DNA of 32,000 nucleotides from Candidatus Heimdallarchaeota archaeon B3_Heim (GTDB lineage: Archaea > Asgardarchaeota > Heimdallarchaeia > Hodarchaeales > Hodarchaeaceae), in contig NJBF01000035.1 in assembly GCA_003144275.1 (NCBI GenBank), positions 1 to 32,000 on the forward strand, given 5' to 3'. The notes beneath the pieces were generated by a model. The model was given only the letters and a program-made list of their open reading frames with translations. It was not told where the DNA came from and did no database searches. Of the stretch, positions 1-32,000 are shown one piece after another. Both the position numbers and the translations under genes were made by a program. The stretch's first letter is position 1, and every line of letters starts with the position of its first letter.

Positions 1-157
1 CAATTATGGTAAATATTTATCTTGAATTTTTCGATTCTTTTAAATTTTATTAAATAACTGATTTAATAGTATAATACAGTAAAGATATGGAAAGCAATAT
101 AAAATTTAAGCCGCATCCGGAATATCCTGTAAATCCTGTCTAAAAATAGCAATTTTT

Positions 158-214
158 ATGTTGGTAAAACACATCCTAAAAAGATGGGCTGACTACAAGG
201 CCAGAAAGAAATAA
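158..214 (+). pseudogene. C-terminal remnant of a RelE/HigB-like addiction-module toxin
   Basis: 182-214 reads RWADYKARKK-stop, resembling the usual end of addiction-module killer proteins. It lies 15 nt upstream of the antitoxin-like ORF. The upstream codons (MLVKHILK) do not resemble a toxin. Confidence 0.45.
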
Positions 215-229
215 AAGGGAGTCTATAAA

Positions 230-541
230 ATGGCACTTACTCGCGAATTTAAAGAAACCGTTATGTTACGGGCAAAACAAGATCCGACTTTTAGGCAAGA
301 GCTAATCGTGGAAGCGACAAACGCCTTTTTAGATGGAGATGTAGACACTGGTAAAAACTTACTCAGAGATTACCTAAACGCAACTGAAGCGTTGCCGTCT
401 ATCGCCAAGGAGCTTGCCCAGGACGAAAAAAGCATACGGCGGATGATCGGCCCAAAAGGAAATCCGACCTTGCGCAATTTCGTTAATCTGTTAGGAGCCT
501 GTAAAAAACGAGAACATTTGACGCTGCATGTCTCAACTTGA
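230..541 (+). CDS. Addiction-module antidote-like HTH DNA-binding protein
   Basis: MALTREFKETV...LLRDYLNAT...LAKEL...KSIRRMIGPKGNPTLRNF fits the antidote/HTH family found after RelE-like toxins. A GGGAG RBS precedes it. Hand-counted GC is ~45% over 241-540. Confidence 0.75.
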   Translation: MALTREFKETVMLRAKQDPTFRQELIVEATNAFLDGDVDTGKNLLRDYLNATEALPSIAKELAQDEKSIRRMIGPKGNPTLRNFVNLLGACKKREHLTLHVST

Positions 542-574
542 AGGTGCAGAGGATTTATCTAACAAAATATTATT

Positions 575-647
575 GCCACCAAGACACAAAGACACGAAGT
601 TTTAATTAAAATAACATTTATTTTTTGTGGCTTGGTGCCTTTGTGGC
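575..647. repeat. REP-like imperfect inverted repeat built of 8-bp units
   Basis: gccaccaagacacaaagacacgaag (575-599) faces tttgtggcttggtgcctttgtggc (624-647) across an AT-rich loop. Confidence 0.6.
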
Positions 648-690
648 TATTATTTCCGTTTTATCCAGGTTGGGGTAAGTGAATATTTAT

Positions 691-1419
691 CTAAGTTATT
701 TTAGTGCCGGTAGTAACAATTTCATTTACAAATGGATTATCCTTGTAATTGATATAATCATCTTCATCAAACGCTACCGGCTGAATATCAAAGTCATAGT
801 TTAAGGTGTGATCCAATAAAAAAGCTATGGCTTCAGCTCTCTCCAGGTTGGCAAAATCATCTGAAAAAACAGCAATATCTATATCACTGTCGCTTTTCCA
901 GTTACCTTTGGCATAGGAACCAAATAAAATTGCTGATTTTATCTTTATCTCTTTTGACAGATTTTTAATATAATCTGATATACCAATCAGGATGACGATA
1001 TCATATAGGGGTTCAAACTGTATCCATCTAACATCAGCGTAAAATATTTTTACGTTATCTAAAGTCTTAGTGTGTTGTTGAGTGCTTTTTGCTTGAAAAT
1101 AATTGTACTCTATGCAATCTACAGAGGTGAATTTTTCACCTAGATATCTTGTCATTGCACCACATCCAGAAGAAATGTCTAAAACGATGCTATCGGATGG
1201 TAGGTTAAAACACTCGATTATGTTGATCCTATTTATGCCCAATTGATGAGGAGATAACCATTCTTTTCCTGATCTTTGAGGATCCTCAGAATCATTGATT
1301 ATTTCGGGGAAATTTTGTTTATATTTCAAAGACTCTGGCAATACATAGAAGTTTTCTTTTTCATCATAATGAAATTCATGTAATTTAATTGTTGTATTTT
1401 CTTCCTTTCTCTTATTCAT
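691..1419 (-). CDS. Chimeric ORF: truncated class I SAM methyltransferase fused in frame to a minimal nucleotidyltransferase (MNT) domain
   Basis: The N-part has VLDISSGCGAMTRYL and YDIVILIG (methyltransferase motifs I and IV) and then stops matching. The C-part has ILFGSYAKG...SDIDIAV...DIQPV (Pol-beta-like GS-x-DxD MNT). The junction is near 979-982. Confidence 0.75.
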   Translation of the reverse strand: MNKRKEENTTIKLHEFHYDEKENFYVLPESLKYKQNFPEIINDSEDPQRSGKEWLSPHQLGINRINIIECFNLPSDSIVLDISSGCGAMTRYLGEKFTSVDCIEYNYFQAKSTQQHTKTLDNVKIFYADVRWIQFEPLYDIVILIGISDYIKNLSKEIKIKSAILFGSYAKGNWKSDSDIDIAVFSDDFANLERAEAIAFLLDHTLNYDFDIQPVAFDEDDYINYKDNPFVNEIVTTGTKIT

Positions 1420-1462
1420 TATTCCTAACAGTCCTATAAATAGATACAGGTCAAATCGTAAT

Positions 1463-2605
1463 TCAAGATCCTTTTCTATACAGACTTAAGCTAGGGTCAT
1501 CTATGAGGAAAAATTGAGCAGGATCCATTCCTGATCCGCTGTAAAGGGGTAAATAAGTATAACGAAGTTCACAATTCTTGCAAAATCCAATGGGAGGTTC
1601 TTGTTGAATGTCTTCTCTTAATTCTTGCATTTTCTTACAATTCCAAATATCTTGAAATGATTGAGTGGCAATTGATCCCAATACATACTTTATGGGGAAA
1701 AAACAAGCCGATATTTCACCAGTCGGTTCTAAAAAGCTTTCTGTCCATAGAAAAAGACAAGGAGGCTTAATAAAATCTTGTTTTTTAGGACTAAATAATT
1801 TTTCTTTTCTTAAGGGGAATTTTCGTGGCAAATCGACCTTAACTCCCTTCTTAGATGCAATTCTGTAAGTTTCTTCAATACACTGATTTGAGAGAGTCTG
1901 ATGAAAAAATAAAGATTCCCTCCTCATTTCTTGATCATATATATATGCATGATACGCTTTGACATGTTCAGCTCCAATTTCAGATGCAAAATCTACCATT
2001 TTTGGCAGCTCCTTTATATTAGATCGCAATAGAGTCATTTGAAGGGTTAATTGAGGTTGTGAATCTTTTTCCAGAGATTTTCTTAATTCAAGAAAGCGAT
2101 CGATATTTGCTTTCAATCTTTCAAACGAAGCTCCCCTTCGAATAGATTCATATAAATTTCTCTCAACGGCATCAATTGATATTACAAGAGTGCTCATAAC
2201 AGGAAGTAAATCTAATATTTTATCATCAGTTAAATTTAGCCCATTCGTTGTCACATATAGTTTAACATCATATTCTTCAGCTTTTGAAATAATTGTGTAA
2301 AAATAACTTGAAAGGAATGGTTCCCCAACGGTTGTTGTTTCTGCTTCAATTAATGTTGGAAATACTTGATTTGCAAAGCTTTCAAATAAGTCTTGAGAAA
2401 GTTCATCTTTTTTCTTAATAATCCTTTTTGAAATGCTAGGATGACGATGAAATTGGCACATAATACACTGAAGATTACATTTATGGGTAGTATTCAGGGT
2501 TACACGGATAGGCATAGCAGGATTCTCTAATAATCCAAGGTTCCAAGCCTTTTCAGCATTTTCCTTATTCTTTTGTTTAAGAAGAAAGTAGCGGATTTTA
2601 TTCAA
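1463..2605 (-). CDS. Radical SAM protein with twitch/SPASM-like auxiliary cluster domain
   Basis: CNLQCIMC (CxxxCxxC) and a C-terminal C-x17-C-x40-C-x2-C. TTG start. Confidence 0.9.
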   Translation of the reverse strand: MNKIRYFLLKQKNKENAEKAWNLGLLENPAMPIRVTLNTTHKCNLQCIMCQFHRHPSISKRIIKKKDELSQDLFESFANQVFPTLIEAETTTVGEPFLSSYFYTIISKAEEYDVKLYVTTNGLNLTDDKILDLLPVMSTLVISIDAVERNLYESIRRGASFERLKANIDRFLELRKSLEKDSQPQLTLQMTLLRSNIKELPKMVDFASEIGAEHVKAYHAYIYDQEMRRESLFFHQTLSNQCIEETYRIASKKGVKVDLPRKFPLRKEKLFSPKKQDFIKPPCLFLWTESFLEPTGEISACFFPIKYVLGSIATQSFQDIWNCKKMQELREDIQQEPPIGFCKNCELRYTYLPLYSGSGMDPAQFFLIDDPSLSLYRKGS

Positions 2606-2647
2606 TTTTTATACCATTTTCTTGATTGAAGATATTTAAAGAAACAC

Positions 2648-3223
2648 TTAAAGATATTGGTTACCAGGAATAGGTAAGACAAGCATTGGTCGCCATTTTT
2701 TAGATACAATTATAATTACATAAGCAGTATTTTCAATAGCTAGAAAGAATCCTTTCTGAGGCAATCCAAGGATCTCTGTTATCAAAAAAGTCATTAGTCT
2801 TCCATGAGTGATAAGTACAGGCCTTTTTTCCCCATTTAATGGTGTGAATTCAGACTTTAACCAGATTACTAACTTTTCAACTCTATTCGTGAGATCCTGA
2901 TATGTTTCTCCCCCATTATAACTTTCATTTGAATTAATATATCCTTTAGAATTCATAAAGGTAATATTGTTATTGATATTTCCTGAAAACTGTTCATCTA
3001 ATAATTCATTCTCAATAATATTGATATCACAAAACTGAGAAACGATATTTGCAGTTTCTATGGATCTTTTTAACGTACTGCAAATTATATGTGTAGGATT
3101 AAAACTTTTTACTACCATAGAAAGTTTTTTTGCCTGTTTCTTTCCAATTACGGTAAGGCCTCGTGTTTTATTATCATTAGGTGGCCCAATATCTTCTGCA
3201 TGACGTGCAATGAGAATTCTCAT
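2648..3223 (-). CDS. Histidine phosphatase (phosphoglycerate mutase-like) family protein
   Basis: ILIARHAE (RHG-like), GLTVIGKKQA, STLKRSIETA, LITHG. Confidence 0.85.
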   Translation of the reverse strand: MRILIARHAEDIGPPNDNKTRGLTVIGKKQAKKLSMVVKSFNPTHIICSTLKRSIETANIVSQFCDINIIENELLDEQFSGNINNNITFMNSKGYINSNESYNGGETYQDLTNRVEKLVIWLKSEFTPLNGEKRPVLITHGRLMTFLITEILGLPQKGFFLAIENTAYVIIIVSKKWRPMLVLPIPGNQYL

Positions 3224-3227
3224 CCAT

Positions 3228-4883
3228 TTACCTCAAAGTAATATATTCATTTCCTAATATTACTCCATCCAAACCCAAATTCTGCGCTGAATTAAGAGCA
3301 TCCTGTTTTGTATGGACAATTGGTTCTCCAGCCATGTTAAATGAAGTATTTATCAAACAAGGAATATCAAAATCATCTCGCATGGTTTTGAGGATATCAA
3401 TTAACATTCTTTGCTCTACATTCTCATCTGGAACAACTTGAGCTCGACTTGTTCCATCACAATGAATAACTGCAGGAATTTTCTCTCGTATTTGCTCTTT
3501 TACCTGAAATTCATAGAGCATATAGTTCATCAATTGAGAACAAATATAATCTTGAAACAGATTTTCTAATTCGCTTTCTAGTACAACTGGGGCTAGTGGT
3601 CGATACCATTCTCTTTTTTTAATTTGCATACTAACTAAGTCTTTCATATGTTTCAAACAAGGATTTGCTAAAATTGAACGATGACCTAAAGCCCTTGGTC
3701 CAGCCTCAGCATCCCCCCAACAGACTCCTATTACTGCACCTTTTGATAGATCTTTGCATACTTTATCTATGGAATAATTGGGGGAATATGATTCTCTTTC
3801 CAATCCATAGTTGTTTAGGTAAGGGTTTAATGAATTTGATATCTCATTTCCCCTTTTCCAATATAAAAAAGCCACAACTCCGAGAGATAATCCTGAGTCA
3901 CCTGCAGGAGGAGGAATCGAAACTTCATCAAATAAACGAGAATTAATAATCACCGAATTTAATTTGATGTTCAAGGCCGCACCACCCGCATAGTATAAGA
4001 ACTTAGCATCAGTATTATGCTGATGTTTTTGAATAAAATTGAATATTTTTTCTTCAAAGTGTTTTTGCATACAAGCTGCAATGTTAAAATTCATCTGGTG
4101 ATCTTGAATAATTGTATCTTTATCGTACCCGAATAAATCTTTAGCTTCCTGAATAAACTGATCTTGTGAGAATTCATTGTAGTCTCTAAAGAAATCTCTT
4201 GACCGTAACCAAGATAATAATTCATCTGATCCACTTCCATAGGATGCAAAACCCATTAATTTTCCAGGCATACTGAAATGATGTAAACGATTTATTTTCA
4301 GAATATCAAAGGTGAGATCGTTATATGAGAAATTCAATAACGCATGATGGAAAACAGTTGTATGCTCCAATAATTCAATATGATTGTTTTGAAAATACCA
4401 TGCAGTCGCGTTAGATACTGAAGCGGCCCCATCCACATGAACTAGCAATGAATTGTTATTGAACTTGCCATAGAAAGGAATAAGGGAGAAGATATGTGCT
4501 AATTCGTGAGGGACTACTATAGCTGTCACTTTTTGATCTAGAATCCTACCTGGTATTTTGACAGGCTCTAAAGTATTTGTTCCGTCATTTCGAAATTCAA
4601 CTTCATTATTTGTACTCAGAATATTGTTATCTGAATGTTTAAAGAAGTCCTTTGATTCTAACGAGAAAGTGTTTGCATAGCCTATTTCTAAATCACCAAT
4701 ATCGACCTCTAAATCCAAGAGTATTTTACTAAGCTGATTAGGCATATCATTATCATGTTTTCGACGGCTAATTCGCTCAAGCTGAATATAGGTATTGATT
4801 GAATCATCTATACATATAGCTGCCGAATGATCATGTGTCCATTGATTTTTCTGGCCAAAAAAGCCAAGAATTGTCTGATTCAT
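3228..4883 (-). CDS. O-carbamoyltransferase, NodU/CmcH/TobZ family
   Basis: HDHSAA, HELAH, GGAALNIKLN, GDSGLSLG, GPRALGHRSILANP, KKREWYRPLAP, HCDGTSRAQ, LINTSFNMAGEPIV. Confidence 0.93.
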   Translation of the reverse strand: MNQTILGFFGQKNQWTHDHSAAICIDDSINTYIQLERISRRKHDNDMPNQLSKILLDLEVDIGDLEIGYANTFSLESKDFFKHSDNNILSTNNEVEFRNDGTNTLEPVKIPGRILDQKVTAIVVPHELAHIFSLIPFYGKFNNNSLLVHVDGAASVSNATAWYFQNNHIELLEHTTVFHHALLNFSYNDLTFDILKINRLHHFSMPGKLMGFASYGSGSDELLSWLRSRDFFRDYNEFSQDQFIQEAKDLFGYDKDTIIQDHQMNFNIAACMQKHFEEKIFNFIQKHQHNTDAKFLYYAGGAALNIKLNSVIINSRLFDEVSIPPPAGDSGLSLGVVAFLYWKRGNEISNSLNPYLNNYGLERESYSPNYSIDKVCKDLSKGAVIGVCWGDAEAGPRALGHRSILANPCLKHMKDLVSMQIKKREWYRPLAPVVLESELENLFQDYICSQLMNYMLYEFQVKEQIREKIPAVIHCDGTSRAQVVPDENVEQRMLIDILKTMRDDFDIPCLINTSFNMAGEPIVHTKQDALNSAQNLGLDGVILGNEYITLR

Positions 4884-4957
4884 CTATGCAAACTCAATAC
4901 AAGATATAATTACTTGAAGTTGATAATTCAGAAGAATATACGAATGTCGTGACATAA

Positions 4958-5674
4958 TTATTTTTCCTTAATCCACACTGTGTGAATCCATTTACCTTGT
5001 TCATTTATAACGCCTACTTCCCCATTATAACGATGAACCAAGGATTGTCCATTATAAAATGGTTCAACCATTAGATATTTCTCTGTATAAACTGGATTTC
5101 CGTTTACATCTATATGGAACCATCCATTTCTCTCGTGTGCTCTTGCAAATCCTTTATGATACACATCGAGATCCTCAAACATCTTATTATGAATTATTTT
5201 TCCTTGAGGATCGATATGTGTACATAATCCATTCTTTAACCGTACAACCGCAATTCCATCTCGAAAATCACCTGCATAGAGATGTTTTTCTGAATAGAGA
5301 GGACTCCCTTGCATGTCTATATGGAAGTAATATCCCTTTTTATCTCGTATCGCGCAGTATCCATATTGATAATTACCAACCCATGAATGACGTTCATTGT
5401 AAACATATTCACCACTTGGATTAATATGGGTCCATCCGTTTTGGGTAATTACTGCAGCCAACGAATAATAGAACCCAAATGTAGCTATGAATCTCTTTCT
5501 GTAAGCTGGGGTTCCATCCATCCTTATATGGTAGGTACCTGTATCATCATAAACGGGTGCAAATCCAGGAGGATGAAATTTCAGTACTTTTCGAAAACGT
5601 TGTGAATACATAGGTTTCCTTTTATAGAGGTGATGAGATTCATCACTCGCAATTATTATGTCCTTTAAATCCAT
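4958..5674 (-). CDS. WG-repeat (KWG-like) protein
   Basis: Repeated units of F-x2-G-x-A-x-V...G-x-x-HI-x3-G (FHPPGFAPV, FYYSLAAV, FRDGIAVV, YHKGFARA, FYNGQSLV). Confidence 0.8.
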   Translation of the reverse strand: MDLKDIIIASDESHHLYKRKPMYSQRFRKVLKFHPPGFAPVYDDTGTYHIRMDGTPAYRKRFIATFGFYYSLAAVITQNGWTHINPSGEYVYNERHSWVGNYQYGYCAIRDKKGYYFHIDMQGSPLYSEKHLYAGDFRDGIAVVRLKNGLCTHIDPQGKIIHNKMFEDLDVYHKGFARAHERNGWFHIDVNGNPVYTEKYLMVEPFYNGQSLVHRYNGEVGVINEQGKWIHTVWIKEK

Positions 5675-5680
5675 AGAATA

Positions 5681-6709
5681 TCACTTTTCAGTTGGTTGTC
5701 GCATTAAACACTGTTGACATAAAGGATAAGATAAATAACTTGTCAGAAGGGATTTATACTTATCACTATTCCAGATTGATGTAAAATTTTTTTCAGAAAT
5801 GTTGCCAAAAAATCCCAATTTCCTTCTCTGAGTATCAGGAGCACAACATGGATCAAATCTCCCCGTTGCTGAGATCCAAGCTTCTTGACCAAGGAAAGGA
5901 CATAGGCCATCAGGTATTTTTGGATAATCTAAATTTAAGAATTTAAAATTTTCAAGTTTAATTTTCCTACCCGTCTTTAATCTGTATTTATCAACCATCT
6001 GATGAGCTTTTTTTACCATCAAATTCCATCCTTCAGCTTTTTCTGGTTCTCTCAAAGATAGAGGTTGAATTTCTGGAAAATGAACCCATAAATGATGTCC
6101 TTTAATTCTTTCTATCCCTAACTTTACGGCAAGAATGATTAACTCAGGTATTTCAGCAAGATTTTTATCCATAAATGTCATCTGAAGAGTGATTGAGCAA
6201 GATGTCCCTATTTCGTTAACAATTTCGTCTCTAACTTGAATAAAATCCTTTAGATTTTGAAGATTTTTGGAAAATCGTGTTCCTTTCATTATAGCTTCTT
6301 GAGTTGATGCTGTTGCCCCATTCCATGAAATTTTTATATCACTAGCAACAGGTATGATTTTTTGAGCCCAAATCTTTGCTCCAAGTCTTGGGAATGTACC
6401 ATTTGTAGTCAAATTTAATTTAAGATTATAATGATGACAATAATCAAGTATTTTATCAAATTTTTGATATAACAATGGTTCTCCCATCGTTGATGGTACA
6501 ATTTCCTTCAACCCCTTATTGCTAATCTCATCAAGAACGCTTTTAATGAACTCTAGTGGCATTTGTTCTTTTTTACTATTATTTTCCTTCTCTGTGTAAT
6601 CACGATGGTAATCACTGTGTTGTTCACACATAATACAATGAAGATTGCAATCATCAGGATTTGTGTCAAAAGTAACTCGCCAAGGAACCTTTAGATGTTT
6701 AAGATTCAT
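5681..6709 (-). CDS. Radical SAM protein with twitch/SPASM-like auxiliary cluster domain
   Basis: CNLHCIMC, STMGEPLL, LTTNGT, and a C-terminal C-x17-C-x42-C-x2-C. The ATG at 6709 follows the GT stop by 3 nt; the ORF track starts at TTG 6712. Confidence 0.92.
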   Translation of the reverse strand: MNLKHLKVPWRVTFDTNPDDCNLHCIMCEQHSDYHRDYTEKENNSKKEQMPLEFIKSVLDEISNKGLKEIVPSTMGEPLLYQKFDKILDYCHHYNLKLNLTTNGTFPRLGAKIWAQKIIPVASDIKISWNGATASTQEAIMKGTRFSKNLQNLKDFIQVRDEIVNEIGTSCSITLQMTFMDKNLAEIPELIILAVKLGIERIKGHHLWVHFPEIQPLSLREPEKAEGWNLMVKKAHQMVDKYRLKTGRKIKLENFKFLNLDYPKIPDGLCPFLGQEAWISATGRFDPCCAPDTQRRKLGFFGNISEKNFTSIWNSDKYKSLLTSYLSYPLCQQCLMRQPTEK

Positions 6710-6712
6710 CAA

Positions 6713-8017
6713 CTATTGATTCACTTCAATTAATCTTTCGTATATTTTCTCGAGCTCTTTTACATGTTCGTCAATGGATATAATATCACCAGATTCAGAA
6801 TATAAATATCCCCTTGCTCCTAACTGCTTCAGCTGCCCGGGATTCTTGATACAAAATTGCATCTGAGACGCGAGATCGGCAATATCTCGATGTTTGAAGA
6901 GTATGCCATTCTGCTTATGAGCAACGTATTCTTTCATCCCCCCATAGTCAGCTGTGATAACTGGTACTCGAGCTTGTTGTGCCTCATGGATTACTAATGG
7001 AGAATTCTCATCCCAAATTGAGGGTACTACGATCGCATCTACTCTATTAAAGACCTTTTCCATTATATCTTCATTTTGATATTCAGGAAACCATCCTATT
7101 TGTTCCTGTTTTGCTTCTGGAAGCTTCTTAACAATATCCCCTAACGCGGATGTATTTTGGGGACGCGATCGACCATATATTCTCAACCTAGTATCCCCTT
7201 TTACTTTTCCAAAAGATTTAATTAAAAGATGTATGCCTTTTGCGGGAATGTGAGTACCAATATATCCAAAAACAAAGCTTTCTTCCTTATTTCTTGTTCG
7301 ATTCCTTAATCGGTTAATTTCAAAACCATAATCTAAATAGACAATTTTTTCTATAGGGATATTAAATTCGTTTACAAACCGATTGTATAAATGTTTAGAA
7401 GGTGCAACAAACATTTGAACTTTCTTAATTATTTCTTTTATATGCTCCATTCTCTGATGTATCCAGTTCGTCCAGTATTGGATATCTCGTTCTAATGATC
7501 CTTCTAAACCAGTATAATATCGTGAATAACAAGACTTAGCACATTTATTATCTTCTTGACCAGTACACAAGTTCCATAGTGGATATTCTCCTAAACCGAT
7601 TTGTAAAAATTGTCCACGGGGGCACATTAACCAAAAATCGTGCAGCGTAAAGAGAATTGGAATGTTGTGAGAATTTAAAACTTCAACCATTGAAGTAGAT
7701 AAATGATTGAGATGTCCTATATGTGCGAGATCTGGTTTCGACTCATTTATACAGGATGAAAGGGCATCATCGAGCTTCACATGCCTATAACGATCTTTAT
7801 CCCTTGCCATGTTAACTTGGTAAACCGTAATACGTGGATCTAAAGTATCTATTGACTCTTTTATCTCATAATCTTGTAAAAAAGGATTTTCAAAACGTGT
7901 AAACACGCTTACCTGATGATTCGCCCTCATCAATCCATGTGTTAGCATACGGGAATATACTTCTGATCCCGCGTTAAATAATGGAGGATAACCATGTATT
8001 ATTTTCAGAATTCTTAT
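6713..8017 (-). CDS. Glycosyltransferase family 4 (GT-B fold)
   Basis: HIGHLNHLS, TLHDFWLMCPRG, GYIGTHIPAKG, PSIWDENSPLVIHEA. The frame is open upstream of ATG 7948 to 8017 and encodes IRILKIIHGYPPLFNAGSEVYSR, the GT4 first beta-strand region. Confidence 0.9.
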   Translation of the reverse strand: MRILKIIHGYPPLFNAGSEVYSRMLTHGLMRANHQVSVFTRFENPFLQDYEIKESIDTLDPRITVYQVNMARDKDRYRHVKLDDALSSCINESKPDLAHIGHLNHLSTSMVEVLNSHNIPILFTLHDFWLMCPRGQFLQIGLGEYPLWNLCTGQEDNKCAKSCYSRYYTGLEGSLERDIQYWTNWIHQRMEHIKEIIKKVQMFVAPSKHLYNRFVNEFNIPIEKIVYLDYGFEINRLRNRTRNKEESFVFGYIGTHIPAKGIHLLIKSFGKVKGDTRLRIYGRSRPQNTSALGDIVKKLPEAKQEQIGWFPEYQNEDIMEKVFNRVDAIVVPSIWDENSPLVIHEAQQARVPVITADYGGMKEYVAHKQNGILFKHRDIADLASQMQFCIKNPGQLKQLGARGYLYSESGDIISIDEHVKELEKIYERLIEVNQ

Positions 8018-8971
8018 TCAAATCCCCCCTGATAGTCCTAGGCGCTCATTTTCAGCTTTGAACCATTTAATTGTGCGTTTCAATCCTTCTCTGAGAAAAA
8101 TCTTAGGTTGATATCCTAAAATTTTGTTTGCTTTTGAAATATCTAAACACTGTCGAACATTTTGTTCACCGTGACGATACGTGACATGTTGAATCTCTGA
8201 TTCACTCTGGGTTAGTTCTAAGATAGTATTCGCAAGTTCATCTATTGAAGTTTCCACACCAGTTGCACAATGATAGATTTCACCGTTAATCGTTGATGAA
8301 TCAACGTTCAGCAGGAGTTCTAAGGCGTCCAAAGTGTTTGTTACATAATTGATATCACGAGTTTGATCTCCTCCCTCAATAATTAGAGGTTTACTCAGAA
8401 GAGCATTAATTATAAATCTAGCAACAACTATTTCACGACGCATATTCTCTCCATAAACAATTCCATTACGTAGAATAGTTATGGGGATCCCAAATGTTCG
8501 ATGATAAGATAGGGCTACGATTTCTGCACAATGTTTGGATGCAGAGTAGGGATTTGCAGCATATTGCGGGGCTCCTTCATTGATTGGGAGGGGTTGGTTT
8601 GGACCAAAAGTTGTTCCACTTCCCATGTAGATGAACTTTTTAGGAGGAAATTTTTTGAAACATTCCATGAGTCTATACATACTCAAAATATTGTTTTGGG
8701 CCGTATGTATTGGAGAAGTAAATCCTAAAGGAACATCAGCTTGAGCTGCGAAGTCAAATATAATATCAAAACCTTTTATATCATCTGGAGAAATATCTTG
8801 TGTCGATTTCCAAATATACTTAACGGTTTCATTTTCGTATAGGTGTCTAATCATTTCTACATGTCGAGGAGCTATTACGTCAAGTATAGAAATATCATGG
8901 CCAGTTTTCACGAGTCTTTGAGTTAAACCTGAACCACCAAAACCAGCTCCCCCTAATATCAATATCTTCAT
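8018..8971 (-). CDS. NAD-dependent epimerase/dehydratase (NDP-sugar modifying SDR)
   Basis: ILILGGAGFGGSG Rossmann motif, YSASK (YxxxK), GDQTRDINYV. Confidence 0.93.
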   Translation of the reverse strand: MKILILGGAGFGGSGLTQRLVKTGHDISILDVIAPRHVEMIRHLYENETVKYIWKSTQDISPDDIKGFDIIFDFAAQADVPLGFTSPIHTAQNNILSMYRLMECFKKFPPKKFIYMGSGTTFGPNQPLPINEGAPQYAANPYSASKHCAEIVALSYHRTFGIPITILRNGIVYGENMRREIVVARFIINALLSKPLIIEGGDQTRDINYVTNTLDALELLLNVDSSTINGEIYHCATGVETSIDELANTILELTQSESEIQHVTYRHGEQNVRQCLDISKANKILGYQPKIFLREGLKRTIKWFKAENERLGLSGGI

Positions 8972-9005
8972 TTTTTTTTACTTCCTAAATGTGTTGTTTG
9001 ATTAA

Positions 9006-9485
9006 TTAAAATAGTAAAGAAAGGGAAGGAATACTAATTTGTATTTCTTCGTTTATTTCAATAATTGAAAAGGGAAGGATTTTCTTTTGGGTTAATATTG
9101 GGAAATCCTTGTAAAATTCTTTATACTTATCATTGGATATTACAAAAGCTTCAAATTTTTCTGCGAAATCAAGGATAAAATAATCATCATTCCAATTTGA
9201 AGGAGTGTAGAAAATTCTCCCAGAGTTTTTCAAATTTTGAAGAATTCTGGAATCTTTAAATCTAATTTCGAAATATTCAGGGAGGATTATGAATATTTTA
9301 TTTGTAAGCTTTTCAAGGTACTTTACTAGGACACTGAACCTCATGAAATTAAATTTAATTCGTTTATTGTTGTAAAGGATATTTGCCCCATCAACAATAA
9401 ATGATATGCTCTTCTCTTTCTCCCACTTTTTCTTGAGATATTGTGTTATCTCATTAAAATCTTTCACTATCGACATAATGGTCAC
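9006..9485 (-). CDS. NYN/PIN ribonuclease of Zc3h12a (Regnase)-like type
   Basis: IVDGANI, NDDYFIL and VISNDKYKEF acidic tetrad. Confidence 0.8.
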   Translation of the reverse strand: MTIMSIVKDFNEITQYLKKKWEKEKSISFIVDGANILYNNKRIKFNFMRFSVLVKYLEKLTNKIFIILPEYFEIRFKDSRILQNLKNSGRIFYTPSNWNDDYFILDFAEKFEAFVISNDKYKEFYKDFPILTQKKILPFSIIEINEEIQISIPSLSLLF

Positions 9486-9626
9486 CTAATAATGATCGAA
9501 TCAATGAAATGCCATGTCTATGACACTGGTCTGCCAGGTGACTAGCAAGTTACGTCATAGTCGCATATGTAAATTCATTGATTATATCACTAGTATTGTT
9601 TTCAGTAAATTGTCAGTTTAAATCGC

Positions 9627-9642
9627 TTATGTAATTACATAA
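9627..9642. promoter_or_regulatory. Perfect 16-bp palindrome, possible operator
   Basis: TTATGTAATTACATAA, ~140 bp upstream of the NYN gene. Confidence 0.35.
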
Positions 9643-9762
9643 TTGGGTGACATAAAATTGCTTTATCAAAATGGGCAACATACTTAATTTGTACACTGGA
9701 ATTTCATATTTTGAAATGTGATCGAAGTTTTTGTAACACTTTCTTCTATGAAGAAACTTTTT

Positions 9763-9780
9763 TTCGTCGTCAAACCAGCC
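9763..9780 (+). repeat. CCAGCC-core site 1 (left arm plus core)
   Basis: ttcgtcgtcaaa-CCAGCC. It shares cgtcgtcaaaccagc with site 2. Confidence 0.7.
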
Positions 9781-9866
9781 TTATCGATGATTCTTATCAA
9801 TGGATTTTTCAAAAGAATGTCATTATGCATATATTTTTAGATACCGAAGGACGGAAGAAGAATTAG

Positions 9867-9973
9867 TGAAGCTGGTGGGATTTGAACCCACGCCCCCCCT
9901 TGAGGAACGTGTAAATGTTGCTCAAAATTGCACTTTCCTCAAGGAGGGTGTTCTGCCACTAAACTACAGCTTC
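9867..9973 (-). tRNA. tRNA-like gene with a ~37-nt insertion in the anticodon arm; identity unresolved; no encoded CCA
   Basis: Acceptor stem GAAGCTG/CAGCTTC with A73, D-arm GTTT-AGTGGCA-GAAC, T-arm GTGGG-TTCAAAT-CCCAC. The anticodon stem CCCTC/GGGGG is extended by CTTGAGGAA/TTCCTCAAG. Confidence 0.75.
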
Positions 9974-9975
9974 TC

Positions 9976-11010
9976 TTAATCATATTGGAATTTCATATAT
10001 TCCATGATTTCGTGAGATTTAATATTATATTGTTCCTCGGCATATTTAATAAATTTGTTCTTGAATCTCTTCTCTTGATTAGGATCTTCGAAAATATATT
10101 TCTTCTTTGTTTTATATTTTTCAAGCACGTGAGCTATAATCGTATCTTTATCTAAAGCTTCTAATACATTTTTATCAATTATAGAAGATAATTCTCTTAT
10201 AAGGACTAATATTTCAACCATTTCTGCTTCGTCCATCTTTTCTTTAATCATTTTTGCCTCTTTTTTACCCTTATTTGCTTCTCTTCCGTTCTTTTTCTGC
10301 ACTACCTTATGCATAATCGGTTTAGCAAAATTTATGTTGGAAAACCTTTTCTTTTTCTTATTTCTTCTAATTTCACTCCAATATTGATTAAGCAAAACAC
10401 CTTTAGATGAGATTAATTCTGCAAGGGATTTTGTTTGCTTTTTTCTATCATGGACGATATGATTCCTCCTTTTTCTAATATAGTCATTTGTGTCAATTAT
10501 ATTTTGATCAAAGCATCTTTGATCTTCACAATCCCTTTCTGGGAAGAGATAATTACTTAGAGATAATAATATGGTATTACATTTCTTTTCTGGATTTCCT
10601 TCTTGAGAATTCGGGTTGACAATTGAGTTTGTTTGAGATCCTGTCCGTATCTTCTTAATGAATTTGAAGAGCGACAATAAATAGTCTTCAAAAATTGAAT
10701 ACGTAAAAACGAAGGTAGATTCAAATGTAAATTCTCTCGATTTACTAAAATCGGTGTCAAAATCATTAAGTTTTACATTATATTTCTTAGAACGAGCTAT
10801 AGAGGAAAAACAATCCTCGGTTAAACAATCAGGTTGAGACTTGATTAGAACCTCATTCTTCATTATGAAAAAGTCTTGAACGAACAGTGTTAATTGGAGA
10901 TCTCTGTTGATTTGTGAAATTTTTTTTCTTAATTTCAGAATTTCTTTGGATCTCATTTCTTTCTCATCAACTTCAAATAATATGTGTAATTTGATAATGT
11001 AAAAGCTCAT
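9976..11010 (-). CDS. Putative HEPN-domain protein
   Basis: All-helical appearance, YSIFEDYL followed downstream by RRNHIVH (Rx4H HEPN motif). Confidence 0.6.
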   Translation of the reverse strand: MSFYIIKLHILFEVDEKEMRSKEILKLRKKISQINRDLQLTLFVQDFFIMKNEVLIKSQPDCLTEDCFSSIARSKKYNVKLNDFDTDFSKSREFTFESTFVFTYSIFEDYLLSLFKFIKKIRTGSQTNSIVNPNSQEGNPEKKCNTILLSLSNYLFPERDCEDQRCFDQNIIDTNDYIRKRRNHIVHDRKKQTKSLAELISSKGVLLNQYWSEIRRNKKKKRFSNINFAKPIMHKVVQKKNGREANKGKKEAKMIKEKMDEAEMVEILVLIRELSSIIDKNVLEALDKDTIIAHVLEKYKTKKKYIFEDPNQEKRFKNKFIKYAEEQYNIKSHEIMEYMKFQYD

Positions 11011-11134
11011 TGGCGAATGGATATTTATTTATTTTTTCTGATAGATTGGGAAGTGATGATTAAAAGACTAGCATTTAGCCTAATTAAATGAATCAGAGGA
11101 AATATGCATATGAATAAATGGAGATGTTTTCCAT

Positions 11135-11731
11135 ATGTCTAAAATTATAGAAAAATTTCAGCAATTTTCTTTCAGTAAAGAAAAATTCCTAAAAAGGAGT
11201 GAATATAGAAAACTAGATAGGAGATGGAGGGAGATAATCTACAAAATTCCAATTGTTGATAACATCAACGAATTTATTCTCATCAAATTCTTACTGCATT
11301 TCCAAACTCAAATCAAACAGATACAAAAATTCCCTTTTGTTTTTGCTTATGAATTTCCCATAGATCCAGAAATGAGTAATAAAGGTAAGTTGGATTTAAT
11401 TTTAGTAAATCAAGATAAGAATAGAGTTGAATATTTAATAGTTGAGGTAAAATACCTTCAAAATAGGACGGGACCTACTTCTCGTGAAAGCAGAAGACGG
11501 AAACGCCGAAAAGTAGAACAACAGTCTTCGATTAATAGGATAAAATTCCAAGCATTATTCCCCAAAGCAATCGTAAATTCGATATTTATAACAAATGAGA
11601 GCTTCTCACAAGTGAGAAATTTGCATCAAGAGTATGGAGATTTTGCTGAAAAGGAATGGCAAAAGATCTACAATATCTACCCAGTTTTGAAGGATCAAAG
11701 AATATCTAATGAAGAAAATCCAATAAAATAA
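11135..11731 (+). CDS. Putative PD-(D/E)XK nuclease-fold protein
   Basis: YEFP...GKLDLILV...LIVEVK matches the E...D...ExK arrangement. Confidence 0.6.
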   Translation: MSKIIEKFQQFSFSKEKFLKRSEYRKLDRRWREIIYKIPIVDNINEFILIKFLLHFQTQIKQIQKFPFVFAYEFPIDPEMSNKGKLDLILVNQDKNRVEYLIVEVKYLQNRTGPTSRESRRRKRRKVEQQSSINRIKFQALFPKAIVNSIFITNESFSQVRNLHQEYGDFAEKEWQKIYNIYPVLKDQRISNEENPIK

Positions 11732-11956
11732 TAGGAATTGAATTAAATTATAAACTGGAACCGGACAGTATAAGGGGGATTTAGTAAATTCGGAAAAACA
11801 AGTGATTTTAATGACCCCTAAATCTTAGGTGATTACTAATGAATCATTCCATTGATCAGGATCAGCAGGTTAGATGTTGTATGTAAGTTTTATGATTTTT
11901 CTTTTTTAATTATCATTAAAACGGTATTTTTACATCTATGAATTGACTCAAACCGA

Positions 11957-11973
11957 AACGTCGTCAAACCAGC
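11957..11973 (+). repeat. CCAGCC-core site 2, left part (split by IS)
   Basis: aacgtcgtcaaa-CCAGC is followed immediately by the IS left end. Confidence 0.8.
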
Positions 11974-13252
11974 CAGTTCTTCGTATCACCTCCTTGAAAA
12001 CTCCTCCTGTCTTCTAAAAAGTGCTTGATGCCATGATGTGACAATGAATTCGCAGAAATCGTTCGCTGAATAAACAAAATCGGCTCGACATCGCCGACTA
12101 GCTGATTTTAAGATGTGAATCGGTGATTTAAAGTAGGCCCAGAAATTACACAACCAAAATGCAATGAGAACAAGAATGAATCTAAGAGTTGGGTTTTGAG
12201 AACAACTAAAGATTTGAAATCGGTGCATCTGACGATAATAGGTCTCAATCGTGAATCTTCGACGGTAAAGTAAAGCTATCTTCTTTCCTGAAAGATTACA
12301 TGTAGTGGGAACAACTAAAGCTATAACACGAGTACCCTCTTGACACAGAGCAAGTTTTACTGGAAATCTCTCGCGGGTGTGACCTTTATTCAATTTATAA
12401 TTCACGATTAGGGCATCCCCTTTTTGAAGTAACTTTTCTTTATGTTTTTGTACTAAAGGTTTGACTCCCGAATTGACACGTCCACGAATAATGAAGAAGA
12501 CCTGTTCACTAACAAGCCACTTAATGAAATCCCAGTTATAGAAGCTACCGTCCGCCAATATTCCAACAATTCGTTCTTGAGTGAGTAAAGGCATCAAAAG
12601 GTTCTGAGCTGTCTTGAAAACAGAATGCTTTGTAGGAACGAGTTGAACCCCTAACGTGATTGGTTCGGGTGCATTTATCCAAATAACCGTTATATACTGA
12701 TAAAATTTATGAGTACTGGCCTTTTTCTTACCTTTACAGATGTAAGGAGAAACCGTCCTTGCATAGTTAGGATCAGTATGAAAATCGATCGCTAACAACA
12801 TTCCTTGCTTTCTTGCGCTTTGAAAGTTCTCGGGAAGACTTTCAAGAAACTTAAGAAAGCCGATTTGTTGTGAGAGCGTAATTTCCTCAACAGAATTTGT
12901 TCTTAACCATGCCAGGGTAGCTTCCCCAGAGGGAATTGGGAGATGTAGCTCGCGAAGATCTCGAGCCTTCCGAGAAATGGAGGTTCGATCGAGTGCGGTA
13001 AGTAAAAGTAATTTTAACCTGCCTTTCATAGTAAACGGTGATTTAGCAGGAATGGGGGTTGACAAGAATTGAAATCTATCCAACCAGCGTACCATAAAGT
13101 TTATAAGAGTCGGAGTTTTTCTAGCTTTACGTGGCGGAAAGCGAGGTAACTTAAGTTTGGTCATTTGAGTGATTCCTCGCTGGAATCCACTTTTAAAGGT
13201 TTCCCCTCCTTTTTTTTCATCCCGCTCAAAAAAATGAAGTTACGAAGTACTG
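11974..13252 (-). mobile_element. Complete ISH3-family insertion sequence, 1279 bp
   Basis: Terminal inverted repeats cagttcttcgta (11974-11985) and tacgaagtactg (13241-13252), 11/12 match. The 4-bp target duplication CAGC is at 11970-11973 and 13253-13256. Confidence 0.9.
11986..13164 (-). CDS. DDE transposase, ISH3 (IS4-like) family
   Basis: LAIDFH, ILADGSF, YRRRFTIETYYR (Y-x2-R-x3-E). Confidence 0.9.
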   Translation of the reverse strand: MTKLKLPRFPPRKARKTPTLINFMVRWLDRFQFLSTPIPAKSPFTMKGRLKLLLLTALDRTSISRKARDLRELHLPIPSGEATLAWLRTNSVEEITLSQQIGFLKFLESLPENFQSARKQGMLLAIDFHTDPNYARTVSPYICKGKKKASTHKFYQYITVIWINAPEPITLGVQLVPTKHSVFKTAQNLLMPLLTQERIVGILADGSFYNWDFIKWLVSEQVFFIIRGRVNSGVKPLVQKHKEKLLQKGDALIVNYKLNKGHTRERFPVKLALCQEGTRVIALVVPTTCNLSGKKIALLYRRRFTIETYYRQMHRFQIFSCSQNPTLRFILVLIAFWLCNFWAYFKSPIHILKSASRRCRADFVYSANDFCEFIVTSWHQALFRRQEEFSRR

Positions 13253-13269
13253 CAGCCTTTGACGGAGTT
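13253..13269 (+). repeat. CCAGCC-core site 2, right part
   Basis: CAGCC-tttgacggagtt, identical to the right arm of site 3. Confidence 0.8.
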
Positions 13270-13331
13270 CATAAGTTAGAATAATTACTTGAGTAGGGAG
13301 TGTGTTGAATCCAATCCTATTCGCGAAATTC

Positions 13332-13619
13332 CTAGAACCATTTACTAACCCATTTGTTCAGCCATCTTATCTCAAATAATATTTTCCCCCAGTGCCAATA
13401 TCTACGTGGCTTATAGATTTTGACTTGCGGTACAGGTTCCGCATAGAAATTCCCTCTACCAAAACCAGCTTTACCCCCTCCAATTTCGACAAAACAAGAA
13501 CCAAAACCATTGTATCGTGTGGTTTTACCTTTTCCAGTTATTTTAACGGCAAGATTATGGGCAAGTACTTCTCTTTGATAATGAGCGAATACTCCTGCTT
13601 TGGGAAGTGGTTTCCCGAG
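13332..13619 (-). pseudogene. C-terminal remnant of a sulfide:quinone oxidoreductase-like FAD oxidoreductase
   Basis: GKPLPKAGVFA...GSCFVEIGGGKAGFGRGNFYAEP...WHWGKILFE is the typical C-terminus. The FAD-binding N-terminal ~300 aa are absent. Confidence 0.75.
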
Positions 13620-13721
13620 TTTACTACTTTTTCTAAAATTTGGGTACACATGAAGATTTAAAAATATTCAGTGTTCTGATTGTACAGTTGTAGCCTTTAA
13701 TTCTAAAAGGAGAAAAATAAA

Positions 13722-14309
13722 ATGGAAAATTCAAATATTATAGGAAGCTTACTTTTGATTATACTAGTGCCAACAACAATGTTCGTTGGTATGCCTATTA
13801 TTTATCCAAGTCTTCAAGCTGACCCCAATTCAACGGGGATTTTAATCCAGGAAAAACATAAATCTGTGAATACAATTGCAGCAATTTCCGATTGGGCAAC
13901 GATTTAATATTGTGATGTTCAGGATACTCATTTGGCAATAACTATCCAAAATAATTCTAAAATTCTGGCAATGTTTTCTTCTCCGTACTTATTAGTTATA
14001 TCAGACGACTTTGGACCAAATGAAGCATTAATTTTTAATATCGCATTGAATATTGGTACCGGTACAAAACGAGATACACGAATTGAATATACAGAATTAG
14101 GAAATGATCTAGCCAGTGCCAGACATATTGGAGGAAATATGTTTATACTCTGTGAAACTGAAAATTTACCTGCTGGGACTTATAATGTGACTGTATCTTG
14201 GATTTCCAAATCTACAGTGAATAATCCTGTTGGAACTAATCAATTACAATTTTCATCCATGTTTCAAAAACCCCAACGAACTTTATTGGTTCAAGAAATT
14301 AAAGGTTAG
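13722..14309 (+). pseudogene. Membrane-anchored protein gene interrupted by one in-frame TAA
   Basis: ORFs 13722-13907 and 13932-14309 are in the same frame, and the 8 intervening codons are open (YCDVQDTH). The only stop is TAA at 13905-13907. The N-terminus has a hydrophobic anchor. Confidence 0.7.
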
Positions 14310-14533
14310 TTTATTAGTTATTTTTAATATGAGAGGGTTTTTCCCTTACTTTTTTTATAAATTACTCAAGCAGATTCTTAAATTTTCATTAGATTTATGA
14401 TATTGATATGATCTGATCAGTAATAAATTTCTGATTAGTAATAGATATACAAAAAAAAGGTTATTGGTTCCGAAAATAAAGATTTACTACTATCTCGTCC
14501 CTAACGAAAGGGAAATGAGTATCTTACTAAAAA

Positions 14534-14700
14534 CGGCGCTGCTCCAGTGAGTAATCCGGCTTCTGTTCCCTCTGTTTCGTTACCTTTACAGAGTTCCTGA
14601 CATTAACCTTAGCGCTACTCTCCACAATCTCCGAAGAGATATGTTTTTCAGCTTGCATTCGCTGAGGATGCTCGTTTCACCGTTTCCCTATTCTTCCTCT
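14534..14700 (-). ncRNA. rnpB: 3' half of an archaeal type A RNase P RNA
   Basis: In order on the minus strand: ggtgaaacgagcatcc (CR-III-like), gaatgcaagc, a hairpin atctc-TTCG-gagat, gctaaggttaatgtc (CR-IV-like), a P19-like stem ctctgt/acagag, aacagaagccggattac (CR-V/P4), then a T-run. No GAGGAAAGUCC-type CR-I is found upstream. Confidence 0.7.
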
Positions 14701-14710
14701 GAAGATTATC

Positions 14711-14848
14711 TTATCATCTGTTACCAGTGACTTCACCGCTTCTACTGAGGAACAGACAGCTTCTATGAGTGAAATGACCGATACAGCTCAAAATCTAACT
14801 GAAATGGCTTTAGAATTGTCTAGTCTGGCCTCAAGGTTTAAAGTTTAA
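14711..14848 (+). pseudogene. C-terminal remnant of a methyl-accepting chemotaxis protein
   Basis: Translates LSSVTSDFTASTEEQTASMSEMTDTAQNLTEMALELSSLASRFKV-stop (EEQ methylation helix and FKV end). No MCP-like sequence lies upstream. Confidence 0.75.
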
Positions 14849-15044
14849 ACCTTCCTTCTCTCTTTTCTTTATTATTTCATTTTCAACGGAAATGTTTGAC
14901 GAATTTTCAGAACTAACCTATTCGGGATATTCTGGGCATCTTTTGATGATATTTAAATGAGAAAGCCTAGTAGGTATTCAGAGGTAAGTTTATCTCTAAT
15001 TACAATCTCTTTATAGGTTTTTAACTTCAATAGAGGATAAGTAG

Positions 15045-15401
15045 ATGTTTCGGAATCTCCCAATAATAAAACCGATTGAATATACTAATAGTCATCTGAA
15101 ACCTGTTGAAAAACAAAATATTCACCTTTTTTGTGTACAAACCCATCCTGATAAACTCCACCCCATTCCTTTCTCTTCAGAACCATTGAATGAGGATATG
15201 GTTTATCTTTTCATTAATGATGTCTTGCGAAAAATCTTTTTGTGGGTTGGTACGACTGCTTCGATCCGATCCAAATTCGTTGGCGCACATTCAGCTATCG
15301 TACTCCAACGAAAAACAGGGATTACTTATCGAGTAGAAAATATTGATGAGGATCATGAGTCGGCTGACTTTCGTAGGACTATATCGGTATTTGAAGCCTA
15401 A
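15045..15401 (+). CDS. Single gelsolin/villin-like domain protein
   Basis: LNEDMVYLF...IFLWVGTTASIRSKFVGAHSA...VENIDEDHESADF fits the gelsolin-repeat pattern. Confidence 0.8.
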   Translation: MFRNLPIIKPIEYTNSHLKPVEKQNIHLFCVQTHPDKLHPIPFSSEPLNEDMVYLFINDVLRKIFLWVGTTASIRSKFVGAHSAIVLQRKTGITYRVENIDEDHESADFRRTISVFEA

Positions 15402-15463
15402 TTAACCACAGAGATTTCTTTCTACAAAAGTGGGAGCTTTGCGTTGTTTATATTAGAAAAAGA

Positions 15464-15513
15464 ATATACTCGGGTATATATTTTTCTTATCTAAACCAGC
15501 CTTTGACGGAGTT
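15464..15513 (+). repeat. CCAGCC-core site 3
   Basis: ATATAC-tcgg-GTATAT, 16 nt, CCAGCC, tttgacggagtt. Confidence 0.8.
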
Positions 15514-15691
15514 GGTGAAAAAAAATCATTTTACTAAGCCCTCAAGGGAAAAATAGAATATACAATCTAAGTTTGAACCCCCCTACTTTTAAGTCTTAAT
15601 TGTCAAGACGTTGGCTATTACTGAATTTCATAGATGGCTTTATTATTCAGAAAGTATAAAATTGAAGTTGAATAACAATAAGGGAAATATT

Positions 15692-15850
15692 ATGTCAAAA
15701 AGATTATGTAATACTTGTGAGGAAGAAAAAGGACCTCAAAACGGGAAAGAATGCCCCAATGGTCACTTTATTTGTAAAGATTGCCTCTATAGTGGAATGA
15801 TTTTATCAGAACAGCCATTTTGCTCCTTCTGTGGTGAAGCTTTAGAATAA
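15692..15850 (+). CDS. Stand-alone C3HC4 RING-finger protein (52 aa)
   Basis: C-x2-C-x11-C-x3-H-x2-C-x2-C-x12-C-x2-C. The ATG at 15692 is preferred over the TTG at 15611. Confidence 0.75.
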   Translation: MSKRLCNTCEEEKGPQNGKECPNGHFICKDCLYSGMILSEQPFCSFCGEALE

Positions 15851-15946
15851 AAATGATAATAATCCAATTAACCATTAAACGATGCCTACAAGAGACTGAA
15901 GAATTTTAGATCTTCCTGTTAACTGCAAACGTTGATTTGGTCTTCT

Positions 15947-16816
15947 TTATTTTCTTTTCATATTCTGGACTTTTATTCGTTTTGTGAGTTCTTCCGCAAA
16001 TTTCTTGTCAGTGGACGCGGTCAATCGTTTCATAGTTGTATCATATCCATTGATCTGTTCTTCTTCCAATGTCCTAGAATAGTTTTCTGACGGATCGATT
16101 TCCTCCAGCATTTCAATTAAGGTGTTTCTCTCCTCTTTCGACATGACTCTTGGATCAGTCATAGCTGCTGCTCTAGTATAAATCTTTTCATCCAATAGGG
16201 ATTTTAATGCTTTGAAGGGAAGTTTGAAATATTTACCTATGGCACCCGTTACCTGAGTGAAGGTTTCTGGAGTGGCTGCTTTAAATGATACTCGTACGTA
16301 GAGTTTATCTTTAAATTCAGCTAGTTGCTTCACATAGTTCAAGTCATTACCAAGAAGAATTCCGTTTGTTTCCAGGATGAAAAGAGAATACTTCGAGGTC
16401 ATTATATAAGGCAATAGGGCTAGTAAATGTTCTTTTCCTAACGTTGGTTCACTCCCTGATAAGCGAAGCTTCTCAATTTTGATATTTTTAAAACGCTGCC
16501 ATCCTTTAGCAGTAATTCCTTCTTCTGCTGCTTTAAACAACCTCTTTGCTACCTTTTCTGGTGAGTGAAATGATCCATATGTCTCGGGGAAGTCCCTCGA
16601 CCAATTCCCCCAACAATAAATACAGCGTAAACAACATCCCACAGCATACCCTGTCGCGATTCCACCATAAACGGGAGCTGAATAAATACTTACATACTTC
16701 CTCTCCAATCCCGCAGAACCTGTTCTCGTCACTATCTTCTCTGTTTTTTTTGCCAGCTCTAATGGATCAAACGGTCGAAAACCTGGAATCAAAAAACGTT
16801 GATACTTGTTCTGCAC
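15947..16816 (-). CDS. Uncharacterised archaeal radical SAM protein (MJ0804/COG5014-like)
   Basis: YGGIATGYAVGCCLRCIYCW, RLSGSEP, ILETNGILLG, VRVSFK. Confidence 0.85.
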   Translation of the reverse strand: MQNKYQRFLIPGFRPFDPLELAKKTEKIVTRTGSAGLERKYVSIYSAPVYGGIATGYAVGCCLRCIYCWGNWSRDFPETYGSFHSPEKVAKRLFKAAEEGITAKGWQRFKNIKIEKLRLSGSEPTLGKEHLLALLPYIMTSKYSLFILETNGILLGNDLNYVKQLAEFKDKLYVRVSFKAATPETFTQVTGAIGKYFKLPFKALKSLLDEKIYTRAAAMTDPRVMSKEERNTLIEMLEEIDPSENYSRTLEEEQINGYDTTMKRLTASTDKKFAEELTKRIKVQNMKRK

Positions 16817-16901
16817 TTAATATCACCTACCTTGAGCTTGTCACAAAAGGTTTTTTTCAAGTAGATTTTACTATGTGTTGGTAATATTCCTGTTAATCAG
16901 G

Positions 16902-16951
16902 GTATACTGGCATATATACTTTTCCTAGGTAAGCCAGCCATGGACGACATT
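16902..16951 (+). repeat. CCAGCC-core site 4
   Basis: GTATAC-tggc-ATATAT, 16 nt, CCAGCC, atggacgacatt. Confidence 0.75.
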
Positions 16952-17085
16952 GATTTCTTATAAATGGACTATCAATGAGGGTAGAATGTCCAAATTATTC
17001 ATGAATATCAAATATCCAAGCACTCATTCCTTTTTCTTAGCTTATCGCTCTAATAATTTTCCTAAATAGATACTTTTTTATATGA

Positions 17086-17126
17086 ATGTTAGAAATATTT
17101 AACATGATGTTAGAAATATCTAACGT
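17086..17126 (+). promoter_or_regulatory. Tandem palindromic operators directly downstream of a TATA-like box
   Basis: atgttagaaatatttaacat and atgttagaaatatctaacgt, 21-bp period, each GTTAG-N6-(C/T)TAAC. TTTTATA lies just upstream. Confidence 0.7.
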
Positions 17127-17154
17127 GTAAACCGAAGGAGAAATATGAAAAAAA

Positions 17155-17880
17155 ATGATCAAGGTCAAAAATCTAACAAAAGAATTTAATGGTATAACTG
17201 CTGTTAATGATATCAGTTTTCAGGTTGAGGAAGGAGAAGTGTTTGCTTTTCTTGGTCCTAATGGTGCTGGAAAGACTACTACTGTGAATATATTATCAAC
17301 ACTGTTAGCACCGACTTCTGGTAAAGCTATAGTTGCTGGGTATGATGTTTCAAAAAAGGGAATAAAAATCAGGCGTTTGATAGGTTACTTACCAGAGGAT
17401 TTCGGATTATACCCAGGTTTAACAATTATTCAAAACCTTGATTTTTTCGGAGGATTGTATAAAATCAGTAAGAATGAAAGAAAAGTCAGAATTGAGGAAT
17501 TGCTTGAGTTTTTCGATATATGGGAAAAGAAGAATGCTCCTGTTTCAACCCTTTCCAAAGGAACAAAACAAAAAGTTAGTTTAGCGAAAGCTATGATTCA
17601 TAATCCAGAGATTCTTTTTTTAGATGAACCTACCTCAGGTCTTGACCCTATGATAGCAAAAGAAGTTTTAGACATGATAACTGAACTGAAAAAAGATGGT
17701 AAAACGATACTCATGACAACACATCTCTTAGCTAGAGCAGAAAAGGTTTGTGACTCTGTAGCACTCATAAGTGAGGGTGAAATTCTTTGTGTAGGAAAAA
17801 TAGCTGAAATTAAGTCTGAATTGAAAACCTCGACACTAGAAGATGTTTATTTTGCGGTGATAGGTGAGAATCATGGTTGA
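17155..17880 (+). CDS. ABC transporter ATP-binding protein (exporter type)
   Basis: GPNGAGKTT, LSKGTKQK, LFLDEPTSGLD, TTH. Confidence 0.95.
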   Translation: MIKVKNLTKEFNGITAVNDISFQVEEGEVFAFLGPNGAGKTTTVNILSTLLAPTSGKAIVAGYDVSKKGIKIRRLIGYLPEDFGLYPGLTIIQNLDFFGGLYKISKNERKVRIEELLEFFDIWEKKNAPVSTLSKGTKQKVSLAKAMIHNPEILFLDEPTSGLDPMIAKEVLDMITELKKDGKTILMTTHLLARAEKVCDSVALISEGEILCVGKIAEIKSELKTSTLEDVYFAVIGENHG

Positions 17881-18559
17881 GGTAGAGATAGAAATTTGTA
17901 AGAAGGAGTTAAGAACACGATTTGGGTCAAAGAGTGTTGTTCTCCCTATATTGCTTGCCATGGGAATACCAATACTAGTATTTATTCCTCAATTACTGGA
18001 AGTTATGAATCAGGCTGAACCTGGAAGCGAATACTTAAGCTTAATGTTTTTTTTAGTTATTCCAGTTATGATTACGACTCTTGTTGGAATACATACTTTC
18101 ATTAACGAAATTAGATGGAAAACAATAAAATCAATCCTTGCAGCTCCAATCTCAGAAGGGGAGATTTTTATTGGTAAAAGCATGGCATGTATCATTGTAG
18201 GATTACTGGTAGAAGCATTTCTTTCCGTGATAGTGCTTATTTTTGTAGATGATGTTGCTGTTTCAATATTACTTTTAATATTTTTAATTGGACCACTTTC
18301 AGTGATATTTACGACTTTTATCTTTATTCTAGGAACATTGAGATTCCCAGCAATTGCAGAGAATGGAGGAGCTGTATTAATGCCGATGGGTGGACTCTTA
18401 ATTATTTTCTTGGTTTCTATATTCCTGAAAGAATTTCTTGGCACCAATCCGATGTTACATGGTATGTTGTTATCGCTTATTATTACGATCTTTACAGGTG
18501 GGGCTTATTACATATCAAAAAAATGGTTTAACAGAGAGAGGTTAGTACTTGCTGTTTAG
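17873..18559 (+). CDS. ABC-2 type permease
   Basis: Six hydrophobic segments and EIRWKTIKSILAAPISEGEIFIGK. The ATG at 17873 follows an AGGTGA RBS. Confidence 0.85.
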   Translation: MVEVEIEICKKELRTRFGSKSVVLPILLAMGIPILVFIPQLLEVMNQAEPGSEYLSLMFFLVIPVMITTLVGIHTFINEIRWKTIKSILAAPISEGEIFIGKSMACIIVGLLVEAFLSVIVLIFVDDVAVSILLLIFLIGPLSVIFTTFIFILGTLRFPAIAENGGAVLMPMGGLLIIFLVSIFLKEFLGTNPMLHGMLLSLIITIFTGGAYYISKKWFNRERLVLAV

Positions 18560-18571
18560 GGGTTAAAGAAT

Positions 18572-18991
18572 ATGGCATCGGAAGCTCTCAATCAAAAAAC
18601 CTTTCCATTAGTAATTCCTATTCTACTAGGTGGAGTTTTAATTTTAATGGGAGGCCTAGGGGTTTATACAAGTGAAAACAATAATGAAATTTTATTGAGC
18701 GGATTCATTATCATACTTGGAACTTCGCTCTTACTCTATTCATTCAGGGAGTTCAAACGAAGACATGAAAACGTCTCAATTATTAGTCACGATGAGAGAT
18801 CAATAACTAACAGGTTAAAGGCTACAGATTGGAGTTTTAGATTCCTTTACATCTCTCTAATGGTTCTGATCGTACTAAATGCCATGAATCTCCTCAACAA
18901 TATATCTTTTATTGCTTTAACTGGTCCTATTATTGCAGTAGGGGTTTCTTTACAATATTTTCTGTATTATTGGTATGAGCAGAGAGGATGA
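18572..18991 (+). CDS. DUF2178-like membrane protein
   Basis: TM helices flank the DER motif ([12 protein letters not shown]). It is adjacent to an XRE HTH gene. Confidence 0.7.
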
Positions 18992-19203
18992 GCGGAAAAT
19001 CTATGAAAACCTGGATTAAAGAGTTAAGAGCAAGGGAAAACCTAACTCAGAAGGAACTTGCAGATAAGGTAGGTGTGAGAAGGGAAACTATAGTATTCTT
19101 GGAGAAGGGAAAATATAATCCCTCACTTAAATTGGCATACAACATCGCAAAGGTTTTCAAAACACCAATTGAGGAAGTTTTTTTCTTTGAACAAGATGAT
19201 TAG
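18988..19203 (+). CDS. XRE-family HTH transcriptional regulator
   Basis: [36 protein letters not shown] overlap with the upstream gene. Confidence 0.93.
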
Positions 19204-19234
19204 CTTTAACCGTAATCCTAGCAAGGAAATATTA

Positions 19235-19274
19235 GTATATACTTTTGTAATCTAAACCAGCCATGGACGGAGTT
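19235..19274 (+). repeat. CCAGCC-core site 5
   Basis: GTATAT, acttttgtaatctaaa, CCAGCC, atggacggagtt. Confidence 0.8.
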
Positions 19275-19440
19275 CAGACATTACCAAATTTATTCAATCC
19301 GATTTTGTCTCCATTATCAAGGCATTACTCCTGATAGTTACCTTACATCATCTTAGAATTATTTCATCTAATCTGACTTTATTACTTCATTCGACTCTCT
19401 TTTCTATTATAATGAGAATTTTAGATCCATATAGGTTTAA

Positions 19441-19525
19441 ATGTTCTCAAATGTGAAGATTACCAATTTTATATGTTCTCAAACGTCAAGAACATAAACC
19501 TTATATGTTTTCAAGGAAACAATCT
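19441..19525 (+). promoter_or_regulatory. Three direct repeats at a 32-bp period; the central one is palindromic
   Basis: atgttctcaa (19441), atgttctcaa (19473; ATGTTCT-N9-AGAACAT), atgttttcaa (19505). Confidence 0.6.
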
Positions 19526-19571
19526 CATTAAACATTGATAAGTGCTTAAAAGTGCTCAAGAGTTGGTTTAA

Positions 19572-20480
19572 ATGACTGAACAAATAGTTCTTGAAATCAA
19601 TAATCTCAGCAAATATTATGGAAAACTCCTTGCTGTAAATAATGTAAATATTACTGTTAAAACAGGAACAGTTTACGGATTTTTAGGCCCAAATGGAGCA
19701 GGAAAAACCACCACTATTAGAATTATTCTTAGTATCCTCAAACCATCAAGTGGGGAGGTAAAATTATTTGGAATTCCTGTTGATCGATCTAATGTTCAAA
19801 TTCATGATAGAATTGGATATATTCCCGGTGATGTAGCTTTATATGGACATTTAACTGTCAAACAAATGCTTGATTATTTTGCTTCTCTTAGATCAAATCG
19901 GCCCTCATCGCGAATGGAAGAAATGGTGAAATTATTTGATTTGGATGTTACAAAAAATACTAAAACGTTAAGCAGGGGCAATAGGCAAAAGGTTGCCATA
20001 GTTCAAGCGTTTATGCATGATCCTGATTTTTATATTTTTGATGAACCTTCGAGTGGATTAGATCCTTTAATGCAACAGGTTCTATATGATTTAATCACTG
20101 AAGAAGTAGAAAATGGAAAAACTTTTTTTATTTCTAGTCATTATCTAGGAGAAATCCAAAAAATTGCTAATCTAGTGTCAATAATTCGAGAGGGTGAAAT
20201 TATCTCAACCATGGATGTTTCTAAACTTGACCAACAGGTAGTACAGAAAGTCCATATTGATTTTAAATCCGAGGTTAATCCGTCATTACTTCAGGATCCG
20301 AATATAACGGTATTATCTCAGGACAAAAATGAGTTAATTTTGATAGTAAAGGGTGATTTTCATACTTTTCTTGAAAAAATTTCCAGATTTCCCATAGAAA
20401 GATTTTATGCACCAGAACCGTCTCTTGAAGACTATTTTATGCATTTTTATGATCTTAAGAATAGATCTGGGGGGAAGTAA
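19572..20480 (+). CDS. ABC transporter ATP-binding protein (exporter type)
   Basis: GPNGAGKTT, LSRGNRQK, IFDEPSSGLD, SSH. Confidence 0.95.
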   Translation: MTEQIVLEINNLSKYYGKLLAVNNVNITVKTGTVYGFLGPNGAGKTTTIRIILSILKPSSGEVKLFGIPVDRSNVQIHDRIGYIPGDVALYGHLTVKQMLDYFASLRSNRPSSRMEEMVKLFDLDVTKNTKTLSRGNRQKVAIVQAFMHDPDFYIFDEPSSGLDPLMQQVLYDLITEEVENGKTFFISSHYLGEIQKIANLVSIIREGEIISTMDVSKLDQQVVQKVHIDFKSEVNPSLLQDPNITVLSQDKNELILIVKGDFHTFLEKISRFPIERFYAPEPSLEDYFMHFYDLKNRSGGK

Positions 20481-22166
20481 ATGAAGGTTTTTTTTGATAG
20501 CATCAGACAAGAAAAAGGATTAATGCTTGCTTTTTTATTCTTTTCAACAGTATTTATCGTATTAATGATCATGATTTATCCAGGTGATGAAGCAGCTGTT
20601 GAACAAATCACTGGTTTAGAGGATATGGGAGACTGGGAGGCGATTTATGGGATCGTTTATGGAGAGGGAGGTGAATATCGATTCTGGTTGGCATTGTTTC
20701 TTTTTAGTTATATTGGAATTTTATATACAGCAATACCTGCACTCGTGGGTACAAACGTCTTTTCAAAGGATAATGATGATAATACAATTGATTTATTAAT
20801 GTCCAATCCGATAACCAGAAGAAAAATCTTACTAGAAAAAATGTTAGCTGTCTTATCATTGTCTTTTGGATCGATACTTTATTTATTTCTTGTTATTTAT
20901 CTTTTATCACTTGTAATTGGCCAAAATATTTCCATTGAATTATTATTTGCATCATGTATTCAATTATTTATACTACTTGTCTTTATAGGGCTAATCAGTA
21001 TCTTATTTGCTGTTTTATTCTTAGATTCTGGTCGTGCAAAACGTTATATTGGTATTATAATTGTAGGATCATTCATAATTGGTCTTATTGTGTTATTTTC
21101 TGAAGAATTAGAATTCCTCAAATATTTTCAAGTTTTCTATTATTATGATAGTGCATCTACAATTCTAAAACCTTCTATTGGACAAGTTGTGTGGGATAAG
21201 GCTCTTTATCTTCTTATTTTCTCTATCCTAATATTTGGAATAATCCTTGTAATAAATGATCGGAAAGATCTTATTCCTCATTTTTCTCATGAAATTGACG
21301 AAAAAAAATCTAAAGAAAAAGGAATTCCATTGCTTTTCTTTTTTGTTGGAAGATTCCAACACCGATTTCCCAGTTTTGTTGAGCAACTTCAATCAGATAA
21401 GGCATTCATTTACCTGTTTGCATTGTTATTGACAATTTCAGGTCTTGTTACACCATCAATGTATCCTGGAGATGAAGCGTGGGTCGGTCTTTCAAAGACC
21501 TATAGTTCAATGGATGTCTTGATGAGCGCAATTTTACGAGATCATGGTGTTGCAAACTCATTTATTGGATATATTGCTACTGAAGGTTTTGGAGAGTATT
21601 TCCTTTATTCAGGAATAATTTCAATGTTTTTGGGCTCAAAAATTATTATTAGAGATCAGAAATCAAACACCCTAGATTTATTATTTGCACATTCAAGATC
21701 CACCTCTAAAATATTAAAAGAAAGGTTAGCTGCGATAACCTTAGAAATTTTTACCGTCTTTTCATTAAATTATATTGCATATATTGTAGGTATAAGTTTA
21801 TATGGAAACGGTTTCAATTATATTCCAATTTTGGGAATTGGAATCTTTCTTACATTTCTAATAGTAATTACAATGACATTTTTAGTTGTATTGCTTTCCA
21901 TATTCATAAAAAATCCCAGTAAAGCAATTGCGATTTCAGGAATGACTTATTTTGGAATTCTATTGGTATTTATGCTGGCATATACTATTGATCAAATTAA
22001 GTTCCTCTCCACTCTGACCCCCTTTTACTGGATTGATAGAATTAGGATCCTTTATGAAGAAACAATTATTTTCGAAGATATTTTTATCATTAGTCTATAT
22101 TTGTGCTTTATTTGTATTATATATTTTATCTGTATTAGGAAAATTAATGGCCGTGAATATTTCTAG
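20481..22166 (+). CDS. ABC-2 permease with an internally duplicated membrane domain
   Basis: Two similar halves (MIYPGDE / MYPGDE; NTIDLLMSNP / NTLDLLFAH). Confidence 0.85.
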   Translation: MKVFFDSIRQEKGLMLAFLFFSTVFIVLMIMIYPGDEAAVEQITGLEDMGDWEAIYGIVYGEGGEYRFWLALFLFSYIGILYTAIPALVGTNVFSKDNDDNTIDLLMSNPITRRKILLEKMLAVLSLSFGSILYLFLVIYLLSLVIGQNISIELLFASCIQLFILLVFIGLISILFAVLFLDSGRAKRYIGIIIVGSFIIGLIVLFSEELEFLKYFQVFYYYDSASTILKPSIGQVVWDKALYLLIFSILIFGIILVINDRKDLIPHFSHEIDEKKSKEKGIPLLFFFVGRFQHRFPSFVEQLQSDKAFIYLFALLLTISGLVTPSMYPGDEAWVGLSKTYSSMDVLMSAILRDHGVANSFIGYIATEGFGEYFLYSGIISMFLGSKIIIRDQKSNTLDLLFAHSRSTSKILKERLAAITLEIFTVFSLNYIAYIVGISLYGNGFNYIPILGIGIFLTFLIVITMTFLVVLLSIFIKNPSKAIAISGMTYFGILLVFMLAYTIDQIKFLSTLTPFYWIDRIRILYEETIIFEDIFIISLYLCFICIIYFICIRKINGREYF

Positions 22167-22302
22167 TTAGCTTTCTAGATGTTTAGAAAATGATTAGTTT
22201 TGATCATCATCCTTTAGTATAAGCTTTCAAATTCTTAATTAGCCTAAATCTCTTTTGAATATCAAAGTAAATAAAATCTCAGATTATATACCAGAGTGAG
22301 AT

Positions 22303-24189
22303 GTGCGCGAAATTTTATTTTTCGCTGTTTTGACAGATGGGGAAGAAACAGACGCAAGATACATAGCTGACGTTGCTGATATGATTACGAACAATCATAC
22401 ACAAGTCCATGTCATTTTATTAGGTGTGGACACAGAAGCTTCTGAACTACAAGAGCTAGCGTATGCTACACAAGGGTCGATTCATTTTGCTTTTGATCCT
22501 GCATCAGGTACTTTAACCTCTGATCTAGCAGATATTTATCGTTCTATCGCAGAGCAAACAACCAATGAACAACGAGTCTTTTCAAACTCAGCAGTACTTA
22601 AAGGGACTAATTGGAATATAGAGGATTCATTTTCTCTCGACCAAGCGAAAAAAGCTACAATAGTCCTTAACTATAAAGCCAGTTCTCCTCTTGTTGGGCA
22701 ACCAGTAGTGGTACAAACGCCTGGAGGTGCAAATATTTCAGCAACGTTTACAGGAGGAAAACAAGGGGTAACAAACTACTATGGCCATTACGTTTGGATT
22801 TTAAACCAACCTATTGCAGGTATTTACAAAATAATAGTTGGTCAGGGATCAGGAGATATTGAATATTTCACAGAAGCTTCTGTTGAAGGCCCCGTCTCAA
22901 TGAATATCTATTTTCCTCTCCCTGATCGACGATCTTTAAAAGAACCTAGTTTAAGAGTAACTGGGTGTGAATTTCCGATTCTTGTGTCACTTGCTGATGA
23001 TACTCCTATTATTGACGCTCGTATTAATGCTTCCATTATAACTGGAACGAGTTATACGAATTATGAATCATGGAATTTAATGCTTTATGATGATGGACAT
23101 CATGGAGATGGTTTACCTGCTGATGGAGTCTATGGAAATTGGTTTACAAGGACAATGAACCCAGGAACATATTCTGTCAAAGTTCAAGCCACTGGATATT
23201 CCTCTATTACTGGAGATTTCACGCGTGAAGTAAATCAAGCATTTCATCTAACTCCTGATGAGGATTTGGATAAAGATGGCTTGCCTGATGGATGGGAAAC
23301 ACGATTTGGGATGAATACCCAAACTGTGGTTGGTGAAGACGGTGGAAAAGGGGATCAAGACCTTGATGGTTTAGAAAATCTTGATGAGCTAATGTACGGG
23401 ACGAGTCCAATAACAGCAGATACAGATCGCGGAGGAGAAAGTGATTTCTCAGAGGTCAATGGCAGTCGTGATCCCTACTTCATGGAAGATGATAATCTTG
23501 TTCTACCCCACTTTCTGGCCATTCCTGGGAACCAGAATGTTACGATTCGATTCCAACCAAGACCTGGAGTAGTCCAATTTAAGCTTTATCGTGCTGATAA
23601 CATTAGTAAAAGCTTTGTGCTTATAGACGATTCGATAGACGCGAGTACACTCGAGTTTATTGATTCTGGTTTGACTAACGGTGAAATTTATTACTATCGA
23701 ATGATTGCTGTGAATTCAGGAGGGGCTGAAAGTGGTTATAGTCCGATAATGAGTGTTATCCCTAGGATTGATACAATTCGACCTGTTGCATTTGTTTTTA
23801 TTAACAATGGAGATCAATACACTAATAATCCTACAGTAACATTAAAAATGATCACTAATGAAACAGATATCACACACATGCGAGTTTCGCAAACATCGTC
23901 ATTTGAAGGAGGTTCATGGGTACACTTTCAAAATACTATTATGTTCACATTGATGGGTATAGGGCCACAATTTGTATTTGTAGAATTCAAAGATACGTTC
24001 GGGAATATAGGCGGGAATGATCGTGGTATATATGCTTATGATGGAATAATCATTGATCCCAGCTATTCACCCCCAAGTTCATCCAGTACTACTCAAAATG
24101 CAGATTGGGCTTCTTTCGATATTGTTGTTTATGGGTTGATTATCTCATCAATAATTCTTTACAGGAAGAAAAAGAAATTAAAAAGGTGA
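22303..24189 (+). CDS. 5'-truncated VWA-domain surface protein with CLCA-like beta-sandwich, Ca-binding repeats, FN3 and C-terminal anchor
   Basis: Starts at VLTDGEE (late VWA motif) with no DxSxS MIDAS or signal peptide. It contains LYDDGHHGDGLPADGVYG, DLDKDGLPDGWE and DLDGLEN repeats, a YYYRMIAVN FN3 strand, and a Ser/Thr linker plus TM helix plus RKKKK. An in-frame TGA lies at 22297. Confidence 0.7.
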   Translation: MREILFFAVLTDGEETDARYIADVADMITNNHTQVHVILLGVDTEASELQELAYATQGSIHFAFDPASGTLTSDLADIYRSIAEQTTNEQRVFSNSAVLKGTNWNIEDSFSLDQAKKATIVLNYKASSPLVGQPVVVQTPGGANISATFTGGKQGVTNYYGHYVWILNQPIAGIYKIIVGQGSGDIEYFTEASVEGPVSMNIYFPLPDRRSLKEPSLRVTGCEFPILVSLADDTPIIDARINASIITGTSYTNYESWNLMLYDDGHHGDGLPADGVYGNWFTRTMNPGTYSVKVQATGYSSITGDFTREVNQAFHLTPDEDLDKDGLPDGWETRFGMNTQTVVGEDGGKGDQDLDGLENLDELMYGTSPITADTDRGGESDFSEVNGSRDPYFMEDDNLVLPHFLAIPGNQNVTIRFQPRPGVVQFKLYRADNISKSFVLIDDSIDASTLEFIDSGLTNGEIYYYRMIAVNSGGAESGYSPIMSVIPRIDTIRPVAFVFINNGDQYTNNPTVTLKMITNETDITHMRVSQTSSFEGGSWVHFQNTIMFTLMGIGPQFVFVEFKDTFGNIGGNDRGIYAYDGIIIDPSYSPPSSSSTTQNADWASFDIVVYGLIISSIILYRKKKKLKR

Positions 24190-24366
24190 AAAATTCCCCG
24201 TACCACTTTTAACTTACTTATCACCTCTTTTTATCTGCAAATCCCCCTCTTTTCAGATTGGTGCTATCCAAGTTATCTATTTTATGTTAGCTAGAGATTC
24301 CATATAAGAAACAGAAACGGGTATTTAGACATTTACTTATAAGATTAAAATCTATGTGGAAAAAAC

Positions 24367-25071
24367 ATGGTGTGTATAGAACTAGAACCGTGGATAGAAA
24401 AACAAATCCCTCCGAATTTGGTAGATCACTTCAAAAATCTACGTAAAGATCAATTAGCATTACAAAAAAGGGTGATTATTGAGGATCATCCTTCTTTATC
24501 AAGGATTTCCCTCGTGGCGGGTTGTGATGTTTCATATTTTTCTAATGGTGATGCTTGTGCTGGTATAGCGGTTCTAGAAATCCCTAGCTTAACTCAGGTA
24601 GAATATGTGTTCTATATCTACACACCCAAAATTGACTATGTTCCTACATTTCTAGCATATCGAGAGGCACCAGGGATAGTGGAGGCATATAAGAAACTAC
24701 AAAACAAACCAGATCTTATTGTGGTTGATGGAAATGGTATTCTTCACCCTCACAAGTTGGGTATTGCATCTCATTTAGGAATTATTCTGAATAAACCAAC
24801 CATAGGGGTTGCCAAGCGACTCTTAATAGGGAGCTTTGATGAACAAATCCTATTAGAAAATAAATTCTCTCCTGTTATGTATAAAAATCAAGAAATCGGA
24901 GCAGCAGTGGTTACTAATCAAAGCTACAAACCGATTTATATTTCACCTGGAAATCTCCTCTCCATTCAGACTGCAAGATCCCTTATCTCACGCTATACAC
25001 GTCAACGTTTACCAGAGCCCATTAGATTAGCAGATAAACTTACTCGAGATACCGTGAAGGATTTAGAATAA
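24367..25071 (+). CDS. nfi: Endonuclease V
   Basis: VAGCDVSY, YVPTFLAYRE, VVDGNGILHP, GIASHLG, PTIGVAK, LPEPIRLAD. Confidence 0.93.
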   Translation: MVCIELEPWIEKQIPPNLVDHFKNLRKDQLALQKRVIIEDHPSLSRISLVAGCDVSYFSNGDACAGIAVLEIPSLTQVEYVFYIYTPKIDYVPTFLAYREAPGIVEAYKKLQNKPDLIVVDGNGILHPHKLGIASHLGIILNKPTIGVAKRLLIGSFDEQILLENKFSPVMYKNQEIGAAVVTNQSYKPIYISPGNLLSIQTARSLISRYTRQRLPEPIRLADKLTRDTVKDLE

Positions 25072-25116
25072 TCTGTAGTTTCCTGAAGATAAACCGATCA
25101 TTAAGATTGTCAAAAA

Positions 25117-25139
25117 CTAAACCAGCCTTTTACGGAGGT
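25117..25139 (+). repeat. CCAGCC-core site 6 (no upstream palindrome)
   Basis: ctaaa-CCAGCC-ttttacggaggt. The downstream agagaaaaaaccatt resembles site 3 (ggtgaaaaaaaatcatt). Confidence 0.7.
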
Positions 25140-25289
25140 AGAGAAAAAACCATTCATTCGTCTAACCTGTACTTATTAGAGTTTATTTTTGAAATTGATT
25201 TATTCTTTTGAAGGTTGACGGAGATAATCATACCTGAATCCCAAGTAAAGAAAAAAGAAATTTAATCTCCACTCTGAATTTGATTTATA

Positions 25290-25973
25290 TTGGTTGTGAA
25301 GATTCTGACAGAAGATTATCCATTTATTCCTTATTTTCCGGAGACTATTGTAGAAGAAGAAATGATGACTAGGTCAAGAGGTTTCTACCACCATGCAAAT
25401 AAGCGTCGTTCGATTCGACATTTTTCTAATCGACCAATTCCTAGGCAAATCGTTGAAAATATTGTTAGAACTGCTGGAACTGCACCCTCAGGAGCGAATA
25501 AACAACCTTGGACTTTTGTTGTGGTTTCTGATCCTAAACTTAAATCGAAGATTCGAATCGCTGCAGAAATCGAAGAAAAAGAATTTTATAAACGTAAAAT
25601 TACTGATGAATGGCGTAAAGACCTAGCTCCATTAGGTACTGACTGGAAAAAACCTTATTTGGATATAGCACCCATCATTATTGTTGTTTTCCGACAAGTT
25701 TACTCTTTTGATACAAATAAAACTAAACGAAAGCATTATTTCGTAATGGAAAGTATAGGGATAGCTGTTGGAATGCTTATTACTGCGATTCATAATTCAG
25801 GCTTAGTGACACTAACGCATACCCCCAGTCCAATGAAGTTCCTACGGGAGATATTAAAACGTCCTATCAATGAAAAACCATTTGTATTAATGCCCGTTGG
25901 TTACCCTGCTGAAAATGTAACTGTACCCGATATAAAAAGGAAAAAACTCTCTGAAATACTAGTGTGGAAATAA
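25290..25973 (+). CDS. Iodotyrosine deiodinase-like nitroreductase-superfamily protein
   Basis: RRSIRHFS, APSGANKQPW, EEKEFY, WKKPYL, LVTLTHTP, VGYPA...VPDIKRK. Confidence 0.85.
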   Translation: MVVKILTEDYPFIPYFPETIVEEEMMTRSRGFYHHANKRRSIRHFSNRPIPRQIVENIVRTAGTAPSGANKQPWTFVVVSDPKLKSKIRIAAEIEEKEFYKRKITDEWRKDLAPLGTDWKKPYLDIAPIIIVVFRQVYSFDTNKTKRKHYFVMESIGIAVGMLITAIHNSGLVTLTHTPSPMKFLREILKRPINEKPFVLMPVGYPAENVTVPDIKRKKLSEILVWK

Positions 25974-26230
25974 TCTTTTCTTAAAAATGGTGTACTTGGA
26001 TATTTTGAACTATAAGAACGGGATATTTATTATTGAATATATTCTTGAATTTATTTAATGTCTTTTATTGAAATTGCTTTTTTCTGGTTCTCTTCAGATA
26101 AACCTTGGAATAATCTGTAATTGAATAAATATTAACCAATAAATTGATACCCATTCTTAGTGGAATATTCACAAATCTGTAAATTACACAGTAGGCTAAT
26201 CTATGCAAACAGAAAACACTTATTAGTCAT

Positions 26231-26260
26231 TGTCTTACAATTCAACCGTTTTGTCTTACA
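26231..26260 (+). promoter_or_regulatory. Direct repeat upstream of the Ni/Co transporter operon
   Basis: TGTCTTACA at 26231 and 26252 (21-bp period). Confidence 0.4.
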
Positions 26261-26295
26261 CATGAAAATTCCGACATATGAAAGGCGGAGAAGAA

Positions 26296-26979
26296 ATGCA
26301 TATACCTGATGGTTGGGTTGATCCTTTTTTTTTAATGATCACCTGGATCGTGACAATTATCATTATCATGGCAAGTATTAGAAAAATGAAAGATATTGAT
26401 GAAACAAGATTGACTTACATGGCAGTTCTTGCTGGAACTATTTTTGCTGCTCAAATGTTGAACTTTCCGATTCTTGGCGGTACTTCTGGGCATCTTCTAG
26501 GAGGTGCTCTTGCTGCATCAATTGTAGGTTTATGGGGTGGGTGTTTAGTCATCTCTGTGGTTTTAATCATTCAGGCCTTCCTTTTCGCTGATGGTGGGAT
26601 AATTGCCCTTGGAGCCAATATTTTTAATATGGCTATTGTTGGAGTTTTTGTAGCGTATCTAATTTTACGTTTTTTTATGATCAATAAAACTCCTAAAAAT
26701 CGATATCGATACTATGGAGGAGTATTTTTAGGTTCATTCCTCTCAGTAATAATAGCTTCCGTTTTTGCAGCGATAGAAATAGGAATTCCAGTAATAAATA
26801 GTGTATCACAAGTAAATTTTGCGGACTCCTTCTTGATTATCTTATTCTATCACTTACTGATTGGTATTGGAGAGGGGATAATCACACTCATAATTGTGAG
26901 TTATTTCAATACTATTCAAATGAATATATTTTTTGAGATTAATAATCCCTCAACTACCCACAATTTTTCCAAAAGGTAA
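26296..26979 (+). CDS. nikM: ECF-type Ni/Co transporter S component (NikM/CbiM)
   Basis: The N-terminal MHIPDG metal-binding start implies ATG 26296. Also GTSGHLLGG, DGGIIALGAN, HLLIGIGEG. Confidence 0.92.
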   Translation: MHIPDGWVDPFFLMITWIVTIIIIMASIRKMKDIDETRLTYMAVLAGTIFAAQMLNFPILGGTSGHLLGGALAASIVGLWGGCLVISVVLIIQAFLFADGGIIALGANIFNMAIVGVFVAYLILRFFMINKTPKNRYRYYGGVFLGSFLSVIIASVFAAIEIGIPVINSVSQVNFADSFLIILFYHLLIGIGEGIITLIIVSYFNTIQMNIFFEINNPSTTHNFSKR

Positions 26980-26985
26980 TAGAAA

Positions 26986-27291
26986 ATGGAGAATCGTTCG
27001 AAAATTTTGATTGGATCAATATTTATTGTCATTCTTATGCTTACCTTGAGTCCATTTGCTGATCCTAATCCTGATGGTTTAGAAAGCGCTGCCGGCGAGG
27101 GAAACTACGAAGGAAGTGCATTTGATTTAGGCTTCTTAACCGATTATGGATCTGAAGACTCGCTAATTTATCAATTGATCCAGAATGACATGATAGCAAC
27201 CATTGTTTCCGGTTTAATTGGAGTAATTATAGTTGTTTGCTTATTCAGTCTACCTCTTCTATTCTTACGAATAAAAAAGAGCAATTCTTAA
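26986..27291 (+). CDS. nikN: PDGLE-domain NikN-like component
   Basis: PFADPNPDGLES motif between two TM helices. Confidence 0.85.
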   Translation: MENRSKILIGSIFIVILMLTLSPFADPNPDGLESAAGEGNYEGSAFDLGFLTDYGSEDSLIYQLIQNDMIATIVSGLIGVIIVVCLFSLPLLFLRIKKSNS

Positions 27292-28089
27292 ATGACAGAT
27301 ATACACCATTACTGTAGTGCTCTACGGACTCAGAAGCAAGTATTAGATATTAGGAGTAAGCTTATCGGCTTAGTTCTTATTGTCCTTGGATGTTCATTCC
27401 TTGTTGATTTCTCTCAAGTCTCCTGGTATGCAATTCTTCTTCTCCTTCTCGTCCTCATTTTAAAGCCTCGAAAGACATTTTTAAAACAAATTGTTTTAAC
27501 ACTCCCTTTGATTATTTCACTATCACTCATTTCATTTTTTTCTTTTGATCCTCCAACTTATAGCAATTTTTTGTTTGAAGCAACACATAACAAAGTTTCA
27601 TTTGCTTTTTTTACTGCTTTTCGTAGCATTGTAATTATCTCCTACATCTTGGTGATCGTTAGTTCTGAGGAGTCATTTTTCGAAATTATTTACGGGTTAG
27701 ATGATTTAAAATTTCCAGGGTTACTTACAAACTTGTTATTTTTAACCTATCGTTTTTTTAGTCTTATCCAAGAGGAATTTTCGCGAATTTTAGATGCTCG
27801 TTCGAATCGAATGTATAGTGAGAGTCCTATCATGCAATTAAGATCATTAAAACTTATCGGTAACATTTTAGGAGCCTCACTTGCTCGATCGTTTAAACGC
27901 GCTGAATACATTTCAGCTTCGTTGTCTGCAAGAGGATTTTCAGGCACCAGTAAATTCTCTCATCCCGAAAAACCATGGACACGAAGTGGTTTCTTATTTG
28001 TTATCTTTACAACAAATATCAGCATTTTTATTGGATTTTATGGACAGAATTCACCTATTGATTTGCTTTTAGGATTGTTATTCCTATGA
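27292..28089 (+). CDS. nikQ: ECF transporter T component (NikQ/CbiQ)
   Basis: LTYRFFSLIQEE...DARSNR, RSFKRAEYISASLSARGF. Confidence 0.9.
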   Translation: MTDIHHYCSALRTQKQVLDIRSKLIGLVLIVLGCSFLVDFSQVSWYAILLLLLVLILKPRKTFLKQIVLTLPLIISLSLISFFSFDPPTYSNFLFEATHNKVSFAFFTAFRSIVIISYILVIVSSEESFFEIIYGLDDLKFPGLLTNLLFLTYRFFSLIQEEFSRILDARSNRMYSESPIMQLRSLKLIGNILGASLARSFKRAEYISASLSARGFSGTSKFSHPEKPWTRSGFLFVIFTTNISIFIGFYGQNSPIDLLLGLLFL

Positions 28090-28796
28090 AATTGGATTCA
28101 GAATACGCATTGAGTGTACGTAATTTAAGTTTTAAATATATGAAAAACCAGCCTGAGGTTTTGAGGAACATTTCTGTTAATTTTCCTCTTCATAAAATCA
28201 CAGCTATTGTCGGGCCTAATGGATCAGGTAAGACTACTCTGATGAAGCATTTTAATGGCCTTTTTTTGGCTCAAAATGGTGAAATCTTCGTAAACGGCCA
28301 AGTTCTAACTAAGAAAACTCGTAAAACCATTCAAAAACAGATTGGTATTGTTTTTCAGAATCCAGATGAACAGATTTTTTATCCAAAAGTCTATGATGAT
28401 GTGGCATTTGGCCCAAGGAATATGAACTTGAGCATAGCTGAAATCCATGAAAGAGTCGTTCAAGCTGGAAAATCAGCACATATCTCACATTTAATGGATC
28501 GAATCACTTTCAATTTGTCCTTTGGCGAAAAAAAGAAAGTAGCTTTTGCTGGTATCTTAGCTATGCGACCTGATATACTTGTATTAGATGAACCCACCAT
28601 CGGTATAGATCCATGGTCGAAAAACCATTTTATTACTCTCATCAGATCTTTTAGCCCTGAAAAAACAGTGATAGTAATAACCCATGATTTTGAAATAATG
28701 AAATTTGTTGATTACATTATACTAATAAAAGAAGGCGAAGTAAAGGGTAAGTATACTGACTTTAACTCCTTTTTTCAAGAAGAATTTGCTAATTAA
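28086..28796 (+). CDS. nikO: ECF transporter ATPase (NikO/CbiO)
   Basis: GPNGSGKTT, FQNPDEQIF, LSFGEKKK, LDEPT. Confidence 0.93.
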   Translation: MKLDSEYALSVRNLSFKYMKNQPEVLRNISVNFPLHKITAIVGPNGSGKTTLMKHFNGLFLAQNGEIFVNGQVLTKKTRKTIQKQIGIVFQNPDEQIFYPKVYDDVAFGPRNMNLSIAEIHERVVQAGKSAHISHLMDRITFNLSFGEKKKVAFAGILAMRPDILVLDEPTIGIDPWSKNHFITLIRSFSPEKTVIVITHDFEIMKFVDYIILIKEGEVKGKYTDFNSFFQEEFAN

Positions 28797-28805
28797 GGTG
28801 ATTTA

Positions 28806-29222
28806 ATGACTTTAAAAGAAATTCGTGAGACAATTACATTTTCTTGTGATCCACGATTCAAAAAATTACTCTCTACAAAGAAGCAAGAATTTGGATATCA
28901 AACCAAATCTCAAATGATACGGGATGCACTAAAATACTTTTTCGATTCAGAAAAGATGCTAGAGAAGATTTCTGATACTGATATGATCGTAACATTGATT
29001 TCAGTAATTTACAATCATCATGATTCAACTACACTAGAAGAATATTTGCGTGTACAACATCAATCTAATGTAACCTTCTCTTCACATTTTCATCTCTCCT
29101 CTGGAGACTGTATTGAAATTTTAATGATAAATGATCAAGCAAAAAACGTTAAAAAGCTAATTCAAGAGTTACGTGGCATTAATGGTTTGAAAAATATATC
29201 TTTCAAATTAAACCTTATTTAG
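28806..29222 (+). CDS. nikR: Nickel-responsive regulator
   Basis: N-terminal ribbon-helix-helix (KSQMIRDAL), YNHH, HFHLSSGDCIE (HxHx5C). Confidence 0.88.
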   Translation: MTLKEIRETITFSCDPRFKKLLSTKKQEFGYQTKSQMIRDALKYFFDSEKMLEKISDTDMIVTLISVIYNHHDSTTLEEYLRVQHQSNVTFSSHFHLSSGDCIEILMINDQAKNVKKLIQELRGINGLKNISFKLNLI

Positions 29223-29937
29223 CGGAGTTGGAGGATTTTATCTTTAAGGCTCTTCTTGAAAGCAATCGATCCAGATTCGGGAAATCTCAAAGTAATTTCT
29301 TCCCTGTTAACAAGAATTTTTCGTACTTCAATTGAAATCTTTTCTTCCTCATTCTCTATAAACGGAATGACCCGATCACGAGGAATGGATTCAAGCCCTT
29401 CAAATCCTGCTCCACTTAATGCCTGATAACTACTGACATAAACGTTTTTAATTTGTTGAACTTGTCTGATCTCATTTAATAGCATTGCAAGTCCAGAAAC
29501 AGTACAATTAGAGTTTGTGACAATAAATCCATTATTATTAAACGAATCTTGATGTGTAATGATCTCAAGATGTTTAGCATTTATTTCAGGTATTAAGATA
29601 GGAACTTTTGGTTCACAGCGATGCGCAGAAGCATTTGAGAAAACTGGTCTCCATTCTGGGCTAATTTTAACTCAATATCTTTTGCTATTGATGCAGGGAG
29701 TGCACTGAACACTATATCATAACTATTAGGGGTTAAATTACGAAGTGAACTCAATTTTAAATTAGCAAACATATCTGGAATTTCAAATGACGGCAAGTTC
29801 CATTTACTCTTGAGTGATTGACCCTCAGATTTATCTGATGCAACCACTTCTGTTAATTCAAAATATGGGTGTGTATCTAAAAGCCGTACAAATTGCTGTC
29901 CTATTAACCCTGTCCCTAATATAACGCAACGTTTCAC
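29219..29937 (-). pseudogene. asd: Aspartate-semialdehyde dehydrogenase pseudogene (frameshift plus 3' truncation)
   Basis: ILGTGLIGQQF N-terminus. A 1-nt frameshift near 29650 restores PVFSNASAHR...NSNCT (catalytic Cys)...SYQALSGAG...NEEEKI. Similarity ends after RKIL and the C-terminal RVPV/GH region is absent. Confidence 0.85.
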
Positions 29938-30114
29938 TTGTTGTACTCCTATCTTTAAGTTATTTAGCTCAATTCAACACGATCAGTTCCTAGTACAGAT
30001 ACTTAAATTAACATTTTTGTCTTCTACTTAAATATGTGGTGAATTTTTGCCTTGATGTTCGTAGAAAACAGAAATGTCTTGTATTTTCGAACAATAATTC
30101 ATACCAATAACGAT

Positions 30115-30134
30115 ATATACCAAAAACGGTATAT
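30115..30134. promoter_or_regulatory. Perfect 7-6-7 inverted repeat, candidate ArsR operator
   Basis: ATATACC-aaaaac-GGTATAT lies 17 nt before the arsM start. An imperfect copy (ataccaataacgatat) sits 16 nt upstream. Confidence 0.5.
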
Positions 30135-30151
30135 GTTTCTCCTGATGAAGC

Positions 30152-31306
30152 ATGAAAATACAAGAAGAAACTATACAACAATCATACTCTAATGCCTTGA
30201 AACGAAAGAAATACAACTCAGAGTCTTCCTGTTGTGCACCGCAGACTCAATCTCAGAGCTGTTGTCCTCCATCAACAACATCAGGCTTAAATGAACCTGT
30301 TTCATTTGGATGCATATATTTAAAGCCTATTCTGATGGATTACATTGAACAAGGAATGACTGTTATTGATTTGGGCTCAGGTGCTGGTCATGATCTCATG
30401 ATAGCAGCAGAGCTAGTAGGGCCAAATGGTAAAGCTATTGGTGTGGATTTTACTGATGATATGATTAGAGAGGCAAGGGAGAATGCCCAAAAAAATAATC
30501 ATTCTAATGTCACCTTAGTGAAGGCAAATATAAGAGATATTCCTCTTCCTGATAATAGTGCAGATGTAATTATCAGTAATTGTGTCATCAATCTTGCCTT
30601 AGATAAAAAACAGGTGTTTAATGAAGTATTCAGATTGTTAAAACCTGGTGGAATTATGATAGATGCAGATGTCATCGCAACTAAACCTTTAAGACGTGAA
30701 ATTAGAGAAAATTCCAGTCTGTGGTGTGGTTGTGTTGGAGGGGCACTTACTAAAGATGAACATAAAGAAATATTGAACAAAATAGGATTTACAAATATAT
30801 CTGTAAAACTTGGGGAAAAAGAGGAAGTTCAATTCGAAGCACCTGAACTAATAGTCGAATCTGGAATAATTCTAGCAATAAACCCGATGAGTGAGAGAAT
30901 GAAATATTCCTGTTGTAATCTTACTTCTAAGGAAGTTGAAAATCTAGCCAATCCTGAACTCCCAGATGAACTCGGGATTAGAATTTTAAAAACTGTAGGT
31001 CATCCTTTAAGATTAAAAATCCTGCGTCTACTCTTAAATCAGCAAGAATTATGTACTTGCGATTTAACTTCGGTGTTTGAAGAACAACAACCAATTATTA
31101 CGAAGCAATTGGCAAGATTAAAGGAGGAAAATTTGATAATTGGACGTAAGATAACTTTTAGTAAAGAAGGATTGATGGAATCAAAACTAAATGGAAAATG
31201 GACTGCCTATCGGATCAACCCTGATAAACATGAATTCCTAACCCATCTTCTTTCTCCTTTTATTTCATCTCCGCAAAAGCGAGCAGAGAATAGGTGTGAC
31301 TGTTGA
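30152..31306 (+). CDS. arsM: Arsenite methyltransferase fused to a C-terminal ArsR/SmtB regulator
   Basis: SFGC, DLGSGAG, VGPNGKAIGVD, SNCVINL, WCGCVGGA (ArsM), then GHPLRLKIL, ELCTCDL, GKWTAY (ArsR winged HTH). Confidence 0.85.
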   Translation: MKIQEETIQQSYSNALKRKKYNSESSCCAPQTQSQSCCPPSTTSGLNEPVSFGCIYLKPILMDYIEQGMTVIDLGSGAGHDLMIAAELVGPNGKAIGVDFTDDMIREARENAQKNNHSNVTLVKANIRDIPLPDNSADVIISNCVINLALDKKQVFNEVFRLLKPGGIMIDADVIATKPLRREIRENSSLWCGCVGGALTKDEHKEILNKIGFTNISVKLGEKEEVQFEAPELIVESGIILAINPMSERMKYSCCNLTSKEVENLANPELPDELGIRILKTVGHPLRLKILRLLLNQQELCTCDLTSVFEEQQPIITKQLARLKEENLIIGRKITFSKEGLMESKLNGKWTAYRINPDKHEFLTHLLSPFISSPQKRAENRCDC

Positions 31307-31344
31307 TATTTTAAATTTACAATTAACGGTGGATTCATGAAGGA

Positions 31345-31394
31345 ATATACCCTGGTATATATTTTTGTAATCTAAACCAGCCATGGACGACATT
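31345..31394 (+). repeat. CCAGCC-core site 7
   Basis: ATATAC-cctg-GTATAT, atttttgtaatctaaa, CCAGCC, atggacgacatt. Confidence 0.8.
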
Positions 31395-31540
31395 TTTCTT
31401 CCGTAATCAATCACTTCTTTTCCGAGATCTACTATCTTTCATATCTTCTTAATTTTCATATTAGTAGTAATCAAAAAAATTAGTAGATTTTAAAAAATAA
31501 AGTATTCTTTATATAATCACCAGAATAGAGTTGAATCGCA

Positions 31541-32000
31541 ATGAAAAATCTTTTAGATGGTATTGAAGAGATTTTATTAATGGGTCCAGGGCCTTCACAC
31601 GTCCCTCCTGAAATATATGATGCAATGACTCGCAAAACCCTAGGTTATCTCGATCCCTACTTTATTGAAATCATGGATGATATCCAGATTCTATTAAGAA
31701 AATTACTGAATACAAAGAATACGGTGACTTTTCCTGTATCAGGTACTGGTTCTTCGGGAATGGAAACTTGTTTTGTAAATTTGATCGAACCCAAAGATTC
31801 AGTCCTCATATTGGTGAACGGTGTTTTTGGAAAACGAATGATTGAAGTGGCCTCAAGACTTAGAGCTCATGTTACTCCCATTGAATTTGAATGGGGGACA
31901 CCGATATTAGAAGAAAAAGTTGAAACAGAGATTTTCAAACAGGATTACAAGATTGTTGCAGCTGTGCATGCAGAAACATCAACAGGTGTTAAAAATCCCA
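31541..32000 (+). CDS. Alanine--glyoxylate/serine--pyruvate aminotransferase family (class V PLP), runs off the window end
   Basis: Hand translation: LLMGPGPS...SGTGSSGME...NGVFGKRM...VHAETSTGV. It is not in the ORF track because it is incomplete. Confidence 0.9.
   Translation, partial: MKNLLDGIEEILLMGPGPSHVPPEIYDAMTRKTLGYLDPYFIEIMDDIQILLRKLLNTKNTVTFPVSGTGSSGMETCFVNLIEPKDSVLILVNGVFGKRMIEVASRLRAHVTPIEFEWGTPILEEKVETEIFKQDYKIVAAVHAETSTGVKNP

Follow-up and report, generated by a model that had tools for sequence, protein, structure and literature searches.

A probable chromosomal array of mobile gene cassettes joined at CCAGCC sites in a Heimdallarchaeial archaeon

We present the analysis of a 32,000-nucleotide stretch of DNA (the window) from Candidatus Heimdallarchaeota archaeon B3_Heim, in which positions 9775-31394 are probably a chromosomal array of mobile gene cassettes, moved at CCAGCC sites by a tyrosine-type recombinase encoded elsewhere. 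A family of such sites, their arrangement in arrays, the exchange of cassettes between species and breakpoints at the core of the site were all observed. Exchange by a tyrosine recombinase at the 6-bp core, an enzyme type that we infer, is the most likely mechanism, and the arm-6 bp-arm geometry of the sites fits it. Such an array would work like an integron but with a short site of a different kind, and its packets are ordered otherwise in related Asgard-type archaea. No published description of a CCAGCC-site cassette array of this type was found in the literature.

The hexamer CCAGCC occurs ten times in the window, always on the plus strand, against a shuffle mean of 4.5. Copies at 3328, 3700 and 28148 lie within coding sequence and carry no arms; the other seven, at 9775, 11969, 15496, 16934, 19257, 25122 and 31377, are intergenic, arm-bearing and of one shared orientation, as a sequence-only reading of the window had held. 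Its remark that positions 1-9700 contain none is right for the full site and wrong for the bare hexamer. Site 1 (9763-9780, plus strand) is a left-armed site of class C, consisting of CGTCGTCAAA and the core CCAGCC with no right arm, and bounds the variable region on its left. Site 2, the only two-armed site in the window, is split by an insertion sequence into a left half (11957-11974, plus strand; arm AACGTCGTCAAA and core CCAGCC) and a right half (13252-13269, plus strand; duplicated GCAGCC and right arm TTTGACGGAGTT). Removal of the insertion sequence restores AACGTCGTCAAA-CCAGCC-TTTGACGGAGTT, a 12-6-12 palindrome with arms complementary at 10 of 12 positions. Four plus-strand sites belong to class A, namely site 3 (15464-15515; core 15496-15501, arm TTTGACGGAGTT), site 4 (16902-16951; core 16934-16939, arm ATGGACGACATT), site 5 (19235-19274; core 19257-19262, arm ATGGACGGAGTT) and site 7 (31345-31394; core 31377-31382, arm ATGGACGACATT). 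Site 6 (25105-25139, plus strand; core 25122-25127) has a degenerate left arm (AACTAAA) and a weaker right arm, TTTTACGGAGGT. The palindrome and the right arms of the class-A sites agree with what had been read from the sequence, and so do GTATAT (ATATAT in site 4), which starts 22 nt before the core of sites 3, 4, 5 and 7 with 16 nt between, and the ATATAC-N4-GTATAT element of sites 3 and 7, followed in site 3 by a T-run and ATCTAAA.

The insertion sequence (11975-13251, minus strand) lies in the spacer of site 2 and encodes a 392-aa DDE transposase at 11986-13164. Its terminal inverted repeats read AGTWCTTCGTA, its insertion duplicated the 5-bp target CAGCC, and it is described as ISH3-like from the best NCBIfam match of its transposase (ISH3; 113 bits, under the cut-off of 225). 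Copies of ISH3-like elements within the 6-nt spacer of family sites were found in two genomes. The CCAGCC-family sites are the target of an insertion sequence rather than insertion sequence ends, and no match to the end of a known IS or MITE, to a hairpin or REP family or to Rfam was obtained.

With reference to the segments between the sites, the first (sites 1-2; 9781-11956) contains on its minus strand a tRNA with an intron (9867-9973), called as tRNA-Leu by aragorn in its intron mode, and a 344-aa ORF (9976-11010), and on its plus strand a 198-aa ORF (11135-11731) with a weak PD-(D/E)XK match. The region of sites 2-3 (13270-15463) has small ORFs, one of which encodes a 118-aa gelsolin-repeat protein (15045-15401), and stretches 88-93% identical to parts of it are found in the related genomes G004, G018 and G003. 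The cassette of sites 3-4 (15516-16901) encodes a radical-SAM protein on the minus strand (15947-16816) and has a 52-aa zinc-ribbon ORF on the plus strand. The plus-strand cassette of sites 4-5 (16952-19234) encodes an ABC ATPase and two membrane proteins, the first weakly ABC-2-like and the second small; DUF2178 and XRE, the labels previously given to the two genes after the ATPase, were not confirmed, as Pfam returned weak ABC-2 permease matches for one and no family above cut-off for the other. This cassette also sits between two family sites on contig C206 of G018 (92% identity, 2.2 kb). The segment of sites 5-6 (19275-25104) is compound and carries an ABC ATPase, an ABC-2 permease, a 628-aa ORF and endonuclease V, the last of which forms a single cassette by itself in G013 (contig C97). 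Within it, positions 22288-22325 retain the end of a class-A cassette as an inverted relic, and contigs from other metagenomes carry site arms joined on at this place. The segment of sites 6-7 (25140-31344), likewise compound, comprises a nitroreductase, cbiM-PDGLE-cbiQ-ABC-nikR, a broken semialdehyde dehydrogenase (minus strand) and a methyltransferase-ArsR fusion; the cbi-nikR block alone is site-bounded in G013 (contig C207, 90% identity). Three PIN toxin pairs are present on contig C22 of the B3_Heim genome. Such cargo (PIN toxin pairs, ABC exporters, metal uptake, endonuclease V) is typical of mobile arrays.

Beyond the window, about 24 copies of the site were counted in this genome, clustered and co-oriented within each contig (C84, C22 with 7-8 copies in 6.5 kb, C20 and C103; one site each on C4 and C48). 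With one mismatch allowed, the 18-nt pattern gave 18 matches against 0 for the reversed pattern, and the motif is abundant far beyond chance. The site family was carried by 13 of 18 sampled genomes of the same genus (reversed-pattern controls, 0-1), with co-oriented arrays in G004, G005, G007, G009, G011, G012, G013 and G018. Across 118 sites the core CCAGCC (exact in 86) and the right arm, tTt.ACGa..Tt, are the constant part. The left arm falls into three classes: class A (39 sites) is TATA-like, with GTATATAC and then a T-run, at a constant distance of 14 nt from the core; class B (42 sites) resembles GGTGTTAAT; and class C is an inverted copy of the right arm. The palindrome GTCGTMAAA-N6-TTTKACGAC was present in 2-9 copies in 20 of 21 other genomes of the genus and in 1 of the 39 genomes examined from other genera (controls, 0-1). 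A related stricter pattern, CG[TC][CA]AAA-N-TTT[GT][AG]CG, peaked sharply at the 6-nt spacer, with 7 matches vs 0-1 at other spacings.

Comparison of related genomes revealed gain, loss and rearrangement of segments, with the breaks falling at the core. Together with the clustered, co-oriented copies and the related arrays, this supports the candidate cassette or recombination system proposed in the sequence-only reading. Inter-site segments (median 1.6 kb; one or two genes, in either orientation) recur in other species within different neighbourhoods, and their homology ends at the core. One 682-nt cassette, 95.6% identical between G005 and G011, is preceded by a class-A left arm in one genome and by a class-B left arm in the other, and the right arms after it also differ; four further cassette pairs break at the core in the same pattern, and the breakpoints can be placed within about 6-18 nt. 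Modules of the window were found on scattered contigs of G013, G018, G003, G004 and G012, and in contigs from other metagenomes site arms are attached to window positions 22296/22297 and 26003, both of them starts of cassettes in relatives. Cassettes were 83-93% identical between G000 and G018, and the one core locus compared was 72% identical. The left flank of the array is syntenic with contig C186 of G004 (67% identity), which then enters CCAGCC sites with unrelated cargo.

In the proposed mechanism, each joint would be a site of about 30-45 bp made of a cassette-specific left arm, the asymmetric 6-bp core CCAGCC and the conserved 12-bp right arm WTKKACGRMRTT, with the left arm belonging to the 3' end of the upstream cassette and the right arm to the 5' end of the downstream one. 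A tyrosine-type recombinase would bind the arms and swap strands at the core, whose asymmetry would give every site the same direction. Excision between two direct sites could release the intervening segment as a single-site circle, able to integrate again at any other CCAGCC site. The palindromic, two-armed site 2 may be the primary docking site; a circle with a strong right arm in its site would insert to its right and produce right-armed joints (sites 3 to 7), and one with a strong left arm would insert to its left and produce a left-armed joint (site 1). This direction of growth, which we infer, suits the order seen in the window, left-armed at 9775, two-armed at 11969/13252 and then right-armed, an order that also fits the attP/attL/attR-like forms suggested earlier. 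In relatives, however, the left-armed form is usually inverted relative to the array, which the docking model does not predict and which counts against it.

Two candidates are considered for the enzyme, XerA of the host and another Xer-like recombinase that has a family site upstream of its operon. No recombinase gene was found on the array contigs of the six genomes checked, and no circular junction or excision product was seen among assembled contigs from other samples. XerA was detected in this genome (NF040815; 269 bits against a cut-off of 220) and in all six genomes checked. The second family, accompanied by a small upstream partner gene, is patchily distributed (6 of 22 genomes) and was not found in the single-contig genome G009, though G009 has arrays. 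An arm site lies on the same strand at -628 to -755 nt in five of seven loci of this family (up to 16.9 bits), against a background density of 0.054 per such upstream window. The spacers of these sites differ from CCAGCC (TAACTC, CAGCGG and others), and classical spacer-identity rules would bar them from recombining with it. Class-A left arms have only AAA in common with the inverted right arm, which may make them poor binding sites for a second recombinase monomer.

Other explanations of the sites were weighed against recombination. It is very unlikely that they represent a shared promoter and operator, in which transcription would start directly behind CCAGCC, with a TATA-like box some 26 nt upstream of that start, and a repressor would bind the right arm; the modules would then be a regulon and not mobile cassettes. 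The fixed distance of GTATATAC and the T-run from the class-A core, the co-orientation of most genes in the window with the site before them and a solitary same-arm palindrome between divergent genes, conserved in G013, would suit such a role. However, class-B sites lack the TATA-like box, the genes downstream of sites are functionally unrelated, and 92 inter-site segments hold 105 co-oriented vs 91 opposite ORFs. The ORFs opened by an ATG after some cores (elsewhere ATA, ATC or ATT) are all unconserved and 4-81 aa long, most of them shorter than 45, and the break of homology at the core and the inter-species re-ordering would go unexplained. The cassettes might instead be non-autonomous transposons inserted into CCAGCC by a DDE transposase, the hexamer being the target-site duplication. 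Direct CCAGCC copies do flank every cassette, the left arms of classes B and C match the inverted right arm, weakly to well, and in relatives the hexamer is sometimes flipped against the right arm (GGCTGG-TTTGACGAC), as expected from an element inserted the opposite way. This too is unlikely: class-A left arms are not inverted repeats of the right arm, sites within arrays are almost all co-oriented, and solitary two-armed palindromes with other spacers exist with nothing inserted between the arms. The only site-associated transposase is that of the ISH3-like element, which has other ends and its 5-bp duplication inside the spacer.

Passive dispersed repeats, shuffled into a mosaic by homologous or microhomology-mediated recombination, are an improbable source of the pattern. 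Class-A sites have up to 45 nt in common and no dedicated enzyme is nearby, but in class-A/class-B exchanges the common sequence is only the core and right arm (18 nt). The 12-6-12 palindrome, the strict 6-nt spacing and the asymmetric core suggest a protein-recognised site, and passive repeats leave the strict co-orientation and the genus-wide conservation across unrelated cassettes unexplained. Least credible, to the point of being nearly dismissed, is a canonical integron array minus its integrase (CALIN), though a short-cassette array including toxin-antitoxin pairs on a contig with no integrase recalls one and CALINs are enriched in Asgard genomes (Ghaly et al. 2022, PMC9668308). No integron integrase scored above cut-off, the best TIGR02249 match (171 bits vs 265) being XerA; folding energy in the 120 nt around sites was not in excess, with a median z of -0.06 that controls shared; CCAGCC is the junction hexamer and no GTTRRRY core is present; and cassette genes have no polarity. 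The array is not a canonical integron, and the earlier label "integron-like" is valid by analogy only, as every defining integron feature tested failed.

As in integron arrays and CALINs, co-oriented sites separate one- or two-gene cassettes, toxin-antitoxin cassettes among them; cassettes common to several genomes are re-ordered; a fixed chromosomal locus anchors the array; and the variable part of the site is at the 3' end of each cassette. Unlike them, the CCAGCC array lacks IntI and hairpin-forming attC (55-140 nt), its site, a short arm-core-arm element of the double-strand type, places a conserved arm at the 5' end of each cassette, and the array may grow on both sides of the palindromic site. 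The arm-6 bp-arm layout is also that of archaeal XerA/dif (PMC2958812, PMC8371274). One arm of the CCAGCC site is well conserved and the other degenerate, modules are bounded by sites, and host Xer could act in trans with no linked recombinase, features in which Xer/dif modules are alike. Xer-dependent modules include the IMEX elements at dif (CTX and TLC phages, the gonococcal island) and the pdif modules of Acinetobacter plasmids. In contrast to a single dif, CCAGCC sites occur at several loci per genome, and they are co-oriented whereas pdif sites alternate. Their arm palindrome is confined to one genus, and the most widely conserved palindrome there (spacer CAAGAC), considered as a chromosomal dif of the genus sharing the site arms, proved a coding coincidence.

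CIMEs are integrase-less, att-flanked elements that accrete in tandem beside integrative elements. The cassettes resemble them as non-autonomous units with att-like flanks, putatively mobilised in trans by the integrase of a related element, for which the candidate here is the Xer-like recombinase operon with its own family site. They differ in that the CCAGCC repeats do not duplicate the end of a gene or of a tRNA, each unit is far shorter (about 1-3 kb) and the site of the candidate integrase has another spacer. Integron attC sites are the homing targets of IS1111-attC elements and group IIC-attC introns, and the ISH3-like copies in two genomes similarly place a mobile element specifically in the recombination site of a cassette array; here, however, the element has a DDE transposase and a 5-bp duplication, and its target is the spacer of a palindrome rather than a folded attC.

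The hexamer CCAGCC occurs ten times in the window and on the plus strand each time, and seven of these copies are the intergenic, recombination-like sites claimed by the sequence-only reading (sites 1 to 7, with cores at 9775, 11969, 15496, 16934, 19257, 25122 and 31377); bare hexamers at 3328, 3700 and 28148 lie within genes. Re-reading of the sequence reproduced the right arms, the GTATAT box that had been placed 16 nt ahead of the core and the ATATAC-N4-GTATAT element of sites 3 and 7; it did not recover the DUF2178 and XRE labels of genes lying between sites 4 and 5. Site 2 is split by an insertion sequence (IS), its right half resuming at 13252, and in-silico excision restores the proposed AACGTCGTCAAA-CCAGCC-TTTGACGGAGTT with an arm complementarity of 10/12. 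Sites of the Xer/dif type consist of two inverted recombinase-binding arms of ~11 bp round a 6-bp central region, and the restored site 2 likewise has inverted arms round a 6-bp centre in a 12-6-12 layout. An intact two-armed copy, AATGTCGTCAAA-CCAGCC-TTTGACGACACA, is present on contig C82 of G018, a relative of the same genus.

The assembly from which the window derives (G000; archaeal, 3.95 Mb in 103 contigs, 36% G+C) yielded about 24 site copies in a genome-wide scan, clustered and co-oriented per contig: eight on the window's contig C84, seven or eight on the 6.5-kb contig C22, two or three on C20, two on C103 and one each on C48 and near the end of C4. An 18-nt pattern (one mismatch allowed) gave the same picture of co-oriented clusters in 13 of the 18 genomes sampled from the genus, while a reversed-pattern control gave 0-1 matches per genome and other genera gave weak matches, at most one to three. 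The consensus of 118 sites from nine genomes reads TAA(A/T)-CCAGCC-tTt.ACGa..Tt, with the core exact in 86 of them. Left arms are more varied and were grouped into class A (39 sites; TATA-like, GtaTATacTTTT.taATCTAAA, often with a second GTATATAC box ahead), class B (42 sites; ttggtgtTAAT, which matches the inverted right arm weakly) and class C ((AAT)GTCGTCAAA, which matches it well), some left arms falling outside these classes. An ATG following some cores was considered as a leaderless gene start and rejected: it opens only unconserved ORFs of 4-81 aa, mostly below 45, and the position is ATA, ATC or ATT in other site copies.

Evidence for movement of the inter-site segments was drawn from an all-against-all comparison of the arrays, in which whole segments were common to different species and homology stopped at the sites. 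Read base by base, each arm stays with the segment on its own side, the left arm moving with the one upstream and the right arm with the one downstream. A 682-nt cassette, 95.6% identical between the relatives G005 and G011, has left arms of different class ahead of it, class A in one genome and class B in the other; the right arms and cargo that follow it also differ. The ABC cassette between sites 4 and 5 recurs in G018 at 92% identity, bounded there too by two sites, and both the cbiMNQO-nikR block and the endonuclease V gene, each part of a larger inter-site segment in the window, are single site-bounded cassettes in the relative G013. The array part of the window is a mosaic, its pieces recurring on scattered contigs in five relatives. 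Between G000 and G018 the cassettes are 83-93% identical and the one core locus compared is 72% identical, a difference that, on this single core locus, fits horizontal exchange.

The left flank, a minus-strand cluster of glycosylation and radical-SAM/SPASM genes (1-9500; carbamoyltransferase, GT4, epimerase, NYN RNase), is syntenic at 67% identity with contig C186 of the relative G004, which continues into class-A CCAGCC sites with unrelated cargo; the shared flank followed by different cargo indicates an array at a conserved hotspot. Gene orientation changes from minus to plus where the array begins. In contigs assembled from other marine-sediment metagenomes, site arms are joined to window positions 22296/22297 and 26003, both of them starts of cassettes in the relatives; these joints came from four of 22 public runs, all 22 consisting of assembled contigs and each holding at most 0.14 of the sampled words. 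Such contigs are blind to circles, starts and strandedness, and uncovered stretches carry no meaning.

Across the arrays, 92 inter-site segments had a median length of 1.6 kb, most with one or two ORFs. Cargo in G000 comprises three PIN-toxin pairs (on C22), ABC exporters, cobalt/nickel uptake with NikR, endonuclease V, a nitroreductase, a radical-SAM enzyme, a methyltransferase-ArsR fusion and secreted beta-helix proteins. An Rfam scan of the window at gathering scores matched nothing at the sites and only an intron-containing tRNA (9867-9973, minus strand, 53 bits; tRNA-Leu in the intron mode of ARAGORN and missed by its default mode), which, from its place in the segment bounded by sites 1 and 2, may be cargo itself. 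The variable region also encodes a 118-aa protein with a single gelsolin repeat (15045-15401; Pfam E = 2e-6), parts of its surroundings recurring in G018 and in G003, another relative, at 88-91% identity. A semialdehyde dehydrogenase is divided on the minus strand into two short ORFs, NAD-binding (29593-29937) and dimerisation (29219-29485), and is probably a gene broken at a decayed cassette joint.

The element that interrupts site 2 bears on recognition of the sites as units. This IS (11975-13251) encodes a 392-aa DDE transposase (PF01609, 43 bits against a cut-off of 23), its best NCBIfam match being NF033541 (ISH3) at 113 bits, below the cut-off of 225. It ends in terminal inverted repeats AGTWCTTCGTA matching at 10 of 11 positions and has duplicated a 5-bp target, CAGCC. 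Further copies lie in G000 at C60:14102, C47:1279, C32:61672, C91:35454, C21:87868 and C3:133, and a related IS at position 4507 of locus L032 in the relative G007 abuts GCAGCC-TTTGACGAC at a position identical to that of the window IS. The C60 copy follows a class-A arm and then CCAACC, the C32 copy sits in CTTCGTCAAA-CAACGC ... TTTGGCGATGTT, and those on C91 and C21 adjoin class-C arms, so that every copy with a readable flank adjoins an arm of class A or C plus about 6 nt. The spacers hit vary (CCAGCC, CCAACC, CAACGC, CTGCTC, CGATAC). Judged from these flanks, the ISH3-like element seems to target the 6-nt spacer in sites of the arm-spacer-arm type, resembling in this the IS1111 elements that home to attC sites, and such targeting argues for the site as a recognised functional unit.

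The arms themselves are a property of the genus. The palindrome GTCGTMAAA-N6-TTTKACGAC occurs in two to nine copies each in 20 of 21 other genomes of the genus and in one of 39 genomes of other genera (controls, 0-1), and a related, stricter arm pattern peaks sharply at a spacer of 6 nt. Some of these palindromes are coding coincidences and others are intergenic. A search for the dif site of the genus returned two to nine same-arm palindromes per genome, with varied spacers, and none stood out as a single conserved intergenic candidate. The palindrome conserved most widely, with a CAAGAC spacer, was rejected as dif, being within an ORF where it encodes VAKQDFDD; CTGGCA palindromes lack shared flanks, and for the TGTGGA palindrome synteny extends to the close relative G013 alone. 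G000 also has solitary 12-6-12 palindromes between genes, with these arms and other spacers, at C50:40061, C36:21302, C10:984, C76:47156, C80:97930, C80:112929 and C15:11894. Most solitary palindromes are near contig ends or in non-syntenic surroundings.

Exchangeable cassettes bounded by short sites invite comparison with the integron. Integrons and their CALIN derivatives are typified by IntI, with its specific insertion, beside attI and by a 7-bp GTTRRRY core; attC sites are imperfect inverted repeats of 55-140 nt (R''-L''...L'-R') that fold as single-strand hairpins, and cassette genes are mostly co-oriented with the array and lack promoters of their own. The array described here is not a canonical integron, because it has no IntI, no linked recombinase, no folding excess, no GTTRRRY and no gene polarity. 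The best score against TIGR02249 was 171 bits (cut-off 265) and belonged to XerA, and no tyrosine recombinase (PF00589) was found on array contigs of six genomes. Folding of 120 nt round each of 114 sites gave a median z of -0.06, with 5% below -2, the same as control segments. GTTRRRY is absent from the junction consensus, class B alone containing GTTAATC one position off, and the ORFs of the 92 segments run 105 with the sites and 91 against them. Integrons of the classical attC type have been described in archaea, with an enrichment in Asgard genomes (Ghaly et al. 2022; PMC9668308); this was the sole relevant item in the literature searched on Asgard integron-like elements, XerA and cassettes, where no description of such a site was found.

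Other readings would take the sites as regulatory or repetitive elements. The TATA-like boxes of class A are what a simple promoter regulon would show, and these arms may act as outward promoters; as an account of the whole family, a mere regulon is unlikely in view of the missing polarity, the class-B sites without such a box and the breakpoints at the core. A TATA position could not be defined from tRNA upstream regions, the 22 genes being too few and too varied. REP/BIME elements, which accompany RAYT transposases, are high-copy intergenic palindromes forming hairpins; the present sites are intergenic too and some are palindromic, but with only about 24 copies, most of them non-palindromic and without excess folding energy, they do not fit this type. 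Derivation from a tRNA or rRNA end was rejected, the neighbouring tRNA being unlike the site; none of 26 other array loci had a tRNA call next to it, a weak result in that the ARAGORN mode used is blind to intron-containing tRNAs.

Recombination at the sites would call for an enzyme encoded elsewhere, and two candidates emerged. XerA is encoded on contig C27 (L041:2240-3190, minus strand; NF040815, 269 bits against a cut-off of 220), and a strong XerA-type match occurs once per genome in five relatives and never on an array contig, the distribution of an unlinked host Xer. A second Xer-like family of ~290-320 aa is always preceded by an ORF of 156-207 aa that looks RHH-like by eye only and has no significant Pfam match. 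This two-gene operon lies at C61:43890-45499 in G000 (locus L078:7892-9497) and at loci L073, L075, L076, L081 and L086 in relatives; the family occurs in six of 22 genomes of the genus, all six with arrays. A family site stands 40-100 nt upstream of the operon, with a spacer individual to each locus (TAACTC, CAGCGG, CAAAAA and others). In five of seven loci a same-strand family site is located at -628 to -755 nt, its right arm directed away from the operon in much the way that attI is from intI. Two of these linked sites score 16.8-16.9 bits; windows reaching 16.5 number only three per strand in the genome as a whole. On this arrangement the operon may be an autonomous partner of the cassettes. 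As sole enzyme it is disfavoured, since G009, whose single-contig genome has arrays, yielded no member of the family, and since its linked sites have other spacers. At L073:5115-8552 (contig C383 of G004) the operon lies between two family sites with the similar spacers CAGCAA (two-armed) and CAGCGG, and it looks as if this recombinase rides in a cassette itself.

The two-armed form has the 12-6-12 layout of a tyrosine-recombinase core site, and we infer that an enzyme acting in trans recombines the sites at their asymmetric 6-bp core. On entering a two-armed site, a circle whose right arm is strong would regenerate a two-armed site on the left and leave a right-armed joint on the right, and a circle with a strong left arm would give the mirror image. 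With site 1 left-armed, site 2 two-armed and sites 3-7 right-armed, the window fits this docking model. In relatives the left-armed form is usually inverted within arrays, reading GGCTGG-TTTGACGAC on the array strand, which the simple docking model does not account for. The 6-bp spacer could serve as an address, CCAGCC being the main one and other spacers occurring on the same arms. We give even weight for and against the complete proposal, namely that one genus possesses a non-integron capture system in which cassettes of ~1-3 kb with double-strand sites pass between species and are added on both sides of a palindromic dock at fixed loci, by XerA or by a Xer-like enzyme and its partner protein in trans, with the spacer as address and a homing IS.

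Of all known organisms Asgard archaea are the nearest relatives of eukaryotes, and the ways in which their genomes acquire and rearrange genes matter for models of eukaryote origin; integrons are the textbook device of gene capture. If the proposal is true, a second device with a far simpler site and a trans-acting recombinase would mean that cassette capture evolved more than once, and breakage of assemblies at the sites would partly explain the large, fragmentary accessory genome of these MAGs. Were the enzyme identified, a 30-bp site with a possibly addressable spacer and a small recombinase would be a potential genetic tool for archaea.

A longer conserved cassette end (AAAATTTCGCGCACATCTCACCC followed by a TATA-like box) recurs in G000 and G013, with copies at 22288-22325 in the window, at C84:41123-41260 (L040), at 6346-6483 of L035 (C22) and in L015; it occurs twice in G000 inverted and without a core. 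Contigs C84 and C22 both terminate in this longer end, which indicates that assemblies break at such repeats.

What the first reader, a model, noticed from the sequence alone, without database searches (positions are those of the whole stretch)
9867..9973. tRNA with a fully paired extension of the anticodon arm and no bulge-helix-bulge
Seen: acceptor, D and T arms are textbook, but the anticodon stem continues as a perfect 9-bp CTTGAGGAA/TTCCTCAAG helix plus GTG/CAC around a 19-nt loop, and only ~3 nt remain for the variable region. I could not fit a BHB motif at 37/38. A literal reading gives UGA (Ser) without the long variable arm. Alternative joins give CUUGCAA (Ala, but A3:U70 rather than G3:U70) or CUUUCAA (Glu). 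Inference: a non-canonical intron, a tRNA-derived ncRNA, or a pseudo-tRNA scarred by an insertion.
Basis: partly seen in the sequence, partly recalled or inferred. Interest (0 to 1): 0.65.

Follow-up and report, generated by a model that had tools for sequence, protein, structure and literature searches.

The report
tRNA-shaped RNA partnered with HEPN RNase
This is not a tRNA with an odd intron: it is a tRNA-shaped RNA whose anticodon loop is replaced by a long sealed hairpin, and it sits right after the stop codon of a HEPN ribonuclease gene here and in three unrelated bacteria, so it is probably the RNA half of a rare mobile toxin/defence module.

Summary
Acceptor, D and T arms are textbook (Rfam tRNA 53 bits). 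The anticodon arm is a 14-bp unbroken helix, then an A.G mismatch, GUG/CAC and a 19-nt loop. Only 2-3 nt remain for the variable region.

No bulge-helix-bulge motif gives a sensible tRNA. Every possible reading (Ser-UGA, Glu, Ala, Leu) already has a normal gene in this Asgard genome. No orthologue was found in 82 genomes of the class.

The flanking gene settles it. The 344-aa ORF ending 2 nt upstream belongs to a rare ~280-aa family with an invariant RNxxxH (HEPN) motif. It was not found in 399 other Asgard genomes.

In the three bacterial genomes where I could read DNA of close homologues, a ~97-nt tRNA-like RNA with the same sealed 17-19-layer arm starts within a few bases of the HEPN stop codon. 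Those genomes are an Ignavibacteria, a Chitinophagales and a "Rhizobium" MAG. Bacteria have no BHB splicing, so this is not an intron. The stems covary.

Best reading: a co-transcribed tRNA-mimic RNA that regulates or neutralises the RNase, as in type III toxin-antitoxin or AbiF/RCd22 systems. The function is inferred, not shown. I found no Rfam family or paper describing it. Another first-stage note on this window had suggested a HEPN plus tRNA mimic; the conservation evidence is new here.

The parts
9867..9973 (-). tRNA-like RNA (107 nt). Acceptor 9973-9967 with 9874-9868, discriminator A at 9867. D arm 9964-9950. T arm 9891-9875.
   Evidence: Rfam RF00005 at 53 bits; fold; homologous RNAs in L114, L108 and L116; 94.6% of stem cells paired and 8 of 23 pairs changed on both sides, 0/500 shuffles.
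9894..9948 (-). Sealed anticodon arm: 14-bp perfect helix (9948-9935 with 9907-9894), A.G mismatch, GUG/CAC (9933-9931 with 9911-9909) and a 19-nt loop (9930-9912). There is no 7-nt anticodon loop and no 3-nt bulges.
   Evidence: arm alone -28.5 kcal/mol, z -6.1. Arms of 17-19 stacked layers in all four RNAs, with unrelated distal sequence.
9976..11010 (-). HEPN-type RNase gene. The likely true start is Met19 at 10956. RNHIVH = R182 N183 H187. The TAA stop is at 9978-9976, 2 nt before the RNA.
   Evidence: phmmer gave 67 relatives. R-N-xxx-H are the only invariant columns in 35 sequences. 7 of 35 members hit PF18735 HEPN_RiboL-PSP. AF2 model pLDDT 86. At least 10 of the top 20 VIA-align hits are HEPN domains, Z 7-8.
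9995..10002 (-). AT-rich TATA-like box (AATATATG) about 22-29 nt upstream of RNA position 1, inside the HEPN ORF. It is a possible second promoter.
   Evidence: Read from the sequence. Inference only.
11135..11731 (+). Divergent 198-aa ORF with weak PD-(D/E)XK similarity. It lies in the same bracketed segment but is not conserved next to the bacterial modules.
   Evidence: PF08011 and PF02021 at E about 0.004, below cut-off. No counterpart in L114.
9765..9782 (+). Left copy of an 18-nt site (CGTCGTCAAACCAGCCTT) that brackets the module. The right copy is 11959-11974 and continues at 13254 after the IS.
9006..9485 (-). NYN-domain RNase gene 381 nt downstream on the same strand. It is a neighbour; no conserved link to the RNA was found.
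   Evidence: PF11977 at E 2e-14. Present in 2 of 21 genomes of the genus, and no tRNA-like RNA lies beside those homologues.

Best explanation
The locus encodes a two-part module acquired by horizontal transfer: a HEPN-family ribonuclease and, starting 2 nt after its stop codon, a tRNA-shaped non-coding RNA. In this RNA the anticodon stem-loop is replaced by a rigid hairpin of about 18 layers.

Shown here:
- The RNA has a covarying tRNA cloverleaf.
- The sealed arm keeps its length but not its sequence.
- The RNA abuts the stop codon of homologous HEPN genes in all four loci whose DNA could be read.

Inferred:
- Gene and RNA are transcribed together.
- RNase P and RNase Z cut the tRNA-like fold out of the transcript.
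- The released RNA binds the RNase as an uncleavable tRNA look-alike and keeps it inactive, like an RNA antitoxin in type III toxin-antitoxin or AbiF/RCd22 systems.
- Loss of the RNA, for example when a virus shuts off host transcription, frees the RNase to cut cellular RNA, perhaps tRNA anticodon loops.

It is not a decoding tRNA and not an intron-bearing gene.
For: The architecture is conserved with a homologous partner gene.
- hmmsearch confirms HEPN homologues in 11 of 13 bacterial loci.
- In the three that belong to the close subfamily, Rfam finds a 96-98-nt tRNA-like RNA on the same strand: L114 (E 3e-91), L108 and L116.
- Its first base lies from 2 nt after the stop codon to overlapping it, as in the window.
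- All four RNAs have a sealed arm of 17-19 layers: 14+3(+2), 7+5+5, 7+6+3 and 17 bp. The base is shared (CCCUUGG/CCAAGGG; here CCUUGAGG/CCUCAAGG) and the distal sequence is unrelated.
- Stems: 94.6% of cells paired and 8 pairs changed on both sides, 0/500 shuffles. Slid controls give 44-60% and at most 3 pairs.

The partner is a HEPN protein: invariant RNxxxH, PF18735 in 7 of 35 relatives and HEPN folds at the top of VIA-align.

The module is mobile and defence-like.
- The HEPN family was not found in 399 other Asgard genomes, nor in 400 + 400 relatives of two bacterial hosts.
- Cas3, reverse transcriptases and an integrase lie nearby.
- Here it sits in a low-GC stretch beside an IS.

Precedent: the HEPN protein AbiF is neutralised by the structured RNA RCd22 (PMC12373285).

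It is not a working tRNA: no BHB, all candidate isoacceptors are present and there is no orthologue in the class.
Against: - Only four loci are available, and three of the RNAs are 81% alike, so the covariation rests mostly on the archaeal copy.
- Two of the four HEPN genes are frameshifted.
- No expression, processing, binding or toxicity data exist.
- Known type III antitoxins are tandem repeats upstream of the toxin gene; this RNA is single and downstream.
- Our protein itself hits no Pfam HEPN model, and the fold Z-scores (7-8) are in the range helical bundles can reach by chance.
- The model built from the bacterial RNAs scores the window RNA only 3 bits above ordinary tRNAs.
Confidence: 0.55

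Rival explanations
1. The tRNA-like fold is only a cis-acting processing or stability element. RNase P cuts right after the stop codon, and RNase Z at the 3' end, to set the 3' end and half-life of the HEPN mRNA. This resembles tRNA punctuation or the mascRNA-type 3' ends of MALAT1. The excised RNA has no role of its own.
For: The RNA's 5' end lies within a few nt of the stop codon in 4 of 4 loci. The acceptor/T-arm half that RNase P and Z recognise is intact and covaries.
Against: A processing signal does not explain why the anticodon arm is kept as a hairpin of conserved length (17-19 layers) with a conserved base sequence. An ordinary tRNA would do the job. This rival is compatible with the best explanation as its first step.
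Confidence: 0.2
2. The RNA is a sensor, substrate, guide or primer rather than an inhibitor. Examples: the RNase is activated when a phage factor cleaves or modifies the tRNA mimic; or it primes the reverse transcriptases seen in one locus.
For: Two RVT_1 genes lie directly downstream of the RNA in L108. Many defence systems watch tRNA integrity (background knowledge).
Against: Reverse transcriptases are present in only one of four loci. There is no conserved third gene.
Confidence: 0.12
3. It is a dead tRNA. It could be a pseudo-tRNA or an attachment-site remnant of an integrative element whose anticodon region became a palindrome by chance or by template switching.
For: The gene is an orphan in a rearranged, IS-rich, low-GC stretch. 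A 13-bp direct repeat flanks it. Two of the four partner genes are decaying.
Against: Independent decay would not give the same sealed arm, of the same length and at the same place, beside homologous genes in two domains with compensatory changes.
Confidence: 0.08
4. It is a real tRNA gene with a non-canonical intron. The broad-specificity splicing endonuclease of this archaeon removes the intron, for example through the slipped hBH fold with cuts after positions 39 and 74.
For: The genome has two EndA paralogues and many relaxed, non-canonical introns (bioRxiv 10.64898/2026.10.13.758758). The 39/74 join gives a 72-nt product.
Against: - The slipped fold lies 17 kcal/mol above the MFE, and the product misfolds.
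- The product would be a class-I UGA-anticodon tRNA with A73, which fits no synthetase rule known to me. A normal Ser(UGA) gene exists.
- The bacterial homologues have the same arm but no BHB machinery.
Confidence: 0.03

Closest known systems
AbiF / RCd22 of Clostridioides difficile (Abi_2 HEPN protein plus 'abiF motif' RNA; PMC12373285)
   Same: A HEPN-family toxic protein is encoded next to a structured non-coding RNA. That RNA binds it directly and neutralises it, in a mobile or defence context.
   Different: RCd22 lies upstream and carries two abiF motifs; it is not tRNA-shaped. Here the RNA lies downstream, abuts the stop codon and is a full tRNA cloverleaf with a sealed arm. The HEPN protein is of the RiboL-PSP-like branch, not Abi_2. 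No abiF Rfam match was found. Neutralisation is untested here.
Type III toxin-antitoxin systems (ToxIN, CptIN, TenpIN)
   Same: An endoribonuclease toxin gene and its RNA antitoxin are transcribed as one unit. The RNA is cut out of the transcript. Such systems act in abortive infection.
   Different: Those antitoxins are tandem repeats upstream of the toxin gene and are processed by the toxin itself. The toxins have the ToxN/AbiQ fold, not HEPN. Here there is one copy, downstream, and it is presumably processed by RNase P and Z.
Archaeal BHB-intron tRNA genes of Asgard archaea (bioRxiv 10.64898/2026.10.13.758758)
   Same: Same genome background, an insert of 35-41 nt in the anticodon arm, and EndA present.
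   Different: No bulges, no usable mature product and no orthologues. The homologues are in bacteria.
tRNA-like processing modules such as mascRNA at the MALAT1 3' end, or the tRNA-like domain of tmRNA
   Same: A tRNA-shaped fold without a working anticodon is recognised by tRNA enzymes (RNase P and Z). It serves a non-decoding role and defines the end of an upstream RNA.
   Different: Unrelated in sequence, host and partner. None of them is coupled to a HEPN gene or has an anticodon arm of about 18 bp.

Membership tests
tRNA (Rfam RF00005) | Score above the curated gathering cut-off, with acceptor, D and T arms | tested here: met
   53 bits against a cut-off of 29. U8, A14, G18-G19, G53-C61 and the UUCAAAU T loop are all present.
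tRNA (functional decoder) | 5-bp anticodon stem, 7-nt loop with U33 and R37, and a variable region of at least 4 nt | tested here: not met
   14-bp helix, no 7-nt loop and a 2-nt variable region in the MFE. The homologues have terminal loops of 3, 3 and 7 nt.
Archaeal BHB-intron tRNA gene | Two 3-nt bulges separated by a 4-bp helix at the exon-intron joints (strict or relaxed hBH/HBh') | tested here: not met
   The scan recovers known introns of this genome but nothing usable here. The relaxed candidate lies 17 kcal/mol above the MFE.
Archaeal BHB-intron tRNA gene | The spliced product fills an isoacceptor role, and orthologues exist in relatives | tested here: not met
   Ser(UGA), Glu(CUC), Glu(UUC), Ala(UGC) and Leu(GAG) genes are all present. 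The 5' half was not found in 82 other genomes of the class.
Archaeal BHB-intron tRNA gene | Splicing endonuclease present in the genome | tested here: met
   Two PF01974 matches on contig C57, at 99 and 65 bits.
HEPN superfamily (partner protein) | Conserved Rx4-6H catalytic motif | tested here: met
   R182, N183 and H187 are the only invariant columns of the 35-sequence alignment.
HEPN superfamily (partner protein) | Match to a curated HEPN family model | tested here: inconclusive
   The window protein hits no Pfam model, even at E 10. 7 of 35 relatives hit PF18735 HEPN_RiboL-PSP, best E 2.5e-6. The ESM Atlas points to the same family at 0.81-0.87.
HEPN superfamily (partner protein) | HEPN helical-bundle fold | tested here: inconclusive
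   AF2 model pLDDT 86. Foldseek found nothing significant. In VIA-align the top hits are mostly HEPN domains (3o10, 2hsb, 5yep, 1ylm, 9oik, 7ae2), but at Z 7.3-8.2, which is within the chance range for helical bundles.
Type III toxin-antitoxin system | RNA gene adjacent to, and on the same strand as, an endoRNase toxin gene | tested here: met
   4 of 4 loci, within a few nt of the stop codon.
Type III toxin-antitoxin system | Antitoxin made of tandem repeats upstream of the toxin, processed by the toxin | tested here: not met
   The RNA is a single copy and lies downstream, with no repeats.
Type III toxin-antitoxin system | The protein is toxic and the RNA neutralises it by direct binding | not testable with these tools
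   This needs expression and binding assays.
abiF RNA motif / RCd22 | Match to the Rfam abiF motif model | tested here: not met
   cmscan at gathering cut-offs finds only RF00005 in the window and in L105-L117.

The most novel reading that the evidence does not exclude
This is a previously undescribed kind of toxin/defence module. A HEPN anticodon-type nuclease is held in check by a dedicated tRNA mimic whose cleavable anticodon loop has been replaced by a double-stranded 'plug' of fixed length. The mimic is excised from the toxin's own transcript by the cell's tRNA-processing enzymes. The module moves between bacteria and Asgard archaea.
Probability: 0.35. Interest if true: 0.85.

Novelty: new variant of a known kind. 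Interest (0 to 1): 0.74.

Why it matters
If the RNA neutralises the RNase, it would be a substrate-mimic antitoxin built from a tRNA scaffold. That would be a new way for RNA to control a HEPN nuclease, and a natural tool for probing how such nucleases recognise tRNA. It would also show a bacterial-type defence module working in an Asgard archaeon.

On the practical side, it warns annotators. In intron-rich archaea a 'tRNA with a strange intron' may not be a tRNA at all. In bacteria, tRNA calls of 96-98 nt 'with introns' next to HEPN genes deserve a second look.

No Rfam family covers this RNA. The papers I could search (6 of 10 allowed queries) do not describe it.

Tried and rejected
BHB and splicing readings:
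- Strict and relaxed BHB scans with one or two introns, with 30-nt flanks, gave no usable motif.
- The slipped hBH fold was rejected on energy.
- No G-run correction restores a canonical 37/38 intron (reasoned).

Insertion-element readings:
- MITE or repeat: the insert is unique in the genome.
- It is unrelated to the IS inverted repeats.

Search for orthologues:
- BLAST against 40 and 82 relatives found only T-arm matches.
- A 25-nt pattern with up to 3 mismatches was found only in the own genome.
- An exact 24-mer gave none in genome contigs.
- It gave one in IMG/VR, a phage tRNA-Asp with the same acceptor and D arm but a normal anticodon arm; I read this as convergence.
- A 3'-half pattern in metagenomes hit 13 unrelated soil contigs.

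Link to the NYN RNase: not conserved.

Neighbour annotation:
- PHROGs, PADLOC and NCBIfam gave nothing for the neighbours.
- The word-indexed protein search found only the query itself; full phmmer was needed.

Searches for more module copies:
- tblastn of two family members against plasmids and phages gave no match.
- Motif and RNA patterns in viral contigs gave none.
- Sampling 400 relatives each of two bacterial hosts gave no further copies.

Protein structure and model checks:
- Foldseek against PDB and a PDB profile search gave nothing significant.
- The CM built from the bacterial RNAs does not separate this RNA from ordinary tRNAs.

Full report
1. THE OBSERVATION

The feature is real and lies on the minus strand.
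- Rfam's tRNA model matches window 9973 to 9867 at 53 bits, against a cut-off of 29.
- Default ARAGORN finds nothing.
- With introns allowed, ARAGORN forces a Leu(GAG) call that needs an extra base at position 26.

The minimum-energy fold is -46.5 kcal/mol with z -5.2, and no shuffle out of 200 does as well. It has these parts:
- a 7-bp acceptor stem;
- a 4-bp D stem with G18-G19 in its loop;
- a 5-bp T stem with a UUCAAAU loop;
- an anticodon arm that is one unbroken 14-bp helix (RNA positions 26-39 with 67-80), followed by an A.G mismatch, GUG/CAC and a 19-nt loop.

Only GC is left between this arm and the T stem. Among 38 tRNA genes that I located in the genome, no other has an uninterrupted helix longer than 10 bp. 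This gene also has one of the two least G+C-rich acceptor stems, tied with the bacterial-looking Glu(UUC) on C5.

2. IS IT AN INTRON?

The genome and its splicing machinery:
- The genome is 3.95 Mb, 36% G+C, in 103 contigs.
- It is an Asgard archaeon. Earlier notes of this scan call it Hodarchaeales; I did not verify the order.
- It has two EndA paralogues.
- Its tRNA genes are heavily interrupted, and many introns are at non-canonical sites.
- This agrees with the Asgard tRNA census of Goswami et al., bioRxiv 10.64898/2026.10.13.758758.

An odd intron was therefore the natural first idea.

I wrote a BHB scanner. It recovers the canonical introns of this genome (Thr-CGU, Lys-UUU, Lys-CUU and the T-loop intron of Glu-CUC). 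On this gene it finds nothing that yields a tRNA with a 5-bp stem, a 7-nt loop and a normal variable region, with either one or two introns.

One relaxed hBH candidate exists, with cuts after positions 39 and 74.
- It relies on slipping the pyrimidine run against the G7 run.
- That fold lies 17 kcal/mol above the MFE.
- Its 72-nt product prefers an 8-bp stem with a tetraloop.

The readings obtained by simple joins are anticodon UGA, Glu-CUC, Glu-UUC, Ala-UGC and Leu-GAG. Proper genes for all of them exist elsewhere in the genome:
- a class-II Ser(UGA) with G73;
- both Glu isoacceptors;
- Ala(UGC);
- Leu(GAG).

No orthologue turned up:
- not by BLAST in 40 relatives;
- not by a 25-nt pattern with 3 mismatches in 83 genomes of the class;
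- not by an exact 24-mer in one genome each of 185,579 species.

3. WHAT THE SURROUNDINGS SHOW

The RNA starts 2 nt after the TAA stop of a 344-aa ORF on the same strand.
- That ORF had no Pfam, PHROG or PADLOC match.
- It had no word-indexed relative.
- Another first-stage note on this window suggested a HEPN motif, so I tested that idea.

The tests gave the following:
- A full phmmer scan found 67 relatives of about 280 aa at 24-33% identity, with E-values down to 7e-23. They begin at our Met19.
- In a 35-sequence alignment the only invariant columns are R182, N183 and H187. That is the RNxxxH signature of HEPN nucleases.
- Seven of the 35 members hit Pfam PF18735, RiboL-PSP-HEPN.
- The ESM Atlas points to the same family.
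- An AlphaFold model has pLDDT 86. It finds mostly HEPN domains at the top of an exhaustive structural comparison, though at modest Z of 7-8.

The family's distribution:
- It was not found in 399 other Asgard genomes.
- The local DNA has 29-31% G+C against about 35% elsewhere.
- The stretch carries an IS.

The gene is therefore an import.

4. THE DECISIVE COMPARISON

A degenerate motif scan fetched 13 bacterial loci, and hmmsearch confirmed HEPN homologues in 11 of them.

In the three loci that belong to the close subfamily, Rfam reports a 'tRNA' of 96-98 nt on the same strand, directly after the gene:
- L114, an Ignavibacteria MAG (E 3e-91);
- L108, a MAG labelled Rhizobium;
- L116, a Chitinophagales MAG.

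ARAGORN calls them tRNAs with 25-29-nt 'introns'. Bacteria have no BHB splicing.

The RNA's first base sits close to the stop codon in every case:
- immediately after UAA in L114;
- sharing the G of UAG in L108;
- overlapping UGA in L116;
- 2 nt after TAA in the window.

Each RNA has a tRNA acceptor stem, D arm and T arm. In place of the anticodon stem-loop each has a sealed hairpin:

| Locus | Sealed arm | Terminal loop |
|---|---|---|
| L114 | 7+5+5 bp | 3 nt |
| L108 | 7+6+3 bp | 7 nt |
| L116 | 17 bp | 3 nt |
| window | 14+3(+2) bp | 19 nt (13 nt in the MFE) |

- Arm length is kept at about 17-19 stacked layers.
- The base of the arm is similar: CCCUUGG/CCAAGGG in the bacteria, CCUUGAGG/CCUCAAGG here.
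- The distal sequence is unrelated.

On the four-sequence alignment, 94.6% of stem cells pair and 8 of 23 pairs changed on both sides. No shuffle out of 500 reached either value. With the 3' partner slid by 1-3 columns, pairing falls to 44-60% and at most 3 pairs change on both sides.

More distant HEPN homologues (L106, L107, L109, L111-L113, L115, L117) have no such RNA.

Caveats:
- There are only four loci.
- The three bacterial RNAs are 81% alike.
- Two of the bacterial HEPN genes are frameshifted, and one of those RNAs has a broken T stem.
- A covariance model built from the bacterial RNAs ranks the window RNA first, but only 3 bits above ordinary tRNAs.

5. HOW IT PROBABLY WORKS

Shown:
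- A covarying tRNA-shaped RNA without an anticodon loop is tied physically to the stop codon of a HEPN-motif gene, in a rare module.
- The module occurs sporadically in distant hosts.
- It lies next to Cas3, reverse transcriptases, an integrase or an IS.

Inferred:
- Gene and RNA are co-transcribed.
- RNase P and RNase Z release the RNA.
- The RNA binds the nuclease as a tRNA look-alike that cannot be cut.
- The RNA behaves as an antitoxin.
- When the RNA is lost, the nuclease is freed.

The nearest documented parallel is AbiF/RCd22. There a HEPN (Abi_2) toxin is neutralised by direct binding of an adjacent structured RNA (PMC12373285). Classical type III toxin-antitoxin pairs are the wider analogy.

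This RNA differs from both. It is single-copy, it lies downstream, and it has a tRNA shape. It fails the defining repeat-and-processing features of type III systems, and it does not match the abiF motif.

A more modest rival is that the fold only sets the mRNA 3' end. That would not explain the conserved sealed arm.

6. NOVELTY

- Rfam 15 offers only the generic tRNA model for these RNAs.
- Six literature queries found no description of a HEPN gene coupled to a tRNA mimic.
- I file it as a new variant of the 'RNase toxin plus RNA partner' kind, with its function untested.
- Another first-stage note of this scan, on this same window, had proposed a HEPN gene plus tRNA mimic.
- The cross-domain conservation shown here is my own result.

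7. LIMITS

- The caps on metagenome and genome scans were reached.
- For these reasons the remaining family members could not be inspected.

Noticed in passing
window 9697-9709 and 9986-9998: An exact 13-bp direct repeat (TGGAATTTCATAT) flanks the RNA gene plus 157 nt of trailer. These are the only two exact copies in the 3.95-Mb genome. The upstream copy encodes the HEPN C-terminus. Its origin (duplication, insertion scar or a second promoter copy) is unresolved.
   Followed up: partly
window 9765-9782, 11959-11974 + 13254-13268, 15493, 19254, 25119; also contigs C20 and C22: A repeated site family, AAACCAGCCTTTGACGGAG, has 12 copies in the genome and is clustered on three contigs. Two copies bracket the RNA, HEPN and PD-(D/E)XK-like genes, as if gene cassettes were delimited by recombination sites.
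   Followed up: partly
window 11975-13253: An IS with a DDE_Tnp_1 transposase and terminal inverted repeats CAGTTCTTCG/CGAAGTACTG is inserted inside one of those sites, with CAGC duplicated. About ten related copies at 74-77% identity lie elsewhere in the genome. Several are preceded by a GTCNNCAAAC-like motif, which suggests site preference.
   Followed up: partly
L108 226-4000 (-) and L114 2159-4460 (-): The bacterial modules sit in defence-island-like DNA. In L108 two reverse-transcriptase genes follow the RNA directly and an integrase fragment lies upstream. In L114 a Cas3 HD-helicase lies downstream.
   Followed up: no
G401:C33:4319-5177 (L108) and G402:C114:7055-7880 (L116): The HEPN genes of two of the three bacterial modules are broken by frameshifts. 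The L116 RNA has also lost its T stem. This looks like decay of a toxic module, or MAG assembly errors.
   Followed up: no
genome contigs C5:4246-4317 and C57:192643-192729: Two intron-less tRNAs, Glu(UUC) and Leu(CAA), have bacterial-type sequences inside this archaeal assembly. They could be contamination, chimeric contig ends or transferred genes.
   Followed up: no
L076 8479-8549 (-), IMGVR_UViG_3300002930_001342: A phage tRNA-Asp(GUC) in a 13-tRNA array has exactly the same acceptor stem and D arm (24 + 7 nt) as the window RNA, but a normal anticodon arm and a different T arm.
   Followed up: partly
L077-L089 (soil metagenome contigs): Thirteen contigs carry only the 3' piece of a tRNA (GCTGAGGTCGTGGGTTCAAATCCCACCAGCTTCA) after unrelated DNA. 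They share a trailer. These may be attachment-site copies or heavily split tRNA genes of another archaeon.
   Followed up: no
window 9006-9485 (-): A 159-aa NYN/Zc3h12a-like RNase gene lies 381 nt downstream of the RNA. It is present in only 2 of 21 genomes of the genus. With the HEPN gene and the weak PD-(D/E)XK ORF it forms a small cluster of nuclease genes.
   Followed up: partly
genome contig C88:42048-42231 and C80 about 39400-39557 (-): The native Ser(UGA) and Glu(CUC) genes are themselves split by several introns, at D-arm, anticodon and T-loop positions. ARAGORN misreads them.
   Followed up: partly

Follow-up and report, generated by a model that had tools for sequence, protein, structure and literature searches.

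A probable horizontally acquired remnant of an RNase P RNA gene, abutting a chemoreceptor gene tail, in a Hodarchaeota accessory module

How does half of an RNase P RNA gene (rnpB) come to lie head to head with the last codons of a chemoreceptor gene, and what does the host genome use for RNase P? We addressed this question for the window, by which we mean the whole stretch of DNA analyzed here, i.e., the first 32 kb of the 41.3-kb contig C84 of genome G000. G000, the genome carrying the window, is a 3.95-Mb Asgard MAG in 103 contigs, with an estimated completeness of 94% and an estimated contamination of 3.9%; the other G-numbers used below are genomes of relatives, and C-numbers are contigs. 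Apart from foreign patches, contig C84 was 90-98% identical to the sister genome G013 and was therefore assigned to the G000 lineage. The coordinates of the features in the window, and of related arrays in other genomes, are collected in Table 1.

Table 1. Features of the rnpB-remnant module in the window and rnpB-fragment arrays in related genomes.
Feature	Location	Strand	Evidence or remark
IS element, left module border	11960-13252	-	1293 bp; DDE_Tnp_1 ORF 11986-13164, Pfam E 5e-11
Right half of IS-split dif-like site and G004:C284-like patch	13253-13622	.	13343-13622 87% to cassette start
56-nt AT-rich promoter-like element	13623-13678	+	93% to C22:5132-5187
3' flank accompanying the rnpB remnant	14114-14539	.	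93% to G004:C215
5'-truncated RNase P RNA gene remnant (3' ~197 nt)	14540-14736	-	RF00373, nhmmer tail profile, G004 identity
C-terminal MCP gene remnant (36 codons and stop)	14738-14848	+	tblastn-type matches to relatives' MCP C-termini
Intact gelsolin-repeat gene	15045-15401	+	Pfam Gelsolin E 2e-6
Xer/dif-like site closing the module	15493-15510	+	core AAACCAGCC, then TTTGACGG
rnpB-fragment arrays	G007:C52:468069-489917; G011:C49:227-9143; G009:C1:2631388-2634031; G002:C82:3343-7979
rnpB-fragment arrays (contigs only)	G012:C66; G014:C84, C114, C452; G017:C69

The first-pass annotation had read the ordered motifs of an archaeal rnpB 3' half from this region, and these motifs were found on the minus strand: a cUUCGg hairpin (ATCTCTTCGGAGAT), a second hairpin, CR-V (ACAGAAGCCGGATTAC) and the 3' strand of P1. 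The CR-V pattern (ACAGAA..GG.UUAC) together with the P1 3' strand was recognized in ACAGAAGCCGGATTACTCACTGGAGCAGCGCC. The covariance model RNaseP_arch (RF00373) confirmed the reading for the isolated piece only. When 14530-14742 was scanned by itself with cmscan, the model matched with 36.4 bits (E 2.7e-9) over positions 126-288 of 288 and the match was flagged as cut at the 5' end, while the remnant within longer sequence gave no match, even at E <= 10, since an internal truncation is not modelled. Annotators should take this as a caution, because a covariance-model scan overlooks an RNA gene with an internal truncation unless the piece is scanned by itself. The score of the isolated remnant was below the gathering score of 84 bits that marks a full-length member. 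A profile of the rnpB tail, searched with nhmmer, found exactly two copies in G000, of which the window copy had an E-value of 3e-31. The homology did not end near 14700 as first proposed; it extended to 14736, where it stopped at model position 126, leaving positions 1-125 (the 5' strands of P1-P4, and CR-I) missing. What was retained comprised some S-domain return strands, the cUUCGg hairpin, a P15-like hairpin, the CR-V/P4 3' strand and the P1 3' strand. The first-pass annotation had also reported the absence of the 5' half with CR-I, and this held not only for the window but for the rest of G000, apart from an intact gene on contig C91. Since the promoter, the CR-I/P4 5' strand and the catalytic core are all missing, the remnant would be incapable of acting as an RNase P RNA, and we assume that it is transcriptionally silent. 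The remnant is a pseudogene fragment rather than a member gene of RF00373, and it should be annotated as such.

One reading offered earlier for the half gene, a loss of RNA-based RNase P from this organism, was refuted by the intact gene and by the protein subunits. A full-length rnpB was located at C91:21523-21882 with 128 bits against the gathering score of 84, and an inventory of Rpp21, Rpp29, Rpp30 and Pop5 recovered each of the four in G000 above the Pfam cut-offs. RNase P activity is supplied by the resident C91 gene together with these four proteins. The resident gene was 94.5% (5' part) and 98.5% (3' part) identical to that of the sister species G013, and its neighbors, a 181-aa ORF and ABCE1, were the same as in G031; ABCE1 begins 93 nt past the rnpB 3' end on C91. 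We also considered whether the resident gene was itself a chimera of a native 5' half and an element-borne 3' half, and rejected this candidate: both halves were 94-98% identical to G013 and ~70% identical to G004 throughout. An NYN/Zc3h12a-type RNase is encoded in the window at 9006-9485 on the minus strand (54 bits); its match to PRORP scored 24.5 bits, below the cut-off of 39.1, and this protein is no evidence for a protein-only RNase P.

The first-pass annotation had also raised, speculatively, a split RNA whose 5' half is encoded elsewhere. In its general form, a transcript of the fragment would work in trans: it could supply the 3' half of a split RNase P RNA, or bind RNase P proteins as a decoy or regulator. 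Within the fragment the helices are unbroken, with compensated changes, and split and permuted genes for a structural RNA, namely tRNA, are known in archaea. A partner for the fragment was nevertheless not found in G000. The only CR-I in the genome is that of the C91 gene; there was no second CR-I or P4 5' strand motif and no 5' half of the fragment's (G004) type; the only other weak RNaseP_arch match in G000 was noise. Moreover, pairing of the fragment's P4 strand (GCCGGATT) with the resident CR-I (TTCCAGCC) would be faulty, G000 has a complete gene of its own, the native promoter is gone with the 5' half, and the fragment was absent from the sister genomes searched. With no second CR-I, no matching 5' half and a P4/CR-I mismatch, the split RNA is refuted at the sequence level, and we regard any function of the half-molecule as extremely improbable. 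For G000 this outcome is reassuring, as its RNA-based RNase P is intact and there is no split ribozyme gene.

The fragment did not derive from the resident gene. Window positions 14114-14736, that is, the fragment plus 424 nt of 3' flank, were 93% identical to G004:C215:1-623. The fragment alone was 94% identical to the 3' part of the G004 rnpB and only 71-73% identical to the resident rnpB. Protein genes beside rnpB were just 67-72% identical between G000 and G004, so the 93-94% identity stands well above the background between the two genomes and marks the fragment as foreign. The duplicate remnant proposed at first pass therefore survives as a remnant and not as a duplicate: it is a xenologous rnpB rather than a copy of the resident gene. 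The accompanying flank contains a terminator-like hairpin of rnpB, an AT-rich spacer and the end of a convergent ORF (13932-14309, +), whose C-terminus is also encoded at G004:C215:2-196. Other lineages with a G004-type rnpB had only ~45 nt of flank in common. Since the G004 contig stops 427 nt downstream of its rnpB, the 424 nt of co-transferred flank is a lower bound.

The substitutions within the fragment were informative as to the state of the donor gene. One hairpin reads CTCTGT...ACAGAG in the window and CTTTGC...GCAAAG in G004, so that two compensated pairs differ, and three further G004-type sequences carried other compensated variants of the same hairpin. P4 and CR-I also covary: the P4 strand of the fragment, GCCGGATT, goes with CR-I TTCCGGCC in G004-type genes, and the resident gene has GCTGGATT opposite TTCCAGCC. 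Judging from these compensated variants and from the P4/CR-I covariation, the donor rnpB was functional at the time of divergence. A chimeric origin of the G004 gene was considered and rejected, as the identities of its 5' and 3' halves to other genomes were congruent and its P1 and P4 strands fit each other; we saw no 5'/3' discordance that would be a sign of an element-borne 3' half in G004. A foreign piece comprising the 3' ~200 nt of a then-functional rnpB and at least 424 nt of flank thus entered the lineage from a species close to G004. The fragment thereby provides a clean and datable record of an exchange of DNA between two species of Hodarchaeota, at 93% identity against a background of 70%.

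On the other side of the joint, the claim of an MCP C-terminus on the opposite strand was borne out, as the plus-strand frame from 14738 matched verified MCP C-termini of the genus. This frame (14738-14848) translates as ASTEEQTASMSEMTDTAQNLTEMALELSSLASRFKV followed by a stop; it has only 60 open codons, with neither a start codon nor a signaling-domain body. In a six-frame search, the 40 residues of 14726-14845 matched ORFs of 350-690 aa at their very C-termini in 14 of the 21 genus genomes, with E-values down to 5e-7 and 45-56% identity. Two of the matched ORFs were checked with Pfam and were true MCPs, having MCPsignal (104-118 bits), HAMP and dCache domains. Searches of Pfam, PDB and a database of 5.8 billion proteins with the 40-49-aa tail peptide gave nothing significant, and a whole-genome scan for MCPsignal (PF00015) gave no match above the Pfam cut-off either for the tail or in the window. 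G000 had no MCP gene above the Pfam cut-off, only the tail in the window and a 94-codon open frame on C82 (C82:105370-105576); chemoreceptors seem to have been lost in the G000/G013 lineage, with remnants left behind. Sister genome G013 had only short ORF matches to MCP, and other members of the genus had several full-length MCPs.

The end of the rnpB homology at 14736 and the start of the MCP frame at 14738 are separated by a single base. One alternative is that the two remnants decayed in place. A whole foreign rnpB with its neighbors could have been acquired, and a later deletion could have taken its 5' half along with most of a divergent MCP gene. Both remnants indeed lack their 5' parts and stand head to head across the single-base gap, and relatives have many MCP genes. 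In G004, however, which has the closest intact locus, rnpB is flanked on its 5' side by the gene for a 371-aa membrane protein and by ABCE1 rather than by an MCP, and nothing in G004 closely resembles the MCP tail at the DNA level. Other unrelated abrupt joints in the module, e.g., at 13622/13623, point to repeated shuffling rather than to one deletion. The deletion between divergent genes that had been suggested at first pass finds no support at the G004 locus, and a single deletion in a G004-like locus was discarded as a simple story, there being no MCP beside that rnpB. Decay in place is, in our judgment, unlikely.

An assembly or binning artefact would also produce such a patch, if reads from a co-occurring organism similar to G004 had been merged with those of G000. 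G000 is a MAG of many contigs with some estimated contamination, the patch is 93% identical to another species, and the 21-mer spanning the junction at 14736/14737 occurred in no other public assembly, metagenome or genome collection. On the other hand, there is no repeat at 14736/14737 to mislead an assembler, the resident rnpB is only ~72% identical there, and the IS at the left border has no other copy in G000 above 79% identity. The contig belongs to the G000 lineage on both sides, and a chimera would need two independent false joins. Given the absence of a repeat at the joint and the common lineage of the two sides, a chimeric joint is unlikely, and an artefact of this kind altogether appears highly improbable.

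We then considered the module in which the two remnants are embedded. The window contains seven co-oriented intergenic Xer/dif-like sites with a CCAGCC core, at 9775, 11969, 15496, 16934, 19257, 25122 and 31377. Five of the seven match an 18-nt consensus with no more than two mismatches, including both borders of the module 13253-15496. Genome-wide the consensus had 28 matches, clustered on C22 and C84. Site 11969 is split by the IS, its other half lying at 13253. The IS thus interrupts a CCAGCC dif-like site. A copy on G013:C201 is 98% identical to it, and in G000 it is single-copy, the three related copies there being 77-79% identical. The putative sites, inverted repeats in the same orientation with a conserved core, flank gene modules in the manner of a cassette array. 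Inside the module, ORF 13332-13649 (minus strand) had no Pfam match. The 56-nt AT-rich element at 13623-13678, which may be a cassette promoter, starts exactly where the homology to G004:C284 ends, forming a second abrupt joint at 13622/13623. Its counterpart on C22, a 6.5-kb contig with 7-8 dif-like sites, lies ~60 nt after a dif-like site of another array. The gelsolin-repeat gene and its upstream region (14909-15429) were 88% identical to G003:C78, and this gene is apparently the only live gene of the module; its presence suggests an Asgard host.

No integrase or recombinase gene was found in the module or anywhere on C84 by a PF00589 (Phage_integrase) scan and Pfam scans of the ORFs; an XerA-like tyrosine recombinase (164 bits) is encoded on G000 contig C27. 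No sequence resembling a dif-like site was present at the 14736 junction within four mismatches. The reverse complement of CR-V has a 9-mer (TAATCCAGC) in common with a variant of the dif-like site, possibly by chance. Elsewhere in the window, ABC-transporter genes at 19407-21000 were 92% identical to G007:C3 and 86% identical to G011:C2, where ~70% is typical; this is another recently exchanged patch, which sets in immediately behind the dif-like site at 19257. At 9867-9973 on the minus strand there was a tRNA match of 53 bits that has 41 nt inserted in its anticodon region; it lies directly after ORF 9976-11010, which had no Pfam match.

We asked whether fragments of this kind occur in other genomes, and searched 83 genomes of the class with a model of the last 90 nt of rnpB. 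More than one copy of the rnpB 3' end was found in 9 of the 22 genomes of the window's genus and in none of the 61 genomes of other genera. The extra copies in G007, G009, G011, G002, G012, G014 and G017 were co-oriented and 33-211 nt long, and all but two short partial ones extended to the rnpB 3' end. They were arranged in tandem downstream of rnpB or lay on contigs from that region. In six to seven of the nine genomes, the fragments separated accessory modules of 1-4 genes (0.6-4 kb) downstream of rnpB; these modules encode a radical-SAM (rSAM) protein with a 436-aa protein, VapBC-like proteins, ABC ATPases, a ClC channel and HTH regulators. The order of the modules differed between close genomes. 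The rSAM module with its trailing fragment adjoins rnpB in G007 and stands behind four further modules in G011, and the ClC module adjoins rnpB in G009 and is ~18 kb further out in G007. Comparison of these positions indicates that the arrays grow at their rnpB-proximal end. In this genus, small gene modules seem to have inserted repeatedly at the rnpB 3' end.

The rnpB locus itself was found in two forms. In the compact form, a 310-aa ORF, a 181-aa ORF, rnpB and ABCE1 are co-directional, as in G000 (C91:19591-23408) and G031; in the second form, rnpB is inverted and carries the module array at its 3' end (G009:C1:2626316-2639707, G007 and G004:C215). Two loci departed from both. At G002:C204:124156-127426, the upstream flank of rnpB is followed by ~3 kb of ORFs (167, 270 and 496 aa), after which come only the terminal 91 nt of rnpB and the conserved flank behind it; this MAG, 83% complete, yielded no full-length rnpB, and its rnpB locus looks 5'-truncated too. 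The G015 gene (G015:C1:754884-755269) reached only 71 bits and so missed the gathering score; its 5' end is AT-rich and aberrant, its CR-I does not fit its CR-V, and the gene may be degenerate or misassembled.

Integrative elements that target tRNA and tmRNA genes leave displaced 3' gene fragments as attL and attR (Williams 2002, Nucleic Acids Res 30:866, as cited in PMC8813620). The same Asgard mobile-element paper, PMC8813620, treats integration at tRNA genes only and RNase P goes unmentioned there, and our literature search for rnpB as an integration site returned nothing relevant. By the standard of att repeats, a 3'-end copy lies downstream of an intact gene in G007, G009, G011 and other relatives. 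In G000, the intact rnpB lies on a different contig (C91) and shares only 71-73% identity with the fragment. An integrase within the element, as expected of an att-type element, was not found. Pfam searches of ~40 ORFs from the window and the arrays and whole-genome PF00589 scans detected no integrase near the rnpB arrays of relatives, and all-against-all clustering of the array ORFs gave no recurrent protein of unknown function and no candidate recombinase.

These patterns suggest a more specific history, in which the fragment is an attP- or attR-like arm of an integrase-less rnpB module that landed in, or was captured by, another array. At 197 nt the window fragment falls inside the 33-211-nt range of the co-oriented fragments that separate modules in the seven relatives named above, and the presence or absence of modules between close genomes indicates insertion at the rnpB-proximal end. 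Furthermore, the flank past the rnpB terminator differs in every G004-type lineage, as expected of an insertion hot spot. Several observations speak against such a scar: the fragment is not downstream of the resident rnpB in G000, no second repeat brackets a module in the window, no recombinase was found in the module or in the arrays of relatives, and the G004 rnpB, whose P1 and P4 strands fit each other, has no 5'/3' discordance. We consider an attachment-site scar quite possible, though short of probable; it refines the explanation given next and does not contradict it.

Taking the evidence as a whole, we think that the locus probably joins two dead remnants, the 5'-truncated end of an rnpB acquired horizontally and the tail of an MCP gene, within a recombination-scrambled Hodarchaeota accessory module. 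As assembled in the MAG, the foreign rnpB piece stops abruptly at 14736 against the last 36 codons of the MCP. The joint would have been made by illegitimate or site-specific recombination within the cassette array bounded by CCAGCC Xer/dif-like sites. That an rnpB 3' end in particular was mobilized is probably explained by its being a recurrent insertion point in this genus: DNA departing from the locus would carry rnpB 3' pieces along, and the fragment in the window is plausibly one such arm. No CCAGCC sites were found in the rnpB arrays of relatives, and the link from an insertion site at the rnpB 3' end to a fragment within a CCAGCC array is therefore inferred.

A broader proposal can be put forward tentatively. 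The rnpB 3' end of this genus may be an integron- or IMEX-like landing platform, set on an essential ribozyme gene, where integrase-less modules stack up in succession and each leaves a 33-211-nt copy behind, and the window fragment may be an arm that moved between species with its module and was captured by the CCAGCC/dif-like system. The comparative patterns in relatives are solid. If the proposal were confirmed, RNase P RNA would join the short list of structural RNA genes that serve as integration platforms, and the arrays would suggest that the archaeal lineage closest to eukaryotes has a recombinase acting in trans and a mechanism of gene capture.

Finally, we compared the pieces of the locus with the known systems that they resemble. 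Relative to archaeal RNase P RNA type A (RF00373), the fragment keeps the sequence and local helices of positions 126-288 and is 94% identical to the intact gene of a relative, whereas positions 1-125, the catalytic core and the promoter are gone. Relative to methyl-accepting chemotaxis proteins (PF00015), the last 38 residues of the tail align with the C-terminal helix of the MCPs of the genus, although only 36 codons are kept and the start codon, HAMP, the signaling hairpin tip and the methylation helices are missing. The module resembles the Xer/dif-like module arrays of other systems, i.e., the pdif modules of Acinetobacter plasmids and the IMEX elements, in that co-oriented CCAGCC sites of the 11-6-11 type bound it, its patches recur at 87-93% identity in another species, and an XerA-like gene is encoded elsewhere in G000; it differs in that the rnpB and MCP pieces themselves are not bounded by sites and their joint contains no site-like sequence. 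Integration at tRNA and tmRNA genes differs from what we describe in that here the target is rnpB, the modules are 0.6-4 kb long with no recognizable integrase, and the copy in the window is of a foreign type and not beside the resident rnpB. It is nevertheless the att repeats at such genes that the arrays of relatives resemble, as their co-oriented 3'-end copies stand in tandem behind the intact gene and bracket accessory genes, with the newest insertions nearest the gene.
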